Shown piece after piece: positions 1 through 64,000 of a stretch of 64,000 nucleotides of DNA. Numbering within the stretch: position 1 is the stretch's first letter; every line of letters begins with the position of its first letter. Source of the DNA: a virus; IMG/VR virus record IMGVR_UViG_3300029288_006769, positions 122,367 through 186,366 of that record. The stretch is one strand, 5' to 3'. The notes under the pieces were generated by a model that worked only from the letters and a program-made list of their open reading frames with translations, did not search any database and was not told the origin of the DNA. A program made the position numbers and the translations under genes.

Positions 1-187
1 GCAGTTCTTTTTAAAGCTTGTTTTTGTTGTTGTGTTTCTTTTTCGGCACTAATTTTAGCATTTTCTGCGTCAAATTCAATAGAATCATATGGTTCATAAG
101 TGTTAGCCCAGTCTTCCCAAGAACCCTGTGAAAGTAAAGAAGAAATTTGTTTTATTTGTTTCCAAAAATCTTTTGTCATTGTATACT

Positions 188-736
188 TTACATTAAACTG
201 AGACATTTCTTTATTCTTTCATCTAAATCTTTTTCTTTAATCTCTACTACATTTTGCTGTCCAAACATTTTAAAAATGCCCAATAAATCGGTATTAGATT
301 TCTGTCTCCATTGTGCATCAAAATGTAAGTCTGGTCTAACACCGTCATCCTTAGGCTCAACACTTGGATCTAGATGAAATATTATATCATATCTACTATT
401 AAGATTCAACAATCTCTTGAATAAATAATTATATGCTATCAAATCTTTAGGATTCTCGAATAGGACAAGATCCATTGCAAACAAAAAACCAAGATATATA
501 GGACTATCAGTTATCATAAAATCCGCCTGTTGTACGACACTGTCTTCCCATTCTATCTGTTTGCTAGTCACAATGATTTGTTCCCAAATGGTATCTATGG
601 ACCTATGCTTTGAAATATAACTACGGGCATACTCGCTGATTAGCTCGACATGTTTATCAATACATGCACTTGCTAAAGCTCTTGCTAATGTAGTTTTACC
701 CGAACCAGGTATGCCCGAGATGCCAATTCGCTTCAT
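188..736 (-). CDS. P-loop NTPase, NadR C-terminal-like ribosylnicotinamide kinase (AAA_28) candidate
   Basis: Walker A GISGIPGSGKTT; EYARSYI and FMITDSP segments resemble the NadR nicotinamide-riboside kinase domain. Confidence 0.4.
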   Translation of the reverse strand: MKRIGISGIPGSGKTTLARALASACIDKHVELISEYARSYISKHRSIDTIWEQIIVTSKQIEWEDSVVQQADFMITDSPIYLGFLFAMDLVLFENPKDLIAYNYLFKRLLNLNSRYDIIFHLDPSVEPKDDGVRPDLHFDAQWRQKSNTDLLGIFKMFGQQNVVEIKEKDLDERIKKCLSLM

Positions 737-1080
737 GGTAATTTAAAAACAAGGGTTTTACATTTAAATTCAGCTTGTACTTTTATATCTTTTGCAGGTT
801 GTTTTAATCCAAAAAACTTGAAAAAACCACGCACGTTTAAATAAGCATTCTTTTGATTTAACCCTCTTATAGACAATGGTGATTTATCAAAAGTAAGTCC
901 AAAAGTAACACCTGCTTCTTTTGTTTCGGAATCGAACCACACTTGTGCTACATGATCATTTCGTAATTGAAGTTTTAAGATAATTGAGCGGCTTAAAAAG
1001 AGTTTTTCTTGTGGAGTCAGTCTGACTGTATAAATAGCAATTTTTCTACGATAAGGTTGGTCAAACAATTTCCATGTCAT
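733..1080 (-). CDS. hypothetical protein
   Basis: ORF tightly packed with (overlapping) the downstream and upstream genes in the same orientation. Confidence 0.3.
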   Translation of the reverse strand: MTWKLFDQPYRRKIAIYTVRLTPQEKLFLSRSIILKLQLRNDHVAQVWFDSETKEAGVTFGLTFDKSPLSIRGLNQKNAYLNVRGFFKFFGLKQPAKDIKVQAEFKCKTLVFKLP

Positions 1081-1550
1081 TTAGGATACACCACGACAGA
1101 TTCATTTAAGAAAGTAACTTCTATCCCAGCTTGCTTAAATACATCTTCTGAAGCTGCTCCTTGATGGTATTTTTGCTTGCAAACAACACGTGCAATACCA
1201 ACCTGAACTATACTCATAGCGCATCTCATACAAGGCGTCATTGTACAATACAAAGTACCACCTTTGAGAGAAACACCAATATGTGCAGCTTGAAGTATTG
1301 CATTCATTTCAGCATGGATAGTCCTGTGACAATGTTCGGACTTTGTTCCATCCTGATGAACTACCGTTTCAAGTAAATGACCAACTTCAGAACAATCAGG
1401 AAACCCAGAAGGTGCCCCGACATAACCTGTCACCAAAATCCTGTTGTTTTTAGTAATGACACAACCAGATTTCCCTCGATCACACGTCGCTCGTAATCCA
1501 ATCGTATCGACTGTCAACATGAAATATTCATCCCAATTTGGCCGACTCAT
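1077..1550 (-). CDS. dCMP deaminase (cytidine/deoxycytidylate deaminase family)
   Basis: zinc-binding motifs HAEMNAI and PCxxC (TPCMRCA). Confidence 0.85.
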   Translation of the reverse strand: MSRPNWDEYFMLTVDTIGLRATCDRGKSGCVITKNNRILVTGYVGAPSGFPDCSEVGHLLETVVHQDGTKSEHCHRTIHAEMNAILQAAHIGVSLKGGTLYCTMTPCMRCAMSIVQVGIARVVCKQKYHQGAASEDVFKQAGIEVTFLNESVVVYPK

Positions 1551-4500
1551 ATACTCCTCTGCTTTCTAGAAATTAGTTTTGGTTTGCTTTCTTTGACTAT
1601 TTCGTTAACAGTCTCAGAATCTGCCACACGTTTTTTTCTAGAAATCATTTTAATGGGTTCACCAAGTTCTAATCTAATAGCATTCGTCTCTGTTAAAGTA
1701 GCAGGTGTATCGTTCTTGAACAATTCTGTAAGTATCTCTTGCCTTGCTCCTTTCATTTTTCTCGAAATCAGCTTAGGTTTTTTAGGTTCTGTTTGTTCTG
1801 TTATTTCGGGTTGTTTTTCTGTTTGCAGATTGAATTTGCTCAAAGCATCATATCCTTCAGTGTTCTTTATTTTTGTGATATCTGACAAATAAAAAACATG
1901 ATCAGAATATTTCTTGTTCTTTGCTTCTTCGAAATAAAGCTTACCTGAAACAAGATCGCCCTCTTCAATTTTCAAATCTTCTGCATCATTCAAAATACAA
2001 TCATCTATTCTTGTAGTGCCATCATAAATTGTTGCAAAATACATGATATACGGTTTTTGTGTTTTTTTGCCTATTCCAGCAAGTCTTCTAAACTTACTCA
2101 CAAAAACAATCATTGGAATTGCATTATTTCTACTCAAAGTCTTACCCTGAGCAGCAGCTTTTTCGACACCCTTTAAAGAATATTCTCTGTTTGTTGCTTC
2201 TTTCAAATCTTTTGAAACAATAAGACCTGTATGTTCAAATTGTTTTTGCAAGAAATTTGTCGTATCAATTTCTTCACCAATTTCTTTTTTGAACAACTCG
2301 ACTGTATCATCAAATTTAATTGCTTCCGAATAAATAAGAGCTTTAATCACTCTTTTATTTACCACTCTTCTTGTTACTCTACTCAAAAAATCTTTAAAAG
2401 AAGTATAAGGTTGATTTTCTTGGATATTTGTAGCAGCCTTAGACCCTACATCTTTTATATGCCCAAATGCATAACACAAAGAACCATCGGGTTTTATTCT
2501 AAACATATCAGCACCTGAATCGTTTATGTCAGGTTTATTTATCTTTACATTAAAACTCTTTTGAATTTCTGTTACATAATTCTGAAAAAGATTTACTTTT
2601 TTGCCGTCTTGCATTGCTTCAGTATTTTCTGTGTTAGAAAGAAGAGAAGCAAAATACTCATTAGGATAATATGTTCTCAAATACATCATTATATAAGCCA
2701 TCATAGCATAAGCGCAAGAATGGCTTCTATTAAACGAATATTTTGAAAAATTCTTCATTGTATCCATTATTTCTTCAATTCTTTTATCGTCATAATTTGT
2801 ATTCTTATGACAACCTGCTCTAAACTTGTCCATCATATGATTAAACTCAGTATAATCTGTTTTGCCTTTAAATAGTAACTTGAAGACATGTCGAGACTCA
2901 TCAGCTTCAGACAAAGTAAAGCCACCAAGTTCTTGGAATACTCTCATTGAAGATTCCTGGTACAGCATCATTCCATAAGAGTCAGCAAGAACACGTTCAA
3001 ACGGATCCTGTTTTGCTTTCTCGTAATCATAATTTTCTTTATTTTTGAGATACATTTCTAAACCGCCTGCTTGTATAACGGCAGGACGATACAAAGCGTT
3101 TATAGCAACAAGATCGACAAATTTTTCAGGTTTTGCTCTTTTGACGAACTTCGTAATGTTCTTTCCTTCAAACTGAAAAATGCTAAATGTTCTGGCTTGA
3201 TTGAATTGTTCAAGTACTTTGGGATCATCATCATTATCTATAATATCTTGTAATTTAACTTTGCCTTGTAATAATTTCAATGTGTCACTGATAATAGTGC
3301 AAGCATTTAAACCAAGAATATCAAATTTCATTAGACCAGCATCAGTCATTAATCGAGTATCACCACCTTCTGGGTACCCTGTTGCTATATTGTCACTAAT
3401 CCGCATAATAGGGATGAATCGTTCTAGATTATCAGGTGCAATAATAACACCACCTGCATGCATTGAATAATGACGGTTTTTCCCGACTAAAACTCTTGCA
3501 ATATCAAATTGTTTTTTATGTTCTTCAATAAAGTTCTTTGCCCAGTCACCTTCCAATGCAATCATTTTTTGAATTGCATCATCGAACACATCATCGTCAT
3601 TTTCAAGGCATTTAGAAAGTCTATCGACACTGTCTTTTTTTTCTGTCCCAAAATAAACTCTAAACGTATCCCTTATTGCATTCTTAATCCCGAATGTGCC
3701 AAATGAAATTACATGAGAAACAGAATTAATCCCATATTTACCCTTTAAATACTCTTCAATCTTGTATCTTGTTTTAGAATCAAAATCAAGATCAATATCA
3801 GGAGGATCTAATCTTTTTTCATTTAGAAAGCGTTCGAAATAGAGCCCATATTTTATAGGATCAATTTTTGTAATGCCAAGTAAATGAACCACTAAGCTAC
3901 CGGCCCCGCTTCCACGGCCGCAGCCTACAAGTACGTCATGTGTCTCGGCATAATTGACAATGTCAGCAACAATCAAGAAGTAATCTTCCATTCTTTTGAA
4001 TTTGATTGTTTCAAGTTCTGATTTTACTCTAGCCACATAATCAGGTCTATTGTCCCAACCTTTTTCTTTCAATGCTTCAAATGCTTTTCTCTCAAGAATT
4101 TCATATGAATTGTCAGCAAACTTAGGCATAATAACTTCTGGCGCCCGAGTAAGCTTTACTTTTTCGATTTTGCTGTCTATTTCTAGTGTGCGATCTAAAC
4201 ATTGATTAATAAATTCTAGATCATATCCAAGAAATTGAGCTTCAGCAATGATATCCTCTCGTTTTTTGAGCCATAGATTTCTTGACTTATAAACTCTTTT
4301 TTGCCAACTATCGTCTTGAAATGAACCTTTAGAGTTTATAAGTTTCATTACATCATGTACTTCAGCATGTTCTGGTTTCAGATAATGTGTATCTGTTGTC
4401 CATATTAATTTTACGCCAAGACGTTTGTGATTATTTATAGCCCATTGATTAAATGCTGTCTGATCAGCCATTTGAATTTCCATAATTTCAATATAGAAAT

Positions 4501-5008
4501 CCTCTCCAAAAGCTGACTTCATATAATTGATAAATTCAATAGCTTCTGCTTCTTTGTTTTCTAAAACAAGTTTGGGTATTCTTCCACCCATACAAGCTGA
4601 TGAAACAATTAAATTTTTATTGTATTGAACAAGATCTTCATAAAGGATAATTGGTTTGTAGTAGAATGTATTTCTCATAGCTTGACCAAGTAACCAGCAA
4701 AGATCTAAATATCCTTGATAATTTTTAGCAAGTAGGACTAAGTGATCACGCTCTCTTTTTTCTTCTTTGTCATCACTTTCAAATTCTTTTTTGAAAGCGC
4801 AATAAGCTTCAAGTCCAATAATAGATTTTATCCCAGCTTTATTAGCTACTTGATTGAAATAGAGAGAGGCGCATAGATTACCATGATCAGTTACACAAAT
4901 AGAGGGATAATTATTTTCTTTTGCCCATTTGACATATTCATCTACTCCGAGTAGAGCATCTCCATTTGAGAAGTCAGTATGTATATGCAGCGGTAAATAA
5001 TGATTCAT
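1547..5008 (-). CDS. dnaE: DNA polymerase III alpha subunit (DnaE-type, N-terminal PHP domain)
   Basis: 1153 aa; N-terminal PHP motif HLHIHTDFSNGDAL...VTDHGN; size and layout typical of DnaE. Confidence 0.9.
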   Translation of the reverse strand: MNHYLPLHIHTDFSNGDALLGVDEYVKWAKENNYPSICVTDHGNLCASLYFNQVANKAGIKSIIGLEAYCAFKKEFESDDKEEKRERDHLVLLAKNYQGYLDLCWLLGQAMRNTFYYKPIILYEDLVQYNKNLIVSSACMGGRIPKLVLENKEAEAIEFINYMKSAFGEDFYIEIMEIQMADQTAFNQWAINNHKRLGVKLIWTTDTHYLKPEHAEVHDVMKLINSKGSFQDDSWQKRVYKSRNLWLKKREDIIAEAQFLGYDLEFINQCLDRTLEIDSKIEKVKLTRAPEVIMPKFADNSYEILERKAFEALKEKGWDNRPDYVARVKSELETIKFKRMEDYFLIVADIVNYAETHDVLVGCGRGSGAGSLVVHLLGITKIDPIKYGLYFERFLNEKRLDPPDIDLDFDSKTRYKIEEYLKGKYGINSVSHVISFGTFGIKNAIRDTFRVYFGTEKKDSVDRLSKCLENDDDVFDDAIQKMIALEGDWAKNFIEEHKKQFDIARVLVGKNRHYSMHAGGVIIAPDNLERFIPIMRISDNIATGYPEGGDTRLMTDAGLMKFDILGLNACTIISDTLKLLQGKVKLQDIIDNDDDPKVLEQFNQARTFSIFQFEGKNITKFVKRAKPEKFVDLVAINALYRPAVIQAGGLEMYLKNKENYDYEKAKQDPFERVLADSYGMMLYQESSMRVFQELGGFTLSEADESRHVFKLLFKGKTDYTEFNHMMDKFRAGCHKNTNYDDKRIEEIMDTMKNFSKYSFNRSHSCAYAMMAYIMMYLRTYYPNEYFASLLSNTENTEAMQDGKKVNLFQNYVTEIQKSFNVKINKPDINDSGADMFRIKPDGSLCYAFGHIKDVGSKAATNIQENQPYTSFKDFLSRVTRRVVNKRVIKALIYSEAIKFDDTVELFKKEIGEEIDTTNFLQKQFEHTGLIVSKDLKEATNREYSLKGVEKAAAQGKTLSRNNAIPMIVFVSKFRRLAGIGKKTQKPYIMYFATIYDGTTRIDDCILNDAEDLKIEEGDLVSGKLYFEEAKNKKYSDHVFYLSDITKIKNTEGYDALSKFNLQTEKQPEITEQTEPKKPKLISRKMKGARQEILTELFKNDTPATLTETNAIRLELGEPIKMISRKKRVADSETVNEIVKESKPKLISRKQRSI

Positions 5009-5383
5009 TTATACTCCAGCTATTGCTTTAAATTTTATATTGTCTTGTTTAATATCAGGTTTTGGTTGTTCTTCAGGTGAGAGTGGTGGCATAGGGAGTC
5101 GCGACATTCCCATAATTTGTCTTGCTCTTTCTATCTGTCTTGCTTTTGATTCTATAAAAGATTGTTGTCTTTGTCTTTCAGCTTCTAAAGCATCGTGTAT
5201 TTGTATTGCTGAATCAATATAATCTACATATCGTTCTGGATCTCTCAAAACAGTATTCAAGCACGTCTGATGATAATATTGAAATGTAGTTGTATAACCA
5301 GGGTGTTCAACACGTGACAACGAATCGCCACCACATTTACAAAAAAAACATGTTCTGAAGATCCTAAATAAATCAACCGACAT
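5009..5383 (-). CDS. paralog family member 1 (FRIFxxCxxC...YHxxCL zinc-ribbon-like N-terminus)
   Basis: shares an N-terminal motif with the two following ORFs (FRIFRTCFFCKCGGDSLSRV...YYHQTCL). Confidence 0.4.
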   Translation of the reverse strand: MSVDLFRIFRTCFFCKCGGDSLSRVEHPGYTTTFQYYHQTCLNTVLRDPERYVDYIDSAIQIHDALEAERQRQQSFIESKARQIERARQIMGMSRLPMPPLSPEEQPKPDIKQDNIKFKAIAGV

Positions 5384-5716
5384 TCAAGTTCCATTGAATA
5401 TTTGTTTAAATTTTACTAATTCTTCGCTTTTTAAAACTTCTTCAATTGCTTCTTGTTGAACATCTTTAATCCCTTGTAAAGATACAAATTGTTCGCACTG
5501 AAGTTGATGAGCATCACTTATTAATTGGTCATAAACCATTAATGCTTTTTTGATTTTTTTCAAATTATTTTGCGGATCATCAAGAACTCTTTGAAGACAG
5601 TCTTTATGGTAGTAAATATATTTGCCTGCAAAATTTATTCTAGACAAATTATCTTGACTATCGCATACAAAGCATGACTTAAATATTCTAAAAATATCAG
5701 GCATTATCATCTCCAA
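5384..5716 (-). CDS. paralog family member 2 (zinc-ribbon-like N-terminus)
   Basis: IFRIFKSCFVCDSQDNLSRI...YYHKDCL motif shared with neighbours. Confidence 0.4.
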   Translation of the reverse strand: MEMIMPDIFRIFKSCFVCDSQDNLSRINFAGKYIYYHKDCLQRVLDDPQNNLKKIKKALMVYDQLISDAHQLQCEQFVSLQGIKDVQQEAIEEVLKSEELVKFKQIFNGT

Positions 5717-6296
5717 ATATTTTCTTCATCTTGTTTTGTTTATCAATTTTTTTGGGTAGTTCATTGTTTTCTTGTTGTTTACTATTTATAGGTGTTTTTT
5801 TAATATCTATTCTAAACGTAGGAGTCGTTCCAATTCCTACAGGCGATGTAGTTACTGTAGTCATATTCCATGTATAATCATCTGCATAATTTGTAAAATG
5901 AGCTAAATTTTGTGCTAATCTTGACTCGCCTGCTTCTTCTAAAGCTAATCGTATTTGATCATATCTTGTTTCAATTTCTTGTGTTGTTTGCATTTCTTGT
6001 TGGACATCAGATTGTCTTCGAAGTTCTTCTACATGTTGCAAATTTTGTTGTTGTTGCCCGAGAACTAATTGTGTAATTTCATGCGCAATAGTTCTTAAAC
6101 CTTGAGGAATTTCTTGTGTCTGCATTGCTCTCAACAAACAAGAATGATGATAACTAATATAGGGTGGTCCTACGTGGCGTAATCTTTCTGATAATGAGAT
6201 ATGTGTTCTTCTATTACAAAAAACGCATTTTCTGAATATTCTTAGAAAATCAGGCATTTTTCTTCTTCTTTTTAATCTAATTAAAATTTTTTGCAT
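5697..6296 (-). CDS. paralog family member 3 (zinc-ribbon-like N-terminus, Gln-rich coiled-coil C-terminus)
   Basis: FLRIFRKCVFCNRRTHISLS...YHHSCL motif shared with neighbours. Confidence 0.4.
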   Translation of the reverse strand: MQKILIRLKRRRKMPDFLRIFRKCVFCNRRTHISLSERLRHVGPPYISYHHSCLLRAMQTQEIPQGLRTIAHEITQLVLGQQQQNLQHVEELRRQSDVQQEMQTTQEIETRYDQIRLALEEAGESRLAQNLAHFTNYADDYTWNMTTVTTSPVGIGTTPTFRIDIKKTPINSKQQENNELPKKIDKQNKMKKIFGDDNA

Positions 6297-6383
6297 TTGC
6301 TTTTGTCGACAGACTTAGAGCCACAATTTGGACATTTACCATGCTCACCCCTACGAGCAGCATCGCAAGTGTCACACCAAAAC

Positions 6384-6776
6384 TTATGTTTTGTCGCTTG
6401 CTTCGATTTGATTCTGTTCTGCTTTTTTAAGGACATTTACAACTCTTTCAAAATCAAAATTAACAATCTCTTCAGAAATTAAAATTTGTTTGTCTTTATT
6501 TACTAGAGCACAAACATCGCCTTCATTATATGTCTCTATTGAAAGTTCTGCATCTTTCCATAAAAATTTTAAATAAACGCCACTTTCAATAGTACAAGTT
6601 ACTGTTATGGGCTCCAAAGCATAATCTTGAAATAAATAAAAACATACGCCAAACGCATTAAATTTTGCTGTTCTATTAGGTGGTACAGCTCCTTGCTCTC
6701 TCCAATGTTCTGGTAGTTTAAGATTTTCTATTTTGGAATACAAAACTGAAAGAGTTTCAAAATCTGTTATATGCAT
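6384..6776 (-). CDS. hypothetical protein
   Basis: ORF in the operon-like minus-strand block. Confidence 0.3.
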   Translation of the reverse strand: MHITDFETLSVLYSKIENLKLPEHWREQGAVPPNRTAKFNAFGVCFYLFQDYALEPITVTCTIESGVYLKFLWKDAELSIETYNEGDVCALVNKDKQILISEEIVNFDFERVVNVLKKAEQNQIEASDKT

Positions 6777-6782
6777 TTTCTC

Positions 6783-7037
6783 TCATTTCAAAAATAACAT
6801 TGCAATCCAAGTAATAATAGTAACGGGCAAACTTAACTGTCCAAATGCCGGTACAAGTCCAATCAATGCGCCATGCCACCATAAAACAACTGGATCTTTG
6901 TCTGCAAACACAAGCCAAGTATTGATTGCATAGGGCCAGCAAAACGCACCAATAAAAGCGCTAATACCAAGTCCTATACTTATTGTTCCTCCACAACCTA
7001 AACCCATAGCTGCTAAAGTCGCTCTCAAACTAGACAT
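6783..7037 (-). CDS. small hydrophobic/membrane protein
   Basis: 84 aa, almost entirely hydrophobic segments. Confidence 0.3.
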   Translation of the reverse strand: MSSLRATLAAMGLGCGGTISIGLGISAFIGAFCWPYAINTWLVFADKDPVVLWWHGALIGLVPAFGQLSLPVTIITWIAMLFLK

Positions 7038-7048
7038 CTAAAACCTCC

Positions 7049-7558
7049 TCAAATATATTTGTGAAGTGAGAACACAAAAACTCTCATATAACCTTCTTCA
7101 ATAAAATCTTCATATTTTTCTTTTAGTCTCTTGAACACTTCTTTATAACACAAATTGAACGTCTGACAATCAAAAACAAAGTTCCTGTCATAATCCATAC
7201 TTCTGACATAAACATTCATGCAATATTTTCCATCTCTTACATAATGATGGAAATAAGCAATACAATGGTTGTCAGCATCATCATAATTATTGACAAATGC
7301 CCCTTGCCTCGAATTAAAATCAATATTTAAATACCCAAACATATCGATTGATCTACGTATTACAAATTGTCGCTCAATTTCTTCTTCGGGTACTGGTACA
7401 GGTGCTAATTCAAGACAATCTTCAGGTTGCAAACAAAATTCAAAATTAGTTATTTCACGAGTGTCTCTATTTCCCCCTATTCGAATTGATTCATAAAGCC
7501 CAGCTTCGAATTGTCTGTCAATTCTACTTTTCCAATTCTCAATATTCATTTTCAACAT
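7049..7558 (-). CDS. hypothetical protein
   Basis: 169 aa ORF, no motif recognised. Confidence 0.3.
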   Translation of the reverse strand: MLKMNIENWKSRIDRQFEAGLYESIRIGGNRDTREITNFEFCLQPEDCLELAPVPVPEEEIERQFVIRRSIDMFGYLNIDFNSRQGAFVNNYDDADNHCIAYFHHYVRDGKYCMNVYVRSMDYDRNFVFDCQTFNLCYKEVFKRLKEKYEDFIEEGYMRVFVFSLHKYI

Positions 7559-7624
7559 GATGTTTATTCCTTTTTCTATGTTTCTACGACCCAGTCTAGC
7601 CTATTTGTGTATATAACCTAATGG

Positions 7625-8554
7625 TTACACCTTTTTAAGCATAAAAGCCCCTACAGCGGTATAGTCGCTGTGTACAAAGGGAGCGCAAATCATTTTAGCA
7701 AATTTTGGTGGCCAATTTTTATAAGCGTCTTGCAGAGCTTCTTCAATTACTATTGGGTACCCAAGTCTTTCTGTATTTGTAATTGCTTTTTCAAATGTAA
7801 GTAATGGAGAAAAATTTGCTATTTGAAAATAATCTTGTATCATATTTTCAAATTGAAATTTATCCCAGACATAATTATGGTCCCAATGATACAAATCTCT
7901 AAATTCATGCTCAAAAACTAACGTGATATAGAGATAACCACCCGGCTTCAAAACTCTTTGAATCTCAGAAACACATTGTTCTGCATAGAAAAACTTGTCT
8001 TTACAATGATCAAATGCTTCTTGGAAATAAACAAGATCAAAAGAAGAATCTTTGAAATTAAGTAGTTTATTGAAATTACCTGAACAAAAATTGCTTACAA
8101 AAAGATTGTCTTCTTCTTTGAAAGCATCTAAACCATCAACAATAAAAGAAAAATCAAAATCGACTCCCCAATATTCTTTGAATTTGAATCCATTACGTTG
8201 AAATAAACGAGAAACATGTCCATTGTTACAACCTAATTCAAGAACGACTTTATCAGACTTTACTGGGATCAATCTATCAATCATTTTTAAGGCTGAGAAA
8301 TTGTAGAGATAAAATGGAAGTGAATGTGAATTGTAAACATTCCCATAAGCTATTTTTTCGGCTGCTTCATTTGTAGAACAATTTCCTTTTTTTATCATTA
8401 TAGTTTCAAAATTTTCAAGTTCTATCGAATTAAGAAACAATTTGTATTTTTCAAAATTACACATCTTAATTCTTGAAGGTTGTAAAAAAGGCGAGTTCTG
8501 TTGAACAGACACAAATCTATTTGTATTTATCAGATTACGTTCTCTATTTATCAT
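7625..8554 (-). CDS. class I SAM-dependent methyltransferase
   Basis: motif I VLELGCNNG and LKPGGYLYI. Confidence 0.6.
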   Translation of the reverse strand: MINRERNLINTNRFVSVQQNSPFLQPSRIKMCNFEKYKLFLNSIELENFETIMIKKGNCSTNEAAEKIAYGNVYNSHSLPFYLYNFSALKMIDRLIPVKSDKVVLELGCNNGHVSRLFQRNGFKFKEYWGVDFDFSFIVDGLDAFKEEDNLFVSNFCSGNFNKLLNFKDSSFDLVYFQEAFDHCKDKFFYAEQCVSEIQRVLKPGGYLYITLVFEHEFRDLYHWDHNYVWDKFQFENMIQDYFQIANFSPLLTFEKAITNTERLGYPIVIEEALQDAYKNWPPKFAKMICAPFVHSDYTAVGAFMLKKV

Positions 8555-8557
8555 ATG

Positions 8558-9046
8558 TCACCTGTTCGAAAAATGTTCGCTTGCATCTTCTAATGTTATC
8601 ATATCTAAAACAGGGTCTACTTTTTCTTTAAGTTTTTGAGCAACAGTTTCAATAGAAGCTGAATTATCGATTTGAATAAATCTATCTGAATAATCTTTAA
8701 ATTTTTTCTTGCATTCTTGGATGATTTGTTCGTAAATTTTTATGTGTTGTTTGAATGTCTGCAAACTTGATACATGTTTTTCGTTTCTAGCCAAAGCTCT
8801 TCCAAGCAAAACTTTAGAGTCGACTTTAATATAAACAAAACATGCGCCAAGATCCAAGAACTTTTCTATTAGTTTAAAATTTGTTTCTTTTCTTGATGTT
8901 TCTGTTCTATTATAGATTGTATCATAGACTATATTGCAGATTGGCGATCTTGGACTCATATAATATTTATAATCATATAGTTTTGCAAGTTCATGCATCA
9001 GAGAGTCTTTGCCAGAACAGTCTGGACCTAAAAATAAAACTATCAT
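8558..9046 (-). CDS. P-loop nucleotide/nucleoside kinase (dNMP-kinase-like)
   Basis: N-terminal Walker A LFLGPDCSGKDS; small 162-aa kinase fold. Confidence 0.5.
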   Translation of the reverse strand: MIVLFLGPDCSGKDSLMHELAKLYDYKYYMSPRSPICNIVYDTIYNRTETSRKETNFKLIEKFLDLGACFVYIKVDSKVLLGRALARNEKHVSSLQTFKQHIKIYEQIIQECKKKFKDYSDRFIQIDNSASIETVAQKLKEKVDPVLDMITLEDASEHFSNR

Positions 9047-10092
9047 AACCAGTAAGGCTCCATTCCTATATTATTGATTATGCTTTCTATTGTCATTCTT
9101 ATACCAGTTTCTAAAGGGATATACCCTTGATTACTTGCAAAATCTATCTTACAATAACGAAGTTTATCGTCAGACATGTTATGATAATGCAAGTAATCTC
9201 TTGTCCCATCAAAATCAATCCAATCATCTATATGTCTATAAAAAACATCTGGGACGCAAATTCCTCGTACTGCAAATCTGTAAGCAACAAATTCAAAAAG
9301 CTCGAACCAAGTTTTTGAATTTGTATGATTTTCGCCTATATTAAAAACAGGGCGATGTGAAGCACCACCAACGCAAGGAATTGTGTTGTCAAGCAATCTT
9401 TGTGCAAAACTCAAAATACATGTTGCTATATTTTCGACTCTCGTATAAGATTTTGCAGTTCCTTTATTTAACAAAATTTTAAGTTTATGGTTTGCTGGTT
9501 GAGTGATATTCTTGTACATGATATAGATAAATTTTGTTAGAGCACTATGCAAATCATCAGGATAATTTCCAAATCCAAAGACAGGACGTAGTACCAGATG
9601 TTTTGTGTGACATGTATTTTTTACTATCAATTCTCCAGCATATTTGGTAATACCATAAAGAGTTTGGGGATTGATTTTTGTTTCTTCTGTCATTGGTTTC
9701 CTGGGCCCATAATCAGAAGGATCAAGTATAGCTGTAGTCGACAAATAAATAAGCGGTATTTCATATTTATTACAAAGATCAACTATATTCTGCGTACCGA
9801 CGACGTTCGTCCTTATAGCAAGACTAGGGTCCGAAGAACAATAATCAGTTCCAACAAATGCGCCTGAATGAATTACTAGATCTAAATTGCCCCAGGGCGC
9901 TCTTATCAGGTGAGACGTATCAAGGAAATCAAGTTCAGGTTTCCTTACTTTAAAACTTTGGTGCGTTTTGAATGAGTCTAATAGTGTGTGTTCTAGTTGT
10001 GTATTGACAACTTCAAAACCAAAATTCTTTGCTATCCTTTGCATTTGCATTGGAATTGTGCCCGATTCTCCAGTTATTAAAATCTTTTTCAT
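9043..10092 (-). CDS. NAD-dependent epimerase/dehydratase (extended SDR)
   Basis: Rossmann ILITGESGTIP and catalytic YxxxK (YGITK). Confidence 0.75.
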   Translation of the reverse strand: MKKILITGESGTIPMQMQRIAKNFGFEVVNTQLEHTLLDSFKTHQSFKVRKPELDFLDTSHLIRAPWGNLDLVIHSGAFVGTDYCSSDPSLAIRTNVVGTQNIVDLCNKYEIPLIYLSTTAILDPSDYGPRKPMTEETKINPQTLYGITKYAGELIVKNTCHTKHLVLRPVFGFGNYPDDLHSALTKFIYIMYKNITQPANHKLKILLNKGTAKSYTRVENIATCILSFAQRLLDNTIPCVGGASHRPVFNIGENHTNSKTWFELFEFVAYRFAVRGICVPDVFYRHIDDWIDFDGTRDYLHYHNMSDDKLRYCKIDFASNQGYIPLETGIRMTIESIINNIGMEPYWL

Positions 10093-10673
10093 TTTTGCTC
10101 CTTGCAGGCTTGTATTATAAAAGCTTTATATTCCTCTGGTGTGCTTCTCTGATAAGAAAACACATAGCTTGGATGCCATATAGATCTAATAGGTATTTTT
10201 ATATTGTTCTCTAGACATAGATCTAATAGTATTTCAAAAACTTGTCTGCCCATAGCAATAATGATATGAGGTTTCAAGACATTAATTTCTTCTAATAAAA
10301 AAGAGAAGCAAGCTCGAGCACAAGAATTATTTATCGCATTAGTAGATGTAGAGCAGTGAATTACATTGTCGCAAAATATCTCGTCAAACATACCTGTTTC
10401 TTTTAAGAGGTTGTTAAATTTTTCACCAGGCCCAGGGCTACCATTTACTCCTCCAAATGCGTATTCATGTCCAGCAAATCGGTTGTATGAAGGATTCATC
10501 CCGATAAACATAAAGCGGCACTTTTTAGTGCCGCCTCTCCAACCATAAAGTTTTCCAAAACCTTTAGAAATATCTTTTTTGTTTTCTTCTAGATTACATA
10601 ACTCACACTTAGTACAGACTTGAATTTTTTCATTAATCTTTTTTAAGCCGTTTTCTACTTTTGGACTGAACAT
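10089..10673 (-). CDS. uracil-DNA glycosylase superfamily protein (family 4-like)
   Basis: N-terminal CTKCELC, GMNPS...GSPGPG...LL motif region, C-terminal IWHPS motif. Confidence 0.5.
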   Translation of the reverse strand: MFSPKVENGLKKINEKIQVCTKCELCNLEENKKDISKGFGKLYGWRGGTKKCRFMFIGMNPSYNRFAGHEYAFGGVNGSPGPGEKFNNLLKETGMFDEIFCDNVIHCSTSTNAINNSCARACFSFLLEEINVLKPHIIIAMGRQVFEILLDLCLENNIKIPIRSIWHPSYVFSYQRSTPEEYKAFIIQACKEQK

Positions 10674-11595
10674 ATGTTAAAAGCTCCATTGGAGTTTTGA
10701 TTCTTATAAGTTTGTCATTCGCATAAATACCATCTTGATTGTAAAGTTTCTCAAGTAAAAATACCAAGTGCCCTTCATGATTGAAATTTTTTGCATTATC
10801 TAAATTGTCTTCAACAATGTATTTGATCTTAAACCTGAGTTTATAGATGTCTTCTTTTCTTTGAAAATCGGACCAGTAAATAGCATCAAAAGGTATATTA
10901 TTTTTGTGTAACCAATAAAGCGTGTCTGTATAGATCACTTTGAACTTCGACACTGGTCTGTTTGTGAAGAGAATTATCGTTTCGCCCTGTGATTTAAGTA
11001 GATTCATCAATTTCAAAGTTTCTTTATTGACAGGCTGATGCCTTTTTTCTCCTGAAAGTCTATATTCGACTTTCAACTCTTGATATGTTTTAAGATCTAA
11101 CAAATCTTTCATTTGTTCGACAGATTCAAACTTATTTCCTTTTTTATTTACCCAATCTAAAAAACAATCAGGGAAATTGTTAATCACGCCGTCAACATCA
11201 AAAATGACTACTTTTTTATGAAGAAGAGATTGAAACTTCTTGTTTTGCTCATATTTTTGTTTTACTACTTCAGTTTTGTCGTTGTAACCTTTAATTACAT
11301 CTTCGTAAGAAATCCCAAGCAATTGCCCAAGGCCCATAAAATATTTCAAAACATCTATATATTCTTCAACTAAATTGCTTGTGACAATAGTATCTTCTTT
11401 CTCGCTCACTTTATAATGCATTTTCCAGTGAGGGAGACAGTTTATAAGATCGGCTAATTCTTTATTAACATGAAAACAAAATTCTTTTGCCCAACGAATT
11501 TTTTCTTGTAAAGACAGATTATGAATATCAAGTTTCTGATCTTTAAAAAACTCTTCATTGAATTCAAATTGATTGTCCCAGATTTTTTTATTCAT
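10633..11595 (-). CDS. HAD-superfamily phosphatase with N-terminal MazG-like domain
   Basis: HAD motif I VVIFDVDGV; N-terminal all-alpha NTP-pyrophosphatase-like segment. Confidence 0.5.
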   Translation of the reverse strand: MNKKIWDNQFEFNEEFFKDQKLDIHNLSLQEKIRWAKEFCFHVNKELADLINCLPHWKMHYKVSEKEDTIVTSNLVEEYIDVLKYFMGLGQLLGISYEDVIKGYNDKTEVVKQKYEQNKKFQSLLHKKVVIFDVDGVINNFPDCFLDWVNKKGNKFESVEQMKDLLDLKTYQELKVEYRLSGEKRHQPVNKETLKLMNLLKSQGETIILFTNRPVSKFKVIYTDTLYWLHKNNIPFDAIYWSDFQRKEDIYKLRFKIKYIVEDNLDNAKNFNHEGHLVFLLEKLYNQDGIYANDKLIRIKTPMELLTYVQSKSRKRLKKD

Positions 11596-11855
11596 AATAA
11601 TTTCTTTTTCTCTACTCTGTCGAAATCATTGCAGGTAAAAAAATGCAAGTAAAAATTCTTAAAAACATTTAATCTTGATTTGCACTTTATGATTGTATAA
11701 TTTAAAAACTTGTTATTATCAAAATAAGAAGCAATCATTATGCCAAACATCATCAAAATAGGATTTAAAAAAACTTTACGAATACTTCGATGATTTACTA
11801 CTTGATCATGGTAATACAAAATGCCCAAGGGTTTAAACGTGTTTTTAATTTTCAT
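11592..11855 (-). CDS. hypothetical protein
   Basis: 87-aa ORF. Confidence 0.2.
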   Translation of the reverse strand: MKIKNTFKPLGILYYHDQVVNHRSIRKVFLNPILMMFGIMIASYFDNNKFLNYTIIKCKSRLNVFKNFYLHFFTCNDFDRVEKKKLL

Positions 11856-12552
11856 TTATTATAAACTTCATTTTAGCTGCTTTATCTAACACAATTTCAG
11901 TTTTCGCTTCATCGCTAGCATTAGATACCCAAGATGCTTCAAAAAAATTTGTTGCTTGCGAAAGTGTTGATGCAAGTCTTCTTGGAGACTGCATATGTCT
12001 TGAAACTATTATTTGAGAGCTTGGATCGTCATGTAAGATTCTAGCAATTGTAGGAAGCTCATGTTCAAGAGGTGTATAAACAGCAGGTGTATAAACAGCA
12101 GGTGTATAAACAGCAGGTCTATGATAAGCAGATCTACTATCTATAGAATAGAACCCGGCTACAAAATGGACTGTAGGAGAATCTCTAAACATTTCCATTA
12201 TATTTTCAGCATCAGGAACTTCATCGGCATAAACATAAAAATCTTCAGATCTACCTCTCACTATTTGAGATAGTTCAAGTTCATATCTGCTTCTATTTCT
12301 CATATTATCAGTTGGAAATACAAAAGGTCGTACTTCAACACCTGCATAGTCTTGTAAAAGATTTCTATTTGGGACTAGAACAACATTATTTCTTTGACTA
12401 TTTCCACGTATCAGTTCTTTTATACAAGTTGTCTTTCCAATTCTTCTCAAAGTACCACAATTAATATTGAGCGAATAGCCTTGATCCACGCACAAATTAT
12501 ACATAAACATTAATTCGCTAACAGACATATTATTTCTTTGCTTTAAATGCAA
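11845..12552 (-). CDS. hypothetical protein containing in-frame PAVYT x3 repeat
   Basis: 15-bp tandem DNA repeat at 12070-12129 encodes PAVYTPAVYTPAVYTP. Confidence 0.35.
   Translation of the reverse strand: MHLKQRNNMSVSELMFMYNLCVDQGYSLNINCGTLRRIGKTTCIKELIRGNSQRNNVVLVPNRNLLQDYAGVEVRPFVFPTDNMRNRSRYELELSQIVRGRSEDFYVYADEVPDAENIMEMFRDSPTVHFVAGFYSIDSRSAYHRPAVYTPAVYTPAVYTPLEHELPTIARILHDDPSSQIIVSRHMQSPRRLASTLSQATNFFEASWVSNASDEAKTEIVLDKAAKMKFIINEN
12070..12129. repeat. 15-bp tandem repeat x3 plus a degenerate 4th copy (GGTGTATAAACAGCA)
   Basis: direct reading of the sequence; in-frame within CDS 11845-12552. Confidence 0.8.
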
Positions 12553-12852
12553 TTTTCAATACAACACAAGGGATAAGACAAACATAAAGCGTTCTTGATT
12601 TCCTGTCCCAAAAAAATCCAACCCAAAAATCATACCATGCAAAAAATAAAGAAATTTTCATATTTGAGGCTCAGTAGTCTGAGTAAGATTTTTTAGTCTT
12701 GCAATTTTTTCTCGACATTTCACTCCTGCTTCATAATTTGAAGTTTTCCATCCATGAACTGCAGCAAAAGAAACAATTGAATTTAATTCTTCAGTCAATA
12801 ACTTTATATATTCATCATAGGCTTCAATAAGTTGTGCAACCATTATAATCTC

Positions 12853-13782
12853 CTATGCTTGTGCTTCTTCTATTACTGTCTCAGTTTTCCAACGACGATT
12901 CCAAGTACCATACCGTCCCACAAATTTTACTGGCTTATCTTTCAATTCAAAATCATTTTCTAAAGAAATAATCTGATTGTTCTTTACAAGCCTAACAGCT
13001 TGATCAATAGGAATCGTAAAATATTTAGGATCTATATATTTCTTAAAATCAATAATTCTTGTTCCAACAACATCGCACACAACGCCCATCTTGCATTTAG
13101 TCATTCTATGAAATGGGGTGTCTGTTCTTGCATCATACACATAATCAAACTCTTTCAAGTCGAAAAAATCTTTTGACAATAAACAATAGGCCATATCAAA
13201 AGATTGTAATGCGATACTCAAGCCAGCAACACGGGCAAAAATGTTTAGTGGTATTGTAGATACTAGCTTACTGAACTTGAGTACCATATTACTATCTGTT
13301 GAAATCATTTGTTTTTCAAGATTTATATGAGTTATACTTCCCATATAAATACGCTCTTCTAACTGATCAAACAATTTGGAAATCAATAATTTAAAGTCAA
13401 CATCGCATACTTGAAACTCTTTAATATTTGTGTTAAGGACAGTTGGATCAAAACCTTTCAAATCATTCTGCCCTCTTGACTTCATGAAATATTTTTGTCT
13501 GAACTCTGGTCCTGGATTATCTATCCAACCTGTATCATCTAGATAACCAATTCTTATTGTTGAAAGTTTTAATGGAACTTCTAAATCTTCTAAGAACTTC
13601 TCGACATATTTTGATTTATTGTGAAGATATCTCGGACCCAAGTCGAAATAAGAAATCATCTGACCACCTACTTGATCTGTCAAAATAAAGTGGTCAGTAT
13701 GATACTTAGCCCATATTAAGCCTGCAATTCCCCCACCTACTATAACATTCATAGGCAGTCTCTTACTTTTTCCGTAAAACAT
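12853..13782 (-). CDS. FAD/NAD(P)-binding oxidoreductase (UDP-galactopyranose mutase / amine-oxidase-like)
   Basis: N-terminal dinucleotide fold VIVGGGIAGLIWA...DQVGGQ. Confidence 0.5.
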   Translation of the reverse strand: MFYGKSKRLPMNVIVGGGIAGLIWAKYHTDHFILTDQVGGQMISYFDLGPRYLHNKSKYVEKFLEDLEVPLKLSTIRIGYLDDTGWIDNPGPEFRQKYFMKSRGQNDLKGFDPTVLNTNIKEFQVCDVDFKLLISKLFDQLEERIYMGSITHINLEKQMISTDSNMVLKFSKLVSTIPLNIFARVAGLSIALQSFDMAYCLLSKDFFDLKEFDYVYDARTDTPFHRMTKCKMGVVCDVVGTRIIDFKKYIDPKYFTIPIDQAVRLVKNNQIISLENDFELKDKPVKFVGRYGTWNRRWKTETVIEEAQA

Positions 13783-14333
13783 AAAGTTGCGAATTCTAAC
13801 ATTAATTTTTCAATTTCTTCTTTATTTTTCTTGATATTATAGTTAATATCTTGAATTATGCCATTTTTATGCGCATCGATTTCAGATTTACACACACCCG
13901 ACGGACCCATGTGAAACACACCACCTTTTTGACAAGGAATAAGTTTATTTATTTTATCTGAGTAATATTCATTTTGTCCAATATTCTTGAGAAAGTCCCG
14001 CAAATTTTTAACAGCATTTACACTTATATCATAATCATCTACAATGCTGTAGATAAAAGAAAATTTGTCATATAAAATTTTAAATTGAGGGGATAGTACT
14101 ATTTTATTTTTGTGTTTTCTCAATAAAAAGATAATACCCGAATCATAACTATGGTTCCTATGATAATTTTGGTGACATGTTGGACATATCGGTATCAAGT
14201 TTAATTCGTCATTATTGTCTCTATTTCCATCAATGTGGTGAATATCATTTGCAGTTATATTCCCGCAACAAATAGGGCATTTATAATCAAACAATTTAAG
14301 TAACGTGTCTCTTGTTGTATCTGTGTTTTTCAT
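13749..14333 (-). CDS. HNH endonuclease
   Basis: CPICCG...DIHHIDGNRDNN...NLIPICPTCHQNYH. Confidence 0.8.
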   Translation of the reverse strand: MKNTDTTRDTLLKLFDYKCPICCGNITANDIHHIDGNRDNNDELNLIPICPTCHQNYHRNHSYDSGIIFLLRKHKNKIVLSPQFKILYDKFSFIYSIVDDYDISVNAVKNLRDFLKNIGQNEYYSDKINKLIPCQKGGVFHMGPSGVCKSEIDAHKNGIIQDINYNIKKNKEEIEKLMLEFATLCFTEKVRDCL

Positions 14334-14379
14334 AATGTGCTCCTGAGTTTTCGATTATTGTTTGCAAATTAATTTAATA

Positions 14380-15378
14380 TCATTTGCTCTCGAAAAGGCT
14401 TTTGTCTTTTGGATCAAGTTTATCGTAATCATTTTCTGTATACTTTACCCAACCGTCTCTTGGAACTATTTCGACATATTTTGCTAACTCATTATAATCT
14501 GAACAACTTCTATTGAATTCAGAATATTCAACTTCGTCTGGCCAACGACCACAACCAGCAAACAGATTACTAAAATACTTTGTCAATCCTTCTGCACCAC
14601 CATGATAAATACATTTCTTTGCTCCATCGCATGCAGGTCGTAAATAATTTGCAATCAAAGGAGTCTGTTTTTTGATTTCTTCTCTCAATTTCCAATACAT
14701 AAAAACTATTGGAGATTCTTCACAAGCCATAAGCCTTCTTGCCATTTGACCTTTTAAAGAAAGCAAATCAATAGAAGTAGTAAACGAATGATTATATGAC
14801 ATAGGAAGAACAGCTCTTGCTGTTTGATACGAACCACAACCAAGATTCAAAATTTCACTATATAGATCCTTTGTTGCTTTCAACCAGCTTTCAAATCTTG
14901 ATTTTAAATCTGGCTTATTTTGAATTTCTTCATATAGTTCTGGGTACAAAATTAAAGGAGCTTCAGTTTTCGCGTTGTCTCTACAGCCAATACTCTGGTG
15001 TGCGGCAAGTCTGACCCTCGCGTGTTGGTCAAACATGTGCCTTGGGCCACCATTGACACCGAATTGATATTTTACATTTTCCATTGCTAAAGGTAATGTT
15101 TCACCTTGCAATGAACTTAAAACCACAATGAATCTATTTATTGGAGACAATTTTTCCCATTTATGACAAGATCCTTCGTTAGCTCCTATTTTTGCTGAGC
15201 CCCACGTAGAACAAGCTGCATTCACAATATTTTTATACGGGTTGCAAGGCGAATCAAAAACTTCGACAGTCAAAGCATCATAAACGCTTAAATAATCATA
15301 GGTAACATTAGGAGTTCTATCTGGTAGAGTGTCAAGTGCTTCTCTTATGTTGTCGATTTGTTCTTTAGACATTGACAT
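14380..15378 (-). CDS. hypothetical protein
   Basis: 332-aa ORF; no confident motif. Confidence 0.35.
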   Translation of the reverse strand: MSMSKEQIDNIREALDTLPDRTPNVTYDYLSVYDALTVEVFDSPCNPYKNIVNAACSTWGSAKIGANEGSCHKWEKLSPINRFIVVLSSLQGETLPLAMENVKYQFGVNGGPRHMFDQHARVRLAAHQSIGCRDNAKTEAPLILYPELYEEIQNKPDLKSRFESWLKATKDLYSEILNLGCGSYQTARAVLPMSYNHSFTTSIDLLSLKGQMARRLMACEESPIVFMYWKLREEIKKQTPLIANYLRPACDGAKKCIYHGGAEGLTKYFSNLFAGCGRWPDEVEYSEFNRSCSDYNELAKYVEIVPRDGWVKYTENDYDKLDPKDKSLFESK

Positions 15379-16112
15379 ATTTGCTCCTTTAACTTTTTTA
15401 AAGTATAAATGTTGACATTCTGAACTACAAATAAATTATAATTTTTGGGAATTTTTTGTTTTCGACATTTAAAATATTCATCAAGCGTCCTGTATTCATA
15501 TCTATATTTTTTACCTCTCCAAATTTCAATTCTTTTTGACAAACTTAAATTCTTGGGATTTGAATAACATTGATGATATTCGATTACGATATTGTTAATT
15601 AAAAAATCTACTTCTATACTATTAACTCTAACGTGACAATTTTCGCCTTCTTTTAAGATAAGACAAAATTCTTTTTCAAGAAAAATCGCGCATTGTTTTT
15701 CAGATTCACTCGAAAACTTTATACCGGCATGCTCAAATTTAGTTTTCGATCTAAAAGACTTTATCGAAACATGACCAGCAAAACAGCGTTGTGCTTTATA
15801 ACGATTTGGGTGAGATTTATAGAATTTTAAATAACATTCTTTATTGCAAAACTTTTTCAAAGAAACTACATGTATTCTTTTGTTTTTTTCAGATAAAAGT
15901 CGTCTAATTGGTTTCTTGCAATGACCGCATTTATACGCTTTAGTTTTTTGTTCGTGCTTTCTAATAGCTTTGCAAGCACTGCAAAAATAACGTTTCTTAT
16001 TTAATGTTTTAAGTATTTTTTTCTTTCTATTTACTGTAATAACTTTCTTAGTTTTGCATCTAAAACAAACAATTTCTGATAAAGGATTTCTTTTCCTATT
16101 TGTTTCAGACAT
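15345..16112 (-). CDS. Cys-rich zinc-finger protein (possible homing-endonuclease-like)
   Basis: multiple CxxC pairs (CFRCKTKK, CSACK, CGHCKK). Confidence 0.3.
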   Translation of the reverse strand: MSETNRKRNPLSEIVCFRCKTKKVITVNRKKKILKTLNKKRYFCSACKAIRKHEQKTKAYKCGHCKKPIRRLLSEKNKRIHVVSLKKFCNKECYLKFYKSHPNRYKAQRCFAGHVSIKSFRSKTKFEHAGIKFSSESEKQCAIFLEKEFCLILKEGENCHVRVNSIEVDFLINNIVIEYHQCYSNPKNLSLSKRIEIWRGKKYRYEYRTLDEYFKCRKQKIPKNYNLFVVQNVNIYTLKKLKEQICQCLKNKSTT

Positions 16113-16156
16113 CTTTTTCCTTGTCTCTTGTGCTCTTTCAACTCCTTGTATCTCTT

Positions 16157-16588
16157 CTAGACTTTTACCCTTGTTAAAACTAAATTCCTCACAATGTTCT
16201 TTTTTATATTGCTTAAAACACGAATTGCTACAAAAAACCCTCTGTTCGTTTTTTCTAATTTCAAGAGTTTTTTTTGCAATGTTTGCATATCTTTAAACTT
16301 CTTTTCATTTAACAAAATTAAGCGTTTCTTGCGTCTTTCTTTAAGTTGTTCTTTAGAGAACTTTTTATTCCAGATTTGTTGAACATATGAAGGTCCAACA
16401 TTATATTTTGCACCAACTTCTACAGAGCTATGCGCAAATTTTTCAAAATCATGTCCTATTAAACTTTTTAATTCTTCTAAATACTTTTTGTGCTCTAGAC
16501 AATTTATTGCTGACATTTTGATATGATGACTGACAGCAAGTTTGTTTTTTAATAATTTGTCACAAGAAGAAACATAACATTTAATCAT
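16157..16588 (-). CDS. hypothetical protein
   Basis: ORF. Confidence 0.25.
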   Translation of the reverse strand: MIKCYVSSCDKLLKNKLAVSHHIKMSAINCLEHKKYLEELKSLIGHDFEKFAHSSVEVGAKYNVGPSYVQQIWNKKFSKEQLKERRKKRLILLNEKKFKDMQTLQKKLLKLEKTNRGFFVAIRVLSNIKKNIVRNLVLTRVKV

Positions 16589-16941
16589 TTTCTGTTATAC
16601 ATTGCTGTGTTAGAAAGGAAACTGTTTTTCCAGTCCCATTCGTCAAGGAAAAACTTGTCAAAGTCATGACTTGAGATTTCTACTTCATCTCTGACTTCGT
16701 ACTCTACCATTTTTATAGCTTTTTGATACTCTTTTGCGTAAGAAACTGGTTTAGGTAACCTGACATCAATTACAGTTTCACGTGCTTTGTCAGAATTAAG
16801 CTCATCAAGAATATTATGGAGAGCTACTTTGCATTTTTCAATCCAGCCAAGTAAAGCTTCTTCATAATCTTTTTCATGTTGGGCGAGATTTTTGTTAAGG
16901 ACTTCAAGAACAGTTACTTTTTTAACTTTAATCATTTCCAT
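16585..16941 (-). CDS. hypothetical protein
   Basis: ORF, 4-bp overlap with the downstream gene. Confidence 0.3.
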   Translation of the reverse strand: MEMIKVKKVTVLEVLNKNLAQHEKDYEEALLGWIEKCKVALHNILDELNSDKARETVIDVRLPKPVSYAKEYQKAIKMVEYEVRDEVEISSHDFDKFFLDEWDWKNSFLSNTAMYNRK

Positions 16942-17046
16942 AGTTTCCTCCTTTGATGTTCTAAATTATATCAAGTGAGGAAAATAAATTCACAAGTTTG
17001 TATTGGATTTATTTTTAAATATAAAAAACTTAAAAGAGGAGAAAAA

Positions 17047-17601
17047 ATGCTTAAAATCGACAATATTGATGTATTAACTCGTTGGACAATGGTAATTGAT
17101 GCTGCAAAAACTACTATTGGCAAGATAGCATCTAAGAAAGAACCTACATCGCATTGGAAGAAAATGATACTTCTTGCAGAGCATTCACCCATAAGAATTC
17201 TTTTAGTGAAGTGGAAATGGGTTGAAATAAAATATTGGGTGAGCGTCCATTTTGTAAGACATAAAATTGGGATAGAACATTTTGTCAAATCGCAAAGATC
17301 AGACCGTACAGGCAATAATCGAGAAAATTCTCCCCAGAATTCTCTAGTCGATCATGAGTGTGTTGCGAATGCTCAATCTATTATTAATATTTCAAGAAAA
17401 AGGCTTTGCAACAAAGCATCTAAAGAAACACGCGAAGCTTGGCAAATATTCTTGGATAATCTAAAATTAACAGAACCAGAACTTGTAAGCGTGTGTGTGA
17501 AAGAATGTTTATATAGAGGGCACTGTTACGAATTTGATTCGTGTGGTTATGTGAACACAGAAGATTATGCAATAGAACTTAATAATTATAGGTCGTTATA
17601 G
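17047..17601 (+). CDS. ThyX-like protein (flavin-dependent thymidylate synthase family, short/divergent)
   Basis: AAGAGGAG RBS before Met at 17047. HSPIRILLVKW...SVHFVRHKIGIEHFVKSQRS aligns with the T. maritima ThyX segment HETPFEH...RQWFRHRIASYNELSGRY, which contains the RHR...S..R motif. Confidence 0.45.
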   Translation: MLKIDNIDVLTRWTMVIDAAKTTIGKIASKKEPTSHWKKMILLAEHSPIRILLVKWKWVEIKYWVSVHFVRHKIGIEHFVKSQRSDRTGNNRENSPQNSLVDHECVANAQSIINISRKRLCNKASKETREAWQIFLDNLKLTEPELVSVCVKECLYRGHCYEFDSCGYVNTEDYAIELNNYRSL

Positions 17602-17612
17602 AAATAAATTTT

Positions 17613-18392
17613 ATGAGTATATACAAAATAACAAATTTATTAAACAACAAGATTTACGTTGGAAAATTAAAAGACACTTCTGTTTTTGAAACTTATTGGG
17701 GTTCGGGAATTCTTATACAACGAACTATTACAAGATATGGTATAGAAAATTTTAAAAAAGAAATATTAGAAGAAGTTGCCGATGCAAACATAAATGACAG
17801 AGAAAGATATTGGATCAAACTATTTAACGCTTATGATATTAAAATCGGATACAACTTAACTGAGGGTGGAGAAGGTGGTGATGTTTTTTCTAAAAAACCA
17901 GATTATTTAAAAAATATCACTAGAAAGAACATGTCAAAAGCACGTAAAGGTATGAAACAAACTCCAGAATGGATAAAAAATAGAATAGGTATGATTACAG
18001 GACCAAGAAATGGAATGTTTGGGAAAAAACTATCTGAAGTCACTAGAAAAAAGATAAGTTTGAAATTAAAAGGCAGAAAATTTACAGAAACACATAAGAA
18101 GAACATGTCCAACAGTAAAATTGGTAATAAAAACCCAATATACAAGATTTTAGCAGATCCCAAAAAATATAGAAATTTTGTGAACAAAATGTCAGCAGTG
18201 ACATCTGGTAGTAACAACCCAAGAGCATTGAAAATAATTAGATCGGACATGCATGGAAATGAAACATTAAAAGAAGCTACTTTATCAATTGCATCGACAG
18301 ATAAAAATATTTATTATCAATCAAGAAAAATAAAAGAAGCAATTGCTAATAATATGCTCCATAAAGAACACAAGTGGAAATTTGCGGAATAG
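17613..18392 (+). CDS. GIY-YIG homing endonuclease with NUMOD-like C-terminal repeats
   Basis: IYKITNLLNNKIYVGK...YWGSG...NLTEGGEGG, then repeated K/R-rich DNA-binding modules. Confidence 0.8.
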   Translation: MSIYKITNLLNNKIYVGKLKDTSVFETYWGSGILIQRTITRYGIENFKKEILEEVADANINDRERYWIKLFNAYDIKIGYNLTEGGEGGDVFSKKPDYLKNITRKNMSKARKGMKQTPEWIKNRIGMITGPRNGMFGKKLSEVTRKKISLKLKGRKFTETHKKNMSNSKIGNKNPIYKILADPKKYRNFVNKMSAVTSGSNNPRALKIIRSDMHGNETLKEATLSIASTDKNIYYQSRKIKEAIANNMLHKEHKWKFAE

Positions 18393-18444
18393 TAGGGACC
18401 TTTCGGTCCTTACCAATTCCGCTGCAACTCCTGGGTAGGAAAGA

Positions 18445-19224
18445 TCAGTTGAAGAAGGAGTTATTCGCTCCGCCGACGGTTGTCTGACTGGTTCTTATGA
18501 CGGATTTGCTCACCAGATCGACAGTCCTGCGTATTTCGCTCTCGGTAGCGTCAACTGTCATTTTGTTGATGAACCCGACGGAATCAGCAATTGCACCAAG
18601 ATCATCATTGGGATCCTGCTTATAACCGATATAAACAGGGTAGAATCCCTCTTTTTTCAGTGATGCATCGACGACTGTTTTGCAATCGTCAGCTGAATGC
18701 TTGCGCGAATCATTATCGTCACCATCTGAAAAAACTGCAATGATGATTTTTGACCGTACACCACTACTCTTCAGATCCTTGGCGTAAGCTTGCGCTCCGG
18801 TCAATGCATCCATAAGAGCATCATACAGCGCCGTTGAACCACCTTTTGCAGCATACTGTTTTTCGATGGGACCGATATCTGTGGATTTTTTGAACCCATG
18901 GAGGATGGTTGCCCGTGTCGAAAAAACAACCGTACTCACGAGAATCGAGCCACCCTGTTTTGAGCCTTTGAAGGAATTGATGAATTTGTCGTAGCATTCC
19001 CTGACGGTATTCTCATGCATGTTCATCGACAATGAACCGTCAAGGAGCACCTTAACCAGGGTGACATCGTCCGTTTCGATATCATCTACCGAAGCGCCCA
19101 AGCACCCGGTGAGATTTGTTCCGTTCAAACTGTTGATCATCAATGCTGATGCGGCCGGATCCATTGTCTGATCGTTCTGAAACAAGGATTGAATATCACC
19201 AACAGTTGGTTGACTTCCTGCCAT
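18445..19224 (-). CDS. von Willebrand factor A (vWA) domain protein
   Basis: MIDAS DxSxS (LLDGSLSM). Start placed at the internal Met preceded by an AGGAAGG RBS. Lies in a higher-GC segment. Confidence 0.55.
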   Translation of the reverse strand: MAGSQPTVGDIQSLFQNDQTMDPAASALMINSLNGTNLTGCLGASVDDIETDDVTLVKVLLDGSLSMNMHENTVRECYDKFINSFKGSKQGGSILVSTVVFSTRATILHGFKKSTDIGPIEKQYAAKGGSTALYDALMDALTGAQAYAKDLKSSGVRSKIIIAVFSDGDDNDSRKHSADDCKTVVDASLKKEGFYPVYIGYKQDPNDDLGAIADSVGFINKMTVDATESEIRRTVDLVSKSVIRTSQTTVGGANNSFFN

Positions 19225-19243
19225 ATTAAACCGCCTTCCTATT

Positions 19244-20185
19244 TTAAAAGATTTTGTCTGTGCTATTGACGATGTGTACGCCTTCTTTGATGAAGCCGTC
19301 GAACTGTGCTTCAGCAATAGCATCGAAATCGACATCCGGATTCTTGACCGAGCTCATGCAGTTTCTCAGGATCCATATCTTCTCGAGAATTGCAGTCTGT
19401 CCCTTGAAGAAAGCGATCAGCTGCCTGAGGGATTCAAGCACGCAGTGCGACTTTGCTTCGCCGACGACTATGATTTTGTCGTATTTCCCGAGTACATTGC
19501 AGAATCCCGTATTGATACCGGATGCCCTGGGGTTTTTGGGTACCAGGACTTCGGGCCGGAAAATACCATACATTTCGGTTTCCGGTACGTCGCCTTTGAT
19601 TTGGAAACTGATTTGCGACCGGCGAATCAATGCGTGGTAGTAAAGGATTTCATAGAGCGCCGGTACGAGAGCATGTCCCGGTGTACCGAGCATGGTGTGT
19701 TCCGGCCAGATAATCAGGGGCTGTTTGGTTTGTGCTTCGAGTGTTTTGATGTAATCAAGCGACCATACAGGGTCGATGACCGGTTTGAATTTGCCTTTTT
19801 CCACGTCTGCGGCCGTGATGAACGTGAACGGCGCCGGATGCTGACCTTTTTCATCGAGCCACCAGTTCCCGTAGAAAATTTGGAAAACCAGGTGGGTATC
19901 GAGAGTTGGATAGATTGTTGTGATTCTATCCATGTGCTCGAGAATGAAATCGATAATGTTGAACATATCCATTTCAGCATTATCAACGTACAGTTGACCG
20001 GTAGGCCGTGGGCAACAGAAATCCACCTGACAGTCAATTGCGAGTAATGCCGTTCTCTGTCCAGGTTTATCCATTACCGATGGTATTGGAGTAAGGCGAG
20101 CGGCCTCTTCCTTTACCCTGGTGATGTCTGGGACATATAGAGCCCCAATCTTCGACTGATCAAAGAAACTTGGTTTGGACGCCAT
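19244..20185 (-). CDS. isochorismatase-family hydrolase, PncA-like nicotinamidase candidate
   Basis: ALLAIDCQVDFCCP resembles PncA IIVDVQNDFCEGG; catalytic Cys context GEAKSHCVLES. Confidence 0.5.
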   Translation of the reverse strand: MASKPSFFDQSKIGALYVPDITRVKEEAARLTPIPSVMDKPGQRTALLAIDCQVDFCCPRPTGQLYVDNAEMDMFNIIDFILEHMDRITTIYPTLDTHLVFQIFYGNWWLDEKGQHPAPFTFITAADVEKGKFKPVIDPVWSLDYIKTLEAQTKQPLIIWPEHTMLGTPGHALVPALYEILYYHALIRRSQISFQIKGDVPETEMYGIFRPEVLVPKNPRASGINTGFCNVLGKYDKIIVVGEAKSHCVLESLRQLIAFFKGQTAILEKIWILRNCMSSVKNPDVDFDAIAEAQFDGFIKEGVHIVNSTDKIF

Positions 20186-20198
20186 ATCTGAACTCCTT

Positions 20199-22073
20199 CT
20201 ATTTAATAAGTCTTAAAAATTTGGCATCATGTTCCGAAACAGCTAATATTCCATCTTTATATATTGACAAAGAACAACCTGAGTCAACAAATTGTTCAGT
20301 TTCTTTCTTGAGAGTAAATTGTCCTTTTCGCTCGATTACTATCCCGGCATCCGTAGGATGTACTATAGAAGAACCGAGTAGAATTTTCCCTTCGATAGTT
20401 TTCAAGAATGGAGAACTTATTGATTCTTCTTTTTTAGAATCGAGAATTTTTCCTTCATCATCAATCAAATAATAATAGGAATAAGTTCGACCTTTGTCCA
20501 AAGTTTTAAATAAAAACAAGACAGTACCTCTTGAAATTTCAGCACAATACTCAATAAGTTGTCCTTGAATCGAAGGAATTGCAGTTTCGTATCTACCTTT
20601 ACCTGAAAAAACTACAAAATAGTATTGTTGGAATATCCTGTAAAACAAGATACCAAGACCGGATGGACCTACTGCAAACCATGTTTGATTTTGAAGCGTT
20701 TGCATTACGACAGTATCAGTCAGATTGCCTTGTACGACTTCTGTCGCAATCAAAGCTTGATCCGTCAAACGGTATAATTTTGAACCGCTACAACCAATCA
20801 TAGTCTTATGGTCAAATTGTAATGTTGTTGTCTTTGCTACAGGTTTGAGTTGATTACCAGCAAGTTCGACGACCATGAGGTAGTTTGTTCCCACGACAAG
20901 GTAATTTTTGAAGAAATCAAAAACCGTATCACGTTTATGGCCATCCCAAATTTTGTGGGTGTATCGAGCTTTTTCTGTTATTTCATGCACTTTGGTTTGA
21001 CTACCAGCATATTCAACGATAATTACTCTATTGTCCTCAAGAACTTTAGAATAGAGTATTGAACCCTCGGTTTTAAATATTGTTTCAGACAAACATTTAC
21101 CTGCATCTACGGTATGAGTAACCACTATATGGGTTATGAGTGGTGCTGGTTGAACTGTTGTAACAAAGCACACAGGACATTTCGCTCTTCCTTTATAATA
21201 CCAACCGTTACATTGATTGCATTTTTCAAATTGGTTTTTATGTGCTGTTAAAAGAGCAGCCGGTATATCAACCCTTTCGCCAAGCCTGAATATTTTGTCA
21301 AAGATGTCAAGCAATTCTGGGCTTATAGTTTCAGGTTTATTCGAAATCCTTGGATATGTTACTGAAGAATCCATGATATAGATTTTTCTTCTTGCTCTTT
21401 CGACAATAGAATCGTAGGTTGCATGAGTGCCGCCATAAGGGTGTGCTAAAAGTAGACATTTGAAAAGCATGACGGCAAAACTATACCAATCTGTTTCTTT
21501 TGTGAAATACGGTTTATCAGCAAGATTGAGCCCGTAAAGATTTGGATCAAGATAAGTATCTGTTCCTACAGCACATGGCCAATCACCAACCTGGAACGAA
21601 TCGACATCTATGTAAATAGAACCAAATTTCGGGGTAAACATTACATTCAAATCGTTATTGTCTCCGATAAATAATCTTGGTGCAACATGTATTGCATCCA
21701 TTGTCAGTTTTGAGTCTACAAAAAAATCAATAATATCATTAGGAGTGATTTGTTCTGTTTTCCTGAATTGTTTATTGGAAAGATTGATTACTTCTTTACC
21801 TTTTGCTAAAGGCATGGAAAATCCCACGATGTCATTACCTCTTGCGTCCAAGATGACATCAATGGGATAAGCTATATTTGTTGGGAGTTTAAGACTTGAA
21901 CCCACTTTTATAAATGCTAAAAGTTTCTCAGCCCTCGTTTTTGATGGTTGATGATAAACTTTTAGAGCTACTCCTTTATGAAGGACTACAGTAGCTTCAC
22001 CACCGACACCTAATGCACTGGTATCATCTACTAAGATCTTGTCATTCTTGTAGATTACTGTTTTGGTCGCCAT
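20199..22073 (-). CDS. Ser/Thr protein-kinase-like domain protein with large C-terminal region
   Basis: glycine-rich loop LGVGGEATVV followed by ALKVY (VAIK-like Lys); catalytic-loop motifs atypical. Confidence 0.4.
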   Translation of the reverse strand: MATKTVIYKNDKILVDDTSALGVGGEATVVLHKGVALKVYHQPSKTRAEKLLAFIKVGSSLKLPTNIAYPIDVILDARGNDIVGFSMPLAKGKEVINLSNKQFRKTEQITPNDIIDFFVDSKLTMDAIHVAPRLFIGDNNDLNVMFTPKFGSIYIDVDSFQVGDWPCAVGTDTYLDPNLYGLNLADKPYFTKETDWYSFAVMLFKCLLLAHPYGGTHATYDSIVERARRKIYIMDSSVTYPRISNKPETISPELLDIFDKIFRLGERVDIPAALLTAHKNQFEKCNQCNGWYYKGRAKCPVCFVTTVQPAPLITHIVVTHTVDAGKCLSETIFKTEGSILYSKVLEDNRVIIVEYAGSQTKVHEITEKARYTHKIWDGHKRDTVFDFFKNYLVVGTNYLMVVELAGNQLKPVAKTTTLQFDHKTMIGCSGSKLYRLTDQALIATEVVQGNLTDTVVMQTLQNQTWFAVGPSGLGILFYRIFQQYYFVVFSGKGRYETAIPSIQGQLIEYCAEISRGTVLFLFKTLDKGRTYSYYYLIDDEGKILDSKKEESISSPFLKTIEGKILLGSSIVHPTDAGIVIERKGQFTLKKETEQFVDSGCSLSIYKDGILAVSEHDAKFLRLIK

Positions 22074-22806
22074 TTTGTTTCTCGATTACTATGCAAGTTG
22101 CGTCATCCCCAAAGAGTTTTTGATCATGCCACAAATTGAACTTTCTTTGAAGTTGACGTTTGTGCGTTCCATATAATTGCGAATCTAATCCATTATCAAT
22201 AAGAGGCTGAATTCCATCTGTCCCTATGATAATGGAATCAATTTCGTTTTGATCAAAAACTTTTATTGTAAAAAAACTAAGTTCAGTTGGCCGTTTTTCA
22301 AGGGCTTCTTTGGGTATGGCCTTGTATGCAATATATTCAGGTGTTCCTGCTTGATGAATTTCGTGTATTTGTTTATTTAAAATGATGATTCCATCACCAC
22401 AATTTCCGACAATTACTTTGTCGTTTACCAAGATAGTAAACAGACATGTACTCAAAAGCATTTCCTTGACAAAGGAAATGCGTTCTGGTACCCAAACGTC
22501 ATCAAAGAACAGAACCCCGAGAAGACGTTTTACAAAAAGATCTAATTCATATTCGATTAAATCTTTTAAACGTTCGGAGTCAATGACTTTGAATTTAGCA
22601 TCTTGTAAAGTTCGCACAAAATTTACAATATATGTGCCTATGAGAGTAGCACCCACTTCCGAATATTTACTTTCCCCACACCCATCGCACACTGTCGCTA
22701 CTAAAAGCTCTGGTGTTTGATGGGAATGAGCAAAGTCCTGCCTATTCTTAAATGAGAGCTGATGGTCTCGACCGACAATAGAAGCAGTGTTAATAAACCA
22801 ATTCAA
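22042..22806 (-). CDS. PP2C-family Ser/Thr phosphatase
   Basis: ATVCDGCGES (DGxGG-like) and C-terminal IIGTDGI. Confidence 0.45.
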   Translation of the reverse strand: MNWFINTASIVGRDHQLSFKNRQDFAHSHQTPELLVATVCDGCGESKYSEVGATLIGTYIVNFVRTLQDAKFKVIDSERLKDLIEYELDLFVKRLLGVLFFDDVWVPERISFVKEMLLSTCLFTILVNDKVIVGNCGDGIIILNKQIHEIHQAGTPEYIAYKAIPKEALEKRPTELSFFTIKVFDQNEIDSIIIGTDGIQPLIDNGLDSQLYGTHKRQLQRKFNLWHDQKLFGDDATCIVIEKQNGDQNSNLQE

Positions 22807-22818
22807 TGCTTTTCTCCT

Positions 22819-23214
22819 TTAATAATTGAGAAGCAGTTTGGCGCCCTTGGAATTTGACAGATCAATGACCAACGGTCCCAAAAGAGTTTTGAGAGCTGTC
22901 TGGTCAGAAACCGTTTTCCACCTGCGATTGATATGCGTATGTGCTGCCTGAATAGAAATCAGATCGCTTGCACGCCTGCCGTAACAACGCCGGATGAAAC
23001 CGACATCATCATTCTTTGTCGCAAATTCAGCAAGGACATAACCCTTTTTGGTAGGCAAAACGCCGATACCGTTGAGGCGCATGTTCCTGATGATTCGGAA
23101 TATCGAGCACGGTCTCAAATGACACCGTTCTGCTAACTGTTTTGCTGTCTGGTACTCATTTTCGATAAGTGCCTGATGCACCTTCTCTACCATTTCAATT
23201 GACCTGGGTTTCAT
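22819..23214 (-). CDS. winged-helix DNA-binding protein
   Basis: YQTAKQLAERCHLRPCSIFRIIRNM HTH-like segment. Confidence 0.3.
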   Translation of the reverse strand: MKPRSIEMVEKVHQALIENEYQTAKQLAERCHLRPCSIFRIIRNMRLNGIGVLPTKKGYVLAEFATKNDDVGFIRRCYGRRASDLISIQAAHTHINRRWKTVSDQTALKTLLGPLVIDLSNSKGAKLLLNY

Positions 23215-23642
23215 AGTCCTCCTTGCATCGTTAAAGATTCACGGAAAATTGCGGCTGCTTCGCTTGCTTCGATTAAAGCGGTCGCGCTTTTTTGATAGAA
23301 AAGAGATTTCTTGAGCATATCAGCGAGATTTGCAACATCTTCAGAAGATAAATTTTTGATTTTCTTTGAAAAACCTTGAGGTAACGAAAACCCTGCAGGA
23401 AAGGCCGGAGGTTCATGCTGATCGACAACAGCAAGAAGATTCGATTTCCTCGTTCCTATAATCTTATACTTAAAATCGATACTTTTGATTTTTTGCCCAG
23501 TTTTCTTTTCGTTGAAAGCAAAAACTGCACTATATAAAGACTGCTTTGTTATATTGAGAGCAGTTAAAATTTCAGGTGCTGTCATACCGTCCGGATTTGC
23601 TTCTAACAATCGGGCTATTTTAATTTGAACTGTTTCTTTCAT
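23211..23642 (-). CDS. hypothetical protein (possible HTH)
   Basis: ORF overlapping neighbours by 4 bp. Confidence 0.25.
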   Translation of the reverse strand: MKETVQIKIARLLEANPDGMTAPEILTALNITKQSLYSAVFAFNEKKTGQKIKSIDFKYKIIGTRKSNLLAVVDQHEPPAFPAGFSLPQGFSKKIKNLSSEDVANLADMLKKSLFYQKSATALIEASEAAAIFRESLTMQGGL

Positions 23643-23866
23643 TTTTCACTGTTCCTTTTTTGAAGGCCAAGTTTTAATAGATATCTTATTTCATTTTGAA
23701 TAGTACGGTCGTCTTCTGCAGCAGCTTCAATGATTTCTCGATATGTTTGTTCTGTTACACGTAAGCTCGTCATGCCCAGTGTAGCTATCAATCTCTCTCC
23801 ACTACTTTTCTCAACAGTTTGTTTTTTCATATTAGCATTACGTATATTTCTATGTCGCATTTGCAT
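23639..23866 (-). CDS. small hypothetical protein (possible ribbon-helix-helix)
   Basis: 75-aa ORF. Confidence 0.2.
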   Translation of the reverse strand: MQMRHRNIRNANMKKQTVEKSSGERLIATLGMTSLRVTEQTYREIIEAAAEDDRTIQNEIRYLLKLGLQKRNSEK

Positions 23867-23966
23867 GCGTGGATTGAAACATATGAACTATAATCTATAA
23901 CATTTGCACAAACAAGGGTTAACAAAAATTCACATTTTTTTACCTTGTTCGAACAAACAAAATAGT

Positions 23967-24329
23967 CTAAAGTTTTCGGTGAGCTTCGTCAATGTCAGTT
24001 TTGTACATCTCAGACATTTGATTCAAAAACTTAAGAGTTTCTTGATCATTCATCTGAGGCATGAAAGAAAGGTTTGTAGGTCCTAATTTGACAAGTGGCT
24101 TTGCAGTGCCAAACGGTTCGCCAGTATCCCAATGAAATTCTTTTGTAAGATATGTTGGTCCATCTAGAACCCAGCAACCATTTTTTATAACATAGGTAGG
24201 TCTTGAATTTTCTCTACTAATTTTAAAAGAGTTGTCTTCTCTGCAAAAAATACCCAATTTGGCATTTCTTGCAGAGATGATATACAGAAAACCATCCTGA
24301 CATTGTTCTAATGGAATATATTCCATCAA
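23967..24329 (-). CDS. hypothetical protein
   Basis: ORF. Confidence 0.25.
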   Translation of the reverse strand: MMEYIPLEQCQDGFLYIISARNAKLGIFCREDNSFKISRENSRPTYVIKNGCWVLDGPTYLTKEFHWDTGEPFGTAKPLVKLGPTNLSFMPQMNDQETLKFLNQMSEMYKTDIDEAHRKL

Positions 24330-24706
24330 TAACCTGTAGCCTGACGCTCGAAATTGATTTCTTGCTTTTTACGAACTTCTTCTAAAAGTTCTGCAGCAGT
24401 CATGTTATGTGTAAGAGCCATATCCATTACGAAAATAAACATATCAACAATTTCCACTTTGATTTCTTTTTCATCTTTGCCATCTTCTTGAGTTTTATGC
24501 GATTTGTAATTACCAACAGCTCCCATAAACTCAGCTACTTCTAAGAACAACAAAAAAGCAAGTTCCTTTGAAAACTTTGTTTTTTGTTTTTTATCAAATT
24601 CATGCAATAATCTGTTTGACCAATCACCTTTTGAAATCAACAAGTTCTCAAACTCTTCTTGTCTCTTATAAAGTCGCTCAAATATGCTGTCCACAATCTC
24701 CTCCAT
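24326..24706 (-). CDS. MazG-like nucleotide pyrophosphohydrolase candidate
   Basis: all-alpha ELAFLLFLEVAEFMGA...EIVDMFIFVMDMA pattern. Confidence 0.35.
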   Translation of the reverse strand: MEEIVDSIFERLYKRQEEFENLLISKGDWSNRLLHEFDKKQKTKFSKELAFLLFLEVAEFMGAVGNYKSHKTQEDGKDEKEIKVEIVDMFIFVMDMALTHNMTAAELLEEVRKKQEINFERQATGY

Positions 24707-25352
24707 CTTTTTTTATAAGAACTGCTGTTATGTGTCTTTCATCATTTTTCATATCATGTATTCTACATCTAAAACATTCAGAATTAATTTTTTCTTTTTG
24801 CTCATCATTCAAATATACGCTTTCGATTTTTCCCGTATTCTGCAAACTTTGTAATGCTTTTAAAGAACTATTACTGAAATCAGGTAAACATTTTCCACCA
24901 GCCCATTCGTGGGGATTGTGCGGCAAACTCGTATGCAAATCTTCTACAATATAAATTCCTCCAGGCGCAAGTGTCGGCCATAATAAAGCCAACGAAAGTT
25001 GTTGACCCATCATCGTATGGCTACCATCATCAATAATCAAATCGAATTTTACTTCATGCCCTCCCATAAAATCTATTGCTTGAACGATAGAAATTCTATC
25101 TTCTTGATTCACATGAAAAGTATTTATCTTAAGCCCAAAAGCATCAAGTGCATAATTTTTTATATCCCACCCAAACACCTTTGCATTTGGAAAATATTCA
25201 CTCCACATTTTTAAACTATCACCTTCATAAACGCCAATTTCAAGCATTGTCTTCACATTTTTTTGCGCCAAATAAATATCATAAATATCTATGAACCCGT
25301 GATCTAATTTATCCGTCTTATATTTTCTTGCTAACTGTTCTAAGAAAATCAT
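24678..25352 (-). CDS. class I SAM-dependent methyltransferase (O-MTase-like)
   Basis: MLEIGVYEGDSL motif I and IIDDGSHT. Confidence 0.55.
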   Translation of the reverse strand: MIFLEQLARKYKTDKLDHGFIDIYDIYLAQKNVKTMLEIGVYEGDSLKMWSEYFPNAKVFGWDIKNYALDAFGLKINTFHVNQEDRISIVQAIDFMGGHEVKFDLIIDDGSHTMMGQQLSLALLWPTLAPGGIYIVEDLHTSLPHNPHEWAGGKCLPDFSNSSLKALQSLQNTGKIESVYLNDEQKEKINSECFRCRIHDMKNDERHITAVLIKKDGGDCGQHI

Positions 25353-26074
25353 GTATTTCCTTCCATATCATTGAACACACCTGCTTCACCGTGATTATTG
25401 TCGAAGTCGTAAAGATCTATTCCTTTGACTTTTGGAAAAGAACAAAGTGAATAGAACTTGCTATTTCGATTTGTCCCTATCCAACCTTCAGCTTCATTTC
25501 GTGTTCCAGCTGGTGTCCTCAATGTCTTTATATGACTCGATTTAGACCACCAAAAATTACCTGCAAAATAATGTTGACCTTCAACATAAAGAGCCCCGAC
25601 AGCATCATATTCCTTTAGAAGTTCTACACACCCTTTGTGTCTTTCCATTATGTGATATGACATAACGCCACGCCAAGAACGGATGTTATGTTGAATTCGA
25701 TCGGGAACATCTGGTCTACAATTGCTTACACCCTTTGTATGCACATACCAGACATTATGATTTGAAATTTGAGCATCTTTATAAATACACTCAAAAGTTG
25801 GCCACTCAAAAAGAGCAATATTAGGATCTATTAGACGAACAACATATTTTTTATGTCTTGAAAAAATATAATCATTTAAGACTTGAGCATGTTGAGCATC
25901 ACCAAGAATTACGACGTTGATTGTATCAGTTGCATTGTAGAGACCCGATTGTAAAATCCTACCATGCATTTCTGATGCAACAATGATACCGCTTAAACCA
26001 TGCATTAAAGCAACATGAAAATAACCGATAGTTGGTGTTTTTGGTTCCACAAGCTTATTTATAACTTGTGGCAA
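25349..26074 (-). CDS. hypothetical protein
   Basis: 241-aa ORF. Confidence 0.3.
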   Translation of the reverse strand: MPQVINKLVEPKTPTIGYFHVALMHGLSGIIVASEMHGRILQSGLYNATDTINVVILGDAQHAQVLNDYIFSRHKKYVVRLIDPNIALFEWPTFECIYKDAQISNHNVWYVHTKGVSNCRPDVPDRIQHNIRSWRGVMSYHIMERHKGCVELLKEYDAVGALYVEGQHYFAGNFWWSKSSHIKTLRTPAGTRNEAEGWIGTNRNSKFYSLCSFPKVKGIDLYDFDNNHGEAGVFNDMEGNT

Positions 26075-26089
26075 ATAGAAAAGAAAAAA

Positions 26090-26458
26090 TTAGAGAGGTT
26101 TATTCATTTTTTCGAAAGCTCGACCAAGAGCTTCGCTAAAAGAACACGAGCCATTATAATACTTGATAGTGAAATCAATCATGCCATTTTCTGCTTTTTG
26201 TGCATCGAATATATCATCATCTTCTAAATCTTTCATTTCAAGGATTTCATAGATAATATCATTTACAAATGCACCTACCTCTTTATAGAAGACATCATAA
26301 AACATTAAATCAGCTTCATCTTCAGCACATCCTGCATAATAAGAAGGAACTTCGCGCCCTTTTGATTCTATGAATCGTGTTACATATTGTACTAATGTTT
26401 CGCCTGGTTCTCGTGGAAATTCTTTAAGTTTGCCCTTAAAGGCTTCTGTTTCACTCAT
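26090..26458 (-). CDS. hypothetical protein
   Basis: 122-aa ORF. Confidence 0.25.
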   Translation of the reverse strand: MSETEAFKGKLKEFPREPGETLVQYVTRFIESKGREVPSYYAGCAEDEADLMFYDVFYKEVGAFVNDIIYEILEMKDLEDDDIFDAQKAENGMIDFTIKYYNGSCSFSEALGRAFEKMNKPL

Positions 26459-26519
26459 TACAACTCCATATAGTTATTTATGACATAAATCCAATTATAC
26501 TCTACAAGGTCGAGCACCA

Positions 26520-28202
26520 TTAGAATTTTGAAAGTTTCCATGACTGAGCAATTGGTATTCTTCGTCCAAAACCAAATGCTTTCCTATGTAATTTAATACC
26601 TAAAGGAGCCTGCCTGCGTTTGAATTCGGCGTTCTTGATTAGCTGACAGACTCTTTTTACTGCTTCAGGATGTTGATCAGCAATAATTTTGTATTTTTCG
26701 TATTCTGCAGGATCTAACCAGTCGCCTTCAATAAAGAGCTCGAGCAAAGCATCAAGAACAGGATATGGTGGCAAACTGTCGACGTCCTTTTGTCCGGGAG
26801 CCAATTCAGCGGAAGGCGCCTTATCAATGATCGCTTGTGATATTGCTCCCGGGTATAATGTGTTATAATAAGCAGCCAGTTCATAAACTTTCATTTTGGG
26901 TAGATCGGAAATTGGAGAGAGACCGCCGCACATATCCCCATACATAGTACAATATCCGACAGACAATTCGCTCTTATTTCCTGTCGAAAGGACTAAGTAT
27001 CCAAAACGATTCGAGTAAGTCATAAGGATCATGCCACGAATACGAGCTTGCAAATTTTCTTCAGCAATTCCCGTTTTTTCAGGTGTTCCAAAGCATTTGT
27101 TAAATTCTTTGAGAATTGTTTCATAGATTCCCTTAATGGGAAGAGTATGAAAATCTATGCCAAGATTTTTGCAAAGAGCCTCTGAATCTTCATAACTTCC
27201 GGTCGATGAATATTCCGAGGGCATTGTACAACCCATGACTCTTTTAGAGCCAAGAGCTTCTTTTGCAACAGCAGAAACAACAGCGCTGTCTATACCACCA
27301 GATTCTCCTATAGCCACTCCTTTGAAACCACACTTTGTAACATAAGAACGAACACCGCATACTATTTGCTTGAAATAAAATTCGGCATTCGAAGCATACG
27401 GTATATGTTCAATACCACCAGGTGACATGCCATGAGTGTGATAAGCAAGCATTAAAGAATCAATTTCAGATCGTTCCTGAACAAAATCCCCCGACTTGAG
27501 GATTATAGCACCACGTTTGTTTGTGACAAAGCTGTTACCGTCAAAAACAATGTCATCATTACCACCAACCTGATTGACGTAAACAATGGGCATTGCATAT
27601 TGCTTGCTGATCCGCTTTATCATTTCGACTCTTTCTTGATGTTTTCCGACAACAGAAGGAGAGCCGTTGATTGAGATAATGAATTCGACATTTGCATTGA
27701 AAAGATCTTCAACAGGATTTATTGTATAAATTGAATTGTTGTACCACAGATCCTCACAGATAACAATTCCAATACGTATGCCGCGAAATTGAAAAATGCC
27801 CGGTTTTTCTCCCGGTTGAAAATAACGAGACTCATCGAAAATATCATAGGTAGGTAGTAACCTTTTCCTGTAGTTGTATATGACTTCACCTTTATAGCAA
27901 ACTGCAGCCGAATTATAGAGCTTTTTCCCATGGCCTGTATTTTTTTCTACATAGCCGATTATAATTGGAGAATTGATTTCTTTTGTTTGTTCGAGAAACC
28001 ATTTTAATGCTTCGTCTTGATCTGCAAGAAAAGCTGAATAATCGACTAAATCAAGAAGAGGATAGCCAGGGATAGTGAGTTCTGGGAAAACATACATGAA
28101 AACGCCATTGTCAGTTTTTTGCTTTATAAAGTCGATAACTTTTTGAGCATTCCCCATAAAATCACCAACAATCGTGTCGATCTGACATAAGACAATATTC
28201 AT
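26520..28202 (-). CDS. nadE: glutamine-dependent NAD+ synthetase (NadE; CN-hydrolase + NAD synthase domains)
   Basis: 560 aa; PP-loop SGGIDSAV; N-terminal nitrilase-like domain; overall architecture. Confidence 0.85.
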   Translation of the reverse strand: MNIVLCQIDTIVGDFMGNAQKVIDFIKQKTDNGVFMYVFPELTIPGYPLLDLVDYSAFLADQDEALKWFLEQTKEINSPIIIGYVEKNTGHGKKLYNSAAVCYKGEVIYNYRKRLLPTYDIFDESRYFQPGEKPGIFQFRGIRIGIVICEDLWYNNSIYTINPVEDLFNANVEFIISINGSPSVVGKHQERVEMIKRISKQYAMPIVYVNQVGGNDDIVFDGNSFVTNKRGAIILKSGDFVQERSEIDSLMLAYHTHGMSPGGIEHIPYASNAEFYFKQIVCGVRSYVTKCGFKGVAIGESGGIDSAVVSAVAKEALGSKRVMGCTMPSEYSSTGSYEDSEALCKNLGIDFHTLPIKGIYETILKEFNKCFGTPEKTGIAEENLQARIRGMILMTYSNRFGYLVLSTGNKSELSVGYCTMYGDMCGGLSPISDLPKMKVYELAAYYNTLYPGAISQAIIDKAPSAELAPGQKDVDSLPPYPVLDALLELFIEGDWLDPAEYEKYKIIADQHPEAVKRVCQLIKNAEFKRRQAPLGIKLHRKAFGFGRRIPIAQSWKLSKF

Positions 28203-28454
28203 AACTCTCCTTATTCTATGACTTCAAACAAACCGTAGAGAAAGTGCTTGTGATCTTTATATCGGAATGCAACAAATCCATCATATCGAACTACTCTTGC
28301 GCAGGAATCATAGACTTGAACAACAGAACCATCGCAAGCATACCGAAGTATCTGATATGTTCTTGGTTTTTCTTCAGTTTTACTACAACTTATAATCAAA
28401 GTGACTATAAAGAGCAAATTACAACTTATAATCAAGGTGACTATAAAGAATAAT

Positions 28455-31241
28455 TTAACGGATGATTTGCATTTTGTTTGCTGTAACAAAATCTCCCCCA
28501 ATAGAAAATTGATAGACATAAGAACCAGAAGTTAGGTTTATGTTTGAACTATAAGTTCCGGCATTGGTCGTATGATTAAATTTATATACTGTGCTTCCAT
28601 TCATTGAAAAAATTATCAGTTTGACATTGTTTTGTTTTGCAACCGAGTATTTGACCATTCCATTAGAAATAGAAAAAGAATTAGTTAATTTTTGAGTTGC
28701 TGTTATTATAGATGTCGGAATTTCCGCAAGGACGATAACATGATAAACAACCTGGGATTTGCCATCAGAAATTATGAAAGTCAACGTGTCCGAAATTGCT
28801 TTTTTCAAAGACACCTTATAAGTTGAATCTTCGATTTCTACGACAAGGCTAGACACATTGAAGGTGGAGGTATCAATGGAATATATTAACTCATCTCCAT
28901 CAGGGTCTATGACCTTCGCGTTAATTGCTATAGGCGTGTTCAACTTTTTAAAAGTTATTGTAGTGTCATTTGGCACAACAGGTATTCTATTCTTATCTGA
29001 GACCGTTAGAGTAACAGTCCTTTCTACAGCAAGTTCGCCATCAGAAACAACAACCTTAAAAGTCTGTGTCCCAGCTGACGTATAATTGGTAGTAATTTTA
29101 TAAGTATTTGCCTGTGCCAGTAATGTAGTTCCGGAATACCATTTTACTATAGGTGTTGTTCCTTCAGGGTCGCTTGCTGTAACTGAAAGAGTTATGCTAT
29201 CGGTTTCATTTATAGACGTGTCATTGGTAATTGCAACAATTACTGGTGCTCCGTTTATATGTTTGACTATTAGATTATAAGTTTGCTTTGTAAAAGCGCC
29301 ATACGTATCTGTTGCAGTTATTGAAATAACAAGATTACTCCCAGTATCCTGCAACGTGGGCAGCCAAGAGATTAACCCGGAAGATGTCATTGTCATTGTT
29401 GCAGGATGAACAATTAATGTATAGGTAATAGGTTGATCGTCAACAGCTTGAACTTGATAACTATATTGTTGTCCTTCATTTACTGTAGTAATAGGAGTTG
29501 ACGTAAATACTGGAGGGACATTGGTTGTTGAAACTGCAATGTTGTAAGTCAGCGTGTCAAATGTTGGTGTTACATTCTGTTTTTGAATTACATCATAGTG
29601 ATTCGAACTGTCGGTCAAGATTATTTTGACTGTCGTGTCAACTGATGTATGAAGTGGTTCGCCTGAGATTGCAAATTGGTTTTTTGATATTCTTGTCATT
29701 GACAACCAAGAAGGAAGTTTCGAATACGAAAGATATGATGAATCATCATCAGGATCTGAAGTTATAATTGCCTGTGTATATTGTGTTCCTTCGGAGGCTG
29801 TAGTAAGTACCGATTTTGACATTGAAATATTTCTTGAATAGATTTTCAAATTCCAGGTTATTGTATCATAAATAGGAATAGAGAAATTATCTCTTACCTG
29901 AAACTTGATTGTGTATGTTCCTGTCGATAAACTTGTGTCTATTGAAAAAATCGTATCGACGAGATTTATTCCTATCGGATTTTGAATTATGGAATAGGTT
30001 AGTTGCGAATTTGAAGAATGATCAAAAGCATGCAACGTATCGACGTAATTTATTTGTTTTGCTTCATTAAGCAACCCAAGAGAATCTGTAAAATGAGTGT
30101 TGTAGAAAAACGGAGCATAGTTTAAATCGTATTTTACTAAACCATTTGTCCCTGCATCTGCAACCTGATATGTAATTTGTTGTGTTGCATAATCTACTAT
30201 CAAGTCTCTTATTGTGCCCGATATAGATCTTGGGAGATAACAAAGAAAATCGCCTTTTGTAGAAAGGATTTTTGTATTGTCGGTTATGAACCCGGATTGA
30301 AAGGATGTTGTCAGAGACGCTATTGGGCAATAGTCAACATCGACACCCGTACTTGAAATTTTACGTGAATCGTAGAAAAATGTCGTGTCGACTGGATTGA
30401 CCGCAAAAATCTTATGTACGTAACCTGAAGTTTTTACAGTAATACGTATTCCATTATAATATGAAAGTTGTCCTGAAGGATTTGTCAACCAGATACCATT
30501 GTTATCAACAAAATATCCAAGTACGTTTGGAATGATTGTGGTAGTATTGCAATTATCCGTTAATTCATAAAGTGTATCATTTGAAACAAAACGGATTGTA
30601 TTGTCTTTGCAAGTAAGAGTAAGCAACGTAGCATCGGATGATGTCGTTATCGTCGAATTCAATCTCCAGATTCCAAGATGATTTTTATAGATTTTTATTG
30701 TTCTCGATTTGGGTATTGCAATTGCAGTATAAATAGAATCAAGTTTGAAAATTTGAATATATGTATTGATTGTATCTCTCCGCGAGTCGGCAGCTCCGAC
30801 CATAAACAAACCATCAGAAGCAGACCCTCGTATATCAGGATGTGCTTTCCATTCTGTGTTGAGATATCTTTTAACTGAATCAATGTCAACTTGAAAATTC
30901 GGATCGCCTGCCTTTGCTATACCGAAAAAAGGGCTTTGTTGGTAGACACCAATTCCTAAAGTGTCGATTGTGTCGGCAGGTGTACTAACTGTTATTCTAC
31001 CTTTCTTTGCATAAAGACCCCAGTATGTGTCATCGATTTCAGCAGCCAAATACCAACTCTTACTCAGATTTGAAAACTCTGTTATGGGAGAAGACGTGTA
31101 AGTTGCATTCTGTTGTTTCGGCATTGCCGCCATAACTTCCAGCATTAAAACAACGATCATGATGATAGATTTGTGAAGCATATAGAACCTCCTGCTTTGG
31201 GTGTAGTGTTTATATCGTGAGATATATTTTAACACAGCCAA
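28455..31241 (-). CDS. large secreted Ig-like/repeat protein with T9SS-type C-terminal sorting domain
   Basis: N-terminal signal-like hydrophobic segment. Repeated T/S-rich beta-strand modules. C-terminus KLIIFSMNGSTVYKF...LTSGSYVYQFSIGGDFVTANKMQIIR resembles the Por_Secre_tail domain. Confidence 0.5.
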   Translation of the reverse strand: MAVLKYISRYKHYTQSRRFYMLHKSIIMIVVLMLEVMAAMPKQQNATYTSSPITEFSNLSKSWYLAAEIDDTYWGLYAKKGRITVSTPADTIDTLGIGVYQQSPFFGIAKAGDPNFQVDIDSVKRYLNTEWKAHPDIRGSASDGLFMVGAADSRRDTINTYIQIFKLDSIYTAIAIPKSRTIKIYKNHLGIWRLNSTITTSSDATLLTLTCKDNTIRFVSNDTLYELTDNCNTTTIIPNVLGYFVDNNGIWLTNPSGQLSYYNGIRITVKTSGYVHKIFAVNPVDTTFFYDSRKISSTGVDVDYCPIASLTTSFQSGFITDNTKILSTKGDFLCYLPRSISGTIRDLIVDYATQQITYQVADAGTNGLVKYDLNYAPFFYNTHFTDSLGLLNEAKQINYVDTLHAFDHSSNSQLTYSIIQNPIGINLVDTIFSIDTSLSTGTYTIKFQVRDNFSIPIYDTITWNLKIYSRNISMSKSVLTTASEGTQYTQAIITSDPDDDSSYLSYSKLPSWLSMTRISKNQFAISGEPLHTSVDTTVKIILTDSSNHYDVIQKQNVTPTFDTLTYNIAVSTTNVPPVFTSTPITTVNEGQQYSYQVQAVDDQPITYTLIVHPATMTMTSSGLISWLPTLQDTGSNLVISITATDTYGAFTKQTYNLIVKHINGAPVIVAITNDTSINETDSITLSVTASDPEGTTPIVKWYSGTTLLAQANTYKITTNYTSAGTQTFKVVVSDGELAVERTVTLTVSDKNRIPVVPNDTTITFKKLNTPIAINAKVIDPDGDELIYSIDTSTFNVSSLVVEIEDSTYKVSLKKAISDTLTFIISDGKSQVVYHVIVLAEIPTSIITATQKLTNSFSISNGMVKYSVAKQNNVKLIIFSMNGSTVYKFNHTTNAGTYSSNINLTSGSYVYQFSIGGDFVTANKMQIIR

Positions 31242-31285
31242 TGAGGGCCTATATTAAGGATATAACAAATCGGGTGGGTTTTAAA

Positions 31286-31936
31286 CTACAAAATTATCTT
31301 TTTTTCATGGCCGACATGTAATTGAGGATCTACGAAGATTTGATAGCCTTTTTCTTTAATCAAACGACAAAAAGAAACATCTTCTGAACAAAAATCTTTT
31401 ATTCCGTTAAAATCATAAAATAAAGGACGAAACCATGGATATGATAAAGATTCAAATACACCTTTTTTAATAAGCATAAAACCCATACCAGTATATGCTA
31501 CATCAAGTAACCCTTTGTCTTTTATATCATTATGGGTTAAGAAATCAAAACACCCTTGTTTTTTAAATTTTTCTTCATCCCATTCTTTAACCGTGGCAAA
31601 ATGCATTTGATCCGACATAAGATATATGCCAGAAATAATATTTTTGTCGTAATCAAGTAGTTTTTGAAATTGAGCAGGTTTAAAAATTATGTCGTTGTCT
31701 ATCCACATCAAATGTGTATAATCAATTTTCCCATCAAAAGGTTTTTGGTTTTCTCCCCGCAGAACATCACCACCCAAGCACATATTTCTAGCATAATAAA
31801 CTACTGGAGATTCGCCTCGGGTAAAAACAAATCTTATTTTTTGCCTGACGCAATACACTACTAGTTCTAAGAAACAATCAAAAAATCTACCAGAAAACGA
31901 GGTCCCAGTCAAACAGAAGACGATTTTACTTTCCAT
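31286..31936 (-). CDS. glycosyltransferase (GT2-like) candidate
   Basis: C-terminal EDVSFCRLIKEKGYQIFVDPQLHVGH resembles the GT2 ED.dfc.R...G motif. Confidence 0.4.
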   Translation of the reverse strand: MESKIVFCLTGTSFSGRFFDCFLELVVYCVRQKIRFVFTRGESPVVYYARNMCLGGDVLRGENQKPFDGKIDYTHLMWIDNDIIFKPAQFQKLLDYDKNIISGIYLMSDQMHFATVKEWDEEKFKKQGCFDFLTHNDIKDKGLLDVAYTGMGFMLIKKGVFESLSYPWFRPLFYDFNGIKDFCSEDVSFCRLIKEKGYQIFVDPQLHVGHEKKIIL

Positions 31937-32801
31937 GACCTATTTCGTCTCTAAAAAATTCACATTGGGCATAGACGTTTTGTGAATCTTTTTTGCAGGT
32001 CTTGCATGTGGTATCTTTTTCTTCTAATCTTCCGAATGTTTCGCATGTCCTTGCCGATTCAATTAACTGTTTAATTTCATCAGCAAGCCAGATCCCTTTG
32101 CTTAATCTTTCAACTTTATCTACATTTTTAATTGTTTCACAAATATTTTCAAGTTGAAATTGATAATGTTTTATTTCTTCTTTTAGTTCTTCAATAACCA
32201 TTGATTCCGAGTCAAGTTTCTCAGTTTCATCGAGCATTGTTTTTATGCTCATCTTTCTGTCAGGTATATCGCCTTCAACTTCTCTCTTCAATTCTCTATA
32301 TTTTAAAATACATGATTTTCGTGTTTTTTCTTTTAAAAGTTGTGGGTATTCTTCAACAGCTTGGAGCCCTTCTAATAAACTCCAAATTTTCTGTTTGCTT
32401 ACTTTTTGTTGTTTTTCAAGAAATTCAAAATCAACTTCATGCCCTAAAGATTGCAAACGTTTAAGCGCTTTCAATTCTTCTTGCCAAGTAAGTTGTTTTC
32501 GTCCAAGATTCTCATTGAACATCAATTGAGTTCTTTGCAGATCAGTTAAATTGTCATAAATAATGACAAGAGCATTAGGGATACCTGTTGATTTTAATCC
32601 TAAAAGACGTCTTTCACCTGAAACTAGATCGTATCGATCGCCTTTTCTACAAACAATGATTGGTTGAATGTTGCCATTTGTAGACTTTAAACTTTCTTCA
32701 AGATCTCGAGTTTCTTCAGTTCCGAATTCTTCTCTTATATTAAATGCTGGTATAATATCGATTGAATCAACAGGGATTTCGTCTAGTGTCATGTTTTTCA
32801 T
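31926..32801 (-). CDS. ParB-like nuclease domain protein
   Basis: IQPIIVCRKGDRYDLVSGERRLLG ParB N-terminal domain signature. Confidence 0.5.
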   Translation of the reverse strand: MKNMTLDEIPVDSIDIIPAFNIREEFGTEETRDLEESLKSTNGNIQPIIVCRKGDRYDLVSGERRLLGLKSTGIPNALVIIYDNLTDLQRTQLMFNENLGRKQLTWQEELKALKRLQSLGHEVDFEFLEKQQKVSKQKIWSLLEGLQAVEEYPQLLKEKTRKSCILKYRELKREVEGDIPDRKMSIKTMLDETEKLDSESMVIEELKEEIKHYQFQLENICETIKNVDKVERLSKGIWLADEIKQLIESARTCETFGRLEEKDTTCKTCKKDSQNVYAQCEFFRDEIGHGK

Positions 32802-33103
32802 AATTGCTCTTCTGTATAATAGATAATGTAATTTTCATCGCAAAGAGAACACTTAAAGCTTTTATCAGGTATTTCAGAGCTATTTTTAAATGCTATATAA
32901 TTGCCACAGGGGCAAGAAAGAGCTAAATAAACTGGGCCCAGAATCTCATTGGATTCTGAGCTCAGTAAGAAATCACCTTTTACTATCTCAATGCTTTTAT
33001 GTCCTGTTTGATTCTTCATATGAATCAAACCATCTATGAAACCAATAAGATAATCTCTATTTTTTGCTTTTATAATCGCTGTTATTTCATTGCTCTGCAC
33101 CAT
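32798..33103 (-). CDS. hypothetical protein (CxxC pairs)
   Basis: ORF. Confidence 0.25.
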   Translation of the reverse strand: MVQSNEITAIIKAKNRDYLIGFIDGLIHMKNQTGHKSIEIVKGDFLLSSESNEILGPVYLALSCPCGNYIAFKNSSEIPDKSFKCSLCDENYIIYYTEEQL

Positions 33104-33518
33104 GTTCTTCTTTCGTTTCTACATGCTCAAGTTGTTCTTCATGTTCTTCATCTATTACAACCTTTTTAGGCGTTAAAATTTGAATTCTATCAGCAAGAAT
33201 TTCTACAACAGACATCTCACTACCGCTTATTTGTCTTGTTTGTAAAGATCCTTCGATATAGACTTTATCACCTTTTTCAAGGTTTTGTTCGCAGAGTTCG
33301 GCAAGTTGGAGCCAAGCTGTAACACTTACATAACATGAATCTTCTTTCAATTCACCAGCTTTTGTTCTAAATTTTCTTGAACATGCAATTCTAAAATTAG
33401 CGACTTTCTTTTTATTTCCGTGCGTGAGATTCACCCTTGGTTCGCAAACAACATTCCCTGCAATCATGACTTTATTGATCATAGGAGCACTGAAATAATT
33501 AGCCATTATAAACTCCAA
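33087..33518 (-). CDS. ssb: single-stranded DNA-binding protein (OB fold)
   Basis: INKVMIAGNVVCEPRV...VANFRIACSRKF...KVYIEGSLQTR typical SSB pattern. Confidence 0.7.
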   Translation of the reverse strand: MEFIMANYFSAPMINKVMIAGNVVCEPRVNLTHGNKKKVANFRIACSRKFRTKAGELKEDSCYVSVTAWLQLAELCEQNLEKGDKVYIEGSLQTRQISGSEMSVVEILADRIQILTPKKVVIDEEHEEQLEHVETKEEHGAEQ

Positions 33519-33519
33519 G

Positions 33520-33759
33520 TTATTCAGCAGCTTTTGGTTCTTTTTCTGTTTTTGAAATTGTCGGGATAATTTCTTGAATATCTTTTCTGATAAAACGAGT
33601 CAGTTTTGCTATTGAAAGCAAAGCTTTCCTAGCTCTATGGCCAGACACCTTTTTCTGTTTCTCAGTCAAAAGACTGTATTCAAGCTTAAATTCAGCAAAA
33701 AGTTTGTCAAAATCAGAAATTCTTTCTGCTGGTGTTGCCGGTACCTTGTAACTTGCCAT
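33520..33759 (-). CDS. small basic protein (possible DNA-binding)
   Basis: 79 aa, Lys/Arg-rich. Confidence 0.2.
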   Translation of the reverse strand: MASYKVPATPAERISDFDKLFAEFKLEYSLLTEKQKKVSGHRARKALLSIAKLTRFIRKDIQEIIPTISKTEKEPKAAE

Positions 33760-34519
33760 AGTTCCTCCTAAAAGATAAAAGTGTTTTCAAGCCAATTTCT
33801 AAATTGACAAGTGGCTCCCATTTATAAAATTTGAAATTATCACAATTGAAAGCAATCTCAAGTTTTTTTCTTCTCCATTGAATATTGATATTATTAAATT
33901 GTCTTGTCTTTTTTATTAGTTCTACTAATTTTCTTAATTCAATTGACTGTCCACTCGCAATATCAAATACACCAGAAACTTCTTTTCTCAATGCAATTTC
34001 GATTGCGCTTATTACATCGCCATCATAAATAAAATCTCGAATAGAATTTTCAAATTCTCCAGAATTGACAAACAACAATTGCTCTATAAGACTCCCTGGC
34101 ATAGACAAACCATAAACTTCAGAAACTCTAAAAATCACATATTGTTTTCTAGAATCTATGATTTTTTTCTCAATTGCAAGATATTTTTCGCATATTTCGT
34201 TCTTGGGGATAACTTTAGAATAAACACTAAATGGAAGAGCATTTTTGCTATTCAAATAAAGATCTAATGCGTTTTCTATCAAAATGATTTTTCTTGTCCT
34301 GCTTTCTAAAACATCGTTAATTATTGTTTCTGTTTGTTCATCAAATTCATAAAGATCGACTATGACAATTGTAGGGTCATGTTTTGTAGGCAGAACAGAA
34401 CCATATTCAGAATCAAGTGAGTCTTCTACAAGACATGAATTTATATGCCTTGTCAGATAGCTGTTCTTGTTAGATGCAATAAAAATCTTATTTTCACTTG
34501 GTAGCATTTTTTTGCTCAA
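33713..34519 (-). CDS. hypothetical protein
   Basis: ORF. Confidence 0.3.
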   Translation of the reverse strand: MSKKMLPSENKIFIASNKNSYLTRHINSCLVEDSLDSEYGSVLPTKHDPTIVIVDLYEFDEQTETIINDVLESRTRKIILIENALDLYLNSKNALPFSVYSKVIPKNEICEKYLAIEKKIIDSRKQYVIFRVSEVYGLSMPGSLIEQLLFVNSGEFENSIRDFIYDGDVISAIEIALRKEVSGVFDIASGQSIELRKLVELIKKTRQFNNINIQWRRKKLEIAFNCDNFKFYKWEPLVNLEIGLKTLLSFRRNYGKLQGTGNTSRKNF

Positions 34520-34775
34520 AATATTCTAATATTGCTTTGCACACATTTATCACTTTATCTTTATCATAACCCAATATATAATCAATCAATTTCATGCCAT
34601 TGTGAATAGCAAGAATTTCTAGAAATACGTAATCTGTTTTTGGATCAAAACGAAAATTGATTGCATTTCTTGTATGCAAATCGTTAGACTCAAAAGTCGA
34701 CAACAAAGAAATGATCAAATCTAACTTTGAAGGATCTAATTCAGGGATTTCTCCCTTAGGCGATTTGAAAATCAT
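34494..34775 (-). CDS. hypothetical protein
   Basis: ORF. Confidence 0.25.
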   Translation of the reverse strand: MIFKSPKGEIPELDPSKLDLIISLLSTFESNDLHTRNAINFRFDPKTDYVFLEILAIHNGMKLIDYILGYDKDKVINVCKAILEYFEQKNATK

Positions 34776-35668
34776 TCTTTCACCCTCACATCTTTCAAAT
34801 CTTTTACCTTAGCCTCAAAAGACTTATTGATTTCTTCTTCAATCCCGACCAGTTCTCTTTGAAACTCTTTATAGAATTGTGCTTTTTCATGTTGATCTAC
34901 AGATAACGAAGTATCGACAGAAGATTTAATCCTCTTGATCAAGCATTCGATAACCGTTCTTAAATAAAGTCGTTCTGCTTCTTTATACAAAGCAGGATTG
35001 ATTGATTCAGCTTTTAAACCAAGAAAATCTGCTGTTTTAGGATCAAGGAATTGAAGTTGTCTATCAAGGTACTCAGCTTGCTTGCTTTGAAGCATAGCTT
35101 TTGACCACATTTTTAATTTTGATATGACATTCATTTGGAGGTTGTTCATGATAGTCTCTTGTTTCATGATCAAATTTTCCAAGTTAAATGTCCTACCCTC
35201 TTTTATCCTGTCATTTTTTATCGTGTCTAATTCTTGGAGACGCTTGATCTGTTCTTTCATAGAGAGTTCTAATAGTTCTAAGTCATTGACTCTTCTACTA
35301 GCAAGAACAGAAAACACGTCTTTCATTTCTTTTTGTTCAACGGCAGGGAGATTACCAAATCCCATTTTCCTGTTGAATTCAGCAATTGCTGCACCTGTAC
35401 ACTCGAAATGTTTCGAAAAATGCTCTGAAACTGTTGCAAGTTCTAAATTTTTACCTGTAGCGAGTAGAACTTCTTCTGAAAATTCTTCAACAATAGATTT
35501 GTATGTTGAACCTGCAAGATAAGCTCTATTTATTCTGATAGCAATGGAAGGTAGATTACAACAGGGACAATGAGGATCTGGTTGAATATATTTCGAGACA
35601 ATAGAATCTTTATCTTCTTCAATCAACGTATCAATCGGACGTATTTCAAGTTGTCTTTCATCTGGCAT
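34772..35668 (-). CDS. hypothetical protein (coiled-coil)
   Basis: ORF. Confidence 0.3.
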   Translation of the reverse strand: MPDERQLEIRPIDTLIEEDKDSIVSKYIQPDPHCPCCNLPSIAIRINRAYLAGSTYKSIVEEFSEEVLLATGKNLELATVSEHFSKHFECTGAAIAEFNRKMGFGNLPAVEQKEMKDVFSVLASRRVNDLELLELSMKEQIKRLQELDTIKNDRIKEGRTFNLENLIMKQETIMNNLQMNVISKLKMWSKAMLQSKQAEYLDRQLQFLDPKTADFLGLKAESINPALYKEAERLYLRTVIECLIKRIKSSVDTSLSVDQHEKAQFYKEFQRELVGIEEEINKSFEAKVKDLKDVRVKE

Positions 35669-35671
35669 TTT

Positions 35672-35890
35672 CTATCCCTTAGCTTCTAGAGCTTCTATAA
35701 ACCGACTGATTTCATTTAATTCTCTAGCATTAATTTGTACATATCTTATAGGAGAAAATAAAGTAGATCCACCTAAACGCTGAATAACTCCTATACATTT
35801 GCTTCTCTTATAGACATCATGCAACCAATAAGTGCGTGCTTTTTTCTTGAATGTTAAAGTTTTTGTTTTATGTACAATTACTTCATTCAT
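35672..35890 (-). CDS. hypothetical protein
   Basis: ORF. Confidence 0.2.
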   Translation of the reverse strand: MNEVIVHKTKTLTFKKKARTYWLHDVYKRSKCIGVIQRLGGSTLFSPIRYVQINARELNEISRFIEALEAKG

Positions 35891-36768
35891 AAATTTTTAA
35901 ACCATGTACGGCTAAATGATGTGTTGTCTTTTTCCGACCAACCGTTTGTATATTTAAGCAAGTCAAGATGATTCAATGTTGAACTTATTTCATCAGCTCT
36001 ATGAAGAATATAGGATTCTTTTGTCTTGCAAACTATAGGACTACCACAGTTTAATTCTCCATGGTGACTAAGAATAAGGTGATAAAGAAGCATGATTTTT
36101 GTCTGATCTACATCATTGGGTGCAATTTTTGATACAAACAAAGCTGAAATAGAAAGATGTCCCAACAATGCTTCCCAATTTGTTTTTGAAATTTTACCTT
36201 CATCATCAAGATCATAAGCTTTTAATTTTCCAATATCATGCAACAATCCTGCTGTTATCAACAATTCTCTATCGACGTCGCTAAAATATTGTCCAATCAA
36301 TAAACTTATATCGACAACTTCAATGCTATGCTGGACTAAACCATGTATGTAATTGTGATGATTGCCTTGAGCGGCTGGGTATTCAAAATATAACTCTTTG
36401 ACATCTTCATTAAAACAATTATCAAGTACTTTTTTATAATCTACATCTGTGACACTTGCAATAAGCTCGTAAAATCTGTCTATATACTTTTGAACATCAA
36501 ATTTTTTATCTATCTGTGTATCTAGCATATGTTTTGACAAATAAATAATATCAAGACAAAAATATTTCCTTCTTTTTCTAACACGTCCCTTACAAATAAT
36601 TTTTTCACCAACACTATACGTTTTAGAAAACAGATCTATATTGTCTTTCAAAAGCCCAATTATTTTAGTTGTTCCATCATTAAGCTCTATCTCGACAACA
36701 TGATCTCTAAACGTAATTCTTTCAATTGTGAAAGAACCTGTAATTATTTTGCCCGATTCAAATTCCAT
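35887..36768 (-). CDS. HD-domain phosphohydrolase with N-terminal OB-like region (YhaM-like)
   Basis: HSIEVV...LLITAGLLHDIGK HD motif. Confidence 0.65.
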   Translation of the reverse strand: MEFESGKIITGSFTIERITFRDHVVEIELNDGTTKIIGLLKDNIDLFSKTYSVGEKIICKGRVRKRRKYFCLDIIYLSKHMLDTQIDKKFDVQKYIDRFYELIASVTDVDYKKVLDNCFNEDVKELYFEYPAAQGNHHNYIHGLVQHSIEVVDISLLIGQYFSDVDRELLITAGLLHDIGKLKAYDLDDEGKISKTNWEALLGHLSISALFVSKIAPNDVDQTKIMLLYHLILSHHGELNCGSPIVCKTKESYILHRADEISSTLNHLDLLKYTNGWSEKDNTSFSRTWFKNL

Positions 36769-36800
36769 AATATTCTAACTCTTGATATGTGAAAAGTAAA

Positions 36801-37373
36801 CTAGTTTTTAAGTTGCTTCAAAGCTTCAAGCCTTGCTAATGATTTATCGATCACTTTTTCGTTCACTAACCAACGTCTTCTCATTCTTGAAAGAGCAGCC
36901 TGACTTGCAGCATTAGCAGCAGGAAGATTATTTTTTTCAACCATTTTGAAAACTTTTTTCAATCTTTCATACCCGTCTTTACGAAGATCCTCACGTTTTC
37001 TACTCATAACTTCAAGAACGCTAAGTAACTCCGTCTTGAAATTAGCAGCTTTCTCGATAGTAAGTTCCTCGACAGTCATTCTTGACATTGAAACAACTGT
37101 CTCATGAAATACACTCATCAACTTGCCAATTTCTTCATTTTCCTTTTGCTCGTCCTTTTGTTGATCAATAATATGTTGTTGCTGACGTATACCTGCATCA
37201 AGATCGGGTACGTGAGCCATATTATCGCCAAAAAAACAAACATCTAACGAACCATCATCATTTACTTGAATTCCACGACGTTTGCAAGCTTCAACTACCC
37301 ATTCATTGTAAGCCATTTTGAACCTCATGTTGTCTTGATTTTGTATAGCAATTTTGACATAGACCTTTTGCAA
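36801..37373 (-). CDS. hypothetical protein
   Basis: ORF. Confidence 0.3.
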   Translation of the reverse strand: MQKVYVKIAIQNQDNMRFKMAYNEWVVEACKRRGIQVNDDGSLDVCFFGDNMAHVPDLDAGIRQQQHIIDQQKDEQKENEEIGKLMSVFHETVVSMSRMTVEELTIEKAANFKTELLSVLEVMSRKREDLRKDGYERLKKVFKMVEKNNLPAANAASQAALSRMRRRWLVNEKVIDKSLARLEALKQLKN

Positions 37374-37557
37374 ATACCGGTTTGCTACAACCTAAATTTT
37401 TACAAAATTTATCTATGTATAGCTCCTTTTTTTCTACCACTTTGCCATGAAACTTGATCTGTTGATAATGCTTAGAACAATATCCTTTGCAAAAAGCATT
37501 GTTCTTACATCCAGTTATTGAACAAGTTTTCCCTTTATTCCTAATCACATTCTTCAA
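37303..37557 (-). CDS. Cys-rich zinc-finger protein
   Basis: CSITGCKNNAFCKGYCSKH...CQNCY. Confidence 0.25.
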   Translation of the reverse strand: MKNVIRNKGKTCSITGCKNNAFCKGYCSKHYQQIKFHGKVVEKKELYIDKFCKNLGCSKPVFAKGLCQNCYTKSRQHEVQNGLQ

Positions 37558-37758
37558 GATATATTATGATTGAGTCACAATAAATATTTACTATTTTTGT
37601 CATTATCATTTTAAATTCAACTTCACGAACAACATACCTAACAGTCCTTGCTATCTTATTATTCAAAAGTTCTATTTTTGTTCCCTTAGAAGGTATAGGA
37701 CAGTCACTAGACGTTGACGAAACCTGTTCGTCTAATCCTGGGATATCAAAAAGTACAT

Positions 37759-39390
37759 TCATCTTTTCTTCAACACACTTGGTTTTGATAAAATTTCATT
37801 GAACAGAGCATCAATATCGTCTTCTCTATCACTAGCGTAATTTGCTCTTATCCCATCCTTTTTCTCGTCATCCCATCCAACCCACTGTACAAGATAATCG
37901 AGATCTTCTTGCATAGTTTTCTGCACAGAAATTTTTGATTGAAGAGCCTTAAGTATATGATCCTGTCGTAATGGAACATCTTTGTGAGTCGTATTTCTTT
38001 CATGCCACATTTCGACAAGTGAAGCTTTAACAACCTGATCGATTTCACGTCCTGTAAGCAACGGGCTATTCAAACCAAGATGTTGAACATCAATATTCAA
38101 TTTTTTAGGATCACGTCCAGTCTTCCTGAGATGAATATCAAAAATCGAAGCTCTATCAGATGCTGAGGGCAGCGGCACAAAGAACTTATCATCAAACCTT
38201 GAAATAAGTTCTGGTGGCAAATATTGAATACTGTTGCATGTTGCAACTATAAAAATTGGTGCAGTACAATCTTGGTACCATGTTAAAAATGAACCAATGA
38301 CTCTGGCTGTTGTTCCTGCATCACTGAATGTCGAACTTTGAGAACCAGCAAATTGTTTTTCAATTTCATCAATCAGAACTGCACATGGTGCTACACTCTC
38401 AATTATTTTGAGAGCTTTCATGAGCCGCATTTCGCTTTCACCAACTCTTGATGAAAATATTTTGCTTGGCGTAAAAGCAATCAAAGGTAGCCCCCAATAA
38501 TTACCAATTGCCTTTGCAAGCAATGATTTCCCGCAACCTGTAACGCCGAGCATTAAAACACCCTTTGCTGGTGGAATCTTTAACCGAACAGCTTCCTCTG
38601 ACCATACTCCTTTTCGTTTTTCAAACCAATGCTTGATTCTACCAAGACCACCGATCTCGTCAAATGTAACATTGGTTTCTAAGACATCCAACAGATCAGT
38701 CTTTCTCAAGATAGTCTTTTTGTAAGCATTGATTTCTTCAATGTCAAGTTTTTTCTTTTTCTTGAGAGAAGCCATTACGATCTGCTCTACTTCAAAAAGA
38801 GTCAAACCACGAAATCCCATCTTCACGGTTTCATCGATTTCAGTAGAAAGGCGCTGATTCCCGGGGGAAACTGAATTGAATTCTCCCAACAAGTATTGCA
38901 CTTTTTTAGTGATTGCTTCATCATCAGGAAGATCATAAAAAACAACTTCGAAATAACGTTGCAACTTTGTGGGAATTGAAAGCGTCGATGAAACAATAAT
39001 CAGAGACTTGAGATGAGTATAATCATGGTATATATTGAGCACCATGTCTTTGAGTTTGCGAATATTTTGAAAATTTGCAGGTTGCGTTTCATACAAATGA
39101 TGATCAATATCCAAAAGAATATAGATCAAACGCTTGTCTGTTGACTGATTTTGTTGAATTGCTGTCAGAGCTGCATGAATAGGCATTGTTTTAGAGTCAA
39201 TAATATCTTCTTTCTTGTCAGCTTCTTTTGCATATTCATTGTAGGGAACAATACCTGTCGTTGTTCTATAAACAAAAATTTGAGAATTGTTTTTTGTCTG
39301 TTCATAAATATCTTGAATCAGACAATCTTCTTCCTCAGTAACGACGTGTATTAGAGGGCGCAGAATATCTAGATTAGATTTTAAATCCAT
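37759..39390 (-). CDS. AAA+ family ATPase
   Basis: Walker A GVTGCGKSLLAKA, Walker B AVLIDEIEK. Confidence 0.8.
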   Translation of the reverse strand: MDLKSNLDILRPLIHVVTEEEDCLIQDIYEQTKNNSQIFVYRTTTGIVPYNEYAKEADKKEDIIDSKTMPIHAALTAIQQNQSTDKRLIYILLDIDHHLYETQPANFQNIRKLKDMVLNIYHDYTHLKSLIIVSSTLSIPTKLQRYFEVVFYDLPDDEAITKKVQYLLGEFNSVSPGNQRLSTEIDETVKMGFRGLTLFEVEQIVMASLKKKKKLDIEEINAYKKTILRKTDLLDVLETNVTFDEIGGLGRIKHWFEKRKGVWSEEAVRLKIPPAKGVLMLGVTGCGKSLLAKAIGNYWGLPLIAFTPSKIFSSRVGESEMRLMKALKIIESVAPCAVLIDEIEKQFAGSQSSTFSDAGTTARVIGSFLTWYQDCTAPIFIVATCNSIQYLPPELISRFDDKFFVPLPSASDRASIFDIHLRKTGRDPKKLNIDVQHLGLNSPLLTGREIDQVVKASLVEMWHERNTTHKDVPLRQDHILKALQSKISVQKTMQEDLDYLVQWVGWDDEKKDGIRANYASDREDDIDALFNEILSKPSVLKKR

Positions 39391-39417
39391 AATACAACCT
39401 GTCTATAAAGTCTTCAG

Positions 39418-39714
39418 TTATTGAACGACTATGACAATCTCGTCCTTGGTTTCTGTCACTTCATATGTTTCGCCGCGAATTGCTCTTTCATGCAGCTGAT
39501 AGTCTCTCTGATACTCAGCTTTGATATTTTCGATCAAAGAACGATCAACTGAATCCCCTGAAATTTCATTCTGAGAGATAAGCAACGGCATATAGTTTCT
39601 GCTGATCGAAAGACCATTCTTAGTCTTCTTGTAAGAAAGACCAAGTTTTTTGAGCGTGTCTTCCATGATCAACATATTTGTAACCTGAAATGAGCAAGCA
39701 ATTTTTCCTGACAT
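39418..39714 (-). CDS. hypothetical protein
   Basis: ORF. Confidence 0.25.
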   Translation of the reverse strand: MSGKIACSFQVTNMLIMEDTLKKLGLSYKKTKNGLSISRNYMPLLISQNEISGDSVDRSLIENIKAEYQRDYQLHERAIRGETYEVTETKDEIVIVVQ

Positions 39715-39922
39715 GTTTTTCTCCTTATTCTACAATGTGAACTTGATCGTGGACTGGGACATCATCGCCATGGTTGACTGGCACGGAGCTTATGATTTTG
39801 AGGTGCTGAGTGACGTCATGCACTGCTGCACAACTGGTTGAATCCAATGTTTCAACCGTAACTTCACCTGCATGTGCTCCCCTTCTGGGAATTGTAATTT
39901 TGTAAGCCATGAAATTTCCTCC

Positions 39923-40228
39923 TCATAAATGTGAACGTATTATCTTTTCTACAAGGTCTTTATTTCTAAATCCCTCTACTCTATCTATTTCAGCACAATT
40001 TCTGAAAAGAACAAATGTTGGGAGTTTAGTTACGTGATATATTTCTATCAAGTGCACTTCTTCAAGTATATTTATTTTAACAATATTACATCGTCCTTGA
40101 TAAGCTTTTTGCAAAATTTCTAAATACGGTTCTGCTTGAATGCAAGGCGCACATGATGTGTCCCAAAACTCTACAAGAGTTAATGATGCAATAATAGTTC
40201 TAAATTCTTGAAAACTAGAACTTTTCAT
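39923..40228 (-). CDS. thioredoxin-like protein
   Basis: WDTSCAPC CxxC active-site motif, about 100 aa. Confidence 0.6.
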   Translation of the reverse strand: MKSSSFQEFRTIIASLTLVEFWDTSCAPCIQAEPYLEILQKAYQGRCNIVKINILEEVHLIEIYHVTKLPTFVLFRNCAEIDRVEGFRNKDLVEKIIRSHL

Positions 40229-40536
40229 GAAAAATAAATTTGTAAAATTCTTTTGAGTTCGTCATCGCTTGCGTATTTAACGGAACACTTGATTTTTCCC
40301 ATATGACGCTTTTTTATTTCCTCGGGCGTGTAGACTTTAACGCTCATACCAGTAAATTCATTGGCTTTAGATGCGTCTTCTAATTGTACACGTTTTTTCA
40401 TGATCAAAGCCTTTTTCAAACTTGGATCATATACCATTGTATAGTTCTTGACTATCCTTACTTCGCCAAATTTTGAAAGTTCAGACTTCTCCACTTGAGC
40501 CTCCTTTGTTATAGATACTATTCTATATCTTAACAA
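40225..40536 (-). CDS. hypothetical protein
   Basis: ORF. Confidence 0.25.
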   Translation of the reverse strand: MLRYRIVSITKEAQVEKSELSKFGEVRIVKNYTMVYDPSLKKALIMKKRVQLEDASKANEFTGMSVKVYTPEEIKKRHMGKIKCSVKYASDDELKRILQIYFS

Positions 40537-40548
40537 GGGAACTATGCA

Positions 40549-41148
40549 TTAATAAATAAAATCATAATCTTTTGTGCCAGAACGCTGGCTCCAAATTAAA
40601 GCATCATACACAGCCACACTAACACCCTGGTTTATTGCCCGAGCCCGTACTTCATCCTCTATCGAAAAATAATCAAATTTCTTGCCCGTGACACAAAGAT
40701 GTTGCAAAATATGCGTATCCACAATAGCCAAATCCTCTATCCCTAAATTCCTTAGAAAATGACTAGCCGCTTTCAAACCTATGCCTTTAATTTCCCTTAC
40801 AACAAAAGTCCTTATTGCTCGTGTGTCACGCTCTGATTCAAGCATTGGGCTCAATTTTTTATAAAATTCATCGAATTTGTATTTTGCAGCTAAAAGATAA
40901 TCAACTTTGCGGTTCTTAAATCTTATTATAGAAATAATCTTGAGTAACTCTTCTCGGTATATTGGCCTTGCATAAAACCTCTCGTCCTTGAGCATATTTA
41001 TAACACTCAAAACTGTTTTAAATTTTGTCTGGGGAACTAGAACACAAAAACAAAGATTATAAAAAACATCTAATTTTGTTTTAGGTTTTTTAAAGCGTTG
41101 TACTATTTCTTTTGCTTGCGCAATTTGGTCTTTTGTAAAATAAATCAT
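40549..41148 (-). CDS. HhH-GPD base-excision glycosylase (8-oxoguanine DNA glycosylase/AGOG-like)
   Basis: GIGLKAASHFLRNLGIEDLAIVDTHI helix-hairpin-helix plus catalytic K/D context. Confidence 0.5.
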   Translation of the reverse strand: MIYFTKDQIAQAKEIVQRFKKPKTKLDVFYNLCFCVLVPQTKFKTVLSVINMLKDERFYARPIYREELLKIISIIRFKNRKVDYLLAAKYKFDEFYKKLSPMLESERDTRAIRTFVVREIKGIGLKAASHFLRNLGIEDLAIVDTHILQHLCVTGKKFDYFSIEDEVRARAINQGVSVAVYDALIWSQRSGTKDYDFIY

Positions 41149-41398
41149 AATACTCCCTTGCTATTTTTTATATAATAAAACTACATGGAGGGAGTAACAT
41201 GATGGAAGAAAAAACAATTTTCAGCATTACGTTGAATAATAAAAACGAAATTCGTTCAAATATGGATCTTTCGAGTATCTTGGGAGAAGAAGATGCTCTA
41301 CGATTTATTCATTCCTTGCTTGATGAATTTAAACAAGATGTGCTGAGGAAAATCAGAGAAATTAAAGCACCTGTAAAAGAAGATGATGAATTTGATTT

Positions 41399-41860
41399 TT
41401 AAAGATAAAACCCGGACATTCTTTCGTTTTTAGCAATATCTTCTAAAACAAAAAAATCATTCACTTCAGAAAGTTTTTCACAATATAGTCTACAAAATTC
41501 AAAAATTTGACGCGTACTTGTTTTAACATAAACTTTTATCGACCTACAAAAATTTTGAATATCTTTATTTTTTTGAAATTCAAAAGCTAATCTTGTTAGC
41601 CTGTGGTTTCCATCTGAAAAAACAAACTCATCATTTTTAAAATGGCCACACATCGGTAAATTCGTAATTCTTTCATAATCTACATCTCCAACAATCATAT
41701 TATCATTATTAAAATCTTGCTCTCTAAAAGTTCTCAAATTCCAACTTGAATTGAAATTAATCGCATTAATAATTGGAATGTCACTTAAACAATAAAAACC
41801 AGGTTCGACTTGTCTTGCCTTGCATAATACATAAACCTGATTACTTGAATAGATTAACAT
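41399..41860 (-). CDS. hypothetical protein
   Basis: ORF. Confidence 0.25.
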   Translation of the reverse strand: MLIYSSNQVYVLCKARQVEPGFYCLSDIPIINAINFNSSWNLRTFREQDFNNDNMIVGDVDYERITNLPMCGHFKNDEFVFSDGNHRLTRLAFEFQKNKDIQNFCRSIKVYVKTSTRQIFEFCRLYCEKLSEVNDFFVLEDIAKNERMSGFYL

Positions 41861-41879
41861 ATTTAAAGCATCTTGATAG

Positions 41880-42722
41880 TCAATTTTTTGTCTTTTTTTT
41901 GCATCTTGTTATATAAAAATCTAACATATAAGTTTTTATCCATTTGTTGACTTTTTGAGTTTTTATTTTTAAAAGCTTTGAAACCTCACTTACCCAACCA
42001 TTTTTTGAAAAATCTATAGAACTATTCTCAATTATCTTTATTTTCTCAAATTGCTTAAGTAATTGTAATAAAGATCTTATCTTAGATTTCTGCTGTAATT
42101 TAAGTTTTTTAGAATTATCTCTAGCTATTCTTAAAGTTTTGTTTTTAAGCATATGATTTTCAAGAGATTTCTGAACATACTCATATTTATCCAAACTACT
42201 TAACAAATCTAAGAATGAATTGATTTTTTCTTGATTTATTTCGTTATAAGCAATTCTTACGACTTTCCAACCTTTCAATAACAAATGCTTATCTTTCTCT
42301 AAGTCATGTTCAAATCTAGTATTCCCATGCGAAAAATGTGCTGGTCCATCAAGTTCAATAGCAAGTTTTATATTGACAAATGCAAAATCAATAAAATATG
42401 GAAATTCAGCATATTCACTTACAATGTCATATTTTTCGTTTAAGTTAAATTTCAAAATAACTTTGTCTATAAACCATTGCTCTAAAGAACTTGGGATCTG
42501 TTTACTTCTTTTTTCCCAAGCTGTTTTACCTGTCCGCTTTTTAAGATATTCAAATCTTGCTTTTCTAATCTTATTTTTTGTTACAGTTGTGTGTTTAAAA
42601 ATTTCTGGATGTTTCAAGTGCAACAACTTAAAGGCTTCAGATAGAGATCTACATTTATCTCTTAGAGCTATTGTTACTAGATCTTTGGGATAACCTATTT
42701 TTATAATTTCACCAGAAGACAT
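41880..42722 (-). CDS. DUF559/Vsr-like endonuclease-domain protein (homing-endonuclease-like)
   Basis: YFIDFAFVNIKLAIELDG...KGWKVVRI C-terminal restriction-endonuclease-like fold signature. Confidence 0.5.
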   Translation of the reverse strand: MSSGEIIKIGYPKDLVTIALRDKCRSLSEAFKLLHLKHPEIFKHTTVTKNKIRKARFEYLKKRTGKTAWEKRSKQIPSSLEQWFIDKVILKFNLNEKYDIVSEYAEFPYFIDFAFVNIKLAIELDGPAHFSHGNTRFEHDLEKDKHLLLKGWKVVRIAYNEINQEKINSFLDLLSSLDKYEYVQKSLENHMLKNKTLRIARDNSKKLKLQQKSKIRSLLQLLKQFEKIKIIENSSIDFSKNGWVSEVSKLLKIKTQKVNKWIKTYMLDFYITRCKKKTKN

Positions 42723-43075
42723 ACCAGAAGAATATAAATTTCTAACTTCGTCAACTTAAAAAATCTTTTACATTTGACGCACTGATATTTTTCAATACCA
42801 AAAGTATTTGATGTTATTTTTTTTCTAGTACCTATTAAATAAGATTTCTTTAAATTTTTACTTGCATTATGTTTTCTTTTTATATCTTTAATATAAAACA
42901 CAATATTTTTCTTAGAATATCCTTTTTTTATGATTTCTGTCAACAGCAAACCAGACAAATACAAGCTTTTAATTTCTTGTATTTTATTTTTTGACAAAAC
43001 GCAAAATTTTTTGTGTTGTTTAAAACCAGTTAAATTCTTTAGGATTTTACCACATTTATTGCATACAAAACTCAT
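42701..43075 (-). CDS. zinc-finger protein (possibly the N-terminal part of the adjacent endonuclease)
   Basis: CNKCGKILKNLTGFKQHKKFC C2H2-like. Confidence 0.3.
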   Translation of the reverse strand: MSFVCNKCGKILKNLTGFKQHKKFCVLSKNKIQEIKSLYLSGLLLTEIIKKGYSKKNIVFYIKDIKRKHNASKNLKKSYLIGTRKKITSNTFGIEKYQCVKCKRFFKLTKLEIYILLVCLLVKL

Positions 43076-43094
43076 ATTTTTACTCGTTAAAAAA

Positions 43095-43166
43095 CTGGGG
43101 TAGAAGGATTTGCACCTCCGACACCCGGCTCCAAGGGCCAGCGTTCTTCTACTGAACTATACCCCA
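43095..43166 (-). tRNA. tRNA-Gln (anticodon read as UUG; loop CCUUGGA)
   Basis: cloverleaf read by eye: U1:A72 acceptor TGGGGTA/TACCCCA, T-loop, anticodon stem CTGGC/GCCGG. Confidence 0.6.
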
Positions 43167-43180
43167 ATAAATTTCAAACT

Positions 43181-43254
43181 AGCCACAAAGAGACTTGAAC
43201 TCTTAACCTACAGTTTAGGAAACTGTGACTCTATCCAATTGAGCTATGTGGCTA
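43181..43254 (-). tRNA. tRNA-Arg(CCU)
   Basis: acceptor AGCCACA/TGTGGCT, anticodon arm ACAGT-TTCCTAA-ACTGT. Confidence 0.7.
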
Positions 43255-43258
43255 AAAA

Positions 43259-43335
43259 TGGTCGGAACGAGCAGAGTTGAACTGCTGACCCCCTGCACCC
43301 CATGCAGGTGCGCTACCAGGCTGCGCCACGTTCCG
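43259..43335 (-). tRNA. tRNA-Pro(GGG)
   Basis: CGGAACG...GGCGCAGCCTGGTAGCGC D-arm, loop AUGGGGU, encoded CCA. Confidence 0.7.
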
Positions 43336-43353
43336 TTGTTCAAAGAACTTAAA

Positions 43354-43428
43354 TCGGAGTGAGTGGATTTGAACCACCGGCCTTGTGATCCCGGATCACA
43401 CGTTCTAACCAGGCTGAACTACACTCCG
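43354..43428 (-). tRNA. tRNA-Pro(CGG)
   Basis: acceptor CGGAGTG/CACTCCG, anticodon arm TGTGA-TCCGGGA-TCACA. Confidence 0.65.
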
Positions 43429-43432
43429 TATT

Positions 43433-43507
43433 CTGGGGTGAGAAGACTTGAACTTCTAACTTCTGGTTTCAGAGACCAGCGTTCTAAACCAATTGAACTA
43501 CACCCCA
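43433..43507 (-). tRNA. tRNA-Gln(CUG)
   Basis: acceptor TGGGGTG/CACCCCA, anticodon arm CTGGT-CTCTGAA-ACCAG. Confidence 0.7.
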
Positions 43508-43513
43508 ATAAAA

Positions 43514-43591
43514 TGGTCGGGATGAGAGGATTTGAACCTCCGACACCTGCGTCCCAGGCGCAGTGCTCTAACCAGACTGAGCTACATCCCG
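43514..43591 (-). tRNA. tRNA-Pro(UGG)
   Basis: acceptor CGGGATG/CATCCCG, arm CTGCG-CCTGGGA-CGCAG, encoded CCA. Confidence 0.7.
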
Positions 43592-43609
43592 TAATTCAAA
43601 GAACTCTAA

Positions 43610-43645
43610 ACAAAACGGCCCCTCTTTTTTGGAGAGGAGCCGTTT
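43610..43645. terminator. GC-rich hairpin flanked by T/A runs (bidirectional terminator-like)
   Basis: AAACGGCCCCTCT-TTTTTGG-AGAGGAGCCGTTT perfect 13-bp stem. Confidence 0.55.
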
Positions 43646-43788
43646 GAAATTTCGTTTTTGTCTTTCAGTTATTTCAACAGCAGCCCTCTCCAGGTTATGT
43701 TCCTGGGTTGTTGTGGTTGCGGCTGTTGAAAAAATATTTTCATAGTTTAAATATAACATAAATTATTGCAAGTGTAAATATTTTTATG

Positions 43789-44268
43789 TCATAATACAAA
43801 AAATTCTGCATAATTGTTTTCATAAAGTCTCATATTGTCTAGAATATTTGGCTCTACTTCTAACATATTGTCTTTTCTAAGAGGATATAAAAAACAATTA
43901 TCCTCTGGGCTCGGATCCATTACGAGAATTTTGTTGTTGTTCTTTTTTATTCGTACTGCATGATTAAACCAAGGCAAAGGACTTCCATTACTTTTATGAA
44001 AAATGATGACAATAACGTCTTGATTGGGATACTTTGAGAATATTTCAAAAGTTTTGATACCTGAATCTTTGTAAATATAGAACCCGTTAAATGTTTCATT
44101 TAGAAAATCATAAGTATTAAGGAGATTAGTTGTGCCAGTTTGTTCAGCAAGCTGAATATTAATATGATATTGATATTCTAAATTTTTTATATAATAAGTG
44201 TTATATGAAATTCTTATATTTATTTTGTTTGTTTTGTTTGTGTTCAAGTTCAGCACCATGGTTGTCAT
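43789..44268 (-). CDS. hypothetical protein
   Basis: ORF. Confidence 0.3.
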   Translation of the reverse strand: MTTMVLNLNTNKTNKINIRISYNTYYIKNLEYQYHINIQLAEQTGTTNLLNTYDFLNETFNGFYIYKDSGIKTFEIFSKYPNQDVIVIIFHKSNGSPLPWFNHAVRIKKNNNKILVMDPSPEDNCFLYPLRKDNMLEVEPNILDNMRLYENNYAEFFVL

Positions 44269-44409
44269 ATAGCGTCATATATGTAGGTTCTGAAAAAGAA
44301 TGTGACATGCTTTTGAAGGAATTAGAAAAGAAAAATCAAGAATGTAGAGTGATTTGTCATGATAGTGGTGCTGTTTACGAAATCAATTATAGACCAATCA
44401 AATAGTTTT

Positions 44410-45279
44410 TTAGACTCCTTTAGCAAGATAATCCCAAACTTTTTGTTCGTTTATAGCAACCAGAACATAATCACCATTTTCATCAAGTCTCGATCCCCAT
44501 TCACCTTTTTCACTGTAAGGTTTTGCTCTGACCCATGTCCCAATTTCTGGATGCAAATGACATACCGCAGCAGTAGGATCATGAAATTTTTTCCCATCAC
44601 TACCAAGTTTAAATCTCCACGTCATACCTTCGCGGAATAATTCAGCAGCTCGATCTTTTGGGGGAACACTTGTTATGTATTTATGAGTATCAAGATTATA
44701 CATCATATAATGACAAACATTTTTACCAACAAAATGTCTTTCTTTGATATCCATTTTTAAGAAGTTAAAAGCACCCTTTTTGTCACCATTTAAATTGAAA
44801 GTTGGGACTGTTTGTTTTCCTTTGAATTTATCAAGCATTTTCACAGTAATACCATGTGTCATATAACCAATAAAACCACCTTGCATAGTTGCACAATTTA
44901 ATTGTACGGGCAAATTATAATGGCCTAAATTTTGAAGAGGTCCACATCCGAAAAAATCAACATCATCATCAACAAGAACACGTCTGATAACTTCATTTGC
45001 AAGAATTGCGTTTGAAGAATAATATGGAAATTTATATTGATCAAGCATTGCTTTATGAATGTTTGTTGGATGTTCTTTTCTTCTTCCAAGTAAGGGGACA
45101 CCTATGAGAACATCTTTCTTTCCCAGAATTTGAAGTAAAAAATCCACAATAGCGATTTGCATCTCATCACCCGGGCTAATAAGAATACCTTTAATATTCA
45201 CCCCAGCTGAAAATAAATAACATAAAGCAAAAAAATCATCTGGGTCATGACCTATATCTGTTTCGACTAATAGATTCAT
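44410..45279 (-). CDS. inosine-uridine-preferring nucleoside hydrolase family protein
   Basis: N-terminal ETDIGHDPDDFFAL matches the IUNH DTDPGIDDAxAL Asp cluster. Confidence 0.5.
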   Translation of the reverse strand: MNLLVETDIGHDPDDFFALCYLFSAGVNIKGILISPGDEMQIAIVDFLLQILGKKDVLIGVPLLGRRKEHPTNIHKAMLDQYKFPYYSSNAILANEVIRRVLVDDDVDFFGCGPLQNLGHYNLPVQLNCATMQGGFIGYMTHGITVKMLDKFKGKQTVPTFNLNGDKKGAFNFLKMDIKERHFVGKNVCHYMMYNLDTHKYITSVPPKDRAAELFREGMTWRFKLGSDGKKFHDPTAAVCHLHPEIGTWVRAKPYSEKGEWGSRLDENGDYVLVAINEQKVWDYLAKGV

Positions 45280-45625
45280 ATTTACTCGACTTTATACGTA
45301 ATTTTCAACACAATGTTTATGTTAATTACTTGCAAAAGTTACAGATACTTCATTGTCGTTTTCAGTGAGACTAAACGCGAACATTTATTACTTCCTGTTA
45401 TATTGCCAGGGTTTTAAACACCATTTACTCATTGTTTGTTTTGTTTCAAGCCATCTATAATCAGAAATGTCCCAAGATTCATAAAACTTTTTATAAGTTT
45501 TACCATTGGGTACATCTTCAGCTTTCCTTATCGTATGGTTAGCATATCTTTTTTCTTTACTTCGGCCTCTTGATCGATCTGTTACCCACGAAGTACAATA
45601 TGATCGGGACAAAATAAACTCCTTT

Positions 45626-46295
45626 TTAAAGTATTACATTTTTTCTCTCCTTTTTTGTTTTAGAAATTTTCTCCCTTACTTCTTTTCTCTTGGAAACATT
45701 GTTTTCACCACTTATTAAAATTTTTCTTTGTGGATTATTTTTCCAAAAATTTAAGACTGCTTTTGAAATATTTTGTTTTTGTTCTATTGTTCTTTTTCTT
45801 CCTCTTAAAATAAATTTAGGTTTGCCTTTTTGTTTTTTAGACGCATGCGACATTTTTTGTCTAGTAATTTCTGTCGGTTTTCTACCAGACATTGCAAGAC
45901 TCACTTTTTTCTTGCGCTGTTCTGTCCAAGGAGATTTTATAAAACAATCTTTTTTCCCATTCGCAGTATCTTCTTTATACTTACTTCTAATTTCTTCTCT
46001 TCGCGGATTATTTGAAAAACAATCGCCCCCATCACCACCTTTTGTTATATCCAACAGGTGCTCTTGAATTAAGAAACTCTATCCAATATTTTTCTCTTTC
46101 ATTTAGCTGATCTACTTGACATTCTTCTATAATATCTTTTCGAAAATTTTCTTGGCCATATTTTATTATTGCTTTTCGTATAAGTATACCTGATCCATAA
46201 TATTGAATATTATACTTTAATTCTTTCCCGATATAAATTTTGCCATTCAAAAGATTTGTAATTTTATAAATTACGCTTAAACTTGCCATAATCAT
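45626..46295 (-). pseudogene. GIY-YIG homing endonuclease split by a frameshift (catalytic part 46032-46295, NUMOD3-like part 45626-46054)
   Basis: VIYKITNLLNGKIYIGK...YYGSG...GYN ends at a stop; the overlapping frame continues ...KGGDGGD plus NUMOD3 repeats; the intact paralog at 17613-18392 reads GYNLTEGGEGGD across this point. Confidence 0.6.
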
Positions 46296-47311
46296 CTTTT
46301 TCTAAGTGTTCGTTCATAATCTTCAAAACGTATTTTTGCGATTTTTGAACGCTGTTCTGTTCGAACTACAACTCCTTCAGGTTTTCCCAATGCATCATTT
46401 TCAAGCAAAGCGTTTGACATGCCCGGGAGCAGATTTTTCAACCAATCATAAGTCCCTTGAATGGTTTGTGGTGGACATGCTCCAATAATAGAAGGCACTA
46501 TTAGACATCTTATATCTGCTGCTACACTTGCAATTGTTCTGACTCCAACAAAATTTTGTCCCCCATTATCTCTCCAAGCAGCTATTTTTTCTATGGGCAA
46601 ATCAAGTAAATCTTCAAACTCTTTTGCTTCCATCATTATGACATCAAACAACCTGAAACCAAGTTTCCCTGTTTTTGTATAATTTTTTGCCGTTCCTGCT
46701 TTACCCCCATAAACTTCCCCAAATAATACAAAAACAGATTGTTCAAGTTGGTCCCAGTAAATTCTTCTTGCATTGTCAGCCACAGTTTGAATTGTATCAA
46801 CAATATCTAATGTAGGATTATGAATCCAATCTCCAAAACCATAAAGAAGTTCTTCACGAGAACCAATTAGATATGTCCCTTTAGGAAACAAAATAATACG
46901 AGCATTTGTACCATCAATTTTCTCAGAAAGAAAAATTTCGTCATCTGCTGAAAAAGATACAAGAACTTCTTCTTTCAAAGAACCTCTATCCCCAAGAGCA
47001 TGATATGTAAGAATACTTGGGTATTTTGTAGCCGAATTGATTTTTTTCAAATCAAAAGCTCGCATATTCACACAATATTTACCATAATCAGGATTATGTT
47101 TCTTCATAATGTCGTATGTTGCCGGTCTTACTTTCCAGCCTACATTGTCGCAATTACCACAAGCTATACTCATGCTCATAGCAGCTACATCACCTGGCAT
47201 AATTTCTTCGCTATTACAATTAGAACAAGTCATTACTACAAATGCTGACGGTGGACAAATCTTACCCTCATGCTTTATACCACAAAAAATACAATGCTTA
47301 GCTTCACTCAT
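46292..47311 (-). CDS. ATP-dependent RNA ligase (Rnl2-like nucleotidyltransferase) with N-terminal zinc ribbon
   Basis: motif I KIDGTN, motif III FGEVYG, motif V EGVVVR; N-terminal CxxC...CxxC. Confidence 0.55.
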   Translation of the reverse strand: MSEAKHCIFCGIKHEGKICPPSAFVVMTCSNCNSEEIMPGDVAAMSMSIACGNCDNVGWKVRPATYDIMKKHNPDYGKYCVNMRAFDLKKINSATKYPSILTYHALGDRGSLKEEVLVSFSADDEIFLSEKIDGTNARIILFPKGTYLIGSREELLYGFGDWIHNPTLDIVDTIQTVADNARRIYWDQLEQSVFVLFGEVYGGKAGTAKNYTKTGKLGFRLFDVIMMEAKEFEDLLDLPIEKIAAWRDNGGQNFVGVRTIASVAADIRCLIVPSIIGACPPQTIQGTYDWLKNLLPGMSNALLENDALGKPEGVVVRTEQRSKIAKIRFEDYERTLRKR

Positions 47312-48077
47312 TCTCTTTATCCCCTGCAGCCATAGCCTTTATGACTTCATTCAACACCGGTGCTTGACATTCTCCTGGTTTTGTAGCAGTAAGCTCTACT
47401 CCTGCATTTTCTGCAAAAAACATATCACCCTGATTGAAACGTAGAGCATCAGCTTGCTTGCACTTCTCTATCCATTCTTTAAAACCATTTTCATAATCAT
47501 CGGTTAGACTGGAAAGCCATTTGAAAAATTCTTCCAAAGTCGAAGGAAGTACGCCCACCCAATCAGAACCATAGTCATAAGGGCCCTGTGTTTGCTCATC
47601 CCAATAATCTATATGTTCTGATTCTCCATTTTCAAGATAACGATCTATATAATGTTTTCCTGTATGATCACTACCAGAAAACCAAACTTCGTCATCTTTG
47701 GGCTCGCGTCCAAGTGATTTAAGAACTTCAGTCACTTTATCTTTATAGCCTGCACAACCTATGCCAGCAAAACGATGATAAACAGGTTTTTCAGGTTCTT
47801 TTTTATAATCAGTACAACTTGCATAAATAAAAATGCCGTTTTGAGGACCTCTGATTGATACAATATCAAATCCTGCAAGTTGTACATCTCCTGAATTTAT
47901 TGCTGCAATTGTTGGCTTTGTAAAATCATGTTCTTCATGCCACATTTCTTCGCTCGAAACATAAGCCCAATTTTTATAAATTGAAATTGAAGATTTTAAT
48001 TTGTAATGATTGAACGTGCCATTACAAGCTTGAGCGTCAGAATTAAAAGCTAAACAATCCCAATTTGAGAGTGCCAT
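47304..48077 (-). CDS. hypothetical protein
   Basis: ORF. Confidence 0.3.
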   Translation of the reverse strand: MALSNWDCLAFNSDAQACNGTFNHYKLKSSISIYKNWAYVSSEEMWHEEHDFTKPTIAAINSGDVQLAGFDIVSIRGPQNGIFIYASCTDYKKEPEKPVYHRFAGIGCAGYKDKVTEVLKSLGREPKDDEVWFSGSDHTGKHYIDRYLENGESEHIDYWDEQTQGPYDYGSDWVGVLPSTLEEFFKWLSSLTDDYENGFKEWIEKCKQADALRFNQGDMFFAENAGVELTATKPGECQAPVLNEVIKAMAAGDKENE

Positions 48078-48098
48078 TAGAACATACTCCTTAAGCCA

Positions 48099-48923
48099 TC
48101 AATCCACGAATTTTACATTTGCCCTTGCACGTGCTTTGGATTCAGTATTGACAAGTACTTTATGCCATACGCTTCCAAGATTCACAGTAGCATGTTCTTC
48201 ATGCGAAATTTTGCCCTTGGCATACACATTGGGATCAGCCATCATAGAACGGTAACGCTTTGCACTATCAGGTTGCTCTTTTAAGAGCTTTTGATAATCT
48301 TTCACTTCAATAACGTTACTCCCAAGAACATAAACTTGTCTTCCACCTACTCTGTACAAAAATTCAGCATAGTGAAAGTGAGAACCTCCACCTCTCATCG
48401 GTTCGTTCTTCCAGACTTTTGTCAAGTTCCCTTTGGGCGGCTCAAAATTCGGTTGAGGAACAAACATGAATTCGCCTTGACGGTGAATTTTCTTTCCCGA
48501 CTTCAAAAGACGGTGTCTCTTATGCGCATTCTTTTTGTTGACACCCTCTTTCGATTCAATGTCAATAAGTTCTTTGGGTTTTAAAGCTTGTTTGGCACCA
48601 ATTACCGTAGTAACTCTTGAAGATTCAGGGATAGCACAAGTGAACCAGTGACGTTCATCATGTCCACAAAGAAATTTCGACTTGATTTCGCTTGTCTTAT
48701 CGCCTTTTCTGTTGATAACAGGTACTTTTGTCATCAAAAGCAAATGTCTGTCAGCTTTTTGAGCATCAAGAATCAACATTTCTATTTCTTTTGTGACTTG
48801 AAGCTCAAAATACTCGCCTTCACTGTCTCTTCTGACATCAATAGAAAAACCATCTCTACGTGGCTCAATGACTTTTACTCGAGCCCCGATTGCTTCGAAT
48901 TTCTTTTCGATTGTTGTTGTCAT
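48099..48923 (-). CDS. hypothetical protein
   Basis: ORF. Confidence 0.3.
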   Translation of the reverse strand: MTTTIEKKFEAIGARVKVIEPRRDGFSIDVRRDSEGEYFELQVTKEIEMLILDAQKADRHLLLMTKVPVINRKGDKTSEIKSKFLCGHDERHWFTCAIPESSRVTTVIGAKQALKPKELIDIESKEGVNKKNAHKRHRLLKSGKKIHRQGEFMFVPQPNFEPPKGNLTKVWKNEPMRGGGSHFHYAEFLYRVGGRQVYVLGSNVIEVKDYQKLLKEQPDSAKRYRSMMADPNVYAKGKISHEEHATVNLGSVWHKVLVNTESKARARANVKFVD

Positions 48924-49369
48924 ATAACCTCTAAATAAAGCGTGCTTCCAATAAATTTTTCAAGAACTTTACCATGATCAAAAGCAAGATCAGGTAAATT
49001 ATTTATATCAAAAAATTCAAGTTTCCTTGCATCATCTTTAGCTTTAGGCTCACCAGTGCATCTATGTACATAATAAACATGATCTATCACATGTCCTCTT
49101 GGATCTCTTTTGGGATCAGAATTGACCATGAATAATTCAAGATGTCTGGGCTCCACAACTAAATTTGTTTCTTCATAAAACTCCCTTGCTCCTGCAACCT
49201 CCAAACTTTCTTGATCACAGTTCAAAAATCCACCCGGTAATGCCCACATACCAACAAAGGGTTCATGATCTCTCTGAATCAACAAAATTTTATTTGTTTT
49301 GTTTGTAGTCATGTAAATCAAACTAGCAGTCGAAGCTGCATTTTTAAAATCATGAATATCAGTTGGCAT
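48920..49369 (-). CDS. NUDIX hydrolase
   Basis: Nudix box GGFLNCDQESLEVAGAREFYEETN. Confidence 0.8.
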   Translation of the reverse strand: MPTDIHDFKNAASTASLIYMTTNKTNKILLIQRDHEPFVGMWALPGGFLNCDQESLEVAGAREFYEETNLVVEPRHLELFMVNSDPKRDPRGHVIDHVYYVHRCTGEPKAKDDARKLEFFDINNLPDLAFDHGKVLEKFIGSTLYLEVI

Positions 49370-49670
49370 TTAATGCTCCTTGAACAATTTCCTTATAATG
49401 ATTCGTATTACCTTTGACAGACAAATAGCATTCCTTAACTAATTCAAGAATACTTTTCGGAGCAAAGAAAGTTGAATTTTTCATATGCGCATGGCTCGAA
49501 TAAACAAAGCCTTTTCCATTCAGATTGAGAGCTACACCACCAGACTTATCAATATTATCTATACAAAGAGAGCCACCTACATAATAAATAGGCCCCTCTC
49601 GCGTAATTATACGTTTTGCAATATGCCGCCAGCAAACAGGAAATGTATTGTAGTTTGTTTCAACCATCAA
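49359..49670 (-). CDS. hypothetical protein
   Basis: ORF. Confidence 0.25.
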   Translation of the reverse strand: MMVETNYNTFPVCWRHIAKRIITREGPIYYVGGSLCIDNIDKSGGVALNLNGKGFVYSSHAHMKNSTFFAPKSILELVKECYLSVKGNTNHYKEIVQGALNAN

Positions 49671-50137
49671 TGTCTCCTTGAAAAATCAAATGGTATACGT
49701 CGTATAGCCATTATTAGACTTACCGGTGCAAAAACAAAATTCAAGGCTACAGCAAACTTTTGTTCCAAGAATCGTGTCTCATGCATTGCAAACTCAGCTC
49801 TTACACAAAAAATTGTCCATAAAGCGCACATCATTATATAAAGAACAATAAACAATATCAAGAAAAACATTGTCATATTAAATTTCCTTCTTGTGATATT
49901 ATATTAAAAAACATTTTAAAAGGAAAATTTCTATGCAAATCTCAAAAGCATCAGATGATCTTTATCGTATTGTTATTACCTTCGACGCAAAAGAAGACAC
50001 AGATGTTGCACGACAAACATGTTTCTTCCAATTAAGAGATTTGAATAATATTTACAAAATCAAACCAAGAGGAAAACAAAGAGTCAAATCAATAACTATT
50101 GAGCCGTTCAATAAAAAGAAACTAGAGCCCAAAGGCC

Positions 50138-50692
50138 CTAGTCCCGATCGAGACACACGTTCCAATAGATGTAGTCAACCCAAGTCTCGTGCGGTATCTC
50201 AGCATCGAGCCTCCTGACAACCTGAATTGGTGCGGATTTGCTAAGACGAGGAATATAAGGTTTCCTTATCAAATCCCTTTTATAGTTCTTAACATGCTTG
50301 CAACCTTTTTGCCCATTGCATCTTATGCAGCTCACTACAATGTTGTCCCACCAAGTCTTACCGCCGTCTTGCCGTGGAATTACATGGTCAAACGTGAAAT
50401 TTGAAAGAGTAACCTTCTTACCGCAATACATGCAACATCCAGCATCTCTGAGATAAACATTTTTCCTTGTAAAAGGAAGCACGTTTGTAAAATGCTTTGG
50501 TACATAGTCAGAGTCAATGCACTTGATCACTGAAGGTATCGGCATTACAAAATTTACTCCACAGAATTTCTGCTCATAGTTTTCTAAAGCAATAGCTCTC
50601 TGTGTTGAGACTAATGCAATAGCCCTACGAGTTGAGACAATTGAAACTGGGATCATACCGATATTGAGCATTAAAGTTTGCATAATGGACAC
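50138..50692 (-). CDS. HNH endonuclease
   Basis: CMYCGKK...FDHVIPRQDGGKTWWDNIVVSCIRCN. Confidence 0.75.
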   Translation of the reverse strand: MSIMQTLMLNIGMIPVSIVSTRRAIALVSTQRAIALENYEQKFCGVNFVMPIPSVIKCIDSDYVPKHFTNVLPFTRKNVYLRDAGCCMYCGKKVTLSNFTFDHVIPRQDGGKTWWDNIVVSCIRCNGQKGCKHVKNYKRDLIRKPYIPRLSKSAPIQVVRRLDAEIPHETWVDYIYWNVCLDRD

Positions 50693-50761
50693 CTGACTAT
50701 ATATTAAATATAAATTCTTGCTATTTCAAAGCAAACACGTTAAAGATTTAGATCCATAAGA

Positions 50762-51637
50762 TTAAATGCCCAAGGCCGGGGTCGAACCGACATGAGACTC
50801 AGTCTCGGCAGGTCTTAAGCCTGCAGTGTCTCCCAATTTCACCACTTGGGCTCGAAAATTATCTGAATCAAAAGTAAAATATTGCTTTAAATTATGGCCT
50901 TCTGTAATTAATTTTATATAGTTGTCAATTGGAATATTTCTTCTTCTAAAAAACTTAATAATCTCAAGCAATGTTTCATAAAAAATTACTCTAATCACAT
51001 AACCATTATTTTTAAAAGCTTCTACAACTTTATCAACATGAGACCCTCGAAAACCTTTTATTTCATATAGCTTGCCTTCAATATCAAAATCATTTATTCT
51101 TGTCGATCCATTATACTGCACTCTTATATTCTCATAATCAAATTTAATGTGTTTATAAACTAGATAAAGAGCAAAAATAAACTCAAAAGTGCTTCTCAAA
51201 AGAACTTTTTTGTTATTAAAGATAAAATAAGAATATTTTCCTCTACCAATTCCTTTTGCAGGTGTCAACAAACCTTGAGCATATAATTTTTTTCTAGTTT
51301 CTGATTGTTTTATATGTGCAGGATGATTTTTAGTTTTTGATCTTTCTATGCTTGCTTTGACAAAAGGGTTATTAAAACCTATTTTTTTTAATCTTATTGA
51401 ATTCGCTTCACTTATACGTCGTATCGCTTCTGATGTTTGCTTTGTTAACCCTTTTGCCCATGCTCTTTTTTTGTCCAATTGTTTTGTCGGAATTCTTCCT
51501 TCTTTATGTGCTTTCTTAATTGCTTCAGAATTTTTCTTCCTTATTTTTGGACAAGAGTTCCACGAGTTTGAACAACACCATTTCTTATTACTTAACTGAA
51601 ACTTTGCTTCTTGTTCGCATCCATATTCGCACTGCAT
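50762..51637 (-). CDS. K/R-rich repeat protein, homing-endonuclease-like candidate
   Basis: NUMOD-like basic repeats. The ORF's last ~30 codons run through tRNA-Leu(UAA), so the true 3' end is uncertain. Confidence 0.3.
   Translation of the reverse strand: MQCEYGCEQEAKFQLSNKKWCCSNSWNSCPKIRKKNSEAIKKAHKEGRIPTKQLDKKRAWAKGLTKQTSEAIRRISEANSIRLKKIGFNNPFVKASIERSKTKNHPAHIKQSETRKKLYAQGLLTPAKGIGRGKYSYFIFNNKKVLLRSTFEFIFALYLVYKHIKFDYENIRVQYNGSTRINDFDIEGKLYEIKGFRGSHVDKVVEAFKNNGYVIRVIFYETLLEIIKFFRRRNIPIDNYIKLITEGHNLKQYFTFDSDNFRAQVVKLGDTAGLRPAETESHVGSTPALGI
50767..50851 (-). tRNA. tRNA-Leu(UAA), type II
   Basis: acceptor GCCCAAG/CTTGGGC, arm GCAGG-CTTAAGA-CCTGC, long variable arm. Confidence 0.7.
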
Positions 51638-51717
51638 GCTTACTCCTTTTATTAGAAGTAAGCATATAAAAACTTTAATAATTAAGACTGTTGTGTATGC
51701 CTTACATAAGCTTAAAA

Positions 51718-52386
51718 TTACCCTTTGCGTTGGTGTGCTAATTTCCTAAAACTAAATTTGTCGTACCCGTGCGATTCAGCTTTCAACTTGTCTGAAATCG
51801 GCCATGGCTCTTTTTCTTTATTTGTCAAAACTCCACTTATAAACTGCTGTACCTTTTGAAACATAGTAAATGGGTCAATGATTTTTTCAAAATTAAAGTT
51901 TTTAAGACAAGAGTCTTTTTCGTTAAACATTTGTCTATTGCATTTTTCTTGTTGCGTAATAATCGGCGTTCTATACTTTATATGCTCATTAAACAACTTT
52001 TCAGAAATTTCAATTTTAAAATCTGTCTCAATGTACTTGTTCCGTTTAATCAATTCTTCATAATATTTTGCGTTAGCAGTTCTAATAGCTTGTATAAATG
52101 ATTCTACTTCATAGTAATACTTATCTTCATAATACAAACCTTTATAAACAGTCCCACAAACAGAAACTTTAAACTTTCTTACAAGTTCACGATCATAATA
52201 AAAAAATCGTTCAAATGCAGATTTATCATTAAAAATGTCTTCTTTAATTTCTTCTGTTTTACGTTTATAAACAATGGACTTATCTATACCAAATGTCTTG
52301 ATGGTATCATAATAATCATGAAATTTCGAAACAATCAACATGATGATTTCCTTAACAAATAGCGGGGGAGAGAATCGAACTCCCAC
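51718..52386 (-). CDS. hypothetical protein
   Basis: ORF. Confidence 0.3.
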   Translation of the reverse strand: MGVRFSPPLFVKEIIMLIVSKFHDYYDTIKTFGIDKSIVYKRKTEEIKEDIFNDKSAFERFFYYDRELVRKFKVSVCGTVYKGLYYEDKYYYEVESFIQAIRTANAKYYEELIKRNKYIETDFKIEISEKLFNEHIKYRTPIITQQEKCNRQMFNEKDSCLKNFNFEKIIDPFTMFQKVQQFISGVLTNKEKEPWPISDKLKAESHGYDKFSFRKLAHQRKG

Positions 52387-52431
52387 TCTTTGGGTTATGA
52401 GCCCAATATCTTGCCATTAGAAGACCCCGCA
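52360..52431 (-). tRNA. initiator-type tRNA-Met(CAU)
   Basis: anticodon arm TTGGG-CTCATAA-CCCAA (three G:C pairs before the loop); acceptor TGCGGGG/CCCCGCT with an unpaired 1:72; close to E. coli tRNA-fMet in the stem and loop. Confidence 0.65.
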
Positions 52432-53327
52432 AATTTCAAAGTATCTGACAATTTCAATAAGCACTTATCAATGTCTTTTTTTACTTCTGAAGCAGTAAAA
52501 CGTAACACTTCCCAACCATTTGATTTAGACCAGTTATCTCGCTTCTGATCTTTTTGTTTTACTACATCAAGTTCATGACTCTTTCCATCAATCTCTACAT
52601 CAACTTTTATATCAACAAAAGCAATGTCATATTCATAAATTCCAATTTGATATCTTGCTGTCCATCCAGATATATTATTTTTAATTAAAGCTTGTTTAAA
52701 TAATTCTTCGACATAAGAAAGTTTTGAACTGTGATATAAACGATAAGGTAATCTATCAGGGTGTTCGCTAAAAAACTTAATTGCATGTTTTGAAATTTTT
52801 TGTTTTGCTTGTTCTGACAAATGTACTTTCTTTTTACAATTTTTCAAAGCGATTCTAATAAGTTCGACACCAAATAACTTTCTAAGCTCTTCTTTTGATT
52901 CTCCAAGTTCCCATCTGTTTTTGATATTCTGTATAATATTTGGATAATTTTTGATTAAATATGCTGCACATTTTTTCTTGTGCTTTGAAAAATTCCCTTT
53001 ATTGAAATCTCTACCACAAACACACTGTACTTGCTCTCTAAATCCATAAAAACCTATTTTTGTCGATTTCTTTCTTTTGCAACTTGCATGAGAACATTTT
53101 TGACTTTCACTTATTGTTCTTTTTGGAGTGTTCCTTAGAGCATAAACTATAATTTTTTTAGAAATTAGTCCTTCTTGTCGAATTTCATTTATAGACATAC
53201 CAGAATTGTATTTTTTAACAATCTCATCATAACTATCAATTGACAAATTACATCTTGAATTATGTTGAGTACAACCTGATTTTGTATTGAAACTCCTATT
53301 ACATTTTTTGCAAAAATACATATTCAA
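52395..53327 (-). CDS. zinc-finger + DUF559/Vsr-like endonuclease domain protein (homing-endonuclease-like)
   Basis: N-terminal CKKCNRSF...H; C-terminal YEYDIAFVDIKVDVEIDGKSH...NGWEVLRF. Confidence 0.5.
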   Translation of the reverse strand: MNMYFCKKCNRSFNTKSGCTQHNSRCNLSIDSYDEIVKKYNSGMSINEIRQEGLISKKIIVYALRNTPKRTISESQKCSHASCKRKKSTKIGFYGFREQVQCVCGRDFNKGNFSKHKKKCAAYLIKNYPNIIQNIKNRWELGESKEELRKLFGVELIRIALKNCKKKVHLSEQAKQKISKHAIKFFSEHPDRLPYRLYHSSKLSYVEELFKQALIKNNISGWTARYQIGIYEYDIAFVDIKVDVEIDGKSHELDVVKQKDQKRDNWSKSNGWEVLRFTASEVKKDIDKCLLKLSDTLKFAGSSNGKILGS

Positions 53328-53329
53328 AA

Positions 53330-53659
53330 TTACTCAAAACGGTCACTGACATTCTTCCAGTCCTTACCATCCGTTCTTACTTTTCTTCTGCCCCACTTTT
53401 CAGCTTCCTTTGCTTGCAATCTAACAAGCAGCTTAGCTTCAGGCATTACTTGTATCATTCTTCGAGCCTCAGAAAATGAAACGCACAAATTTGCTTCAAC
53501 CAATCTCTTAGGCTCTATTTTTTCCATTTGACACCAACCATAAGATTTTCTTTCAAAAGCTATTCCACATTTTTCACACACTCTTATTTTATCGTCCTCG
53601 GCAATTTGATCACATGCCCACCCGCACCGACATGTACAAGCATCACCTAACCAACTCAT
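53330..53659 (-). CDS. Cys-rich hypothetical protein
   Basis: ORF. Confidence 0.25.
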   Translation of the reverse strand: MSWLGDACTCRCGWACDQIAEDDKIRVCEKCGIAFERKSYGWCQMEKIEPKRLVEANLCVSFSEARRMIQVMPEAKLLVRLQAKEAEKWGRRKVRTDGKDWKNVSDRFE

Positions 53660-53898
53660 TTTTTACATTTCTGACATAAGTTATCAATATGATTTGTCAT
53701 TTGCACGCATTTTTCACAAAACTCAAGTTCCATTTCTTTAATCTCGAGCACCCAACGCCATGCATATCTACATGTGCAATCAATACAATATAACCCGTTA
53801 GGGTCATTTGGCCACACAGGGCACAACTTTGCGTCATCTTTTTCCTGAGCAACATCGCATTGCGCTATTGCTTGTTCTATTTGCTCTTTTGTTTTCAT
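53656..53898 (-). CDS. Cys-rich hypothetical protein
   Basis: ORF. Confidence 0.25.
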   Translation of the reverse strand: MKTKEQIEQAIAQCDVAQEKDDAKLCPVWPNDPNGLYCIDCTCRYAWRWVLEIKEMELEFCEKCVQMTNHIDNLCQKCKK

Positions 53899-54593
53899 TT
53901 TTTCACGCCAAAAACACTATAATTGCCAAATGTTGGACGTTTAAAATATACGGTCATATCGGGTTCTAAACCCGTTTTCCTTACATATATTTCAAATTTA
54001 CTGTCAAGCAAACTATGCAGCTCTTTTTCAGTATAATGCTTGACATGATATTTTACTATTTTATGATCAGGGTATCTTTCACCATTTGGAGTAGTAAAGC
54101 ACCAGATACCATTGGGCTTCAAAACTCTATAAACTTCGCTAATTACTTTTTCAACCTCTTCAACATGTTCAAATGTTTCTACCGAAACAACAGTATCAAA
54201 AAGACTGTCAATTTCAGGGATTTGCTTGATATCCCCTACATCATATTTTATATTTAAAGCATTGTAATGTTCTTTTGCAAAATCAATACTTTCTTTATCG
54301 ATGTCGTAACCATGTACTCTTAATGCTCTACTGGCAAGCATTTTTGTGCCCATGCCACAACCACAAGCAATATCGAGCACTAATTTGTTTTCAACTGCAA
54401 CTAGAAATTCACGATACATTAAATCATGGATGTCTATATTGCCCTGGCCAGCTTTACCTGCGTGTTCTGGGATTATTCGTTCGCCGGTATATTGCATTGT
54501 TCCCTCGGATCTATAACAATTCCACGTAGCGCATTTGCACAAATCGTACAAACTCCTGGAACAAGTGCAGAAGCTATACCTTGTTGATTGCAT
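53895..54593 (-). CDS. class I SAM-dependent methyltransferase
   Basis: motif I VLDIACGCGMG, LKPNGIWCFTTPN. Confidence 0.6.
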   Translation of the reverse strand: MQSTRYSFCTCSRSLYDLCKCATWNCYRSEGTMQYTGERIIPEHAGKAGQGNIDIHDLMYREFLVAVENKLVLDIACGCGMGTKMLASRALRVHGYDIDKESIDFAKEHYNALNIKYDVGDIKQIPEIDSLFDTVVSVETFEHVEEVEKVISEVYRVLKPNGIWCFTTPNGERYPDHKIVKYHVKHYTEKELHSLLDSKFEIYVRKTGLEPDMTVYFKRPTFGNYSVFGVKK

Positions 54594-54797
54594 TGAGAAC
54601 AGAGAATTTCCATATTACCATTCCTTAAATTTGGGATCGGAACGTATTTCTTCTACAAATTCTTTAAGATGTTCACAAGGCGGTTCTTCTTTTCCAATTC
54701 TCCAAGCAGCACCACAACTGGAACATATAATTACGTTTGGAACAAGATCCCATTTTCTTATTGTTTTTTCAGCATTCAAAATAAAAGGCTCCAAAAA

Positions 54798-54881
54798 CGG
54801 AGGTACCAGGAATTGAACCTGGGGAGCTTTTCAGCTTTGCTTGTTTTCGAAACAAGGCCCTCGACCAACCGGACTACCTCC
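54798..54881 (-). tRNA. tRNA-Ser(CGA), type II
   Basis: acceptor GGAGGTA/TACCTCC, arm CTTGT-TTCGAAA-ACAAG, long variable arm. Confidence 0.7.
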
Positions 54882-54903
54882 ATATATAGTTTCATTAACC
54901 TTA

Positions 54904-55230
54904 TTATTCGTCTATGCTAGACTGTGTCGTAGTTAACATTAGTTTGCATATATCCTGTATTAAAAGTTCTTCTTTTTCTCTAGCCTTTTCATAATGCTCA
55001 TGTTTAAAACTATAAATCACTTGTGCCATTGCTATATGGAGCACTTCGTGTACAAGATAATCTTCTGGTTCTTTTTCGTCAGAATACCACGTATAAACTG
55101 TTGCTTTCTTTGTTTTTACGTTCTTGCAACAGTGACCCTTATATTGACTATCAGAATCATACTCGATTTTCCAATCAGATAAAATTCTGATCTTCTTTAC
55201 TATATTTGCTAATCTGTCTTCAGCTTTCAT
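54904..55230 (-). CDS. small HExxH zinc-metallopeptidase-like protein (SprT-like)
   Basis: HEVLHIAM motif. Confidence 0.35.
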   Translation of the reverse strand: MKAEDRLANIVKKIRILSDWKIEYDSDSQYKGHCCKNVKTKKATVYTWYSDEKEPEDYLVHEVLHIAMAQVIYSFKHEHYEKAREKEELLIQDICKLMLTTTQSSIDE

Positions 55231-55652
55231 TTCGTCAAGACCACTCTAACAACTTTATCAATTACGCCATTGGACACAAGTTTAAATTGCGGCATCCCCA
55301 TTTCTTCTGCAAAAGGGTTACTATAAAAATTCATAAAGGAATTCTCATTAAAGAAATGGCAATGCTCTATGCACTCAACAGCTGATTCACTATGCCAATA
55401 AGGCACTTCTATTAAAAACACGCCTTTATTTTCAAGTAAGTCATAGATATCTTTGATAATCTGTTTCAAAACTTTTGATGATTCGATATGTTCGAATACA
55501 TGGCTCGCTTCAATATAACTAAATTTTCCTTCCAATTTAGGGAGCCCGTCATTCAAGTCCCACACTACATCAGCCCATTTGGGAACTATATCGACTCTAA
55601 TTTTATCAGGTTCTGGTTTGCTATATGGTCCTTCACCCAACATTAAGCGCAT
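55227..55652 (-). CDS. methyltransferase-like protein
   Basis: C-terminal class I MTase-like segments (KGVFLIEVP). Confidence 0.3.
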   Translation of the reverse strand: MRLMLGEGPYSKPEPDKIRVDIVPKWADVVWDLNDGLPKLEGKFSYIEASHVFEHIESSKVLKQIIKDIYDLLENKGVFLIEVPYWHSESAVECIEHCHFFNENSFMNFYSNPFAEEMGMPQFKLVSNGVIDKVVRVVLTK

Positions 55653-55672
55653 ATTTTTACTCCAAATTTAAG

Positions 55673-55746
55673 AGACCCAGGGCGGATTTGAACCGACCGT
55701 AATGCTAGTTTTGCAGACTAGTGCCTTACCGCTTGGCTACTGGGTC
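55673..55746 (-). tRNA. tRNA-Cys(GCA)
   Basis: acceptor GACCCAG/CTGGGTC, arm CTAGT-CTGCAAA-ACTAG. Confidence 0.6.
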
Positions 55747-55902
55747 ATGATATATTGTGTAATTCTTCAGCACATTCATAATAAACAGCTCGTTCGACAT
55801 CAGTAATACAGCTAGACTGTGCTTTCTCAGTCCACTTCCTCACCAAATCATGGCAAGCATTTTTCAAAATTTGCAATTTATCTTTATCTGTCGACAAGTC
55901 TA

Positions 55903-56259
55903 TCATATTCGTTCATATACAAATTTGAATTTGTTTTGCTTATCTAATTTTTCTTCAGCTAATAAATAATCTTCTGGAAGAGACGCATTATTTATTGTCC
56001 CGTGTTTGCCAATAAACAAAATTTCTTTTAAAGTCGAATTAAGGTAAACATGAGCACCAAATAATGTTCCTATCAACTCACCATATCCAAGCTTAGAAAA
56101 AGTATCACTATCTGTATACGGATCAAAACAATCAAGTAGATGATAGAGCAATTCTTGATGAATCTCTGCATTTATGCAAATAGATTCTACACGCTCATCT
56201 CCTATCTCGATTCGTGCAATGCCATCAACAATTAATTTTCGTAATTTTTCTTTTTTCAT
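55903..56259 (-). CDS. hypothetical protein
   Basis: ORF. Confidence 0.3.
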   Translation of the reverse strand: MKKEKLRKLIVDGIARIEIGDERVESICINAEIHQELLYHLLDCFDPYTDSDTFSKLGYGELIGTLFGAHVYLNSTLKEILFIGKHGTINNASLPEDYLLAEEKLDKQNKFKFVYERI

Positions 56260-56267
56260 AATTCAAA

Positions 56268-56340
56268 AGCCGATGAAGGGATTCGAACCCCCGACCTGCA
56301 CATTACGAATGTATTGCTCTACCAACTGAGCTACATCGGC
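56268..56340 (-). tRNA. tRNA-Thr(CGU)
   Basis: acceptor GCCGATG/CATCGGC, loop TTCGTAA. Confidence 0.65.
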
Positions 56341-56346
56341 AAAAAA

Positions 56347-56431
56347 TGGCGGAGGAAGAGGGACTCGAACCCCCAAGCCCTTTCGGGCGGCAGTTTTCAA
56401 GACTGCTCGTCTACCATTGACGTATTCCTCC
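56347..56431 (-). tRNA. tRNA-Ser(UGA), type II
   Basis: acceptor GGAGGAA/TTCCTCC, arm GCAGT-CTTGAAA-ACTGC, long variable arm, encoded CCA. Confidence 0.7.
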
Positions 56432-56652
56432 AAAATTTACTTCTTTGCATACCTTTCGCTTTTTTCAGCATAAGGTAAACTATTTAATTCTACATCTAAA
56501 TCAAACAAATGCCAGTTTTTACAACAAAAACATTCCTTTGATTTTGCCTTTGTGCAATCTAAACAGGTAAAAAGGCCGTTCCGTCTCTTATCTAATTCAG
56601 TCATAAGAACCTCCCGTTTACCAGTAGATTCTTATATACTTTTTAGAAAAAT

Positions 56653-56725
56653 TGTTAGCGAAAGGACTTGAACCTTCAACCGACAGATTATGATTCTGTT
56701 GCTCTACCAATTAAGCTACGCTAAC
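56653..56725 (-). tRNA. tRNA with CAU anticodon (elongator Met or Ile2/lysidine type)
   Basis: acceptor GTTAGCG/CGCTAAC, arm ACAGA-ATCATAA-TCTGT. Confidence 0.65.
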
Positions 56726-57011
56726 ATGACACTAAAAAACGCATTTTTGCGTGTTTATCCTCACTCTCAAGTTTTTTATTCTCGACAATCATAAACATAT
56801 CTAACAAGGGTTCATATTGAACTTTCAATTGTATTCTATCATTACAATCTATATAAACAGGTTTCTTAAAACTTTCTTGATAATGTCGTAAATTCACGGG
56901 GTCTCCTCCCCAATCTAATTTAAGTCTATAGGGAGAATAATTAAACTGATGAGGATCGCCTTGGAGAACCTTTTTTACTTCATCAGATGACATATAACAT
57001 CGAAAACTCAT
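56721..57011 (-). CDS. hypothetical protein
   Basis: ORF; start moved to the internal Met because the upstream codons lie in the tRNA-like element. Confidence 0.3.
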   Translation of the reverse strand: MSFRCYMSSDEVKKVLQGDPHQFNYSPYRLKLDWGGDPVNLRHYQESFKKPVYIDCNDRIQLKVQYEPLLDMFMIVENKKLESEDKHAKMRFLVSC

Positions 57012-57017
57012 AAATTT

Positions 57018-57250
57018 TGCCCTTGGTGGGATTTGAACCCACATAACATTGATTAGAGTTCCTCTTTGGAAACGCGATTCCTGCCGCTGTTTACAAACCC
57101 TCCAAAGCTGTCGCCAGATCTTTGGCAGCGTATCAGTTCTGCCGCAACCATGGAACTCGCCTAAGAACAGTTTCCCGTTCGGTCAATGCCCTCCGTTAAG
57201 AGTCACGGTCCGTTTTTCCGAGTGCACTTTCCATTTTATGCTACAAGGGC
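57018..57250 (-). ncRNA. tRNA-like RNA with ~160-nt internal insert (intron-containing tRNA or tmRNA-like candidate)
   Basis: 5' GCCCTTG pairs with 3' CAAGGGC-A; canonical T-arm GTGGG-TTCAAAT-CCCAC; D-arm-like GCAT-AAAATGGAAA-GTGC; the rest does not fold as a normal cloverleaf. Confidence 0.4.
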
Positions 57251-57467
57251 CTAAAATTTAAAAATTGGTTGCATCTGAGTTATCAATGCTGTTTTTCTTT
57301 TTGACAGTTCTTGAGACTGTTGCCTGAACCAGTTCGGCTAACCCGGCACCCAATTGACATAAGCTCAGCCACAATCAACTGAGTGCCGGGTCTTGGATTT
57401 GAACCAAGATAAAAATGTAAGCACTAATTGTTAAAAGATACAACCAATTAATTTCAAAGATCAAATT

Positions 57468-57553
57468 TGGCCAGAAAGGGACTTGAACCCTTACGGACCT
57501 CACGGTCCCTCGGATTTTGAGTCCGAGTTGTCTCCCGATTCCAGCATCTGGCC
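57468..57553 (-). tRNA. tRNA-Leu(CAA), type II
   Basis: acceptor GGCCAGA/TCTGGCC, arm TCGGA-CTCAAAA-TCCGA, long variable arm. Confidence 0.7.

Positions 57554-64000: not shown

Follow-up and report, generated by a model that had tools for sequence, protein, structure and literature searches.

A partial, dispersed set of NAD+-related genes in a 422-kb huge phage, including a long-form nicotinamidase within a conserved phosphatase-kinase-vWA module

NAD+ is a main battleground of bacteria and phages, and three phage pathways that rebuild it have been shown experimentally, none of which runs via nicotinic acid. NARP1 (Adps and Namat) and NARP2 (Nampt and NMNAT-Nudix; NadV/NatV in KVP40) produce NAD+ from nicotinamide and/or ADP-ribose (ADPR), an aim that the genes described here would share, and NARP3, the nicotinamide riboside (NR) route in which PnuC acts together with NadR, was demonstrated in 2026 (Sci Adv; PMC13464706). 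In addition, 'NAD-jumbo phages' with gene sets for the Preiss-Handler route (pncB-nadD-nadE) and for NR salvage (nadR-nadM-pnuC) were catalogued in 2024 (Microbiome; PMC11662467). As the present phage and its relatives demonstrate, huge phages repeatedly carry Preiss-Handler enzymes, and these include a previously unremarked long-form nicotinamidase.

The phage analyzed here is best seen as a further example of these NAD-making jumbo phages, and its kind of pathway is not new. The original prediction suggested that the combination of Preiss-Handler-type and NR-route genes might represent a distinct phage strategy of NAD+ replenishment; this suggestion has to be abandoned because gene sets of both types have already been described in NAD-jumbo phages (PMC11662467) and the NR route is that of NARP3 (PMC13464706). 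The window, that is, the entire stretch of 64,000 nucleotides that was analyzed, matches the two ends of the JGI contig Ga0378408_0000018 of IMG metagenome 3300037067 (422,226 bp), of which a 424,144-bp copy exists, at 100 % identity and extends across the junction of these ends; accordingly, it represents about one seventh of a huge-phage genome of approximately 422 kb. As in NAD-jumbo phages, a genome larger than 200 kb combines Preiss-Handler-type genes (nadE, with pncA also mentioned for that class) with an NR-type gene (a nadR-like kinase) and with NAD+ consumers such as an NAD+-dependent ligase (PMC11662467); in this phage, the NAD+-dependent DNA ligase (LigA) is encoded about 9 kb beyond the left end of the window. 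However, the class requires that the phage encode a complete pathway, which often forms a cluster, whereas in the window and its flanks only the two ends of the Preiss-Handler route and an isolated kinase domain are present, at dispersed positions; furthermore, NAD-jumbo phages come from animal guts, whereas the metagenomes that yielded the present phage are environmental or from engineered systems. Homologs of its NadE and nicotinamidase were found in published 'uncultured phage' genomes of 462-595 kb, an IMG/VR scan with NadE recovered one relative only and not the present contig, and a megablast search with 11 kb against 50,697 phage records produced zero matches. One phage protein bears a weak T9SS sorting signal, a hint of a Bacteroidota-like host.

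The four NAD+-related ORFs (182, 313, 560 and 149 aa) are present at the predicted positions, all on the minus strand, and are indeed scattered, occupying four separate neighborhoods over 49 kb (Table 1). The enzyme calls of the original prediction, including the two tentative ones, hold at the family level: because tests of profiles, structure and individual residues bear the assignments out, the proposed nicotinamidase and NR kinase do not dissolve into a generic isochorismatase and a generic AAA ATPase.

Table 1 NAD+-related genes of the window and associated features (positions in the window)
Feature	Coordinates	Strand	Characteristics
Stand-alone P-loop kinase, NadR ribosylnicotinamide-kinase (RNK) domain family	188..736	-	182 aa; predicted NR + ATP -> NMN
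Thymidylate-kinase-like gene, separate from the 182-aa kinase	8558-9046		
vWA-domain protein, last module gene	18445..19224	-	Pfam VWA 5.1e-8; intact MIDAS, DGSLS...T...D
Nicotinamidase-family amidohydrolase, long form	19244..20185	-	313 aa; predicted nicotinamide -> nicotinic acid
Protein-kinase-like protein, module gene 2	20199..22073	-	624 aa; Pfam Pkinase 1e-5, 25.5 bits, under the cut-off of 31.7
PP2C-type protein phosphatase, module gene 1	22042..22806	-	Pfam PP2C_2 9.8e-15
NadE, glutamine-dependent NAD+ synthetase	26520..28202	-	560 aa; N-terminal nitrilase-type glutaminase + NAD synthetase domain
Nudix hydrolase, NadM-Nudix / NrtR clade	48920..49369	-	149 aa; predicted ADPR -> AMP + ribose-5-phosphate

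The identification of the 560-aa protein as a glutamine-dependent NadE, called with confidence from the outset, is solid, and the enzyme is predicted to catalyze the last step of NAD+ synthesis. Its match to NCBIfam model NF010588 (612.6 bits, coverage 1-556) exceeds the curated equivalog cut-off of 479, both domains are recognized by Pfam (NAD_synthase, 7.6e-70; CN_hydrolase, 2.1e-27), and the PHROG match is phrog_36784 at 2.2e-122. The triad motifs (fPEl, rKrlLP and vICEDlW) and the P-loop (SGGIDS) are present in the sequence.

The 313-aa protein scores 20.9 bits with the Pfam Isochorismatase model, under the cut-off of 27, apparently because of divergence and of approximately 100 extra residues (about 310 aa compared to about 180-215 aa in classical PncA). 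Despite this sub-threshold score, the protein is a long-form nicotinamidase as judged from conserved residues, family profile and modeled fold, with the activity itself predicted. The metal site formed by Asp-x-His and the His of WPxHC sets nicotinamidases apart from other isochorismatase-like hydrolases, as seen in the Pnc1 and PncA structures. In the phage protein, the metal site (D96/H98/H163), W160, the WPxH motif and the catalytic triad (D51, K197 and C248) are all invariant among 60 homologs; in the alignment, C248 falls in the region of the catalytic Cys of Pnc1 and Mycobacterium tuberculosis (Mtb) PncA, and the WPxH segment coincides with 'WPVHC' of Pnc1 and 'WPPHC' of the Mtb enzyme. 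When the profile of this 60-sequence family was compared with the PDB, the top matches were yeast Pnc1 (3.8e-8), M. tuberculosis PncA and P. horikoshii PncA, and the AlphaFold model (pLDDT 96.2) retrieved nicotinamidases as all of its 21 best Foldseek matches in the PDB. The first and last steps would accordingly be served by the same families as in bacterial Preiss-Handler salvage (PncA-PncB-NadD-NadE, often controlled by NrtR), and a homolog of the long nicotinamidase in Chloroflexota adjoins an NrtR-like NAD regulator; unlike in bacterial salvage, the enzyme is long and, in phages, embedded in a PP2C/kinase/vWA module, whereas bacterial homologs occur without that module.

The 182-aa protein matches Pfam AAA_28, a family that includes the NadR kinase domain (also COG3172), with 52.5 bits against a cut-off of 27 and with profile positions 1-164 of 164 covered; this full-length match comprises Walker A, Walker B and a DDGxR lid. 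Along its entire length, it likewise shows homology to the RNK domain of Bas30_86 (PDB 9x6f, 2.6e-7), the NadR-like RNK-NMNAT enzyme encoded beside a PnuC-like transporter in NARP3, and under an inferred numbering offset of +6, its E64 and D117 align with E230 and D275 of Bas30_86, both of which are required for NARP3 function (PMC13464706). From these similarities, the protein probably phosphorylates NR to NMN. Unlike in NARP3, the RNK domain stands alone, with no fused NMNAT and no PnuC in the window or its flanks, and instead of belonging to a two-gene operon, the gene is translationally coupled to those for DnaE, dCMP deaminase and a 115-aa ORF, that is, it lies in a replication and dNTP context. 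The best PHROG of the protein is annotated 'thymidylate kinase'. This alternative identity has lost weight, given that every comparison places NadR at the top and that the phage has a separate thymidylate-kinase-like gene (Table 1). Homologs of the kinase in phages of 589 and 373 kb have neighborhoods devoid of NAD genes, except for one ADP-ribosylglycohydrolase.

The call of a NUDIX hydrolase is supported by Pfam (NUDIX, 64.3 bits, cut-off 21.1), and the protein can be placed in the ADPR pyrophosphatase clade that comprises NadM-Nudix and NrtR. In NCBIfam, it best matches the models for the Nudix portion of bifunctional NMNAT/Nudix enzymes and for NtrR, an ADPR-responsive repressor; the PDB matches include NrtR (3gz5, 3gz8, 2fml) and NadM-Nudix (2qjt, 2qjo); and the closest relatives across both databases are NadM-Nudix, NrtR and AraR-type proteins. 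A Pro at position +16 after the Nudix box and the SDPxRDPRG and LAFDH motifs are marks of ADPR pyrophosphatases, and the phage protein has the box REFYEETNL, a Pro 16 residues past it and both motifs, so that it probably splits ADPR into AMP and ribose-5-phosphate. The protein is thus related to the Nudix half of the NadM-type NMNAT-Nudix enzymes of NARP2 and, unlike NrtR of bacterial salvage, has no DNA-binding domain. Its gene is coupled to those for an RNA ligase and two unknown proteins, and the unknown ORFs flanking it have no NCBIfam match; homologs in many metagenome loci adjoin PncB/NadE. A small ORF upstream was considered as a decayed NMNAT and rejected, as it lacks the HxGH motif.

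Neither the window nor the 10 kb to its left and right contains PncB, NadD, an NMNAT, Nampt or PnuC, so that no route is complete within that stretch; a PRPP synthetase is absent from it as well. The enzyme calls of the original prediction stand, whereas a complete pathway does not emerge from this part of the genome. In the window, no HxGH motif of an NMNAT occurs in any of the six frames, and the scan gave no match to CTP_transf_like, Pribosyltran, Pribosyl_synth or NAPRTase; NMN_transporter (PnuC) matches were lacking in the scan and in the flanks. Phage-clade PncB clusters, searched with the PncB of a 466-kb sister phage, contain no member on a 422- or 424-kb contig, with contig metadata that are incomplete. 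A metagenome scan with an alignment of phage PncB recovered neither the present contig nor that of the query itself, so that the scanned collection probably lacks these samples. The set thus differs from NARP2 in having no Nampt/NAPRTase-family or NMNAT gene in the window and flanks, from NARP1 in having no Prs-like ADPR-PP synthetase or Nampt-like Namat gene in the window, and from both in its chemistry, which would proceed via nicotinic acid and require amidation by NadE, a reaction that neither of the two uses.

In relatives, such genes are clustered. In the 466-kb phage (L018), the gene order is PncB, PP2C, kinase, nicotinamidase, vWA and NadE, followed by LigA and PARP; in L026, PncB lies 1.7 kb upstream of the PP2C-to-vWA module; in L023, the module is followed by NadE, NadD and PncB 4 kb downstream; L031 combines NadM-Nudix, PncB, NadE and a canonical PncA; and in LR756500.1, NadE is 3.3 kb from the nicotinamidase. 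It is because sister phages place the same nicotinamidase beside PncB, NadD and NadE that we read the nicotinamidase and NadE of the window as Preiss-Handler parts, and this clustering supports a role of the nicotinamidase in salvage of that type.

An unexpected observation is that the nicotinamidase belongs to a PP2C / kinase / nicotinamidase / vWA module that is conserved across huge phages. The order of the four genes is preserved among phages whose nicotinamidases are just 47-72 % identical and whose flanking genes differ. The PP2C gene keeps its place in L024, L018, L026, L020 and L023, and orthologs of the kinase-like protein (37-56 % identity) are encoded next to the nicotinamidase at five further phage loci. 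The vWA gene directly follows the nicotinamidase in L024, L018, L026, L020/L021, L022 and LR756500.1, whereas in L023 it lies about 1.7 kb farther downstream. LR756500.1 has the nicotinamidase (34 % identity), the vWA gene and a kinase-like gene (a 25 % match) together. The 624-aa kinase-like protein gave weak PDB matches to the activation-segment region of ROCK/PKA, and NCBIfam has no match for the PP2C, kinase-like and vWA proteins.

In our view, the window most plausibly encodes a partial, dispersed NAD+ salvage toolkit that keeps NAD+ available, with the nicotinamidase and NadE as parts of a phage Preiss-Handler route (probability of roughly 0.6). The nicotinamidase would perform the first step (nicotinamide to nicotinic acid) and NadE the last one (nicotinic acid adenine dinucleotide to NAD+), with the middle steps, PncB and NadD, presumably supplied by the host, in which NadD is normally essential, or by genes in other parts of the phage genome. 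The NadR-type kinase probably would contribute NMN from NR, and the Nudix enzyme probably ribose-5-phosphate from ADPR, which could be converted back to PRPP. The combined set may thereby push both NAD+ cleavage products and external riboside back towards NAD+ in the infected cell, and the pay-off could lie in feeding the NAD+-dependent ligase of the phage itself or in resisting NAD+-depleting host immunity. Against the reading as a toolkit stand the absence of a complete route from the window and its 10-kb flanks and the fact that the four genes are not co-located, with the kinase in its replication/dNTP setting and the Nudix gene next to an RNA ligase. A rival reading is a coincidental collection, in which NadE, perhaps with the nicotinamidase, would be alone in NAD+ metabolism, the AAA_28 kinase would be a nucleoside/nucleotide kinase for dNTP supply and the Nudix protein would function in RNA repair or nucleotide housekeeping; we regard this possibility as somewhat unlikely.

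A dedicated counter-defense function, in which the genes would restore NAD+ cleaved by Thoeris, DSR, SIR2-HerA or comparable systems, much as NARP1-3 do but with nicotinic-acid intermediates, is a tentative proposal that we also hold to be on the unlikely side. Immune NADases release exactly those two compounds that the nicotinamidase and the ADPR pyrophosphatase are predicted to use as substrates, NARP1-3 are phage pathways of NAD+ rebuilding used against SIR2-HerA and related systems, and the same idea has been proposed for NAD-jumbo phages (PMC11662467). If the genes do protect against NAD+-depleting immunity, they would constitute a fourth, amidation-dependent route. However, the route is incomplete in the window and its 10-kb flanks, and the genes are dispersed, in contrast to the compact operons of NARP1-3. 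Moreover, because the phage encodes LigA, which consumes NAD+, and sister phages add PARP, supply for the phage's own enzymes explains the genes equally well. PADLOC models, which describe defense rather than anti-defense, did not recognize the PP2C, nicotinamidase or vWA protein, and their matches to the Nudix hydrolase, the kinase-like protein and the kinase of 182 aa were weak and generic. The remaining alternative takes the 313-aa amidohydrolase to be an output or target of PP2C/kinase/vWA signaling that acts on NMN, NR or a nicotinamide-containing signal instead of free nicotinamide. The persistence of the four-gene order through sequence divergence and changing flanks, the partial module of LR756500.1 and the additional length relative to classical PncA are consistent with this idea, and an NMN-deamidase activity would join the kinase and NadE without PncB. 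We nevertheless consider it improbable: every catalytic and metal residue of nicotinamidases is invariant, PncB is an immediate neighbor of the module in L018 and L026, bacterial homologs do without the module, and shared descent alone can produce synteny among related phages.

Taken by itself, the window yields a mostly confirmatory result, with correct gene calls, a published concept and a pathway that is incomplete in the window and flanks. The sole feature that could open new ground is the tight and widely conserved association of the nicotinamidase with the kinase/phosphatase/vWA trio. The module might be a phosphorylation-controlled switch of NAD+ salvage specific to huge phages, or its long nicotinamidase might have a new substrate such as NMN/NR, although we think it unlikely that one or the other of these holds. 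If the substrate were NMN/NR, the lone RNK kinase and NadE would be tied into a route that needs only the NadD of the host, and either version, if true, would add a regulatory or enzymatic layer undescribed for NARP1-3 and for bacterial salvage.

The three partners of the nicotinamidase resemble the TerY-P triad, composed of a vWA protein, a PP2C phosphatase and a Ser/Thr kinase, in their domain types and in the proximity of their genes. The possibility that the 313-aa protein is a second vWA-like or a generic isochorismatase-like protein of a TerY-P-type triad was rejected on the basis of the residue, profile and fold tests. Unlike the triad, the phage module lacks Ter genes, has the nicotinamidase inserted between the kinase and vWA genes and, in phages, is adjoined by genes of NAD+ synthesis.

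All four reading frames that the original prediction had linked to NAD+ salvage are present exactly where it placed them, and each product could be assigned to an enzyme family. The identity of NadE is beyond doubt because both domains were found and the protein scores 612.6 bits against NCBIfam NF010588 (cut-off 479); the NUDIX call is likewise upheld by a Nudix family match of 64.3 bits. Judged by Pfam alone, the tentative PncA-like assignment of the 313-aa protein fails, because the match to Isochorismatase (20.9 bits) falls below the cut-off of 27 and PHROG and NCBIfam searches yielded no match. Nevertheless, invariant residues, profile comparison and fold all place this protein in the nicotinamidase family. 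It belongs to a large family (673 matches, members of about 307-320 aa) in which D51, K197, C248, D96, H98, W160 and H163, invariant in a 60-member alignment, correspond to the nicotinamidase catalytic triad, Asp/His/His metal site and WPxH motif. The top matches of the 60-member profile were yeast Pnc1 (3.8e-8), M. tuberculosis PncA and P. horikoshii PncA, and a Foldseek search of the PDB with the confident AlphaFold model (pLDDT 96.2) gave nicotinamidases as all of the best 21 matches. A Chloroflexota homologue adjoins an NrtR-type regulator. We conclude that the 313-aa protein is a long-form enzyme of the nicotinamidase family, presumably acting on nicotinamide.

Features of the window and of related loci
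Feature	Coordinates	Strand	Remarks
RNK-like kinase, 182 aa	188-736		
dCMP deaminase	1077-1550	-	dTTP-synthesis set
Thymidylate-kinase-like P-loop protein	8558-9046	-	phrog_761, 1.2e-10; dTTP-synthesis set
ThyX	14380-15378	-	dTTP-synthesis set
Homing-endonuclease-type genes	16975-18392	+	
Module	18445-22806	-	PP2C phosphatase, kinase-like (~620 aa), long nicotinamidase (19244-20185), vWA
dUTPase_2/MazG-like protein	24326-24706	-	dTTP-synthesis set
NadE	26520-28202		
928-aa protein	28455-31241	-	directly upstream of NadE; N-terminal hydrophobic segment, Ig-like Big_9/PKD repeats
Homing-endonuclease-type genes	41880-42722, 45626-46295, 50138-50692, 52395-53327, 59768-60526, 61480-62085	-	
289-aa protein	44410-45279	-	inosine-uridine nucleoside hydrolase, weak (26.2 bits, cut-off 34.2), nearly whole model
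Nudix cluster, four tightly packed genes	46292-49369	-	RNA ligase (PF09414), 257-aa and 274-aa proteins, Nudix last (48920-49369)
Pilin-like protein, 98 aa	63223-63519	-	prepilin-type N-terminal cleavage/methylation motif, TIGR02532 30.3 bits
NAD+-dependent DNA ligase, 653 aa	L005 19680-20549		LigA type with BRCT domain; contig Ga0378408_0000018, ~9 kb past left end of window
NrtR-like protein, full length	L028 17997-18749		Nudix + winged helix; near PncB/NadE; 441,848-bp contig Ga0315284_10000005
NadM-Nudix fusion	L031 6748-7785		beside PncB and NadE

The strongest functional evidence is the gene neighbourhoods in relatives. The genes of the 466-kb sister phage L018 run PncB, PP2C, kinase, nicotinamidase, vWA and NadE, then LigA and PARP, the PARP-like protein adjoining NadE. 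In L026 the same module is preceded by PncB at a distance of 1.7 kb, in L023 NadE, NadD and PncB follow it by 4 kb, and in the published uncultured-phage genome LR756500.1, NadE is 3.3 kb from the nicotinamidase, vWA and kinase genes. L031, a locus with phage-clade PncB, carries an uninterrupted run of a NadM-Nudix fusion, PncB, NadE and a canonical PncA. Because relatives cluster these genes, the nicotinamidase and NadE of the window are best viewed as parts of a Preiss-Handler toolkit that is dispersed here. Among the loci combining phage-clade PncB with NrtR-like or NadM-Nudix genes, at least one is on a contig of huge-phage size, and elements carrying this PncB may also bring their own NAD+ regulator.

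In the phage loci examined, the nicotinamidase gene always lies within, or adjoins, a set of PP2C, kinase-like and vWA genes, whereas bacterial homologues come without this module. All four genes occur in the same order in five other phage loci (L024, L018, L026, L020/L021 and L023, the last with extra small ORFs between the genes and a displaced vWA gene); L022 has the nicotinamidase-vWA pair only, and LR756500.1 has the nicotinamidase, vWA and kinase-like genes in altered order. Across these loci, nicotinamidase identity to the window protein is 34-72% and the flanking genes vary, with NadE, PncB or NadD often adjoining the module. The module resembles the TerY-P triad, which consists of vWA, PP2C and kinase proteins. 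Its conservation may reflect either functional coupling or inherited synteny, and the module is the lead to pursue.

Under the Preiss-Handler reading, the phage nicotinamidase would convert nicotinamide to nicotinic acid, PncB and NadD, encoded elsewhere in the phage or by the host, would yield NaMN and then NaAD, and the phage NadE would complete NAD+. A Pfam scan of all window ORFs of at least 80 aa detected no NAPRTase/Nampt, cytidylyltransferase-type NMNAT, PnuC or PRPP synthetase, there is no HxGH motif in any frame of the window, and the 10-kb flanks, which encode a topoisomerase, ligases and a flotillin-like gene, contain no NAD synthesis genes. Beyond the left end, the phage encodes a LigA-type NAD+-dependent ligase and thus itself consumes NAD+; it also has an ATP-ligase-like gene. 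The pathway could feed this ligase, resist NAD+-depleting immunity, or both.

The Nudix enzyme might, more tentatively, convert ADP-ribose to AMP and ribose-5-phosphate. Among family models and solved structures, those nearest to it are NrtR or AraR regulators and the Nudix halves of NadM-type NMNAT/Nudix enzymes. Its REFYEETNL box, the Pro 16 residues past that box, and its SDPxRDPRG and LAFDH motifs are hallmarks of ADP-ribose pyrophosphatases. Its homologues repeatedly adjoin PncB/NadE across many metagenome loci, some of these probably being bacterial NrtR regulators. In the window, the gene closes a cluster that starts with an RNA ligase and has overlaps of 4 and 8 nt, and the enzyme may conceivably have a role linked to RNA repair; the two intervening proteins had no match in Pfam, PHROGs, NCBIfam or PADLOC.

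For the 182-aa kinase, predicted as a NadR-like nicotinamide riboside (NR) kinase, the family assignment stands, although genomic context points away from the NR role. Pfam AAA_28 was matched across the whole model (52.5 bits), JGI names the family 'nicotinamide riboside kinase', and the best PDB matches of the family profile are RNK domains of NadR-type enzymes (9x6f, 2.6e-7; L. lactis NadR 6gye, 3.2e-5), ahead of deoxynucleoside kinases (3e-4). Motifs defined in L. lactis NadR have aligned counterparts here in the Walker A motif, a TDS Walker-B equivalent and the DDGxR lid. With an inferred numbering offset of +6, E230 and D275 of Bas30_86 (NARP3), residues whose mutation abolishes function (PMC13464706), correspond in the alignment to E64 and D117 of the kinase. 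A function other than NR phosphorylation is suggested by translational coupling of the gene to a 115-aa ORF, dCMP deaminase and DnaE, and by a best PHROG annotated 'thymidylate kinase'; however, with a separate thymidylate-kinase-like gene present, the protein need not serve in that particular role. Neighbours of its homologues in distant phages are uninformative. On balance, we give slightly better than even odds to the predicted NR kinase, which might convert nicotinamide riboside to NMN. The 289-aa protein, with a DxDxxxDD-like N-terminal motif (ETDIGHDPDD) and no match in PDB and PHROG searches, could have nucleosides as substrates, and nicotinamide riboside might conceivably be one of them.

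The gene set was correctly said to differ from NARP1 and NARP2; the window lacks the defining features of both, and of NARP3. The proposal of a new replenishment strategy does not hold, since a catalogue of 'NAD-jumbo phages' with genes of the Preiss-Handler and NR-salvage types already exists (PMC11662467), and the NadR/PnuC route, to whose operons the NARP paper had pointed, is now NARP3 (PMC13464706). The present phage is of the size of NAD-jumbo phages, but a complete phage-encoded NAD+ pathway, which also defines that class, was not found in the window and its 10-kb flanks. An earlier survey covered phage NadR, NadM and NadV (PMC9503650), and our literature search found no paper testing the nicotinic-acid route as counter-defence. 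The original observation is confirmed and its interpretation partly supported.

Bases 1-10736 and 62251-64000 (1,750 bases) of the window are 100% identical to opposite ends of the JGI metagenome contig Ga0378408_0000018 (422,226 bp), which implies that the genome is complete at about 422-424 kb, with apparent circularity or terminal redundancy, and has its junction inside the window. Pieces of the same genome are deposited in the NCBI MAG GCA_028717785.1 under the label 'Candidatus Nanoarchaeia archaeon'; this MAG is probably a huge phage that was binned wrongly. NadE and the nicotinamidase have their closest annotated relatives in 'uncultured phage' genomes, already published, of 462-595 kb. 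All but a few window genes are on the minus strand (G+C ~34%), and the Pfam scan identified typical huge-phage genes (DnaE, SSB, ParB, ThyX, dCMP deaminase, UDG, RNA ligase) along with many homing endonucleases (HNH, GIY-YIG, DUF559). The dTTP-synthesis genes are dispersed through the window. Homing-endonuclease-type genes (GIY-YIG/NUMOD3, HNH, DUF559/Vsr-like) are unusually dense, and two on the plus strand, just downstream of the vWA gene, break the otherwise all-minus array. The 928-aa protein ends in a near-threshold T9SS type A sorting domain (20.7 bits against 23), which may hint at a host from Bacteroidota or the FCB group.

Follow-up and report, generated by a model that had tools for sequence, protein, structure and literature searches.

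Does the GC-rich patch in this phage genome mark an island lying beside a separate kinase/phosphatase pair, as an earlier note on this DNA had proposed, or do these genes belong together, and to what end? We examined a window of 64 kb (the whole stretch of DNA analyzed here) from a genome of ~422 kb. Positions 18445-22806 hold one conserved cassette of four genes, all on the minus strand and set in a block of phage replication and nucleotide-metabolism genes. They encode a PP2C phosphatase, a kinase followed by a zinc ribbon and a putative propeller, a PncA-type nicotinamidase-like enzyme and a vWA protein. The searchable literature yielded no account of such a cassette.

Composition and distribution of the cassette

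The PP2C-family phosphatase (22042-22806, 254 aa) starts at a TTG and overlaps the start of the kinase gene by 32 nt; public gene calls give an identical 254-aa product. It matches Pfam PP2C_2 (PF13672, 3.9e-16) and carries the PP2C motifs RQD, DGCG, GTDG and GDD. The Hanks-type Ser/Thr kinase (20199-22073, 624 aa, no transmembrane segment) consists of a kinase domain (residues 1-280), a four-Cys zinc ribbon (285-302) and an all-beta C-terminal domain (326-623). The Pfam Pkinase match (1e-5) covers the C-lobe only and the catalytic loop is atypical, with IGD138NNDLN143 in place of HRD. Invariant positions include G24, G25, E26, K38, D138, N143, D156, D158 and the ribbon cysteines C285/288/299/302. 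An AlphaFold2 (AF2) model (pLDDT 88.5) searched with Foldseek retrieved the eukaryotic-type kinases AAK1, BRAF and PKA (TM 0.5-0.67), DDB1 propellers and the LRRK2 kinase-WD40 structure, and from this model we read the C-terminal domain as a beta-propeller. The vWA protein (18445-19224, 259 aa) scores above the cut-off for Pfam VWA (6.9e-8) and also matches phrog_7371. Its MIDAS site is complete, with D-x-S-x-S, T and D invariant in 32/32 homologues, and its C-terminal tail ends in a terminal Phe after the invariant S276, S278 and S283 (long-ORF numbering). The true start is the ATG at 19224, which agrees with public gene calls, and not 19335, so that the gene does not overlap its upstream neighbor. 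The earlier note's reading of these three proteins from the letters alone, including the odd catalytic loop of the kinase, thus proved accurate.

Gene order is identical in L005, L007, L094, L176, L177 and Candidatus Chlorohelix (L009), and the neighbor-joining tree of each protein is congruent with those of the other three. All four genes were present in 15 of the best 80 genome loci and in 58/80 viral loci. Chloroflexota and Polyangiaceae (Myxococcota) genomes carry the cassette, as do about 100 viral contigs. The vWA gene always lies directly downstream of the nicotinamidase-like gene. The enzyme is found without the triad in 55 of the best 80 bacterial loci, indicating that the kinase/PP2C/vWA part is optional.

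High GC as a codon-usage property

The rise in GC seen by eye from ~18400 to ~20190 is real. GC reaches 47.3% over 18445-20185 against 34.5% for the whole window (z = 5.2), the highest of all 1.8-kb windows (mean 0.345, sd 0.030; next-highest outside the patch, 0.394). In 400-nt windows, GC is 0.45-0.50 across 18400-20199, 0.28-0.35 in the 3' flank and 0.33-0.39 in the 5' flank. On one side the patch ends at the vWA stop codon (18445) and on the other at the start codon of the nicotinamidase-like gene (20185), so that it comprises exactly these two genes. Their GC and GC3 are 0.465 and 0.49 for the vWA gene and 0.482 and 0.56 for the enzyme gene, where the mean GC3 of 66 ORFs is 0.263 (sd 0.075). 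Both C3 and G3 are raised, including the G-ending codons CAG, CCG and AGG; the SSB gene of the same window is not GC3-rich.

The second GC-rich patch proposed at 22820-23900 held up only for its first gene, which encodes a small winged-HTH protein (22819-23214, minus strand, 131 aa, weak HTH_24 match) and is separated by 12 nt from the PP2C gene downstream. With a GC of 0.457 and a GC3 of 0.49, it is the third GC3 outlier, but its codon pattern differs, and the remainder of the patch (23215-23900) reaches only 0.364. Homologues of this protein were found only in L005, L007 and L094, the phage clade of the window itself. The next gene on the same strand, of ordinary GC, encodes a second small HTH-like protein (23211-23642, 143 aa, weak HTH_23/MarR_2 matches) that is also clade-specific and overlaps both neighbors by 4 nt. 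It is preceded by a 75-aa ORF without family match (23639-23866, minus strand), the first of a tightly packed seven-gene run.

A recent import of the vWA and nicotinamidase-like genes from a GC-richer donor, landing beside an unrelated kinase and PP2C, would fit the sharp, gene-bounded step in GC and GC3 and the joint rise of C3 and G3. GC-rich bacterial homologues do exist, and a GIY-YIG homing endonuclease abutting the vWA gene could drive co-conversion. This scenario is nonetheless largely refuted, and we hold it to be very improbable. Related phages do not lack the supposed island: the order HTH-HTH-PP2C-kinase-nicotinamidase-vWA is kept in L005 and L007, the pair sits at the same place in relatives whose kinases are 89% and 56% identical, and L005 shows raised GC without the endonuclease. 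The dS values between the window and L005 are alike for the pair (0.83-0.90) and for PP2C and kinase (0.84-1.06). In the tree, the window's enzyme sits nearest to the enzyme of its own phage clade, and the search turned up no closer GC-rich donor: beyond its own 100%-identical cluster, the next one matches at 74%. Finally, the GC3 excess of the two genes recurs in L140, L095, L004, L171 and the bacterial-labelled contigs L024 and L031. In the window it is accompanied by an excess of TTC and ATC codons, and this combined signature is shared by distant phages and one bacterial-labelled metagenome-assembled (MAG) contig. Shared gene order, congruent trees, equal dS and this recurring codon signature together make the four genes a single cassette. 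The high GC is a codon-usage property of its two best-conserved genes, which probably also rank highest in expression, and does not point to recent import. Selection on codons is a candidate cause of the bias; the raised G-ending codons, the deviating pattern of the winged-HTH gene and an SSB gene that is not GC3-rich speak against it.

A nicotinamidase-like enzyme among NAD-salvage genes

The enzyme (19244-20185, minus strand, 313 aa) is a PncA-type, metal-dependent nicotinamidase-like cysteine hydrolase, as the earlier note had guessed and as both profile search and fold bear out. Seven residues, D51, D96, H98, W160, H163, K197 and C248, are invariant in the 39 members of its family; D51/K197/C248 form the catalytic triad and D96/H98/H163 the metal ligands. 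The best profile matches in the PDB are yeast Pnc1 (1.6e-7), M. tuberculosis PncA (1.7e-5) and P. horikoshii PncA, with catalytic and metal residues aligned to the Pnc1 and PncA motifs. In a Foldseek search of the PDB with the AF2 model (pLDDT 94.6), the top nine matches and the tenth-ranked Drosophila entry were all nicotinamidases. The phage enzyme thus shares with PncA and Pnc1 (PDB 2wta, 2h0r, 3pl1, 1ilw) the isochorismatase-like cysteine hydrolase fold, the Asp-Lys-Cys triad and an Asp-x-His plus WPxH metal site, and also NrtR, PncB-like and NadE genes nearby. It differs from these ~180-215 aa proteins by ~100 additional residues, located in a conserved N-terminal extension (1-42) and a ~55-residue insert (around 100-155), by an identity of 15-20% to the solved nicotinamidases, by a Pfam Isochorismatase score of 20.9, under the gathering cut-off of 27, and by the tight linkage of its gene to the vWA gene and, in some family members, to the kinase/phosphatase pair.

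The additional residues mean that the substrate could differ. An amidase for another compound (NMN or NAD deamidation, a modified base, a signaling amide), with a coincidental likeness to PncA, would accommodate them along with the low identity and the weak Pfam score, and Foldseek shows the same fold in biuret, maleamate and carbamoylsarcosine amidases. We regard this as rather unlikely, given that the top structural and profile matches are nicotinamidases and that the PncA-typical Asp-His-His metal site is invariant. In PncA structures the metal binds the free pyridine nitrogen of the substrate, which argues against N-ribosylated substrates. The enzyme is therefore most likely a metal-dependent nicotinamidase that would convert nicotinamide to nicotinate.

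The gene surroundings also fit a pncA gene. NrtR regulons classically hold pncA, pncB and nadE, and an nrtR-pncA operon is known from a Chloroflexi genome (PMC2330246). In the bacterial-labelled MAG contigs L024 and L031, the order is NadK-NrtR-PP2C-kinase-nicotinamidase-vWA-Nudix-NAPRTase-like-NadE, and L084 reads NAPRTase-like ... nicotinamidase-NrtR. NrtR also adjoins in L022, L042, L050, L053, L086 and, as a single phage case, the viral contig L171. As in the NAD salvage I operons (nrtR-pncA-pncB-nadE; PMC2330246), the cassette or enzyme of L024, L031, L084 and L171 thus adjoins NrtR, NAPRTase-like and NadE genes and fills the position of pncA. The classical operons contain no kinase, PP2C or vWA gene, and in the window phage small HTH genes take the place of NrtR. 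A NadE gene is found close to the cassette in L007, L095, L096, L098, L167, L171, L002, L176, L024 and L031, and at least nine phage lineages, the window included, have one nearby. Here, a glutamine-dependent NAD+ synthase (26520-28202, 560 aa; NCBIfam NF010588 at 612 bits, cut-off 479; phrog_36784 NAD synthetase) is encoded 3.7 kb upstream, likewise on the minus strand; neither pncB nor nadD was seen within the 64-kb window. One phage, L177, carries PARP and NMNAT-like genes beside the cassette.

A putative phospho-switch on NAD+ supply

The earlier note drew the right comparison in calling vWA-kinase-PP2C triads a signaling module. The TerY-P triad, in the accounts that PMC10542128 and PMC11090510 give of Anantharaman et al. 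(2012), combines a TerY-like vWA protein, a PP2C and a Ser/Thr kinase with a C-terminal zinc ribbon, which an OB fold replaces in the stand-alone defense version attributed to Gao et al. (2020). Our cassette likewise has three co-directional, co-inherited genes, a vWA with a complete MIDAS, PP2C catalytic acidic motifs and a four-Cys ribbon directly after a Hanks-type kinase. It differs in an obligatory fourth gene, the nicotinamidase-type hydrolase, always placed before the vWA gene, in the ~300-aa putative beta-propeller after the ribbon, and in a context of NAD salvage without ter genes, McrBC or HEPN partners. Comparison with PADLOC, NCBIfam and plasmid TerY genes gave no sequence match to characterized TerY-P systems.

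We consider it somewhat probable that the cassette couples a TerY-P-like phospho-switch to a nicotinamidase that supplies the Preiss-Handler route to NAD+, and the phage probably uses it to control the return of nicotinamide into NAD. The enzyme would turn free nicotinamide into nicotinate, with the phage's own NadE performing the last step to NAD+. The cytoplasmic kinase may sense a signal through its propeller and phosphorylate either the vWA protein, whose invariant tail serines are candidate sites, or the enzyme itself; the MIDAS site would read a phosphorylated or acidic ligand and gate the nicotinamidase, and PP2C would reset the switch. Such a system could keep NAD+ supplied while the ~420-kb genome replicates, and might conceivably also recycle nicotinamide freed when host immune NADases cleave NAD+.

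Phage enzymes that rebuild NAD+ from breakdown products are known from NARP1 and NARP2 (bioRxiv 10.1101/2024.02.11.579819), NARP3 (PnuC plus NadR-like; PMC13464706) and the jumbo-phage Preiss-Handler clusters (pncB-nadD-nadE; PMC11662467), and earlier work has already recorded NadE and pncA-like genes in jumbo phages. In contrast to NARP1-3, the route proposed here would begin with deamidation of nicotinamide and end at NadE, and would be tied to a protein-phosphorylation switch, a feature that none of the described NARPs has. Any link of the present cassette to counter-defense is purely an inference.

The earlier note had further suggested that these genes manipulate host phosphosignaling or defense; we found nothing specific to either, and what is conserved around the unit, in bacteria as in many huge phages, is a set of NAD-salvage genes. 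A phage-borne defense or superinfection exclusion system, in which the triad would detect a rival phage and use the amidase as its effector, would agree with TerY-P-like triads being stand-alone anti-phage systems that also accompany CoCoNuT restriction (PMC10542128, citing Gao et al., 2020), with the frequent carriage of defense genes by phages and with weak PADLOC matches of the kinase to PD-T4-6 and mad6 (E about 1e-3). Yet a nicotinamidase neither depletes NAD+ nor kills cells, no PADLOC model matched the vWA protein, PP2C or enzyme, the bacterial copies sit among housekeeping or NAD-salvage genes rather than in defense islands, and the phage cassette lies in a replication/nucleotide-metabolism block, which leaves defense an unlikely role. 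We likewise give little credence to host takeover, in which the kinase and PP2C would target host proteins, the vWA protein and the amidase being accessory or unrelated. Phage Ser/Thr kinases with host targets are known, such as T7 gp0.7, and the propeller could recruit host substrates; but the identical four-gene operon is found in free-living bacteria, where takeover would be meaningless, and the four genes co-evolve strictly, the enzyme and vWA genes always being adjacent.

A tightly packed gene run in a huge phage

The window comes from a huge phage: it carries 25 tRNA genes and encodes a DnaE-type polymerase, ThyX, dCMP deaminase, UDG, SSB, ParB and a helicase. Identical copies are found on the 422-kb JGI contig Ga0378408_0000018 and in GenBank as JAQUND010000010.1, within a 'Candidatus Nanoarchaeia archaeon' MAG. 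This bin is evidently wrong, and relatives are labelled Promethearchaeota, Spirochaetales and similar; such records appear to be huge-phage contigs misplaced in cellular MAGs. Two ThyX-like genes lie on opposite strands (14380-15378, minus; 16975-17601, plus), one a regular Thy1-family ORF and the other a divergent 208-aa ORF with a weak C-terminal Thy1 match and a homologue at 54% identity in the close phage relative L005. The UDG-like gene of a more distant phage relative (L007, 19119-20825) contains an intein (Hint/Intein_splicing and a DUF559 endonuclease), and the window orthologue (10089-10673) is intein-free.

We analyzed a gene run located entirely on the minus strand, with overlaps of 4-32 nt or gaps of 12-19 nt. 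In transcription order, it comprises a 75-aa ORF with no family match (23866-23639), a small HTH-like protein with weak Pfam matches (23642-23211), a 131-aa winged-HTH protein with a weak HTH_24 match (23214-22819), a PP2C phosphatase (22806-22042), a 624-aa kinase (22073-20199), a 313-aa isochorismatase-like enzyme (20185-19244) and a 259-aa vWA protein (19224-18445). The last four genes form what we call the cassette. A scan of 18000-24600 for promoters and terminators returned fewer sites than in shuffled sequences, and 16900-24400 had no match by megablast among 50,697 phage records. PADLOC and NCBIfam searches assigned no family to any of the four cassette proteins.

Profiles, alignments and structural models confirmed the protein identities that the earlier note had proposed from the sequence alone. 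The phosphatase matches PF13672 (3.9e-16), and its gene overlaps the start of the kinase gene. In the kinase, G24, G25, E26, K38, D138, N143, D156 and D158 are conserved among 40 full-length homologues, and the invariant cysteines C285, C288, C299 and C302 form a zinc ribbon directly after the kinase domain. The AlphaFold model (pLDDT 88.5) shows a kinase domain (residues 1-280), the zinc ribbon and an all-beta domain (326-623). Foldseek matched the first part to eukaryote-like kinases (PKA, AAK1, BRAF) and the last part to DDB1 propellers, the top match overall being the kinase-WD40 half of LRRK2. The protein carries the Hanks-type motifs, namely a Gly loop (GVGGEATV), K38, D138, N143, D158 and a DxWSxG-like DWYSFA in the C-lobe. 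The conserved columns do not include the alpha-C Glu, and HRD reads IGD, so the catalytic loop had rightly been called atypical. With Pfam Pkinase, the protein scores 25.5 and falls short of the cut-off of 31.7. It has no transmembrane segment. The vWA protein scores above the Pfam VWA cut-off (6.9e-8), and both its MIDAS residues (D-x-S-x-S, T, D) and three Ser and one Phe of its C-terminal tail are invariant in 32/32 homologues.

A predicted nicotinamidase among NAD genes

The enzyme adopts an isochorismatase-like alpha/beta fold (AF2 model, pLDDT 94.6). Its top Foldseek match in the PDB is 2wta (3.8e-12, TM 0.78 on target), followed by Pnc1, Leishmania PnC1 and P. horikoshii PncA; the nine best matches are solved nicotinamidases and the tenth is the Drosophila nicotinamidase. 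Searched alone against the PDB with phmmer, the sequence returned only noise, so a family profile was needed. Built from 39 sequences, this profile retrieved yeast Pnc1 (1.6e-7), M. tuberculosis PncA and P. horikoshii PncA with all functional motifs aligned. The catalytic triad (D51, K197, C248) is invariant in the 39 sequences and aligns to the Pnc1 motifs DMQNDF, KG and YCV. Equally invariant are the metal-site residues D96, H98, W160 and H163, with D96, H98 and H163 as metal ligands, and 'WPyHt' is aligned with 'WPvHC' in Pnc1 and 'WPpHC' in Mtb PncA. An N-terminal segment, PxFYDPxKVGxLYxP, is conserved as well. Profile and fold thus uphold the PncA-like assignment of the earlier note, for a protein that lies below curated family thresholds (20.9 bits against a cut-off of 27 for Pfam Isochorismatase; no NCBIfam match). 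Judging by PncA structures, the metal at this conserved site coordinates the free nitrogen of the pyridine ring. This favours free nicotinamide over NMN or NAD as the predicted substrate.

A word-indexed protein search recovered 673 clusters of this family (E <= 0.001). At least 595 species-representative genomes encode the enzyme; among the matches listed, most belong to Chloroflexota and Polyangiaceae and a few to other groups, for example Planctomycetota. About 100 IMG/VR contigs, many of them phages of 200-600 kb, encode it too. The enzyme gene is always directly 5' of the vWA gene. Of the 80 top bacterial loci, 55 encode the enzyme by itself, 8 an enzyme-vWA pair and 15 the full PP2C-kinase-enzyme-vWA operon, which in Candidatus Chlorohelix sits between housekeeping genes. 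Cassette-type linkage in bacteria is found mainly in Chloroflexota and Myxococcota, in hundreds of genomes. All four genes are present in 58/80 viral loci, in this order or as enzyme-vWA-PP2C-kinase, and three of the four in 9 more.

Two MAG contigs labelled as bacterial, L024 and L031, have the cassette within a run of NAD kinase, a small ORF, NrtR, the cassette, a Nudix ADP-compound hydrolase, a NAPRTase-like gene and NadE. This NrtR is an ADP-ribose-responsive repressor (NF050029, 180 bits; Pfam NUDIX and NrtR_WHD). Association of the enzyme with pncB, nadE or NrtR extends beyond these two contigs: NrtR also adjoins the enzyme in L022, L042, L050, L053, L084, L086 and the viral contig L171, accompanied in L084 by a NAPRTase-like gene and in L171 by NadE and a second isochorismatase-family gene. 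Classically, pncA, pncB and nadE belong to NrtR regulons, and one Chloroflexi genome has an nrtR-pncA operon (PMC2330246).

Among phages, the window has NadE (NF010588, 612 bits) within 4-10 kb of the cassette, as do L007, L095, L096, L098, L167, L171, L002 and L176. Just upstream of the cassette, the 256,855-bp huge-phage contig L177 encodes a 526-aa WGR-PARP protein and a fusion of a cytidylyltransferase-family (NMNAT-like) domain to MazG (1570-2475 and 5367-6947), so that an NAD+ consumer adjoins the enzyme predicted to remove nicotinamide; the kinase of this contig is also found on a contig up to 557 kb long. Because of this NAD-gene context, with NrtR, NAPRTase-like, NadE and PARP neighbours, we read the enzyme as a true, predicted nicotinamidase feeding the Preiss-Handler route. 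At the edge of the window (188-736, minus), a 182-aa P-loop protein matches PF13521 (AAA_28), a family that includes the NadR ribosylnicotinamide kinase domain, and is possibly another NAD-salvage gene.

Base composition and age of the cassette

GC content reaches 0.45-0.50 across 18400-20199 against 0.28-0.39 on both flanks (400-nt windows), which substantiates the jump noticed by eye in the earlier note. The interval 18445-20185 (GC 0.473) tops all 1.8-kb windows of the 64 kb (mean 0.345, sd 0.030, best elsewhere 0.394; z = 5.2), and it extends from the stop codon of the vWA ORF to the start codon of the enzyme ORF. A second GC-rich patch had been placed at 22820-23900. It holds for the 131-aa HTH gene alone, since this gene is a GC3 outlier and 23215-23900 is ordinary (GC 0.364). 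Over 66 ORFs (mean GC3 0.263, sd 0.075), the outliers are the enzyme (19244-20185, 0.56), the vWA gene (18445-19224, 0.49) and this HTH gene (22819-23214, 0.49). A fourth, unrelated outlier (0.43) is a GTG-started ORF at 50138-50692 (minus), adjacent to a tRNA-Leu gene.

The enzyme and vWA genes had been taken for a foreign island placed next to a separate signalling pair, to be checked by whether related phages lack the island. Comparison with relatives does not support this. Both L005 and L007, with kinases 89% and 56% identical to that of the window, hold HTH-HTH-PP2C-kinase-enzyme-vWA in the same order, L007 differing from the window and L005 by an extra 121-aa DUF7694 gene between PP2C and kinase (9639-10004). 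The vWA (92/65%) and enzyme (91/72%) proteins show the highest amino-acid identities to L005/L007, ahead of the kinase (89/56%) and PP2C (80/64%), and are therefore the best-kept genes of the block. We rejected recent transfer of the two genes on dS values against L005 that are the same for the four cassette genes (0.83, 0.90, 0.84 and 1.06) and on neighbour-joining trees of the four proteins over 32 loci, which agree in their clades, the window's own phage clade among them. A free-standing GIY-YIG/NUMOD3 homing endonuclease gene (17613-18392, plus) is convergent with the vWA gene; as it is absent from this position in L005 and located after thyX in L007, it is a mobile insertion. Co-conversion by this endonuclease is unsupported as the source of the GC-rich tract, the excess being present in L005 without the endonuclease. 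We also rejected an antisense ORF (19274-20047) as an overlapping gene, its frame containing 4 stops in L005 and 6 in L007. Altogether, our verdict is that the four genes are a single, ancient, co-evolving NAD-salvage cassette common to bacteria and phages.

We conclude that the enzyme and vWA genes have carried this GC excess for a long time. Relative to kinase and PP2C, their excess in GC and GC3 is also seen in L005, more weakly in L007, in the distant phages L140, L095, L004 (LR756511) and L171, and in the moderately AT-rich MAG contigs L024 and L031; it is absent from the GC-rich bacteria compared. When the three GC3-rich genes (enzyme, vWA, wHTH) are set against the rest of the window, codon shares are 81% vs 23% for TTC, 59% vs 17% for ATC and 70% vs 20% for CAG, whereas GAC, AAG and GAG are nearly unchanged. 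In L024, the TTC/ATC bias is found in the enzyme and vWA genes, not in the kinase, PP2C or other NAD genes. Expression-linked codon selection would be the simplest cause, although it would leave the G-ending component and the HTH gene unaccounted for. In an AT-rich phage, an abrupt GC3 jump that coincides with gene boundaries can reflect an old, conserved and probably expression-linked codon feature, and need not indicate recent transfer. The 25-gene tRNA array (43094-62223, minus) includes Gln-CUG, Pro-CGG, Arg-CCU, Ser-CGA, Thr-CGU, Lys-CUU and Leu-CAA. The G-ending codons read by these tRNAs are rare in most phage genes (2-22%) and enriched in the three GC3-rich genes, and a link between these isoacceptors and the translation of the three genes is possible.

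A putative phosphorylation switch

TerY-P, as defined second-hand in PMC10542128 describing Anantharaman 2012, is a triad of vWA, PP2C and a kinase fused to a zinc ribbon; the passages on it in PMC10542128 and PMC11090510 propose a phosphorylation-dependent switch. Judged by that definition, the cassette is alike in its vWA protein with an intact MIDAS, its PP2C in the same operon and the C-terminal zinc ribbon of its kinase, but unlike in the additional propeller that follows the ribbon. This resemblance is architectural; membership of the characterised TerY-P family is not supported at the sequence level. No PADLOC match was found for vWA or PP2C at E<=0.1 (PADLOC 2.0.0, which may not include TerY-P models), and the kinase matched PD-T4-6 and mad6 alone, weakly. 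A tblastn of the vWA protein against 72,556 plasmids returned no annotated TerY, only distant generic vWA proteins. Near the cassette, we found no ter genes, restriction or HEPN modules, the neighbourhoods being NAD-salvage or housekeeping. Our verdict is that the cassette combines a TerY-P-like switch with a PncA-like enzyme.

From this architecture, we infer how the switch might operate. The vWA, PP2C and kinase-zinc-ribbon proteins would form a phosphorylation-dependent switch, as proposed for TerY-P, with the kinase propeller as its likely sensor. Because the enzyme and vWA genes are obligatory neighbours, the vWA protein may be the adaptor joining the switch to the enzyme. Three invariant Ser of its C-terminal tail, S239, S241 and S246 from the true start, are candidate phospho-sites. 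If this coupling holds, TerY-P-like triads would gain a defined metabolic output, bacteria a phosphorylation-based layer of NAD homeostasis, and huge phages a module for regulated salvage or counter-defence.

NAD+ is at the centre of the conflict between phages and bacterial immunity. Genes for NAD synthesis, among them Preiss-Handler clusters, are already known from jumbo phages, and pncA is mentioned there (PMC11662467, PMC7824862). Three phage pathways that rebuild NAD+ have been described since 2024, NARP1 and NARP2 (bioRxiv 10.1101/2024.02.11.579819) and NARP3 (PMC13464706). They use other chemistry and have no kinase control; none includes nicotinamide deamidation or post-translational control. 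In the literature we searched, whose coverage is incomplete, nothing joined a nicotinamidase or isochorismatase with vWA and PP2C. An unlikely reading is that the cassette would be a signal-gated fourth route of phage NAD+ reconstitution: cleavage of NAD+ by host immune NADases of the TIR, SIR2 and similar types would be sensed by the kinase/vWA/PP2C switch via the propeller or the MIDAS, the nicotinamidase would be turned on, and nicotinamide would be converted to nicotinate, NaAD and NAD+ via phage NadE. If true, it would be the first phage counter-defence metabolism under protein phosphorylation, borrowed from an undescribed bacterial NAD-homeostasis switch.

A further vWA link with NAD/ADP-ribose metabolism comes from a Peptoclostridium acidaminophilum plasmid (L178, 3868-5645), where a protein distantly related to the vWA protein (26% identity) is encoded directly downstream of an annotated O-acetyl-ADP-ribose deacetylase.

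What the first reader, a model, noticed from the sequence alone, without database searches (positions are those of the whole stretch)
28455..31241. 928-aa Ig-repeat surface protein ending in a T9SS C-terminal sorting domain
The protein has a signal-like N-terminus and repeated beta-rich T/S modules. Its last ~70 aa resemble the Por_Secre_tail domain (KLIIFSMNGSTVYKF...SGSYVYQFSIGGDFVTANKMQIIR). T9SS sorting domains are restricted to Bacteroidota. Either the phage hijacks the host T9SS to display an adhesin or depolymerase, or the gene was captured from the host. It also suggests the host phylum.
Basis: partly seen in the sequence, partly recalled or inferred. Interest (0 to 1): 0.55.

Follow-up and report, generated by a model that had tools for sequence, protein, structure and literature searches.

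The report
Megaphage surface protein with T9SS tail
A very large phage carries a conserved gene for a long, exported Ig-repeat protein whose last ~77 residues are a divergent bacterial type IX secretion sorting tag, so the phage probably makes its host display this protein on the cell surface; a real but already-described kind of phage trick.

Summary
The ORF is real, on the minus strand. Its true start is most likely the ATG at 31181, 6 nt after a perfect AGGAGG, giving 908 aa rather than 928.

Architecture: Sec-type signal peptide, an orphan beta-rich N-terminal domain of about 335 aa, about five Ig-like domains (Big_9 passes Pfam's cut-off), a short linker, and a ~77-aa C-terminal beta-sandwich.

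The tail is a divergent T9SS type A sorting domain:
- On the whole protein, TIGR04183 and PF18962 are below their cut-offs.
- The isolated tail scores 27 bits on TIGR04183 (cut-off 23).
- All 10 family tails hit only TIGR04183.
- A profile-profile comparison with 11 validated bacterial CTDs gives 95.7% probability (P=1e-8); domain and shuffle controls are negative.

The gene lies in conserved synteny (ParB, PHROG-1574 protein, this gene, NadE) across a clade of very large phages. An identical protein lies on a 424-kb contig. The N-terminal domain was not found in GTDB species genomes. So it is an old phage gene, not a recent capture.

The host is unidentified. Shine-Dalgarno use is T4-like, unlike two Bacteroidia phages tested. 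This points to a T9SS-bearing FCB-group host outside class Bacteroidia.

Phage-borne T9SS cargo is already published, and I found it on about 55 IMG/VR contigs. This is a new member of a known kind, of modest interest.

The parts
31188..31193 (-). Shine-Dalgarno sequence AGGAGG, 6 nt upstream of the ATG
   Evidence: Read directly from the sequence. It supports the ATG at 31181 as the start rather than the TTG at 31241.
28455..31181 (-). Coding sequence, 908 aa plus stop (TAA at 28455-28457)
   Evidence: ORF list. Same length and start as the NCBI protein P0001, with 2 substitutions. Identical to P0051, which lies on a 424,144-bp contig.
31128..31181 (-). Sec-type signal peptide, residues 1-18 (MLHKSIIMIVVLMLEVMA|A)
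   Evidence: K at position 4, hydrophobic core at 6-16 (KD 3.09), small residue at -1. The same layout occurs in the family members with a complete N-terminus. The cleavage site is inferred from the alignment, not from a dedicated predictor.
30123..31127 (-). Orphan beta-rich N-terminal domain, residues ~19-353, presumed functional 'head'
   Evidence: No Pfam, PHROG, NCBIfam or PDB sequence match. Found in only ~8 clusters of 1.84e9 representative proteins. The AF2 model is poor (pLDDT 47), with a better part at residues ~140-250 made of four-strand repeats. Foldseek hits are almost all beta-propellers at weak scores, so this is a lead only.
29826..30122 (-). First Ig-like domain, residues ~354-452, Y_Y_Y-like
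   Evidence: Pfam Y_Y_Y 15 bits, sub-threshold. This part of the profile (positions 366-458) matches Ig-repeat domains of about 30 bacterial proteins.
29256..29825 (-). Two Ig-like domains, residues ~453-642 (He_PIG / cadherin-like type); the number of such repeats varies between family members
   Evidence: NF038112 Ig-repeat region match, E=2.4e-17. Precomputed He_PIG/Big_9 hits in homologues. Repeat expansion in P0004, P0013 and P0017.
29004..29255 (-). Big_9 / PKD-like Ig domain, residues 643-726
   Evidence: PF17963 Big_9 35.5 bits (cut-off 23.6). PKD_4 24 bits, sub-threshold.
28728..29003 (-). Last Ig-like (cadherin-like) domain, residues ~727-818, with invariant D-x-D-x-D-x-L-x-Y motif (VIDPDGDELIY)
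   Evidence: Cadherin_4 18 bits, sub-threshold. Invariant D32/D34/D36/L38/Y40 in alignment A4. AF2 beta-sandwich with pLDDT 71-84. Calcium binding is inferred from the motif type.
28689..28727 (-). Linker between stalk and CTD, residues ~819-831
   Evidence: AF2 pLDDT below 50 at model residues 97-102, equal to protein residues 824-829. Inferred to be where a PorU-type sortase would cut.
28458..28688 (-). Divergent T9SS type A C-terminal sorting domain, residues ~832-908
   Evidence: TIGR04183 27.0-27.3 bits on the isolated tail, cut-off 23. 10/10 family tails hit only TIGR04183. hhalign against validated CTDs: Prob 95.7%, P=1.1e-8, with negative controls. Seven-strand beta-sandwich with pLDDT 86-90. 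Only ORF in the window and three related loci hit by an HMM built from bacterial CTDs alone.

Best explanation
The gene encodes an exported, adhesin-like surface protein that a very large phage (contig of at least 424 kb) has its host make and display through the host's type IX secretion system.

Proposed steps:
1. The N-terminal signal peptide takes the protein across the inner membrane by Sec. The signal peptide is shown by sequence features; its function is inferred.
2. The ~77-residue C-terminal beta-sandwich is a divergent type A T9SS sorting domain. Homology is shown. It would be recognised by the host's PorV/SprA-type machinery and carried across the outer membrane (inferred).
3. A PorU-type sortase would cut in the flexible linker and attach the passenger to surface lipopolysaccharide. 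This is inferred from established knowledge of type A cargo.
4. The result is a stalk of about five Ig-like domains anchored at its C-terminal end. It holds an orphan, beta-rich and possibly propeller-like N-terminal head away from the infected cell.

What the head binds is unknown. My preferred guess is that it changes the adhesive or receptor properties of the infected cell during a long megaphage infection, either by blocking superinfection or by attaching to particles or neighbouring cells.

The gene is an old, conserved resident of this phage lineage rather than a recent host pick-up.
For: - CTD homology.
- Position at the extreme C-terminus in every full-length family member.
- Seven-strand sandwich with a disordered linker before it.
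- Conserved Sec-type signal peptide and no other TM segment.
- Extracellular-type Ig domains (Big_9, PKD-like, cadherin-like with a DxDxD motif).
- Phage context: DnaE in phrog_405 (E=1.8e-245), phrog_8638, phrog_1574, 25 tRNAs, nearly all ORFs on one strand. A relative lies on a 194.6-kb IMG/VR contig. An identical protein lies on a 424-kb contig.
- The gene lies among replication and metabolism genes, not structural genes.
- Conserved synteny at 38-55% identity.
- Precedent: phage T9SS cargo in Cryophage and in crAss-like contigs, and 62 canonical CTD genes on IMG/VR contigs.
Against: - On the whole protein, both curated CTD models are below their cut-offs. PF18962 stays below its cut-off even on the isolated tail (20.6 against 27).
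- The hallmark P-N-P motif is reduced to N-S-F.
- The host is unknown, so presence of a T9SS is unverified.
- The phage clade uses Shine-Dalgarno sites like T4, unlike the two Bacteroidia phages measured. The best-studied T9SS hosts are therefore unlikely.
- NadE gives no FCB signal.
- The beta-sandwich fold itself is generic; Foldseek returns ordinary Ig tandems.
- There is no expression or localisation data.
Confidence: 0.62

Rival explanations
1. It is a virion protein, such as a fibre, decoration or receptor-binding protein. Its Ig-like domains and C-terminal sandwich bind host surface glycans, and the CTD-like domain acts as a binding module rather than a secretion tag.
For: Ig-like domains are common on phage structural proteins (Fraser et al. 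2006, cited in PMC6949934). In crAss-like contigs, T9SS-sorting-domain ORFs lie next to head genes. The repeat number varies as in fibres. One family member gave a weak crAss tail-hub hit (E=0.018).
Against: A conserved cleavable-type signal peptide would send the protein out of the cytoplasm where virions assemble. The gene lies between ParB/SSB and NadE/dUTPase, with no structural gene in 64 kb. There is no PHROG match at all. The crAss hit is in one member only and far below the cut-off.
Confidence: 0.15
2. The protein is exported by Sec, but the host has no T9SS. The tail is a CTD/FlgD-like Ig fold kept for another reason, such as folding, periplasmic or envelope attachment, or carbohydrate binding.
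For: Strong SD usage does not fit class Bacteroidia. The PNP motif is missing and Pfam is sub-threshold. Bona fide CTDs also cross-hit FlgD Ig-like models, which shows the fold is shared with non-T9SS proteins. NadE relatives are all non-FCB.
Against: All 10 tails hit TIGR04183 and no FlgD or other model. The alignment to real CTDs runs end to end, including the G, GxY and terminal K/R positions. The strict C-terminal position is conserved while the passenger varies. T9SS-bearing FCB lineages outside Bacteroidia exist (PMC7468147, and my own knowledge).
Confidence: 0.13
3. The gene is a recently captured host gene carried as a passenger, with no role for the phage.
For: The Ig repeats and the CTD are bacterial-type modules, with best non-family hits in Gemmatimonadota and other bacteria.
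Against: Same syntenic slot in relatives at 38-55% identity. The N-terminal domain is confined to about 8 clusters, and a motif-based scan of GTDB genomes found none. GC matches the phage. The gene has its own strong SD, like its neighbours.
Confidence: 0.05
4. The window is not a phage but part of a cellular genome, namely the 'Candidatus Nanoarchaeia' MAG it is filed under at NCBI, and the protein is an ordinary cell-surface protein.
For: NCBI labels for MDD5650034.1 and MDD5649348.1.
Against: Bacterial DnaE in a phage family (phrog_405). Families known only from PHROGs. 25 clustered tRNAs and single-strand coding. A relative in IMG/VR. An outer-membrane secretion tag makes no sense in an archaeon. 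SD plus bacterial signal peptides.
Confidence: 0.03

Closest known systems
T9SS type A cargo proteins of the FCB superphylum (TIGR04183 / PF18962 CTD; for example gingipain RgpB, and Ig-repeat adhesins such as the bacterial proteins P0006, P0011, P0019 retrieved here)
   Same: Sec signal peptide, N-terminal functional region, Ig-like stalk, and a ~75-85-aa seven-strand beta-sandwich at the very C-terminus. Conserved G (motif 'NG'), G-x-Y and terminal K/R positions. TIGR04183 passes on the isolated tail. Profile-profile probability 95.7%.
   Different: Encoded by a phage. The P-N-P motif at the start of the domain is N-S-F. PF18962 is sub-threshold. The tail lacks the 5-8-residue insertion seen in many reference CTDs. 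The passenger head is an orphan domain.
Phage-encoded T9SS cargo in 'Cryophage' (Bellas et al. 2020, PMC7468147) and T9SS-sorting-domain ORFs of crAss-like cluster 2 contigs (de Jonge et al. 2019, PMC6949934)
   Same: A phage genome carrying genes with type A sorting domains, interpreted as hijacking the host T9SS. The cargo is variable between phage variants.
   Different: Cryophage cargoes are recognisable enzymes or PA14 proteins sitting in hypervariable islands. Here there is a single, syntenically fixed gene with an orphan head, in a phage clade of at least 424 kb, and with a CTD too divergent to be called by routine whole-protein annotation.
Ig-like decoration proteins of phages (Hoc-type; Fraser et al. 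2006)
   Same: Tandem bacterial Ig-like domains encoded by a phage.
   Different: Those proteins lack signal peptides and sorting domains and are assembled on capsids in the cytoplasm. This protein has both export signals and lies outside any structural module.
Bacteroides hybrid two-component sensors and related proteins with a Reg_prop beta-propeller followed by a Y_Y_Y domain
   Same: A possible beta-propeller followed by a Y_Y_Y-like Ig domain.
   Different: Y_Y_Y scores 15 bits against a cut-off of 26.6. There is no Reg_prop hit in any of 9 members. The propeller call rests on a low-confidence model. There are no kinase or regulator domains.

Membership tests
T9SS type A sorting domain (TIGR04183 Por_Secre_tail) | Score at or above the curated cut-off (23 bits) when the whole protein is scanned | tested here: not met
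   20.7 bits, E=3.1e-4, residues 861-920 of the 928-aa translation.
T9SS type A sorting domain (TIGR04183 Por_Secre_tail) | Score at or above the curated cut-off when the C-terminal domain alone is scanned, and reproducibility across the family | tested here: met
   27.0 and 27.3 bits (E about 3e-6) for the window tail. 5/5 and 10/10 family tails hit, best E=1.3e-6, and no other family is hit.
T9SS type A sorting domain (Pfam PF18962 Por_Secre_tail) | Score at or above the gathering threshold (27 bits) | tested here: not met
   9.3 bits on the whole protein and 20.6 bits (E=5.7e-4) on the isolated tail. 4 of 5 family tails hit at E<=10, best 5.8e-5.
T9SS type A sorting domain | Profile-level homology to validated CTDs, specific relative to other Ig-like domains | tested here: met
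   hhalign A6 against A5 (11/11 of A5 are TIGR04183 hits): Prob 95.7%, P=1.1e-8, 76 columns. Upstream Ig domains give Prob 0.6-2.6%. 200 shuffles give a maximum score of 17.4, against 47.4 observed.
T9SS type A sorting domain | Domain lies at the extreme C-terminus of the protein | tested here: met
   The domain ends at the last residue in the window protein and in P0002-5, P0013, P0014, P0017, P0018. P0015 has 3 extra residues.
T9SS type A sorting domain | Seven-strand Ig-like beta-sandwich fold | tested here: met
   AF2 model residues 108-179: seven strands with pLDDT 86-90. The fold is not specific, since Foldseek returns generic Ig tandems.
T9SS type A sorting domain | Conserved sequence motifs: P-x-P ('PNP') near the start, G in the central strand pair, G-x-Y, and a basic residue at the end | tested here: inconclusive
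   G (NG), G-x-Y and terminal K/R are conserved and align with the reference set. PNP is replaced by N-S-F, with only the N kept.
T9SS cargo (functional definition) | N-terminal Sec signal peptide | tested here: met
   Basic n-region, an 11-residue hydrophobic core with KD 2.2-3.1, and a small residue at -1, in all members with a complete N-terminus. No dedicated predictor was available.
T9SS cargo (functional definition) | Host encodes a T9SS (SprA/Sov, PorV, PorU, PorK-N/GldK-N) | not testable with these tools
   The host is unknown. NadE is uninformative. SD usage argues against class Bacteroidia. No papers mention the source accessions.
T9SS cargo (functional definition) | T9SS-dependent secretion with removal of the CTD | not testable with these tools
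   This needs an experiment.
T9SS type B sorting domain (TIGR04131 / Pfam CHU_C PF13585) | Score at or above the curated cut-off | tested here: not met
   CHU_C 16.2 bits on the whole protein and 21.2 bits on the tail (cut-off 27). TIGR04131 does not appear even at E<=10.
Bacterial Ig-like domain Big_9 (PF17963) | Score at or above the gathering threshold (23.6 bits) | tested here: met
   35.5 bits, 3 stretches, best at residues 663-746 of the 928-aa translation.
Known phage protein families (PHROGs) | Match to any PHROG | tested here: not met
   0 families at E<=1e-3 for the 908-aa protein. No tblastn match in 50,697 phage records.
Reg_prop propeller + Y_Y_Y architecture | Reg_prop and Y_Y_Y Pfam hits above threshold | tested here: not met
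   Y_Y_Y 15 bits against 26.6. No Reg_prop hit in 9 N-terminal regions at E<=1.

The most novel reading that the evidence does not exclude
A clade of megaphages (at least 424 kb) infecting a non-Bacteroidia, Shine-Dalgarno-using FCB-group host has kept, over long divergence, one dedicated T9SS cargo gene. Its orphan, propeller-like head is displayed on the infected cell and works as a phage-directed 'virocell adhesin' or superinfection shield. This would be a lineage-specific surface-remodelling function with no bacterial counterpart, using a sorting signal so diverged (no PNP motif) that it may be tuned to a non-canonical T9SS.
Probability: 0.2. Interest if true: 0.65.

Novelty: new member of a known kind. 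Interest (0 to 1): 0.35.

Why it matters
- **Phage biology.** This adds a conserved, syntenically fixed example from a megaphage clade to the small published set of phage-encoded T9SS cargo. Large phages may routinely re-dress the surface of the cells they infect.
- **Annotation.** Whole-protein HMM scans can miss a real sorting domain when it sits behind long repeat regions. NCBI calls this protein only 'Ig-like domain-containing' and files it under an archaeon.
- **Host inference.** A secretion tag is a useful but imprecise host clue. Here it points to the FCB group, while the translation signals argue against its best-known class.
- **Limits.** None of this overturns current understanding, and the function of the displayed head remains unknown.

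Tried and rejected
- **Word-indexed database search with the CTD profile.** 110 candidates, none significant. This is a sensitivity limit of the tool, not evidence.
- **PDB sequence search with the CTD profile.** Only a weak hit to a Bacteroides putative adhesin, 4qdg (E=0.096), and no solved CTD.
- **Foldseek of the two-domain C-terminal model against PDB.** Generic Ig/FN3 tandems, so the fold cannot discriminate.
- **Host inference from NadE.** Relatives sit at 40-45% identity in Acidobacteriota, Planctomycetota, Spirochaetota, Verrucomicrobiota and others. None of the best 80 loci is from Bacteroidota. Uninformative.
- **Host or relative via DnaE.** About 32% identity to phages of unrelated hosts. 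Uninformative.
- **N-terminal domain.** The AF2 model is poor (pLDDT 47). Foldseek gives weak beta-propeller hits that I treat only as a lead. Pfam on 9 members gives nothing recurrent. A PDB sequence profile search gives nothing credible.
- **Depolymerase idea.** Rejected for lack of any enzymatic signature.
- **Promoter and terminator scan around the gene.** No enrichment and no terminator.
- **Literature search for the source accessions.** No papers.
- **Exact look-up of the window protein's contig.** Not on record. It is, however, identical to cluster member P0051.
- **IMG/VR scan with the diverse CTD alignment.** Replaced by a motif search.
- **Megablast of 20 kb of the window against phage records.** No match.
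Full report
**1. The observation**

An uninterrupted reading frame spans 28455..31241 on the minus strand. The 928-aa figure uses the first possible start, a TTG. The ATG at 31181 is preceded by a perfect AGGAGG at 31188-31193 with a 6-nt spacer. The public copy of the protein, MDD5650034.1, starts there and is 908 aa long. I therefore take 28455..31181 as the gene.

The window protein differs from that NCBI copy at two residues. It is identical to a cluster member, P0051, recorded on a contig of 424,144 bp.

**2. Genome context**

- Nearly all ORFs of at least 100 aa lie on the minus strand, and GC is about 0.33-0.35.
- There are 25 tRNA genes between 43 and 62 kb.
- A 1153-aa DnaE-type polymerase matches phrog_405 at E=1.8e-245. 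Other ORFs match families known only from phages (phrog_8638, phrog_1574, phrog_7371).
- No structural gene was found in the 64 kb, and there is no nucleotide match to 50,697 phage records.
- A relative of the finding gene lies on a 194.6-kb IMG/VR viral contig.

Together with the 424-kb contig, this is the non-structural part of a very large phage. The NCBI label 'Candidatus Nanoarchaeia archaeon' is best explained as a binning error.

The neighbours are ParB-like (31926-32801), a 216-aa PHROG-1574 protein with weak glycosyltransferase similarity (31286-31936), and a glutamine-dependent NAD synthetase (26520-28202). The order ParB, PHROG-1574 protein, this gene, NadE is kept in three other contigs whose copies of the gene are only 38-55% identical.

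**3. Anatomy of the protein**

- **Signal peptide (residues 1-18).** It shows a basic residue at position 4, an 11-residue hydrophobic core and VMA|A. The same layout is seen in every family member with a complete N-terminus. No other segment reaches transmembrane hydrophobicity.
- **N-terminal domain (residues ~19-353).** It matches nothing in Pfam, NCBIfam, PHROGs or PDB sequences, neither in the window protein nor in eight relatives.
  - An exhaustive profile search of 1.84 billion representative proteins found this region in only about eight clusters.
  - A motif-based scan of 185,579 GTDB species genomes found none.
  - Its AF2 model is unreliable (mean pLDDT 47). The better part shows repeated four-strand units, and Foldseek returns almost only beta-propellers at weak scores. 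I treat 'propeller-like' as a lead.
- **Ig-like stalk (residues ~354-818).** It holds about five Ig-like domains. Big_9 passes Pfam's threshold (35.5 against 23.6 bits). PKD_4, Cadherin_4 and Y_Y_Y are sub-threshold. The last domain carries an invariant DxDxD-L-Y motif. The number of these repeats varies from member to member, giving proteins of 900 to 1593 aa.
- **Linker.** A short low-confidence linker at residues ~824-829 precedes the tail.

**4. Is the tail a T9SS sorting domain?**

Scanning the whole protein nearly meets that condition. TIGR04183 scores 20.7 bits (cut-off 23) and PF18962 scores 9.3 bits (cut-off 27). This is a composition and length effect:

- The isolated 84-86-residue tail scores 27.0-27.3 bits on TIGR04183 (E about 3e-6). 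PF18962 rises to 20.6 bits, still sub-threshold.
- All ten family tails hit TIGR04183, and none hits any other NCBIfam model.

I confirmed that all 11 are TIGR04183 hits, with best E=7e-13. I then compared the two alignments profile to profile:

- The result is probability 95.7%, P=1.1e-8, score 47.4, aligned end to end over 76 columns.
- The two Ig-like domains just upstream in the same phage proteins score 13-17 (probability below 3%) against the same reference.
- 200 column-shuffled versions of the tail profile average 10.4 with a maximum of 17.4, and a reversed version scores 9.8.
- An HMM built from the bacterial CTDs alone, run over all 551 stop-to-stop ORF pieces of the window and three related loci, picks out only this gene and its orthologues, each at its C-terminus.
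- AF2 predicts a seven-strand sandwich at pLDDT 86-90. That agrees with the known CTD fold but is not specific.

The conserved G, G-x-Y and terminal K/R positions align with the reference. The P-N-P motif is reduced to N-S-F. I conclude that the tail is a genuine but divergent type A sorting domain. Type B (CHU_C/TIGR04131) is not supported.

**5. Mechanism**

From established knowledge of T9SS (reviews by Lasica et al. 2017 and Veith et al. 2017, as cited in PMC7468147), a cargo needs a Sec signal peptide and a C-terminal sorting domain. Type A domains are removed by the PorU sortase, and the passenger is attached to anionic LPS.

This protein has both signals and a flexible linker where cleavage would occur. 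Its architecture would place the orphan head at the tip of an Ig stalk anchored at the cell surface. The signals are shown. Their use by a host T9SS, the cleavage and the anchoring are inferred.

The gene's position among replication and metabolism genes, and the signal peptide, argue against a virion role. I cannot say what the head binds. Superinfection exclusion or altered adhesion of the infected cell are the most plausible purposes, and both are speculative.

**6. Origin**

Recent capture from the host is not supported. The reasons are the fixed syntenic position at 38-55% identity, phage-like GC (0.36 against 0.345), its own strong SD, and an N-terminal domain found in very few protein clusters and not in GTDB genomes by the motif scan. 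The Ig and CTD modules are of bacterial type and were presumably acquired long ago.

**7. Host**

The CTD points to a T9SS-bearing bacterium, which means the FCB superphylum rather than Bacteroidota alone (PMC7468147).

An unexpected observation qualifies this. Measured with one crude method, strict SD motifs precede:
- 33% of window genes and 39-48% of genes in two relatives,
- 31% of T4 genes,
- 21% of genes in Bacteroides phage crAss001,
- 0% of genes in Flavobacterium phage 11b.

Background is 2-6% in each case. The finding gene itself has a perfect AGGAGG.

Class Bacteroidia is known to make little use of SD (my own knowledge). The host is therefore more likely an SD-using FCB lineage, but two reference phages are a thin calibration. 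NadE and DnaE gave no host signal.

**8. Comparison with what is known, and novelty**

- Bellas et al. 2020 described three T9SS type A cargo genes in 'Cryophage' and proposed hijacking of the host system.
- de Jonge et al. 2019 noted T9SS-sorting-domain ORFs in crAss-like contigs.
- I searched IMG/VR for one narrow back-translated CTD motif, NYPNPFNP. By my estimate it should give about one chance match. It returned 68 matches. Of these, 62 are in frame, lie 79-110 codons before a stop, and hit the CTD HMM. They sit on about 55 viral contigs, several of 160-210 kb. Some of those contigs may include host DNA.

Phage-borne T9SS cargo is therefore a recurrent, published phenomenon. What is particular here is the phage size class, the strict conservation of a single cargo gene, the orphan head, and a sorting domain divergent enough to escape routine annotation.

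I rate it a new member of a known kind, with modest interest.

Noticed in passing
whole window; NCBI GCA_028717785.1 contig JAQUND010000010.1 (L001): The public copy of this locus is filed as a 'Candidatus Nanoarchaeia archaeon' MAG. Its content points to a mis-binned megaphage: a bacterial DnaE in a phage family, 25 tRNAs, SD sites, PHROG-only families, an IMG/VR relative, and an identical protein on a 424-kb contig. The same assembly holds a second member of the protein family (MDD5649348.1) on a 109-kb contig.
   Followed up: partly
window 28384-28455: A 36-nt unit is repeated twice in tandem (89% identical), starting at the gene's stop codon, in the 253-nt gap before NadE. The core 29-mer occurs nowhere else in the window (0 expected by chance). 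Function unknown; it may be regulatory.
   Followed up: partly
window-wide gene starts; also L002, L003: Shine-Dalgarno usage is strong (strict motif before 33-48% of genes, G peak at -10 to -6). It is comparable to T4 and well above crAss001 (21%) and Flavobacterium phage 11b (0%). This is at odds with a class Bacteroidia host.
   Followed up: partly
window 43094-62223: An array of 25 tRNA genes, all on the minus strand, interspersed with small ORFs and an HNH/homing-endonuclease-like ORF (59768-60526). It includes several isoacceptors for Leu, Ser, Lys, Pro, Gln and Met.
   Followed up: no
window 18445-22806: A protein-kinase-like ORF (20199-22073) lies next to a PP2C phosphatase-like ORF (22042-22806). 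A VWA/phrog_7371 ORF (18445-19335) sits in a local GC peak (0.44 against about 0.33).
   Followed up: no
window 31286-31936: The conserved upstream neighbour belongs to PHROG 1574 (E=2e-60, unknown function) and has weak similarity to a phage glycosyltransferase family (E=1e-8). Whether it acts on the exported protein or on the cell surface is open.
   Followed up: no
IMG/VR loci L088-L149: A single CTD motif variant (NYPNPFNP) finds 62 genuine C-terminal T9SS type A domains on about 55 viral contigs, some of 160-210 kb. Several contigs (L097, L107, L112, L132) carry two adjacent CTD genes, including a recurring 718-aa ORF.
   Followed up: partly
window 26520-28202: The phage encodes a full-length glutamine-dependent NAD synthetase (CN_hydrolase + NAD_synthase). 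It is conserved across the clade and 40-45% identical to enzymes from many bacterial phyla.
   Followed up: partly
L003 9687-12490: The P0005 orthologue was called 829 aa and lacks the signal peptide, with an 85-aa ORF just upstream. The stop-to-stop frame is 872 aa. This suggests a frameshift, an assembly error or a mis-called start rather than a truly truncated protein.
   Followed up: no

What the first reader, a model, noticed from the sequence alone, without database searches (positions are those of the whole stretch)
57018..57250. tRNA-like element with a ~160-nt internal insertion
A perfect 7-bp acceptor (GCCCTTG / CAAGGGC-A) and a canonical T-arm (GTGGG-TTCAAAT-CCCAC) sit 233 nt apart, and a D-arm-like hairpin follows the 5' acceptor strand. 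An anticodon arm ATTGA-CCGA|TAA-TCAAT, giving an Ile GAU anticodon, can only be assembled by joining nt ~72 and ~196 of the element, and an extra 35 nt still lies between the D-arm and that stem. Group I introns normally need a U at the 5' splice site and are longer. Alternatively, a TGGAAA/TTTCCA long-range pairing resembles the tmRNA P2 helix, and an Ala-Ala-starting mini-ORF (AAKDLATALEGL-stop) lies in the middle.
Basis: seen in the sequence. Interest (0 to 1): 0.75.

Follow-up and report, generated by a model that had tools for sequence, protein, structure and literature searches.

The report
tRNA-shaped phage RNA with giant arm
A 233-base gene in a huge phage's tRNA cluster makes a tRNA-shaped RNA whose small variable arm is replaced by a large, conserved, folded domain. 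It belongs to a small, apparently undescribed RNA family and is neither an intron-split tRNA nor a tmRNA.

Summary
On the minus strand (57250→57018) a 7-bp acceptor stem, a D arm and a T arm enclose about 160 extra bases, inside a 25-gene phage tRNA array.

Homologues in eight other distinct metagenomic phage contigs share a conserved core (ACUGAUACGCUGCC … GGAGGGUUUGUAAACAGCGGCAGGAA). They show compensatory changes in every helix. They do not give a common anticodon on any splicing scheme. They break the Ala-Ala mini-ORF and lack G3:U70.

The architecture is a tRNA L-shape with three changes:
- a stem with a 7–12-nt AAAC loop sits in the anticodon-arm position;
- a giant three-way-junction arm (P-a, P-v, P-b and the core) sits in the variable-arm position;
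- the loop probably kisses the core.

Two acceptor types occur, GCCC…A/U73 and tRNA-His-like G-1/C73. Related phages with the same tRNA order lack the element, so it is accessory.

No Rfam family, cultured-phage record, GTDB genome or paper matched.

Best reading: a stable, tRNA-scaffolded structured non-coding RNA, matured like a tRNA and acting as a non-decoding tRNA mimic. Its target is unknown.

A second unusual family lies next to it: circularly permuted, acceptor-capped tRNA-like RNAs whose anticodon differs between most copies.

The parts
57018..57250 (-). Whole B-type tRNA-like RNA gene. In element numbering, nt 1 = window 57250 and nt 233 = window 57018.
   Evidence: Homologues.
57244..57250 (-). 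5' acceptor strand GCCCUUG (nt 1-7). It pairs with nt 226-232.
   Evidence: 7/7 pairs in every copy; 6 of the 7 positions covary.
57224..57241 (-). D arm GCAU-AAAAUGGAAA-GUGC (nt 10-27), with A14 and G18 G19.
   Evidence: The 15-48 Levitt pair is A-U in most copies and G-C in L017.
57204..57222 (-). X arm in the anticodon-arm position: CUCGG-AAAAACGGA-CCGUG (nt 29-47). The 9-nt loop has an invariant AAAC and no U33.
   Evidence: the stem covaries (CCAG/CUGG, UCAU/AUGG, CCGU/ACGG, CCCGA/UUGGG). L027 has CCAU/AUGG.
57191..57203 (-). Linker L1, ACUCUUAACGGAG (nt 48-60), between the X arm and the giant arm.
   Evidence: It looks like an anticodon loop in some copies but not in L027 (UACCGUAAAAGG).
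57183..57190 (-). P-a 5' strand GGCAUUGA (nt 61-68), the base of the giant arm in the variable-arm position.
   Evidence: every cell with letters is paired, and 6 of 8 positions show more than one pair type.
57159..57182 (-). Variable side branch V1 / P-v (nt 69-92). It includes the hairpin GAACGG-GAAA-CUGUUC (nt 71-86).
   Evidence: The hairpin is deleted in L008 and L021. It is replaced by larger branched inserts whose basal stem covaries in L017, L019 and L027.
57056..57158 (-). Conserved core closed by helix P-b (nt 93-99 with 189-195). It contains ACUGAUAC, GCUG/CAGC, a GNRA hairpin (nt 126-149), the 12-nt loop AGGGUUUGUAAA and GGCAGGAA.
   Evidence: Alignment A3 and pair counts: 95% of cells paired, 11 of 20 pairs with changes on both sides, 0/500 shuffles as good. 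Model R1 scores 116.5 bits here.
57070..57074 (-). CGUUU (nt 177-181), the proposed kissing partner of the X-loop AAACG (nt 36-40, window 57211-57215).
   Evidence: The His-like clade has ACAGGA:UCCUGU at the same places. Per-clade chance is about 0.03-0.06 and about 0.004.
57045..57055 (-). 3-nt bulge UAA (nt 196-198) plus P-a 3' strand UCAAUGUU (nt 199-206).
   Evidence: A 3-nt bulge sits here in the window, L008, L021, L015, L017, L019 and L011 (UAA, GCA, ACG, UAU, UAA); it is absent in L016 and not 3 nt in L027.
57018..57044 (-). AU (positions 47/48), T arm GUGGG-UUCAAAU-CCCAC, 3' acceptor strand CAAGGGC and discriminator A73. No CCA is encoded.
57263..57449 (-). Neighbouring A-type RNA: a circularly permuted, acceptor-capped tRNA-like RNA with a long terminal stem. 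It is not part of B but co-occurs with it.
   Evidence: (fold z = -7.3).

Best explanation
The locus encodes a stable, non-decoding, tRNA-scaffolded structured RNA. It belongs to a small family found in the tRNA arrays of huge phages.

**Shown.** The acceptor stem, D arm, T arm and the 15-48 tertiary pair are kept, so the RNA should fold into a tRNA-like L. The anticodon-arm position holds a covarying stem whose enlarged loop carries an invariant AAAC. The variable-arm position holds a giant arm. This arm is a three-way junction (P-a, variable branch P-v, P-b) closing a roughly 90-nt core with about 40 invariant bases and a GNRA hairpin.

**Supported by one clade-level compensatory switch.** The loop of the anticodon-position arm pairs with a segment of the core. 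This would lock the molecule into a closed shape and hide the 'anticodon'.

**Inferred.**
- The RNA is cut out of the array transcript by the ordinary tRNA-processing enzymes (RNase P, 3' trimming, CCA addition), and the tRNA shell gives it stability.
- It is not spliced.
- It acts as a tRNA mimic that presents either the conserved core or a free acceptor end to a tRNA-recognising partner. Candidate partners are a host tRNA-targeting defence enzyme, a synthetase or modification enzyme, or the ribosome.
- One of the two acceptor types is tRNA-His-like (G-1/C73), a type charged largely independently of the anticodon; the GCCC acceptor of the other resembles these phages' tRNA-Leu acceptors, but its D arm does not. 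Aminoacylation is therefore possible but unproven.
For: - **Family.** Homologues are L008, L021, L015, L016, L017, L019, L011 (=L023) and L027/L028. Core model R1 scores 106-117 bits with one copy per locus.
- **Core covariation.** 95% of cells are paired, 11 of 20 pairs change on both sides, and 0/500 shuffles do as well; slid controls pair 34-50%.
- **Other helices.** The acceptor, D, T, X and P-a helices all covary, and the Levitt pair switches between A-U and G-C.
- **Kissing pair.** AAACG:CGUUU in one clade becomes ACAGGA:UCCUGU in the other.
- **RNA strand.** The G·U pairs in P-a work only on the tRNA strand.
- **Context.** Every copy lies inside a tRNA array in the tRNA orientation.
- **Accessory status.** L026 and L031 keep tRNA-Phe directly followed by the next standard tRNA, and L026, L029 and L031 have no copy in the fetched loci (about +/-10 kb around the query gene).
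- **Not spliced.** No consistent product results from brute-force deletion or from ARAGORN's intron mode.
- **Not known.** Rfam 15 gives no hit at E<=10.
- **His-like acceptor.** L011 and L016 have G-1 and C73 and a D arm like the phage tRNA-His genes.
Against: - There is no expression, processing or end-mapping data of any kind.
- Only about seven independent sequences exist, and the roughly 40 invariant core bases give no covariation. The GCUG/CAGC versus CUGCC/GGCAG alternatives are therefore unresolved.
- The kissing interaction rests on essentially one evolutionary switch between two clades.
- In L021 the X stem is weakened to 2-3 pairs.
- The discriminator base is not uniform in the GCCC clade (U73 in L015), which argues against a single strict aminoacylation identity.
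- No partner protein or conserved neighbouring gene was found.
Confidence: 0.6

Rival explanations
1. Intron-containing tRNA gene. The roughly 150-nt domain would be a self-splicing or protein-spliced intron. The reader placed it in the anticodon loop; it could alternatively sit in the variable region. Its removal would yield a working tRNA.
For: - The two ends form a perfect tRNA shell.
- A closely related core sits in two different acceptor/D/T shells, as a mobile intron would.
- HNH, GIY-YIG and LAGLIDADG homing-endonuclease genes and an RNA ligase are scattered through these arrays.
- ARAGORN's intron mode makes a call in 6 of 8 copies.
Against: - Those calls disagree on isotype (Gly, Gly, Pyl, Glu, Arg, Leu).
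- No splice choice gives a 7-nt loop with U33/R37 across the copies.
- Removing only the giant arm leaves an 'anticodon' loop of 7-12 nt with a conserved AAAC and no U33.
- That loop co-varies with the putative intron, so the two are one functional unit.
- There is no U·G pair at any candidate 5' splice site and no group I or II model hit.
- The domain is only about 117 nt in L015.
- Arrays lacking the element (L026, L031) carry at least the same standard tRNAs around this position as those that have it.
Confidence: 0.08
2. Miniature phage tmRNA-like ribosome-rescue RNA. The tRNA-like ends would enter the A site and the internal Ala-Ala frame would serve as a tag.
For: - The layout is a tRNA-like domain split by a large internal domain.
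- GCU GCC opens a 12-codon frame ending in UAA in the window, and the frame survives in L011.
- A weak local tmRNA hit covers the T arm.
- His-like and possibly Leu-like acceptors would allow anticodon-independent charging.
Against: - The frame has UGA at codon 3 in L015 and is shifted in L017.
- Its middle varies by hairpin covariation, not at the peptide level.
- G3:U70 is absent in all copies.
- A full D stem and an anticodon-position arm are present.
- ARAGORN and the Rfam tmRNA models do not detect it.
Confidence: 0.04
3. A catalytic or self-assembling 'ornate' RNA that merely uses the tRNA shell. Two versions are possible. It could be a new small ribozyme acting on its own or other tRNA-like ends. 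Or it could be a unit that oligomerises head-to-tail through the loop-core complementarity, as described for ROOL and GOLLD RNAs.
For: - About 40 invariant bases sit in internal loops next to freely covarying helices, which is typical of active sites or tertiary contacts.
- The core has a GNRA loop and a tetraloop-receptor-like internal loop next to P-b (reading of alignment A3).
- The loop-core complementarity could equally form between molecules.
- The conserved GUUUGUAAAC is self-complementary.
- Per PMC12286853, found, large ornate RNAs form homo-oligomeric RNA-only complexes.
Against: - No known ribozyme model matches.
- Nothing indicates a cleavage site.
- Intramolecular and intermolecular pairing cannot be told apart from sequence.
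Confidence: 0.15
4. Decaying pseudogene or recombination scar: two tRNA remnants, or a tRNA disrupted by junk DNA, with no function.
For: - tRNA fragments do exist in this array, such as the 3' half of tRNA-Leu(GAG) at 61074-61124.
- The element is absent from some related phages.
- L021 has a weakened X stem.
Against: - The core is conserved at 26/26 and 14/14 bases across phages whose flanking genes are unrelated.
- Compensatory changes occur in every helix.
- The acceptor pairs perfectly in all copies.
Confidence: 0.02

Closest known systems
tmRNA (SsrA)
   Same: - The 5' and 3' ends form a tRNA-like acceptor/T-arm domain, with a large structured domain between them.
- It is found in some large phages.
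- Its charging would have to be anticodon-independent.
   Different: - There is no G3:U70, no conserved tag frame or resume codon, and no pseudoknot ring.
- This RNA has a true D stem and an arm in the anticodon position.
- The extra domain emerges at the variable-arm position.
- It is not detected by ARAGORN or the Rfam tmRNA models.
Class II tRNAs (Leu, Ser, Tyr, Sec) with long variable arms
   Same: - The extra helix leaves the core exactly where a class II variable arm does, 2 nt before the T stem, with nt 48 pairing to nt 15.
- The GCCC...A73 acceptor resembles the phage's own tRNA-Leu acceptors.
   Different: - The arm is 130-210 nt with a conserved core, instead of 13-21 nt.
- The linker at positions 44/45 is 12-19 nt.
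- The anticodon loop is 7-12 nt, lacks U33, and is not a usable anticodon loop.
Group I intron-containing bacterial tRNA genes (Leu-UAA, fMet, Ile, Arg, and Asn/Asp in Patescibacteria; PMC13011429)
   Same: A tRNA gene missed by annotation tools because a structured RNA of one to a few hundred nt lies between its halves.
   Different: - Those introns sit in the anticodon loop, have the P3-P9 core, a U·G pair at the 5' splice site and a terminal G, and splice to a canonical tRNA.
- None of these features is present here.
YrlA / bacterial Y RNAs and other tRNA mimics
   Same: - A non-coding RNA built around a tRNA-like elbow.
- It is phage-associated in some cases.
- It is presumably recognised by tRNA-binding proteins.
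   Different: - In YrlA the tRNA-like module is internal and its acceptor is capped.
- Here the acceptor is open and terminal.
- Rfam YrlA does not hit B. The neighbouring A-type RNA is the one that resembles YrlA in layout.
T-box riboswitch-tRNA complex, and engineered tRNA scaffolds for RNA expression
   Same: - An RNA domain pairs with the anticodon-position loop of a tRNA-shaped module.
- A structured RNA is embedded in a tRNA shell that would give processing and stability.
   Different: - Here both partners are in one molecule.
- No T-box sequence or UGGN-NCCA pairing is conserved; this was checked by eye against the discriminator bases.
- The engineered scaffolds are artificial and insert in the anticodon stem.

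Membership tests
Canonical tRNA (Rfam RF00005 / ARAGORN) | Cloverleaf with acceptor, D and T arms and the elbow tertiary bases. | tested here: met
   all three helices are present and covary. U8, A14, G18, G19 and the 15-48 pair are present.
Canonical tRNA (Rfam RF00005 / ARAGORN) | 5-bp anticodon stem with a 7-nt loop, U33, a purine at 37 and a usable anticodon. | tested here: not met
   the loop in that position is 7-12 nt (AAAAACGGA in the window), without U33. It is not called by ARAGORN or by RF00005.
Intron-containing tRNA (group I) | Exons that join to give a canonical tRNA with the same anticodon in homologues. | tested here: not met
   ARAGORN's intron mode gives Gly, Gly, Pyl, Glu, Arg and Leu in six copies and none in two. 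Brute-force deletions give no shared isotype.
Intron-containing tRNA (group I) | Group I catalytic core (P3-P9), a U·G pair at the 5' splice site and a terminal G. | tested here: not met
   No RF00028 hit at E<=10 on the window, L017 or L011. No conserved U·G in the X stem. The domain is only about 117 nt in L015.
Intron-containing tRNA (group I) | Self-splicing activity. | not testable with these tools
Archaeal/eukaryal-type tRNA intron | Bulge-helix-bulge motif (3-nt bulges separated by 4 bp) at the exon-intron junctions. | tested here: not met
   A 3-nt bulge sits on the 3' strand between P-b and P-a in the window, L008, L021, L015, L017, L019 and L011. The opposite strand carries a 12-90-nt branch, and P-a is 6-8 bp.
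tmRNA | G3:U70 alanine identity pair in the acceptor stem. | tested here: not met
   position 3-70 is C-G or G-C in all copies.
tmRNA | Conserved tag reading frame with a resume codon and a stop codon. | tested here: not met
   UGA is the third codon in L015, and the frame is shifted in L017.
tmRNA | Detection by ARAGORN or the Rfam tmRNA covariance models. | tested here: not met
   only a 17-nt T-arm local hit, at 14 bits against a gathering score of 47.
YrlA (Y RNA-like) | Terminal Ro-binding stem with an internal tRNA-like module whose acceptor is capped. | tested here: not met
   B has an open terminal acceptor. No YrlA hit on B. The 23.8-bit hit in L011 joins B's T arm to the next tRNA's D arm.
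Known self-cleaving ribozymes and riboswitches (Rfam 15) | A match to any curated covariance model. | tested here: not met
   none at E<=10.
B-type tRNA-like RNA (family defined here) | tRNA shell, plus an AAAC-loop arm in the anticodon position, plus a P-a/P-v/P-b three-way junction, plus a core with ACUGAUACGCUGCC and GGAGGGUUUGUAAACAGCGGCAGGAA. | tested here: met
   The window copy scores 116.5 bits with R1.

The most novel reading that the evidence does not exclude
B-type RNAs are a new functional class of chargeable tRNA mimic in huge phages. Host enzymes would mature them and HisRS, or possibly LeuRS, would aminoacylate them without any anticodon. The locked anticodon arm and conserved core would then direct them to something other than normal decoding. 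That could be the ribosome, giving a tag-less tmRNA-like or translation-reprogramming role. It could instead be a tRNA-targeting host defence enzyme, which they would decoy or inhibit. The adjacent permuted, capped A-type tRNA-like RNAs, whose anticodon differs between most copies, may work alongside them.
Probability: 0.15. Interest if true: 0.9.

Novelty: new variant of a known kind. Interest (0 to 1): 0.68.

Why it matters
tRNA-shaped RNAs that do not decode are rare. The known examples are tmRNA, Y-RNA-like RNAs and viral tRNA-like structures, and each revealed a distinct biology.

This family keeps an intact tRNA shell, hides the anticodon position, and adds a roughly 90-nt core with about 40 invariant bases. 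It occurs only in the tRNA arrays of huge phages. It is absent from Rfam 15, from 50,697 phage records and from 185,579 reference genomes.

If expressed as predicted, it is a natural example of a structured RNA carried in a tRNA scaffold. It is also a candidate player in the contest between phages and host systems that attack or use tRNAs.

There is a practical point too. Such genes, and the permuted A-type genes beside them, are invisible to tRNA finders and could be mis-annotated as intron-bearing tRNAs or as small ORFs.

Tried and rejected
**Searches that found nothing**
- BLAST of the region and of the element alone against the phage collection returned only generic tRNA or T-arm hits.
- tblastn of a 928-aa window protein against the phage collection found nothing.
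- The search for related loci with the 231-aa neighbour found no relatives in IMG/VR.
- A 25-mer from the GAAA hairpin gave 0 hits. That hairpin later proved dispensable.
- The 18-mer GTTCCATGGTTGCGGCAG gave 0 hits.
- Two-block and single-block scans of IMG/VR found only L011 plus the coding chance hits L012 and L013.
- Scans of the GTDB genomes gave 0 hits, then two coding chance hits in Lachnospiraceae MAGs.
- The metagenome hits L014, L018, L020 and L022 are chance hits in coding DNA.
- Rfam at its gathering scores and at E<=10 found nothing on the window, L017 or L011, nor on the A element.
- Four topic searches of the literature and one search for the conserved sequence strings found no description.
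- Pfam on the neighbours in L017, L011, L019 and L021 showed no shared neighbouring gene, only scattered homing endonucleases.

**Ideas considered and dropped**
- The 24-nt T-arm plus acceptor string matches ordinary tRNA-Leu(UAA) and tRNA-Thr(UGU) genes in other phages. It therefore does not fix the isotype.
- Similarity of nt 28-48 to the neighbouring tRNA-Leu(CAA) (ACUCGGA, GGACCGUGA) is judged to be chance.
- I considered the linker L1 as a displaced anticodon loop (CUGUAAA, CUCUAAA). L027 has UACCGUAAAAGG, so the idea fails.
- T-box-like or RNase-P-like UGGN/GGU pairing with the NCCA end does not covary with the discriminator base.
- Pairing between the A-type anticodon and B is ruled out: B is nearly identical in the window, L008 and L021, while the A anticodon differs among them.
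- Hammerhead and twister resemblances fail on the catalytic bases.
- A MITE-style insertion with terminal inverted repeats is rejected, because the 'repeats' covary as an RNA helix that includes G·U pairs.
Full report
**1. What is at the coordinates**

The window is a low-GC (about 34%) segment of a large phage genome. It encodes a DnaE-type polymerase, NAD synthase, an AAA ATPase, an RNA ligase and several HNH or DUF559 endonucleases. It carries 25 tRNA genes, all on the minus strand, between 43.0 and 62.2 kb.

The finding lies on that same strand. Read 57250→57018, it is a 233-nt unit with these tRNA parts:
- acceptor GCCCUUG / CAAGGGC-A;
- U8 A9;
- D arm GCAU-AAAAUGGAAA-GUGC;
- T arm GUGGG-UUCAAAU-CCCAC.

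ARAGORN and the Rfam tRNA model skip it. A permissive Rfam scan returns only the T arm. A scan for T-arm motifs shows it is one of four 'orphan' T arms in the array.

**2. Finding relatives**

The contig is in ENA and Logan (L006, identical). Near relatives at about 88% nucleotide identity (L008, L010) keep the element and the gene order. They already show that the GAAA hairpin (nt 71-86) can be deleted while nt 89-183 stay identical.

An 18-mer from that block hit one IMG/VR contig (L011). There the same core sits inside a different tRNA shell. One metagenome scan with AGGGTTTGTAAACAGCGG then gave L015, L016, L017 (from a 441-kb contig), L019 and L021. A protein-neighbour walk from L017 added L027 and L028.

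Cultured-phage records, GTDB genomes, Rfam 15 and the literature gave nothing.

**3. Anatomy from comparison**

All copies share this plan:
- acceptor stem (7 bp), D arm, and one nucleotide at position 26;
- the 'X' arm, a 4-5-bp covarying stem with a 7-12-nt loop containing an invariant AAAC;
- a 12-19-nt linker;
- helix P-a (6-8 bp);
- a variable branch, P-v, ranging from a 12-nt stub to a roughly 90-nt branched insert;
- helix P-b (5-8 bp);
- a roughly 90-nt core;
- the P-b 3' strand, a short bulge (3 nt in most copies), and the P-a 3' strand;
- two nucleotides, then the T arm, the acceptor 3' strand and the discriminator base.

The second of those two nucleotides pairs with D-loop position 15 like a Levitt pair. 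It is A-U in most copies and G-C in L017. P-a therefore leaves the body exactly where a class II variable arm does, and X sits where the anticodon arm does.

The core reads: (A/U/C)GG(U/C)UUG-NGGNA(A)GA(A/C)(A)CUGAUAC-GCUG-CC[covarying stem, AU bulge, GNRA loop]GG-AGGGUUUGUAAA-CAGC-GGCAGGAA-… . Fourteen and 26 consecutive bases are identical in all copies.

On the core alignment, 95% of cells are paired and 11 of 20 pairs change on both sides. None of 500 shuffles does as well, and sliding the partners drops pairing to 34-50%. My manual tables show covariation in the acceptor, D, T, X and P-a helices as well. P-a includes G·U pairs that are valid only on this strand.

A covariance model of the core finds exactly one copy per locus, at 106-117 bits.

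**4. A probable tertiary lock**

In the GCCC-type copies the X loop (AAAACG) is complementary to the segment that follows GGCAGGAA (CGUUUU). In the His-like copies the two sites read ACAGGA and UCCUGU. The complementary runs are 5-6 bases long. Their chance probabilities are about 0.03-0.06 and about 0.004, and the loops do not fit the other clade's partner.

This is a single clade-level switch, so I rate the interaction as probable, not proven. It could also form between molecules.

The invariant bases leave two things unresolved. First, GCUG/CAGC plus CC/GG and CUGCC/GGCAG are alternative pairings. Second, a short GG/CC helix with a tetraloop-receptor-like internal loop may sit next to P-b.

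**5.

*Splicing.* The proposed anticodon (GAU, from CCGA|UAA) exists only in the window lineage. Other copies give unrelated 'loops' without U33. ARAGORN's intron mode gives six calls of five different isotypes and two failures. Exhaustive single deletions give no shared product. The most frequent calls in most copies simply treat X as an anticodon arm with a non-canonical loop.

There is no conserved U·G pair, no terminal G logic and no group I or II model hit. The domain is as small as about 117 nt.

Related phages keep the same local order of tRNAs. In L026 and L031, tRNA-Phe is followed directly by Leu(CAG) or Ile(GAU) with no copy between them, and no copy occurs anywhere in the fetched L026, L029 or L031 loci. 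The element is therefore accessory and not the only gene for some isoacceptor.

*tmRNA.* The mini-ORF is broken in L015 and L017. Its middle varies by RNA covariation. G3:U70 is absent, and a D stem is present.

*TGGAAA/TTTCCA pairing.* Two uncompensated changes in L008 break it.

**6. Two shells**

Most copies have a GCCC(U/C)… acceptor with A73 (U73 in L015). L011 and L016 have G-1, GUGG…, C73 and a D arm like the tRNA-His genes of these phages. From textbook knowledge, HisRS identity rests mainly on G-1:C73, and LeuRS, SerRS and AlaRS ignore the anticodon. A molecule without an anticodon could therefore still be charged if it kept such an acceptor. This is suggestive only. A relative's array region also encodes Thg1 and a CCA-adding enzyme.

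**7. Mechanism I commit to**

This is a tRNA-scaffolded structured non-coding RNA. It would be released from the array transcript by RNase P and 3' processing and stabilised by the tRNA shell. It is not spliced. It acts as a non-decoding tRNA mimic whose conserved core, or free acceptor end, engages a partner that recognises tRNAs.

The architecture and its conservation are shown. The processing, the stability, the mimicry and the target are inferred.

I give about 0.6 to 'stable, unspliced, structured tRNA-like RNA'. Within that, decoy, ribosome-directed, catalytic and oligomeric roles cannot yet be ranked with confidence.

**8. The neighbour**

Immediately upstream (57449→57263) lies a second unannotated RNA. 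Its parts, in order, are:
- the 5' strand of a long terminal stem;
- a T arm;
- the 3' acceptor strand;
- a capping loop;
- the 5' acceptor strand;
- a D arm;
- a canonical anticodon arm;
- the 3' strand of the terminal stem.

It is, in other words, a circularly permuted, acceptor-capped tRNA (fold z = -7.3). Compensatory changes support the cap helix, the terminal stem and the anticodon stem.

Two further copies sit next to the B-type RNA of the distant locus L019. The anticodon differs between most copies: CAA, UGA, CAU and AUG. U33 and R37 are kept, and the cap length varies from 3 to about 35 nt.

This deserves its own study. It may be a two-piece tRNA once the cap is removed, a decoy for anticodon nucleases, or a Y-RNA-like module.

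**9. Verdict**

The element is real and conserved and is not explained by any curated family.

I file it as a new variant within the broad kind 'tRNA-like non-decoding RNAs'. Interest is moderately high, limited by the small number of sequences and the complete lack of expression or functional data.

Noticed in passing
window 57263-57449 (minus strand); also L008 ~1700-1890, L010 ~815-1012, L021 ~4613-4810, L019 ~305-470 and ~485-690: A family of circularly permuted, acceptor-capped tRNA-like RNAs sits next to the B-type RNA in two distant phage lineages. The gene order is terminal stem, T arm, capped acceptor hairpin, D arm, then a canonical anticodon arm. The stems covary, and the window copy folds with z = -7.3. 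The anticodon differs between most copies (CAA, UGA, CAU, AUG), and the cap length varies from 3 to about 35 nt. ARAGORN and Rfam both miss it.
   Followed up: partly
window 61074-61124 (minus strand): A partial duplicate of tRNA-Leu(GAG) (variable arm, T arm and 3' acceptor strand) lies directly downstream of the intact tRNA-Leu(GAG) gene (61131-61215). It may be a recombination or homing scar.
   Followed up: partly
window 61480-62085, 59768-60526, 52395-53327 (minus strand); L017 12956-13570; L019 913-1731; L026 14548-15384; L027 8393-9112: Free-standing homing-endonuclease-type genes are interspersed among the tRNA genes of all these arrays. They include HNH, DUF559/Vsr-like, GIY-YIG and (faintly) LAGLIDADG types.
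   Followed up: partly
window 46292-47311 (minus strand): An RNA ligase gene (Pfam RNA_ligase, PHROG 548) lies inside the tRNA-rich region, together with methyltransferase genes at 53895-54593 and 55227-55652.
   Followed up: no
L017 12721-12800 (+): Another tRNA-shaped gene that ARAGORN misses. It has acceptor GGGCUGG/CCAGCCC-A and T arm GUAGG-UUCAAUU-CCUAC, with a CUGAUAA (GAU-like) loop but an irregular D and variable region. It sits where the relatives L027 and L026 have tRNA-Ile(GAU).
   Followed up: no
L026 15365-16744 and 16948-17661; L027 6960-8261; L029 14847-16181 and 12450-13745: Related huge-phage arrays encode a CCA-adding enzyme. L026 also encodes a Thg1-family tRNA-His guanylyltransferase. 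L029 carries a TnpB (OrfB_IS605) gene inside the array region.
   Followed up: no
L027 3200-3330 and 3630-3860 (+): The spacers flanking the B-type RNA in L027 are GC-rich and look structured. One includes an orphan T-arm-like CCGGG-UUCGAAC-CCCGG. They may hold further unannotated RNAs.
   Followed up: no
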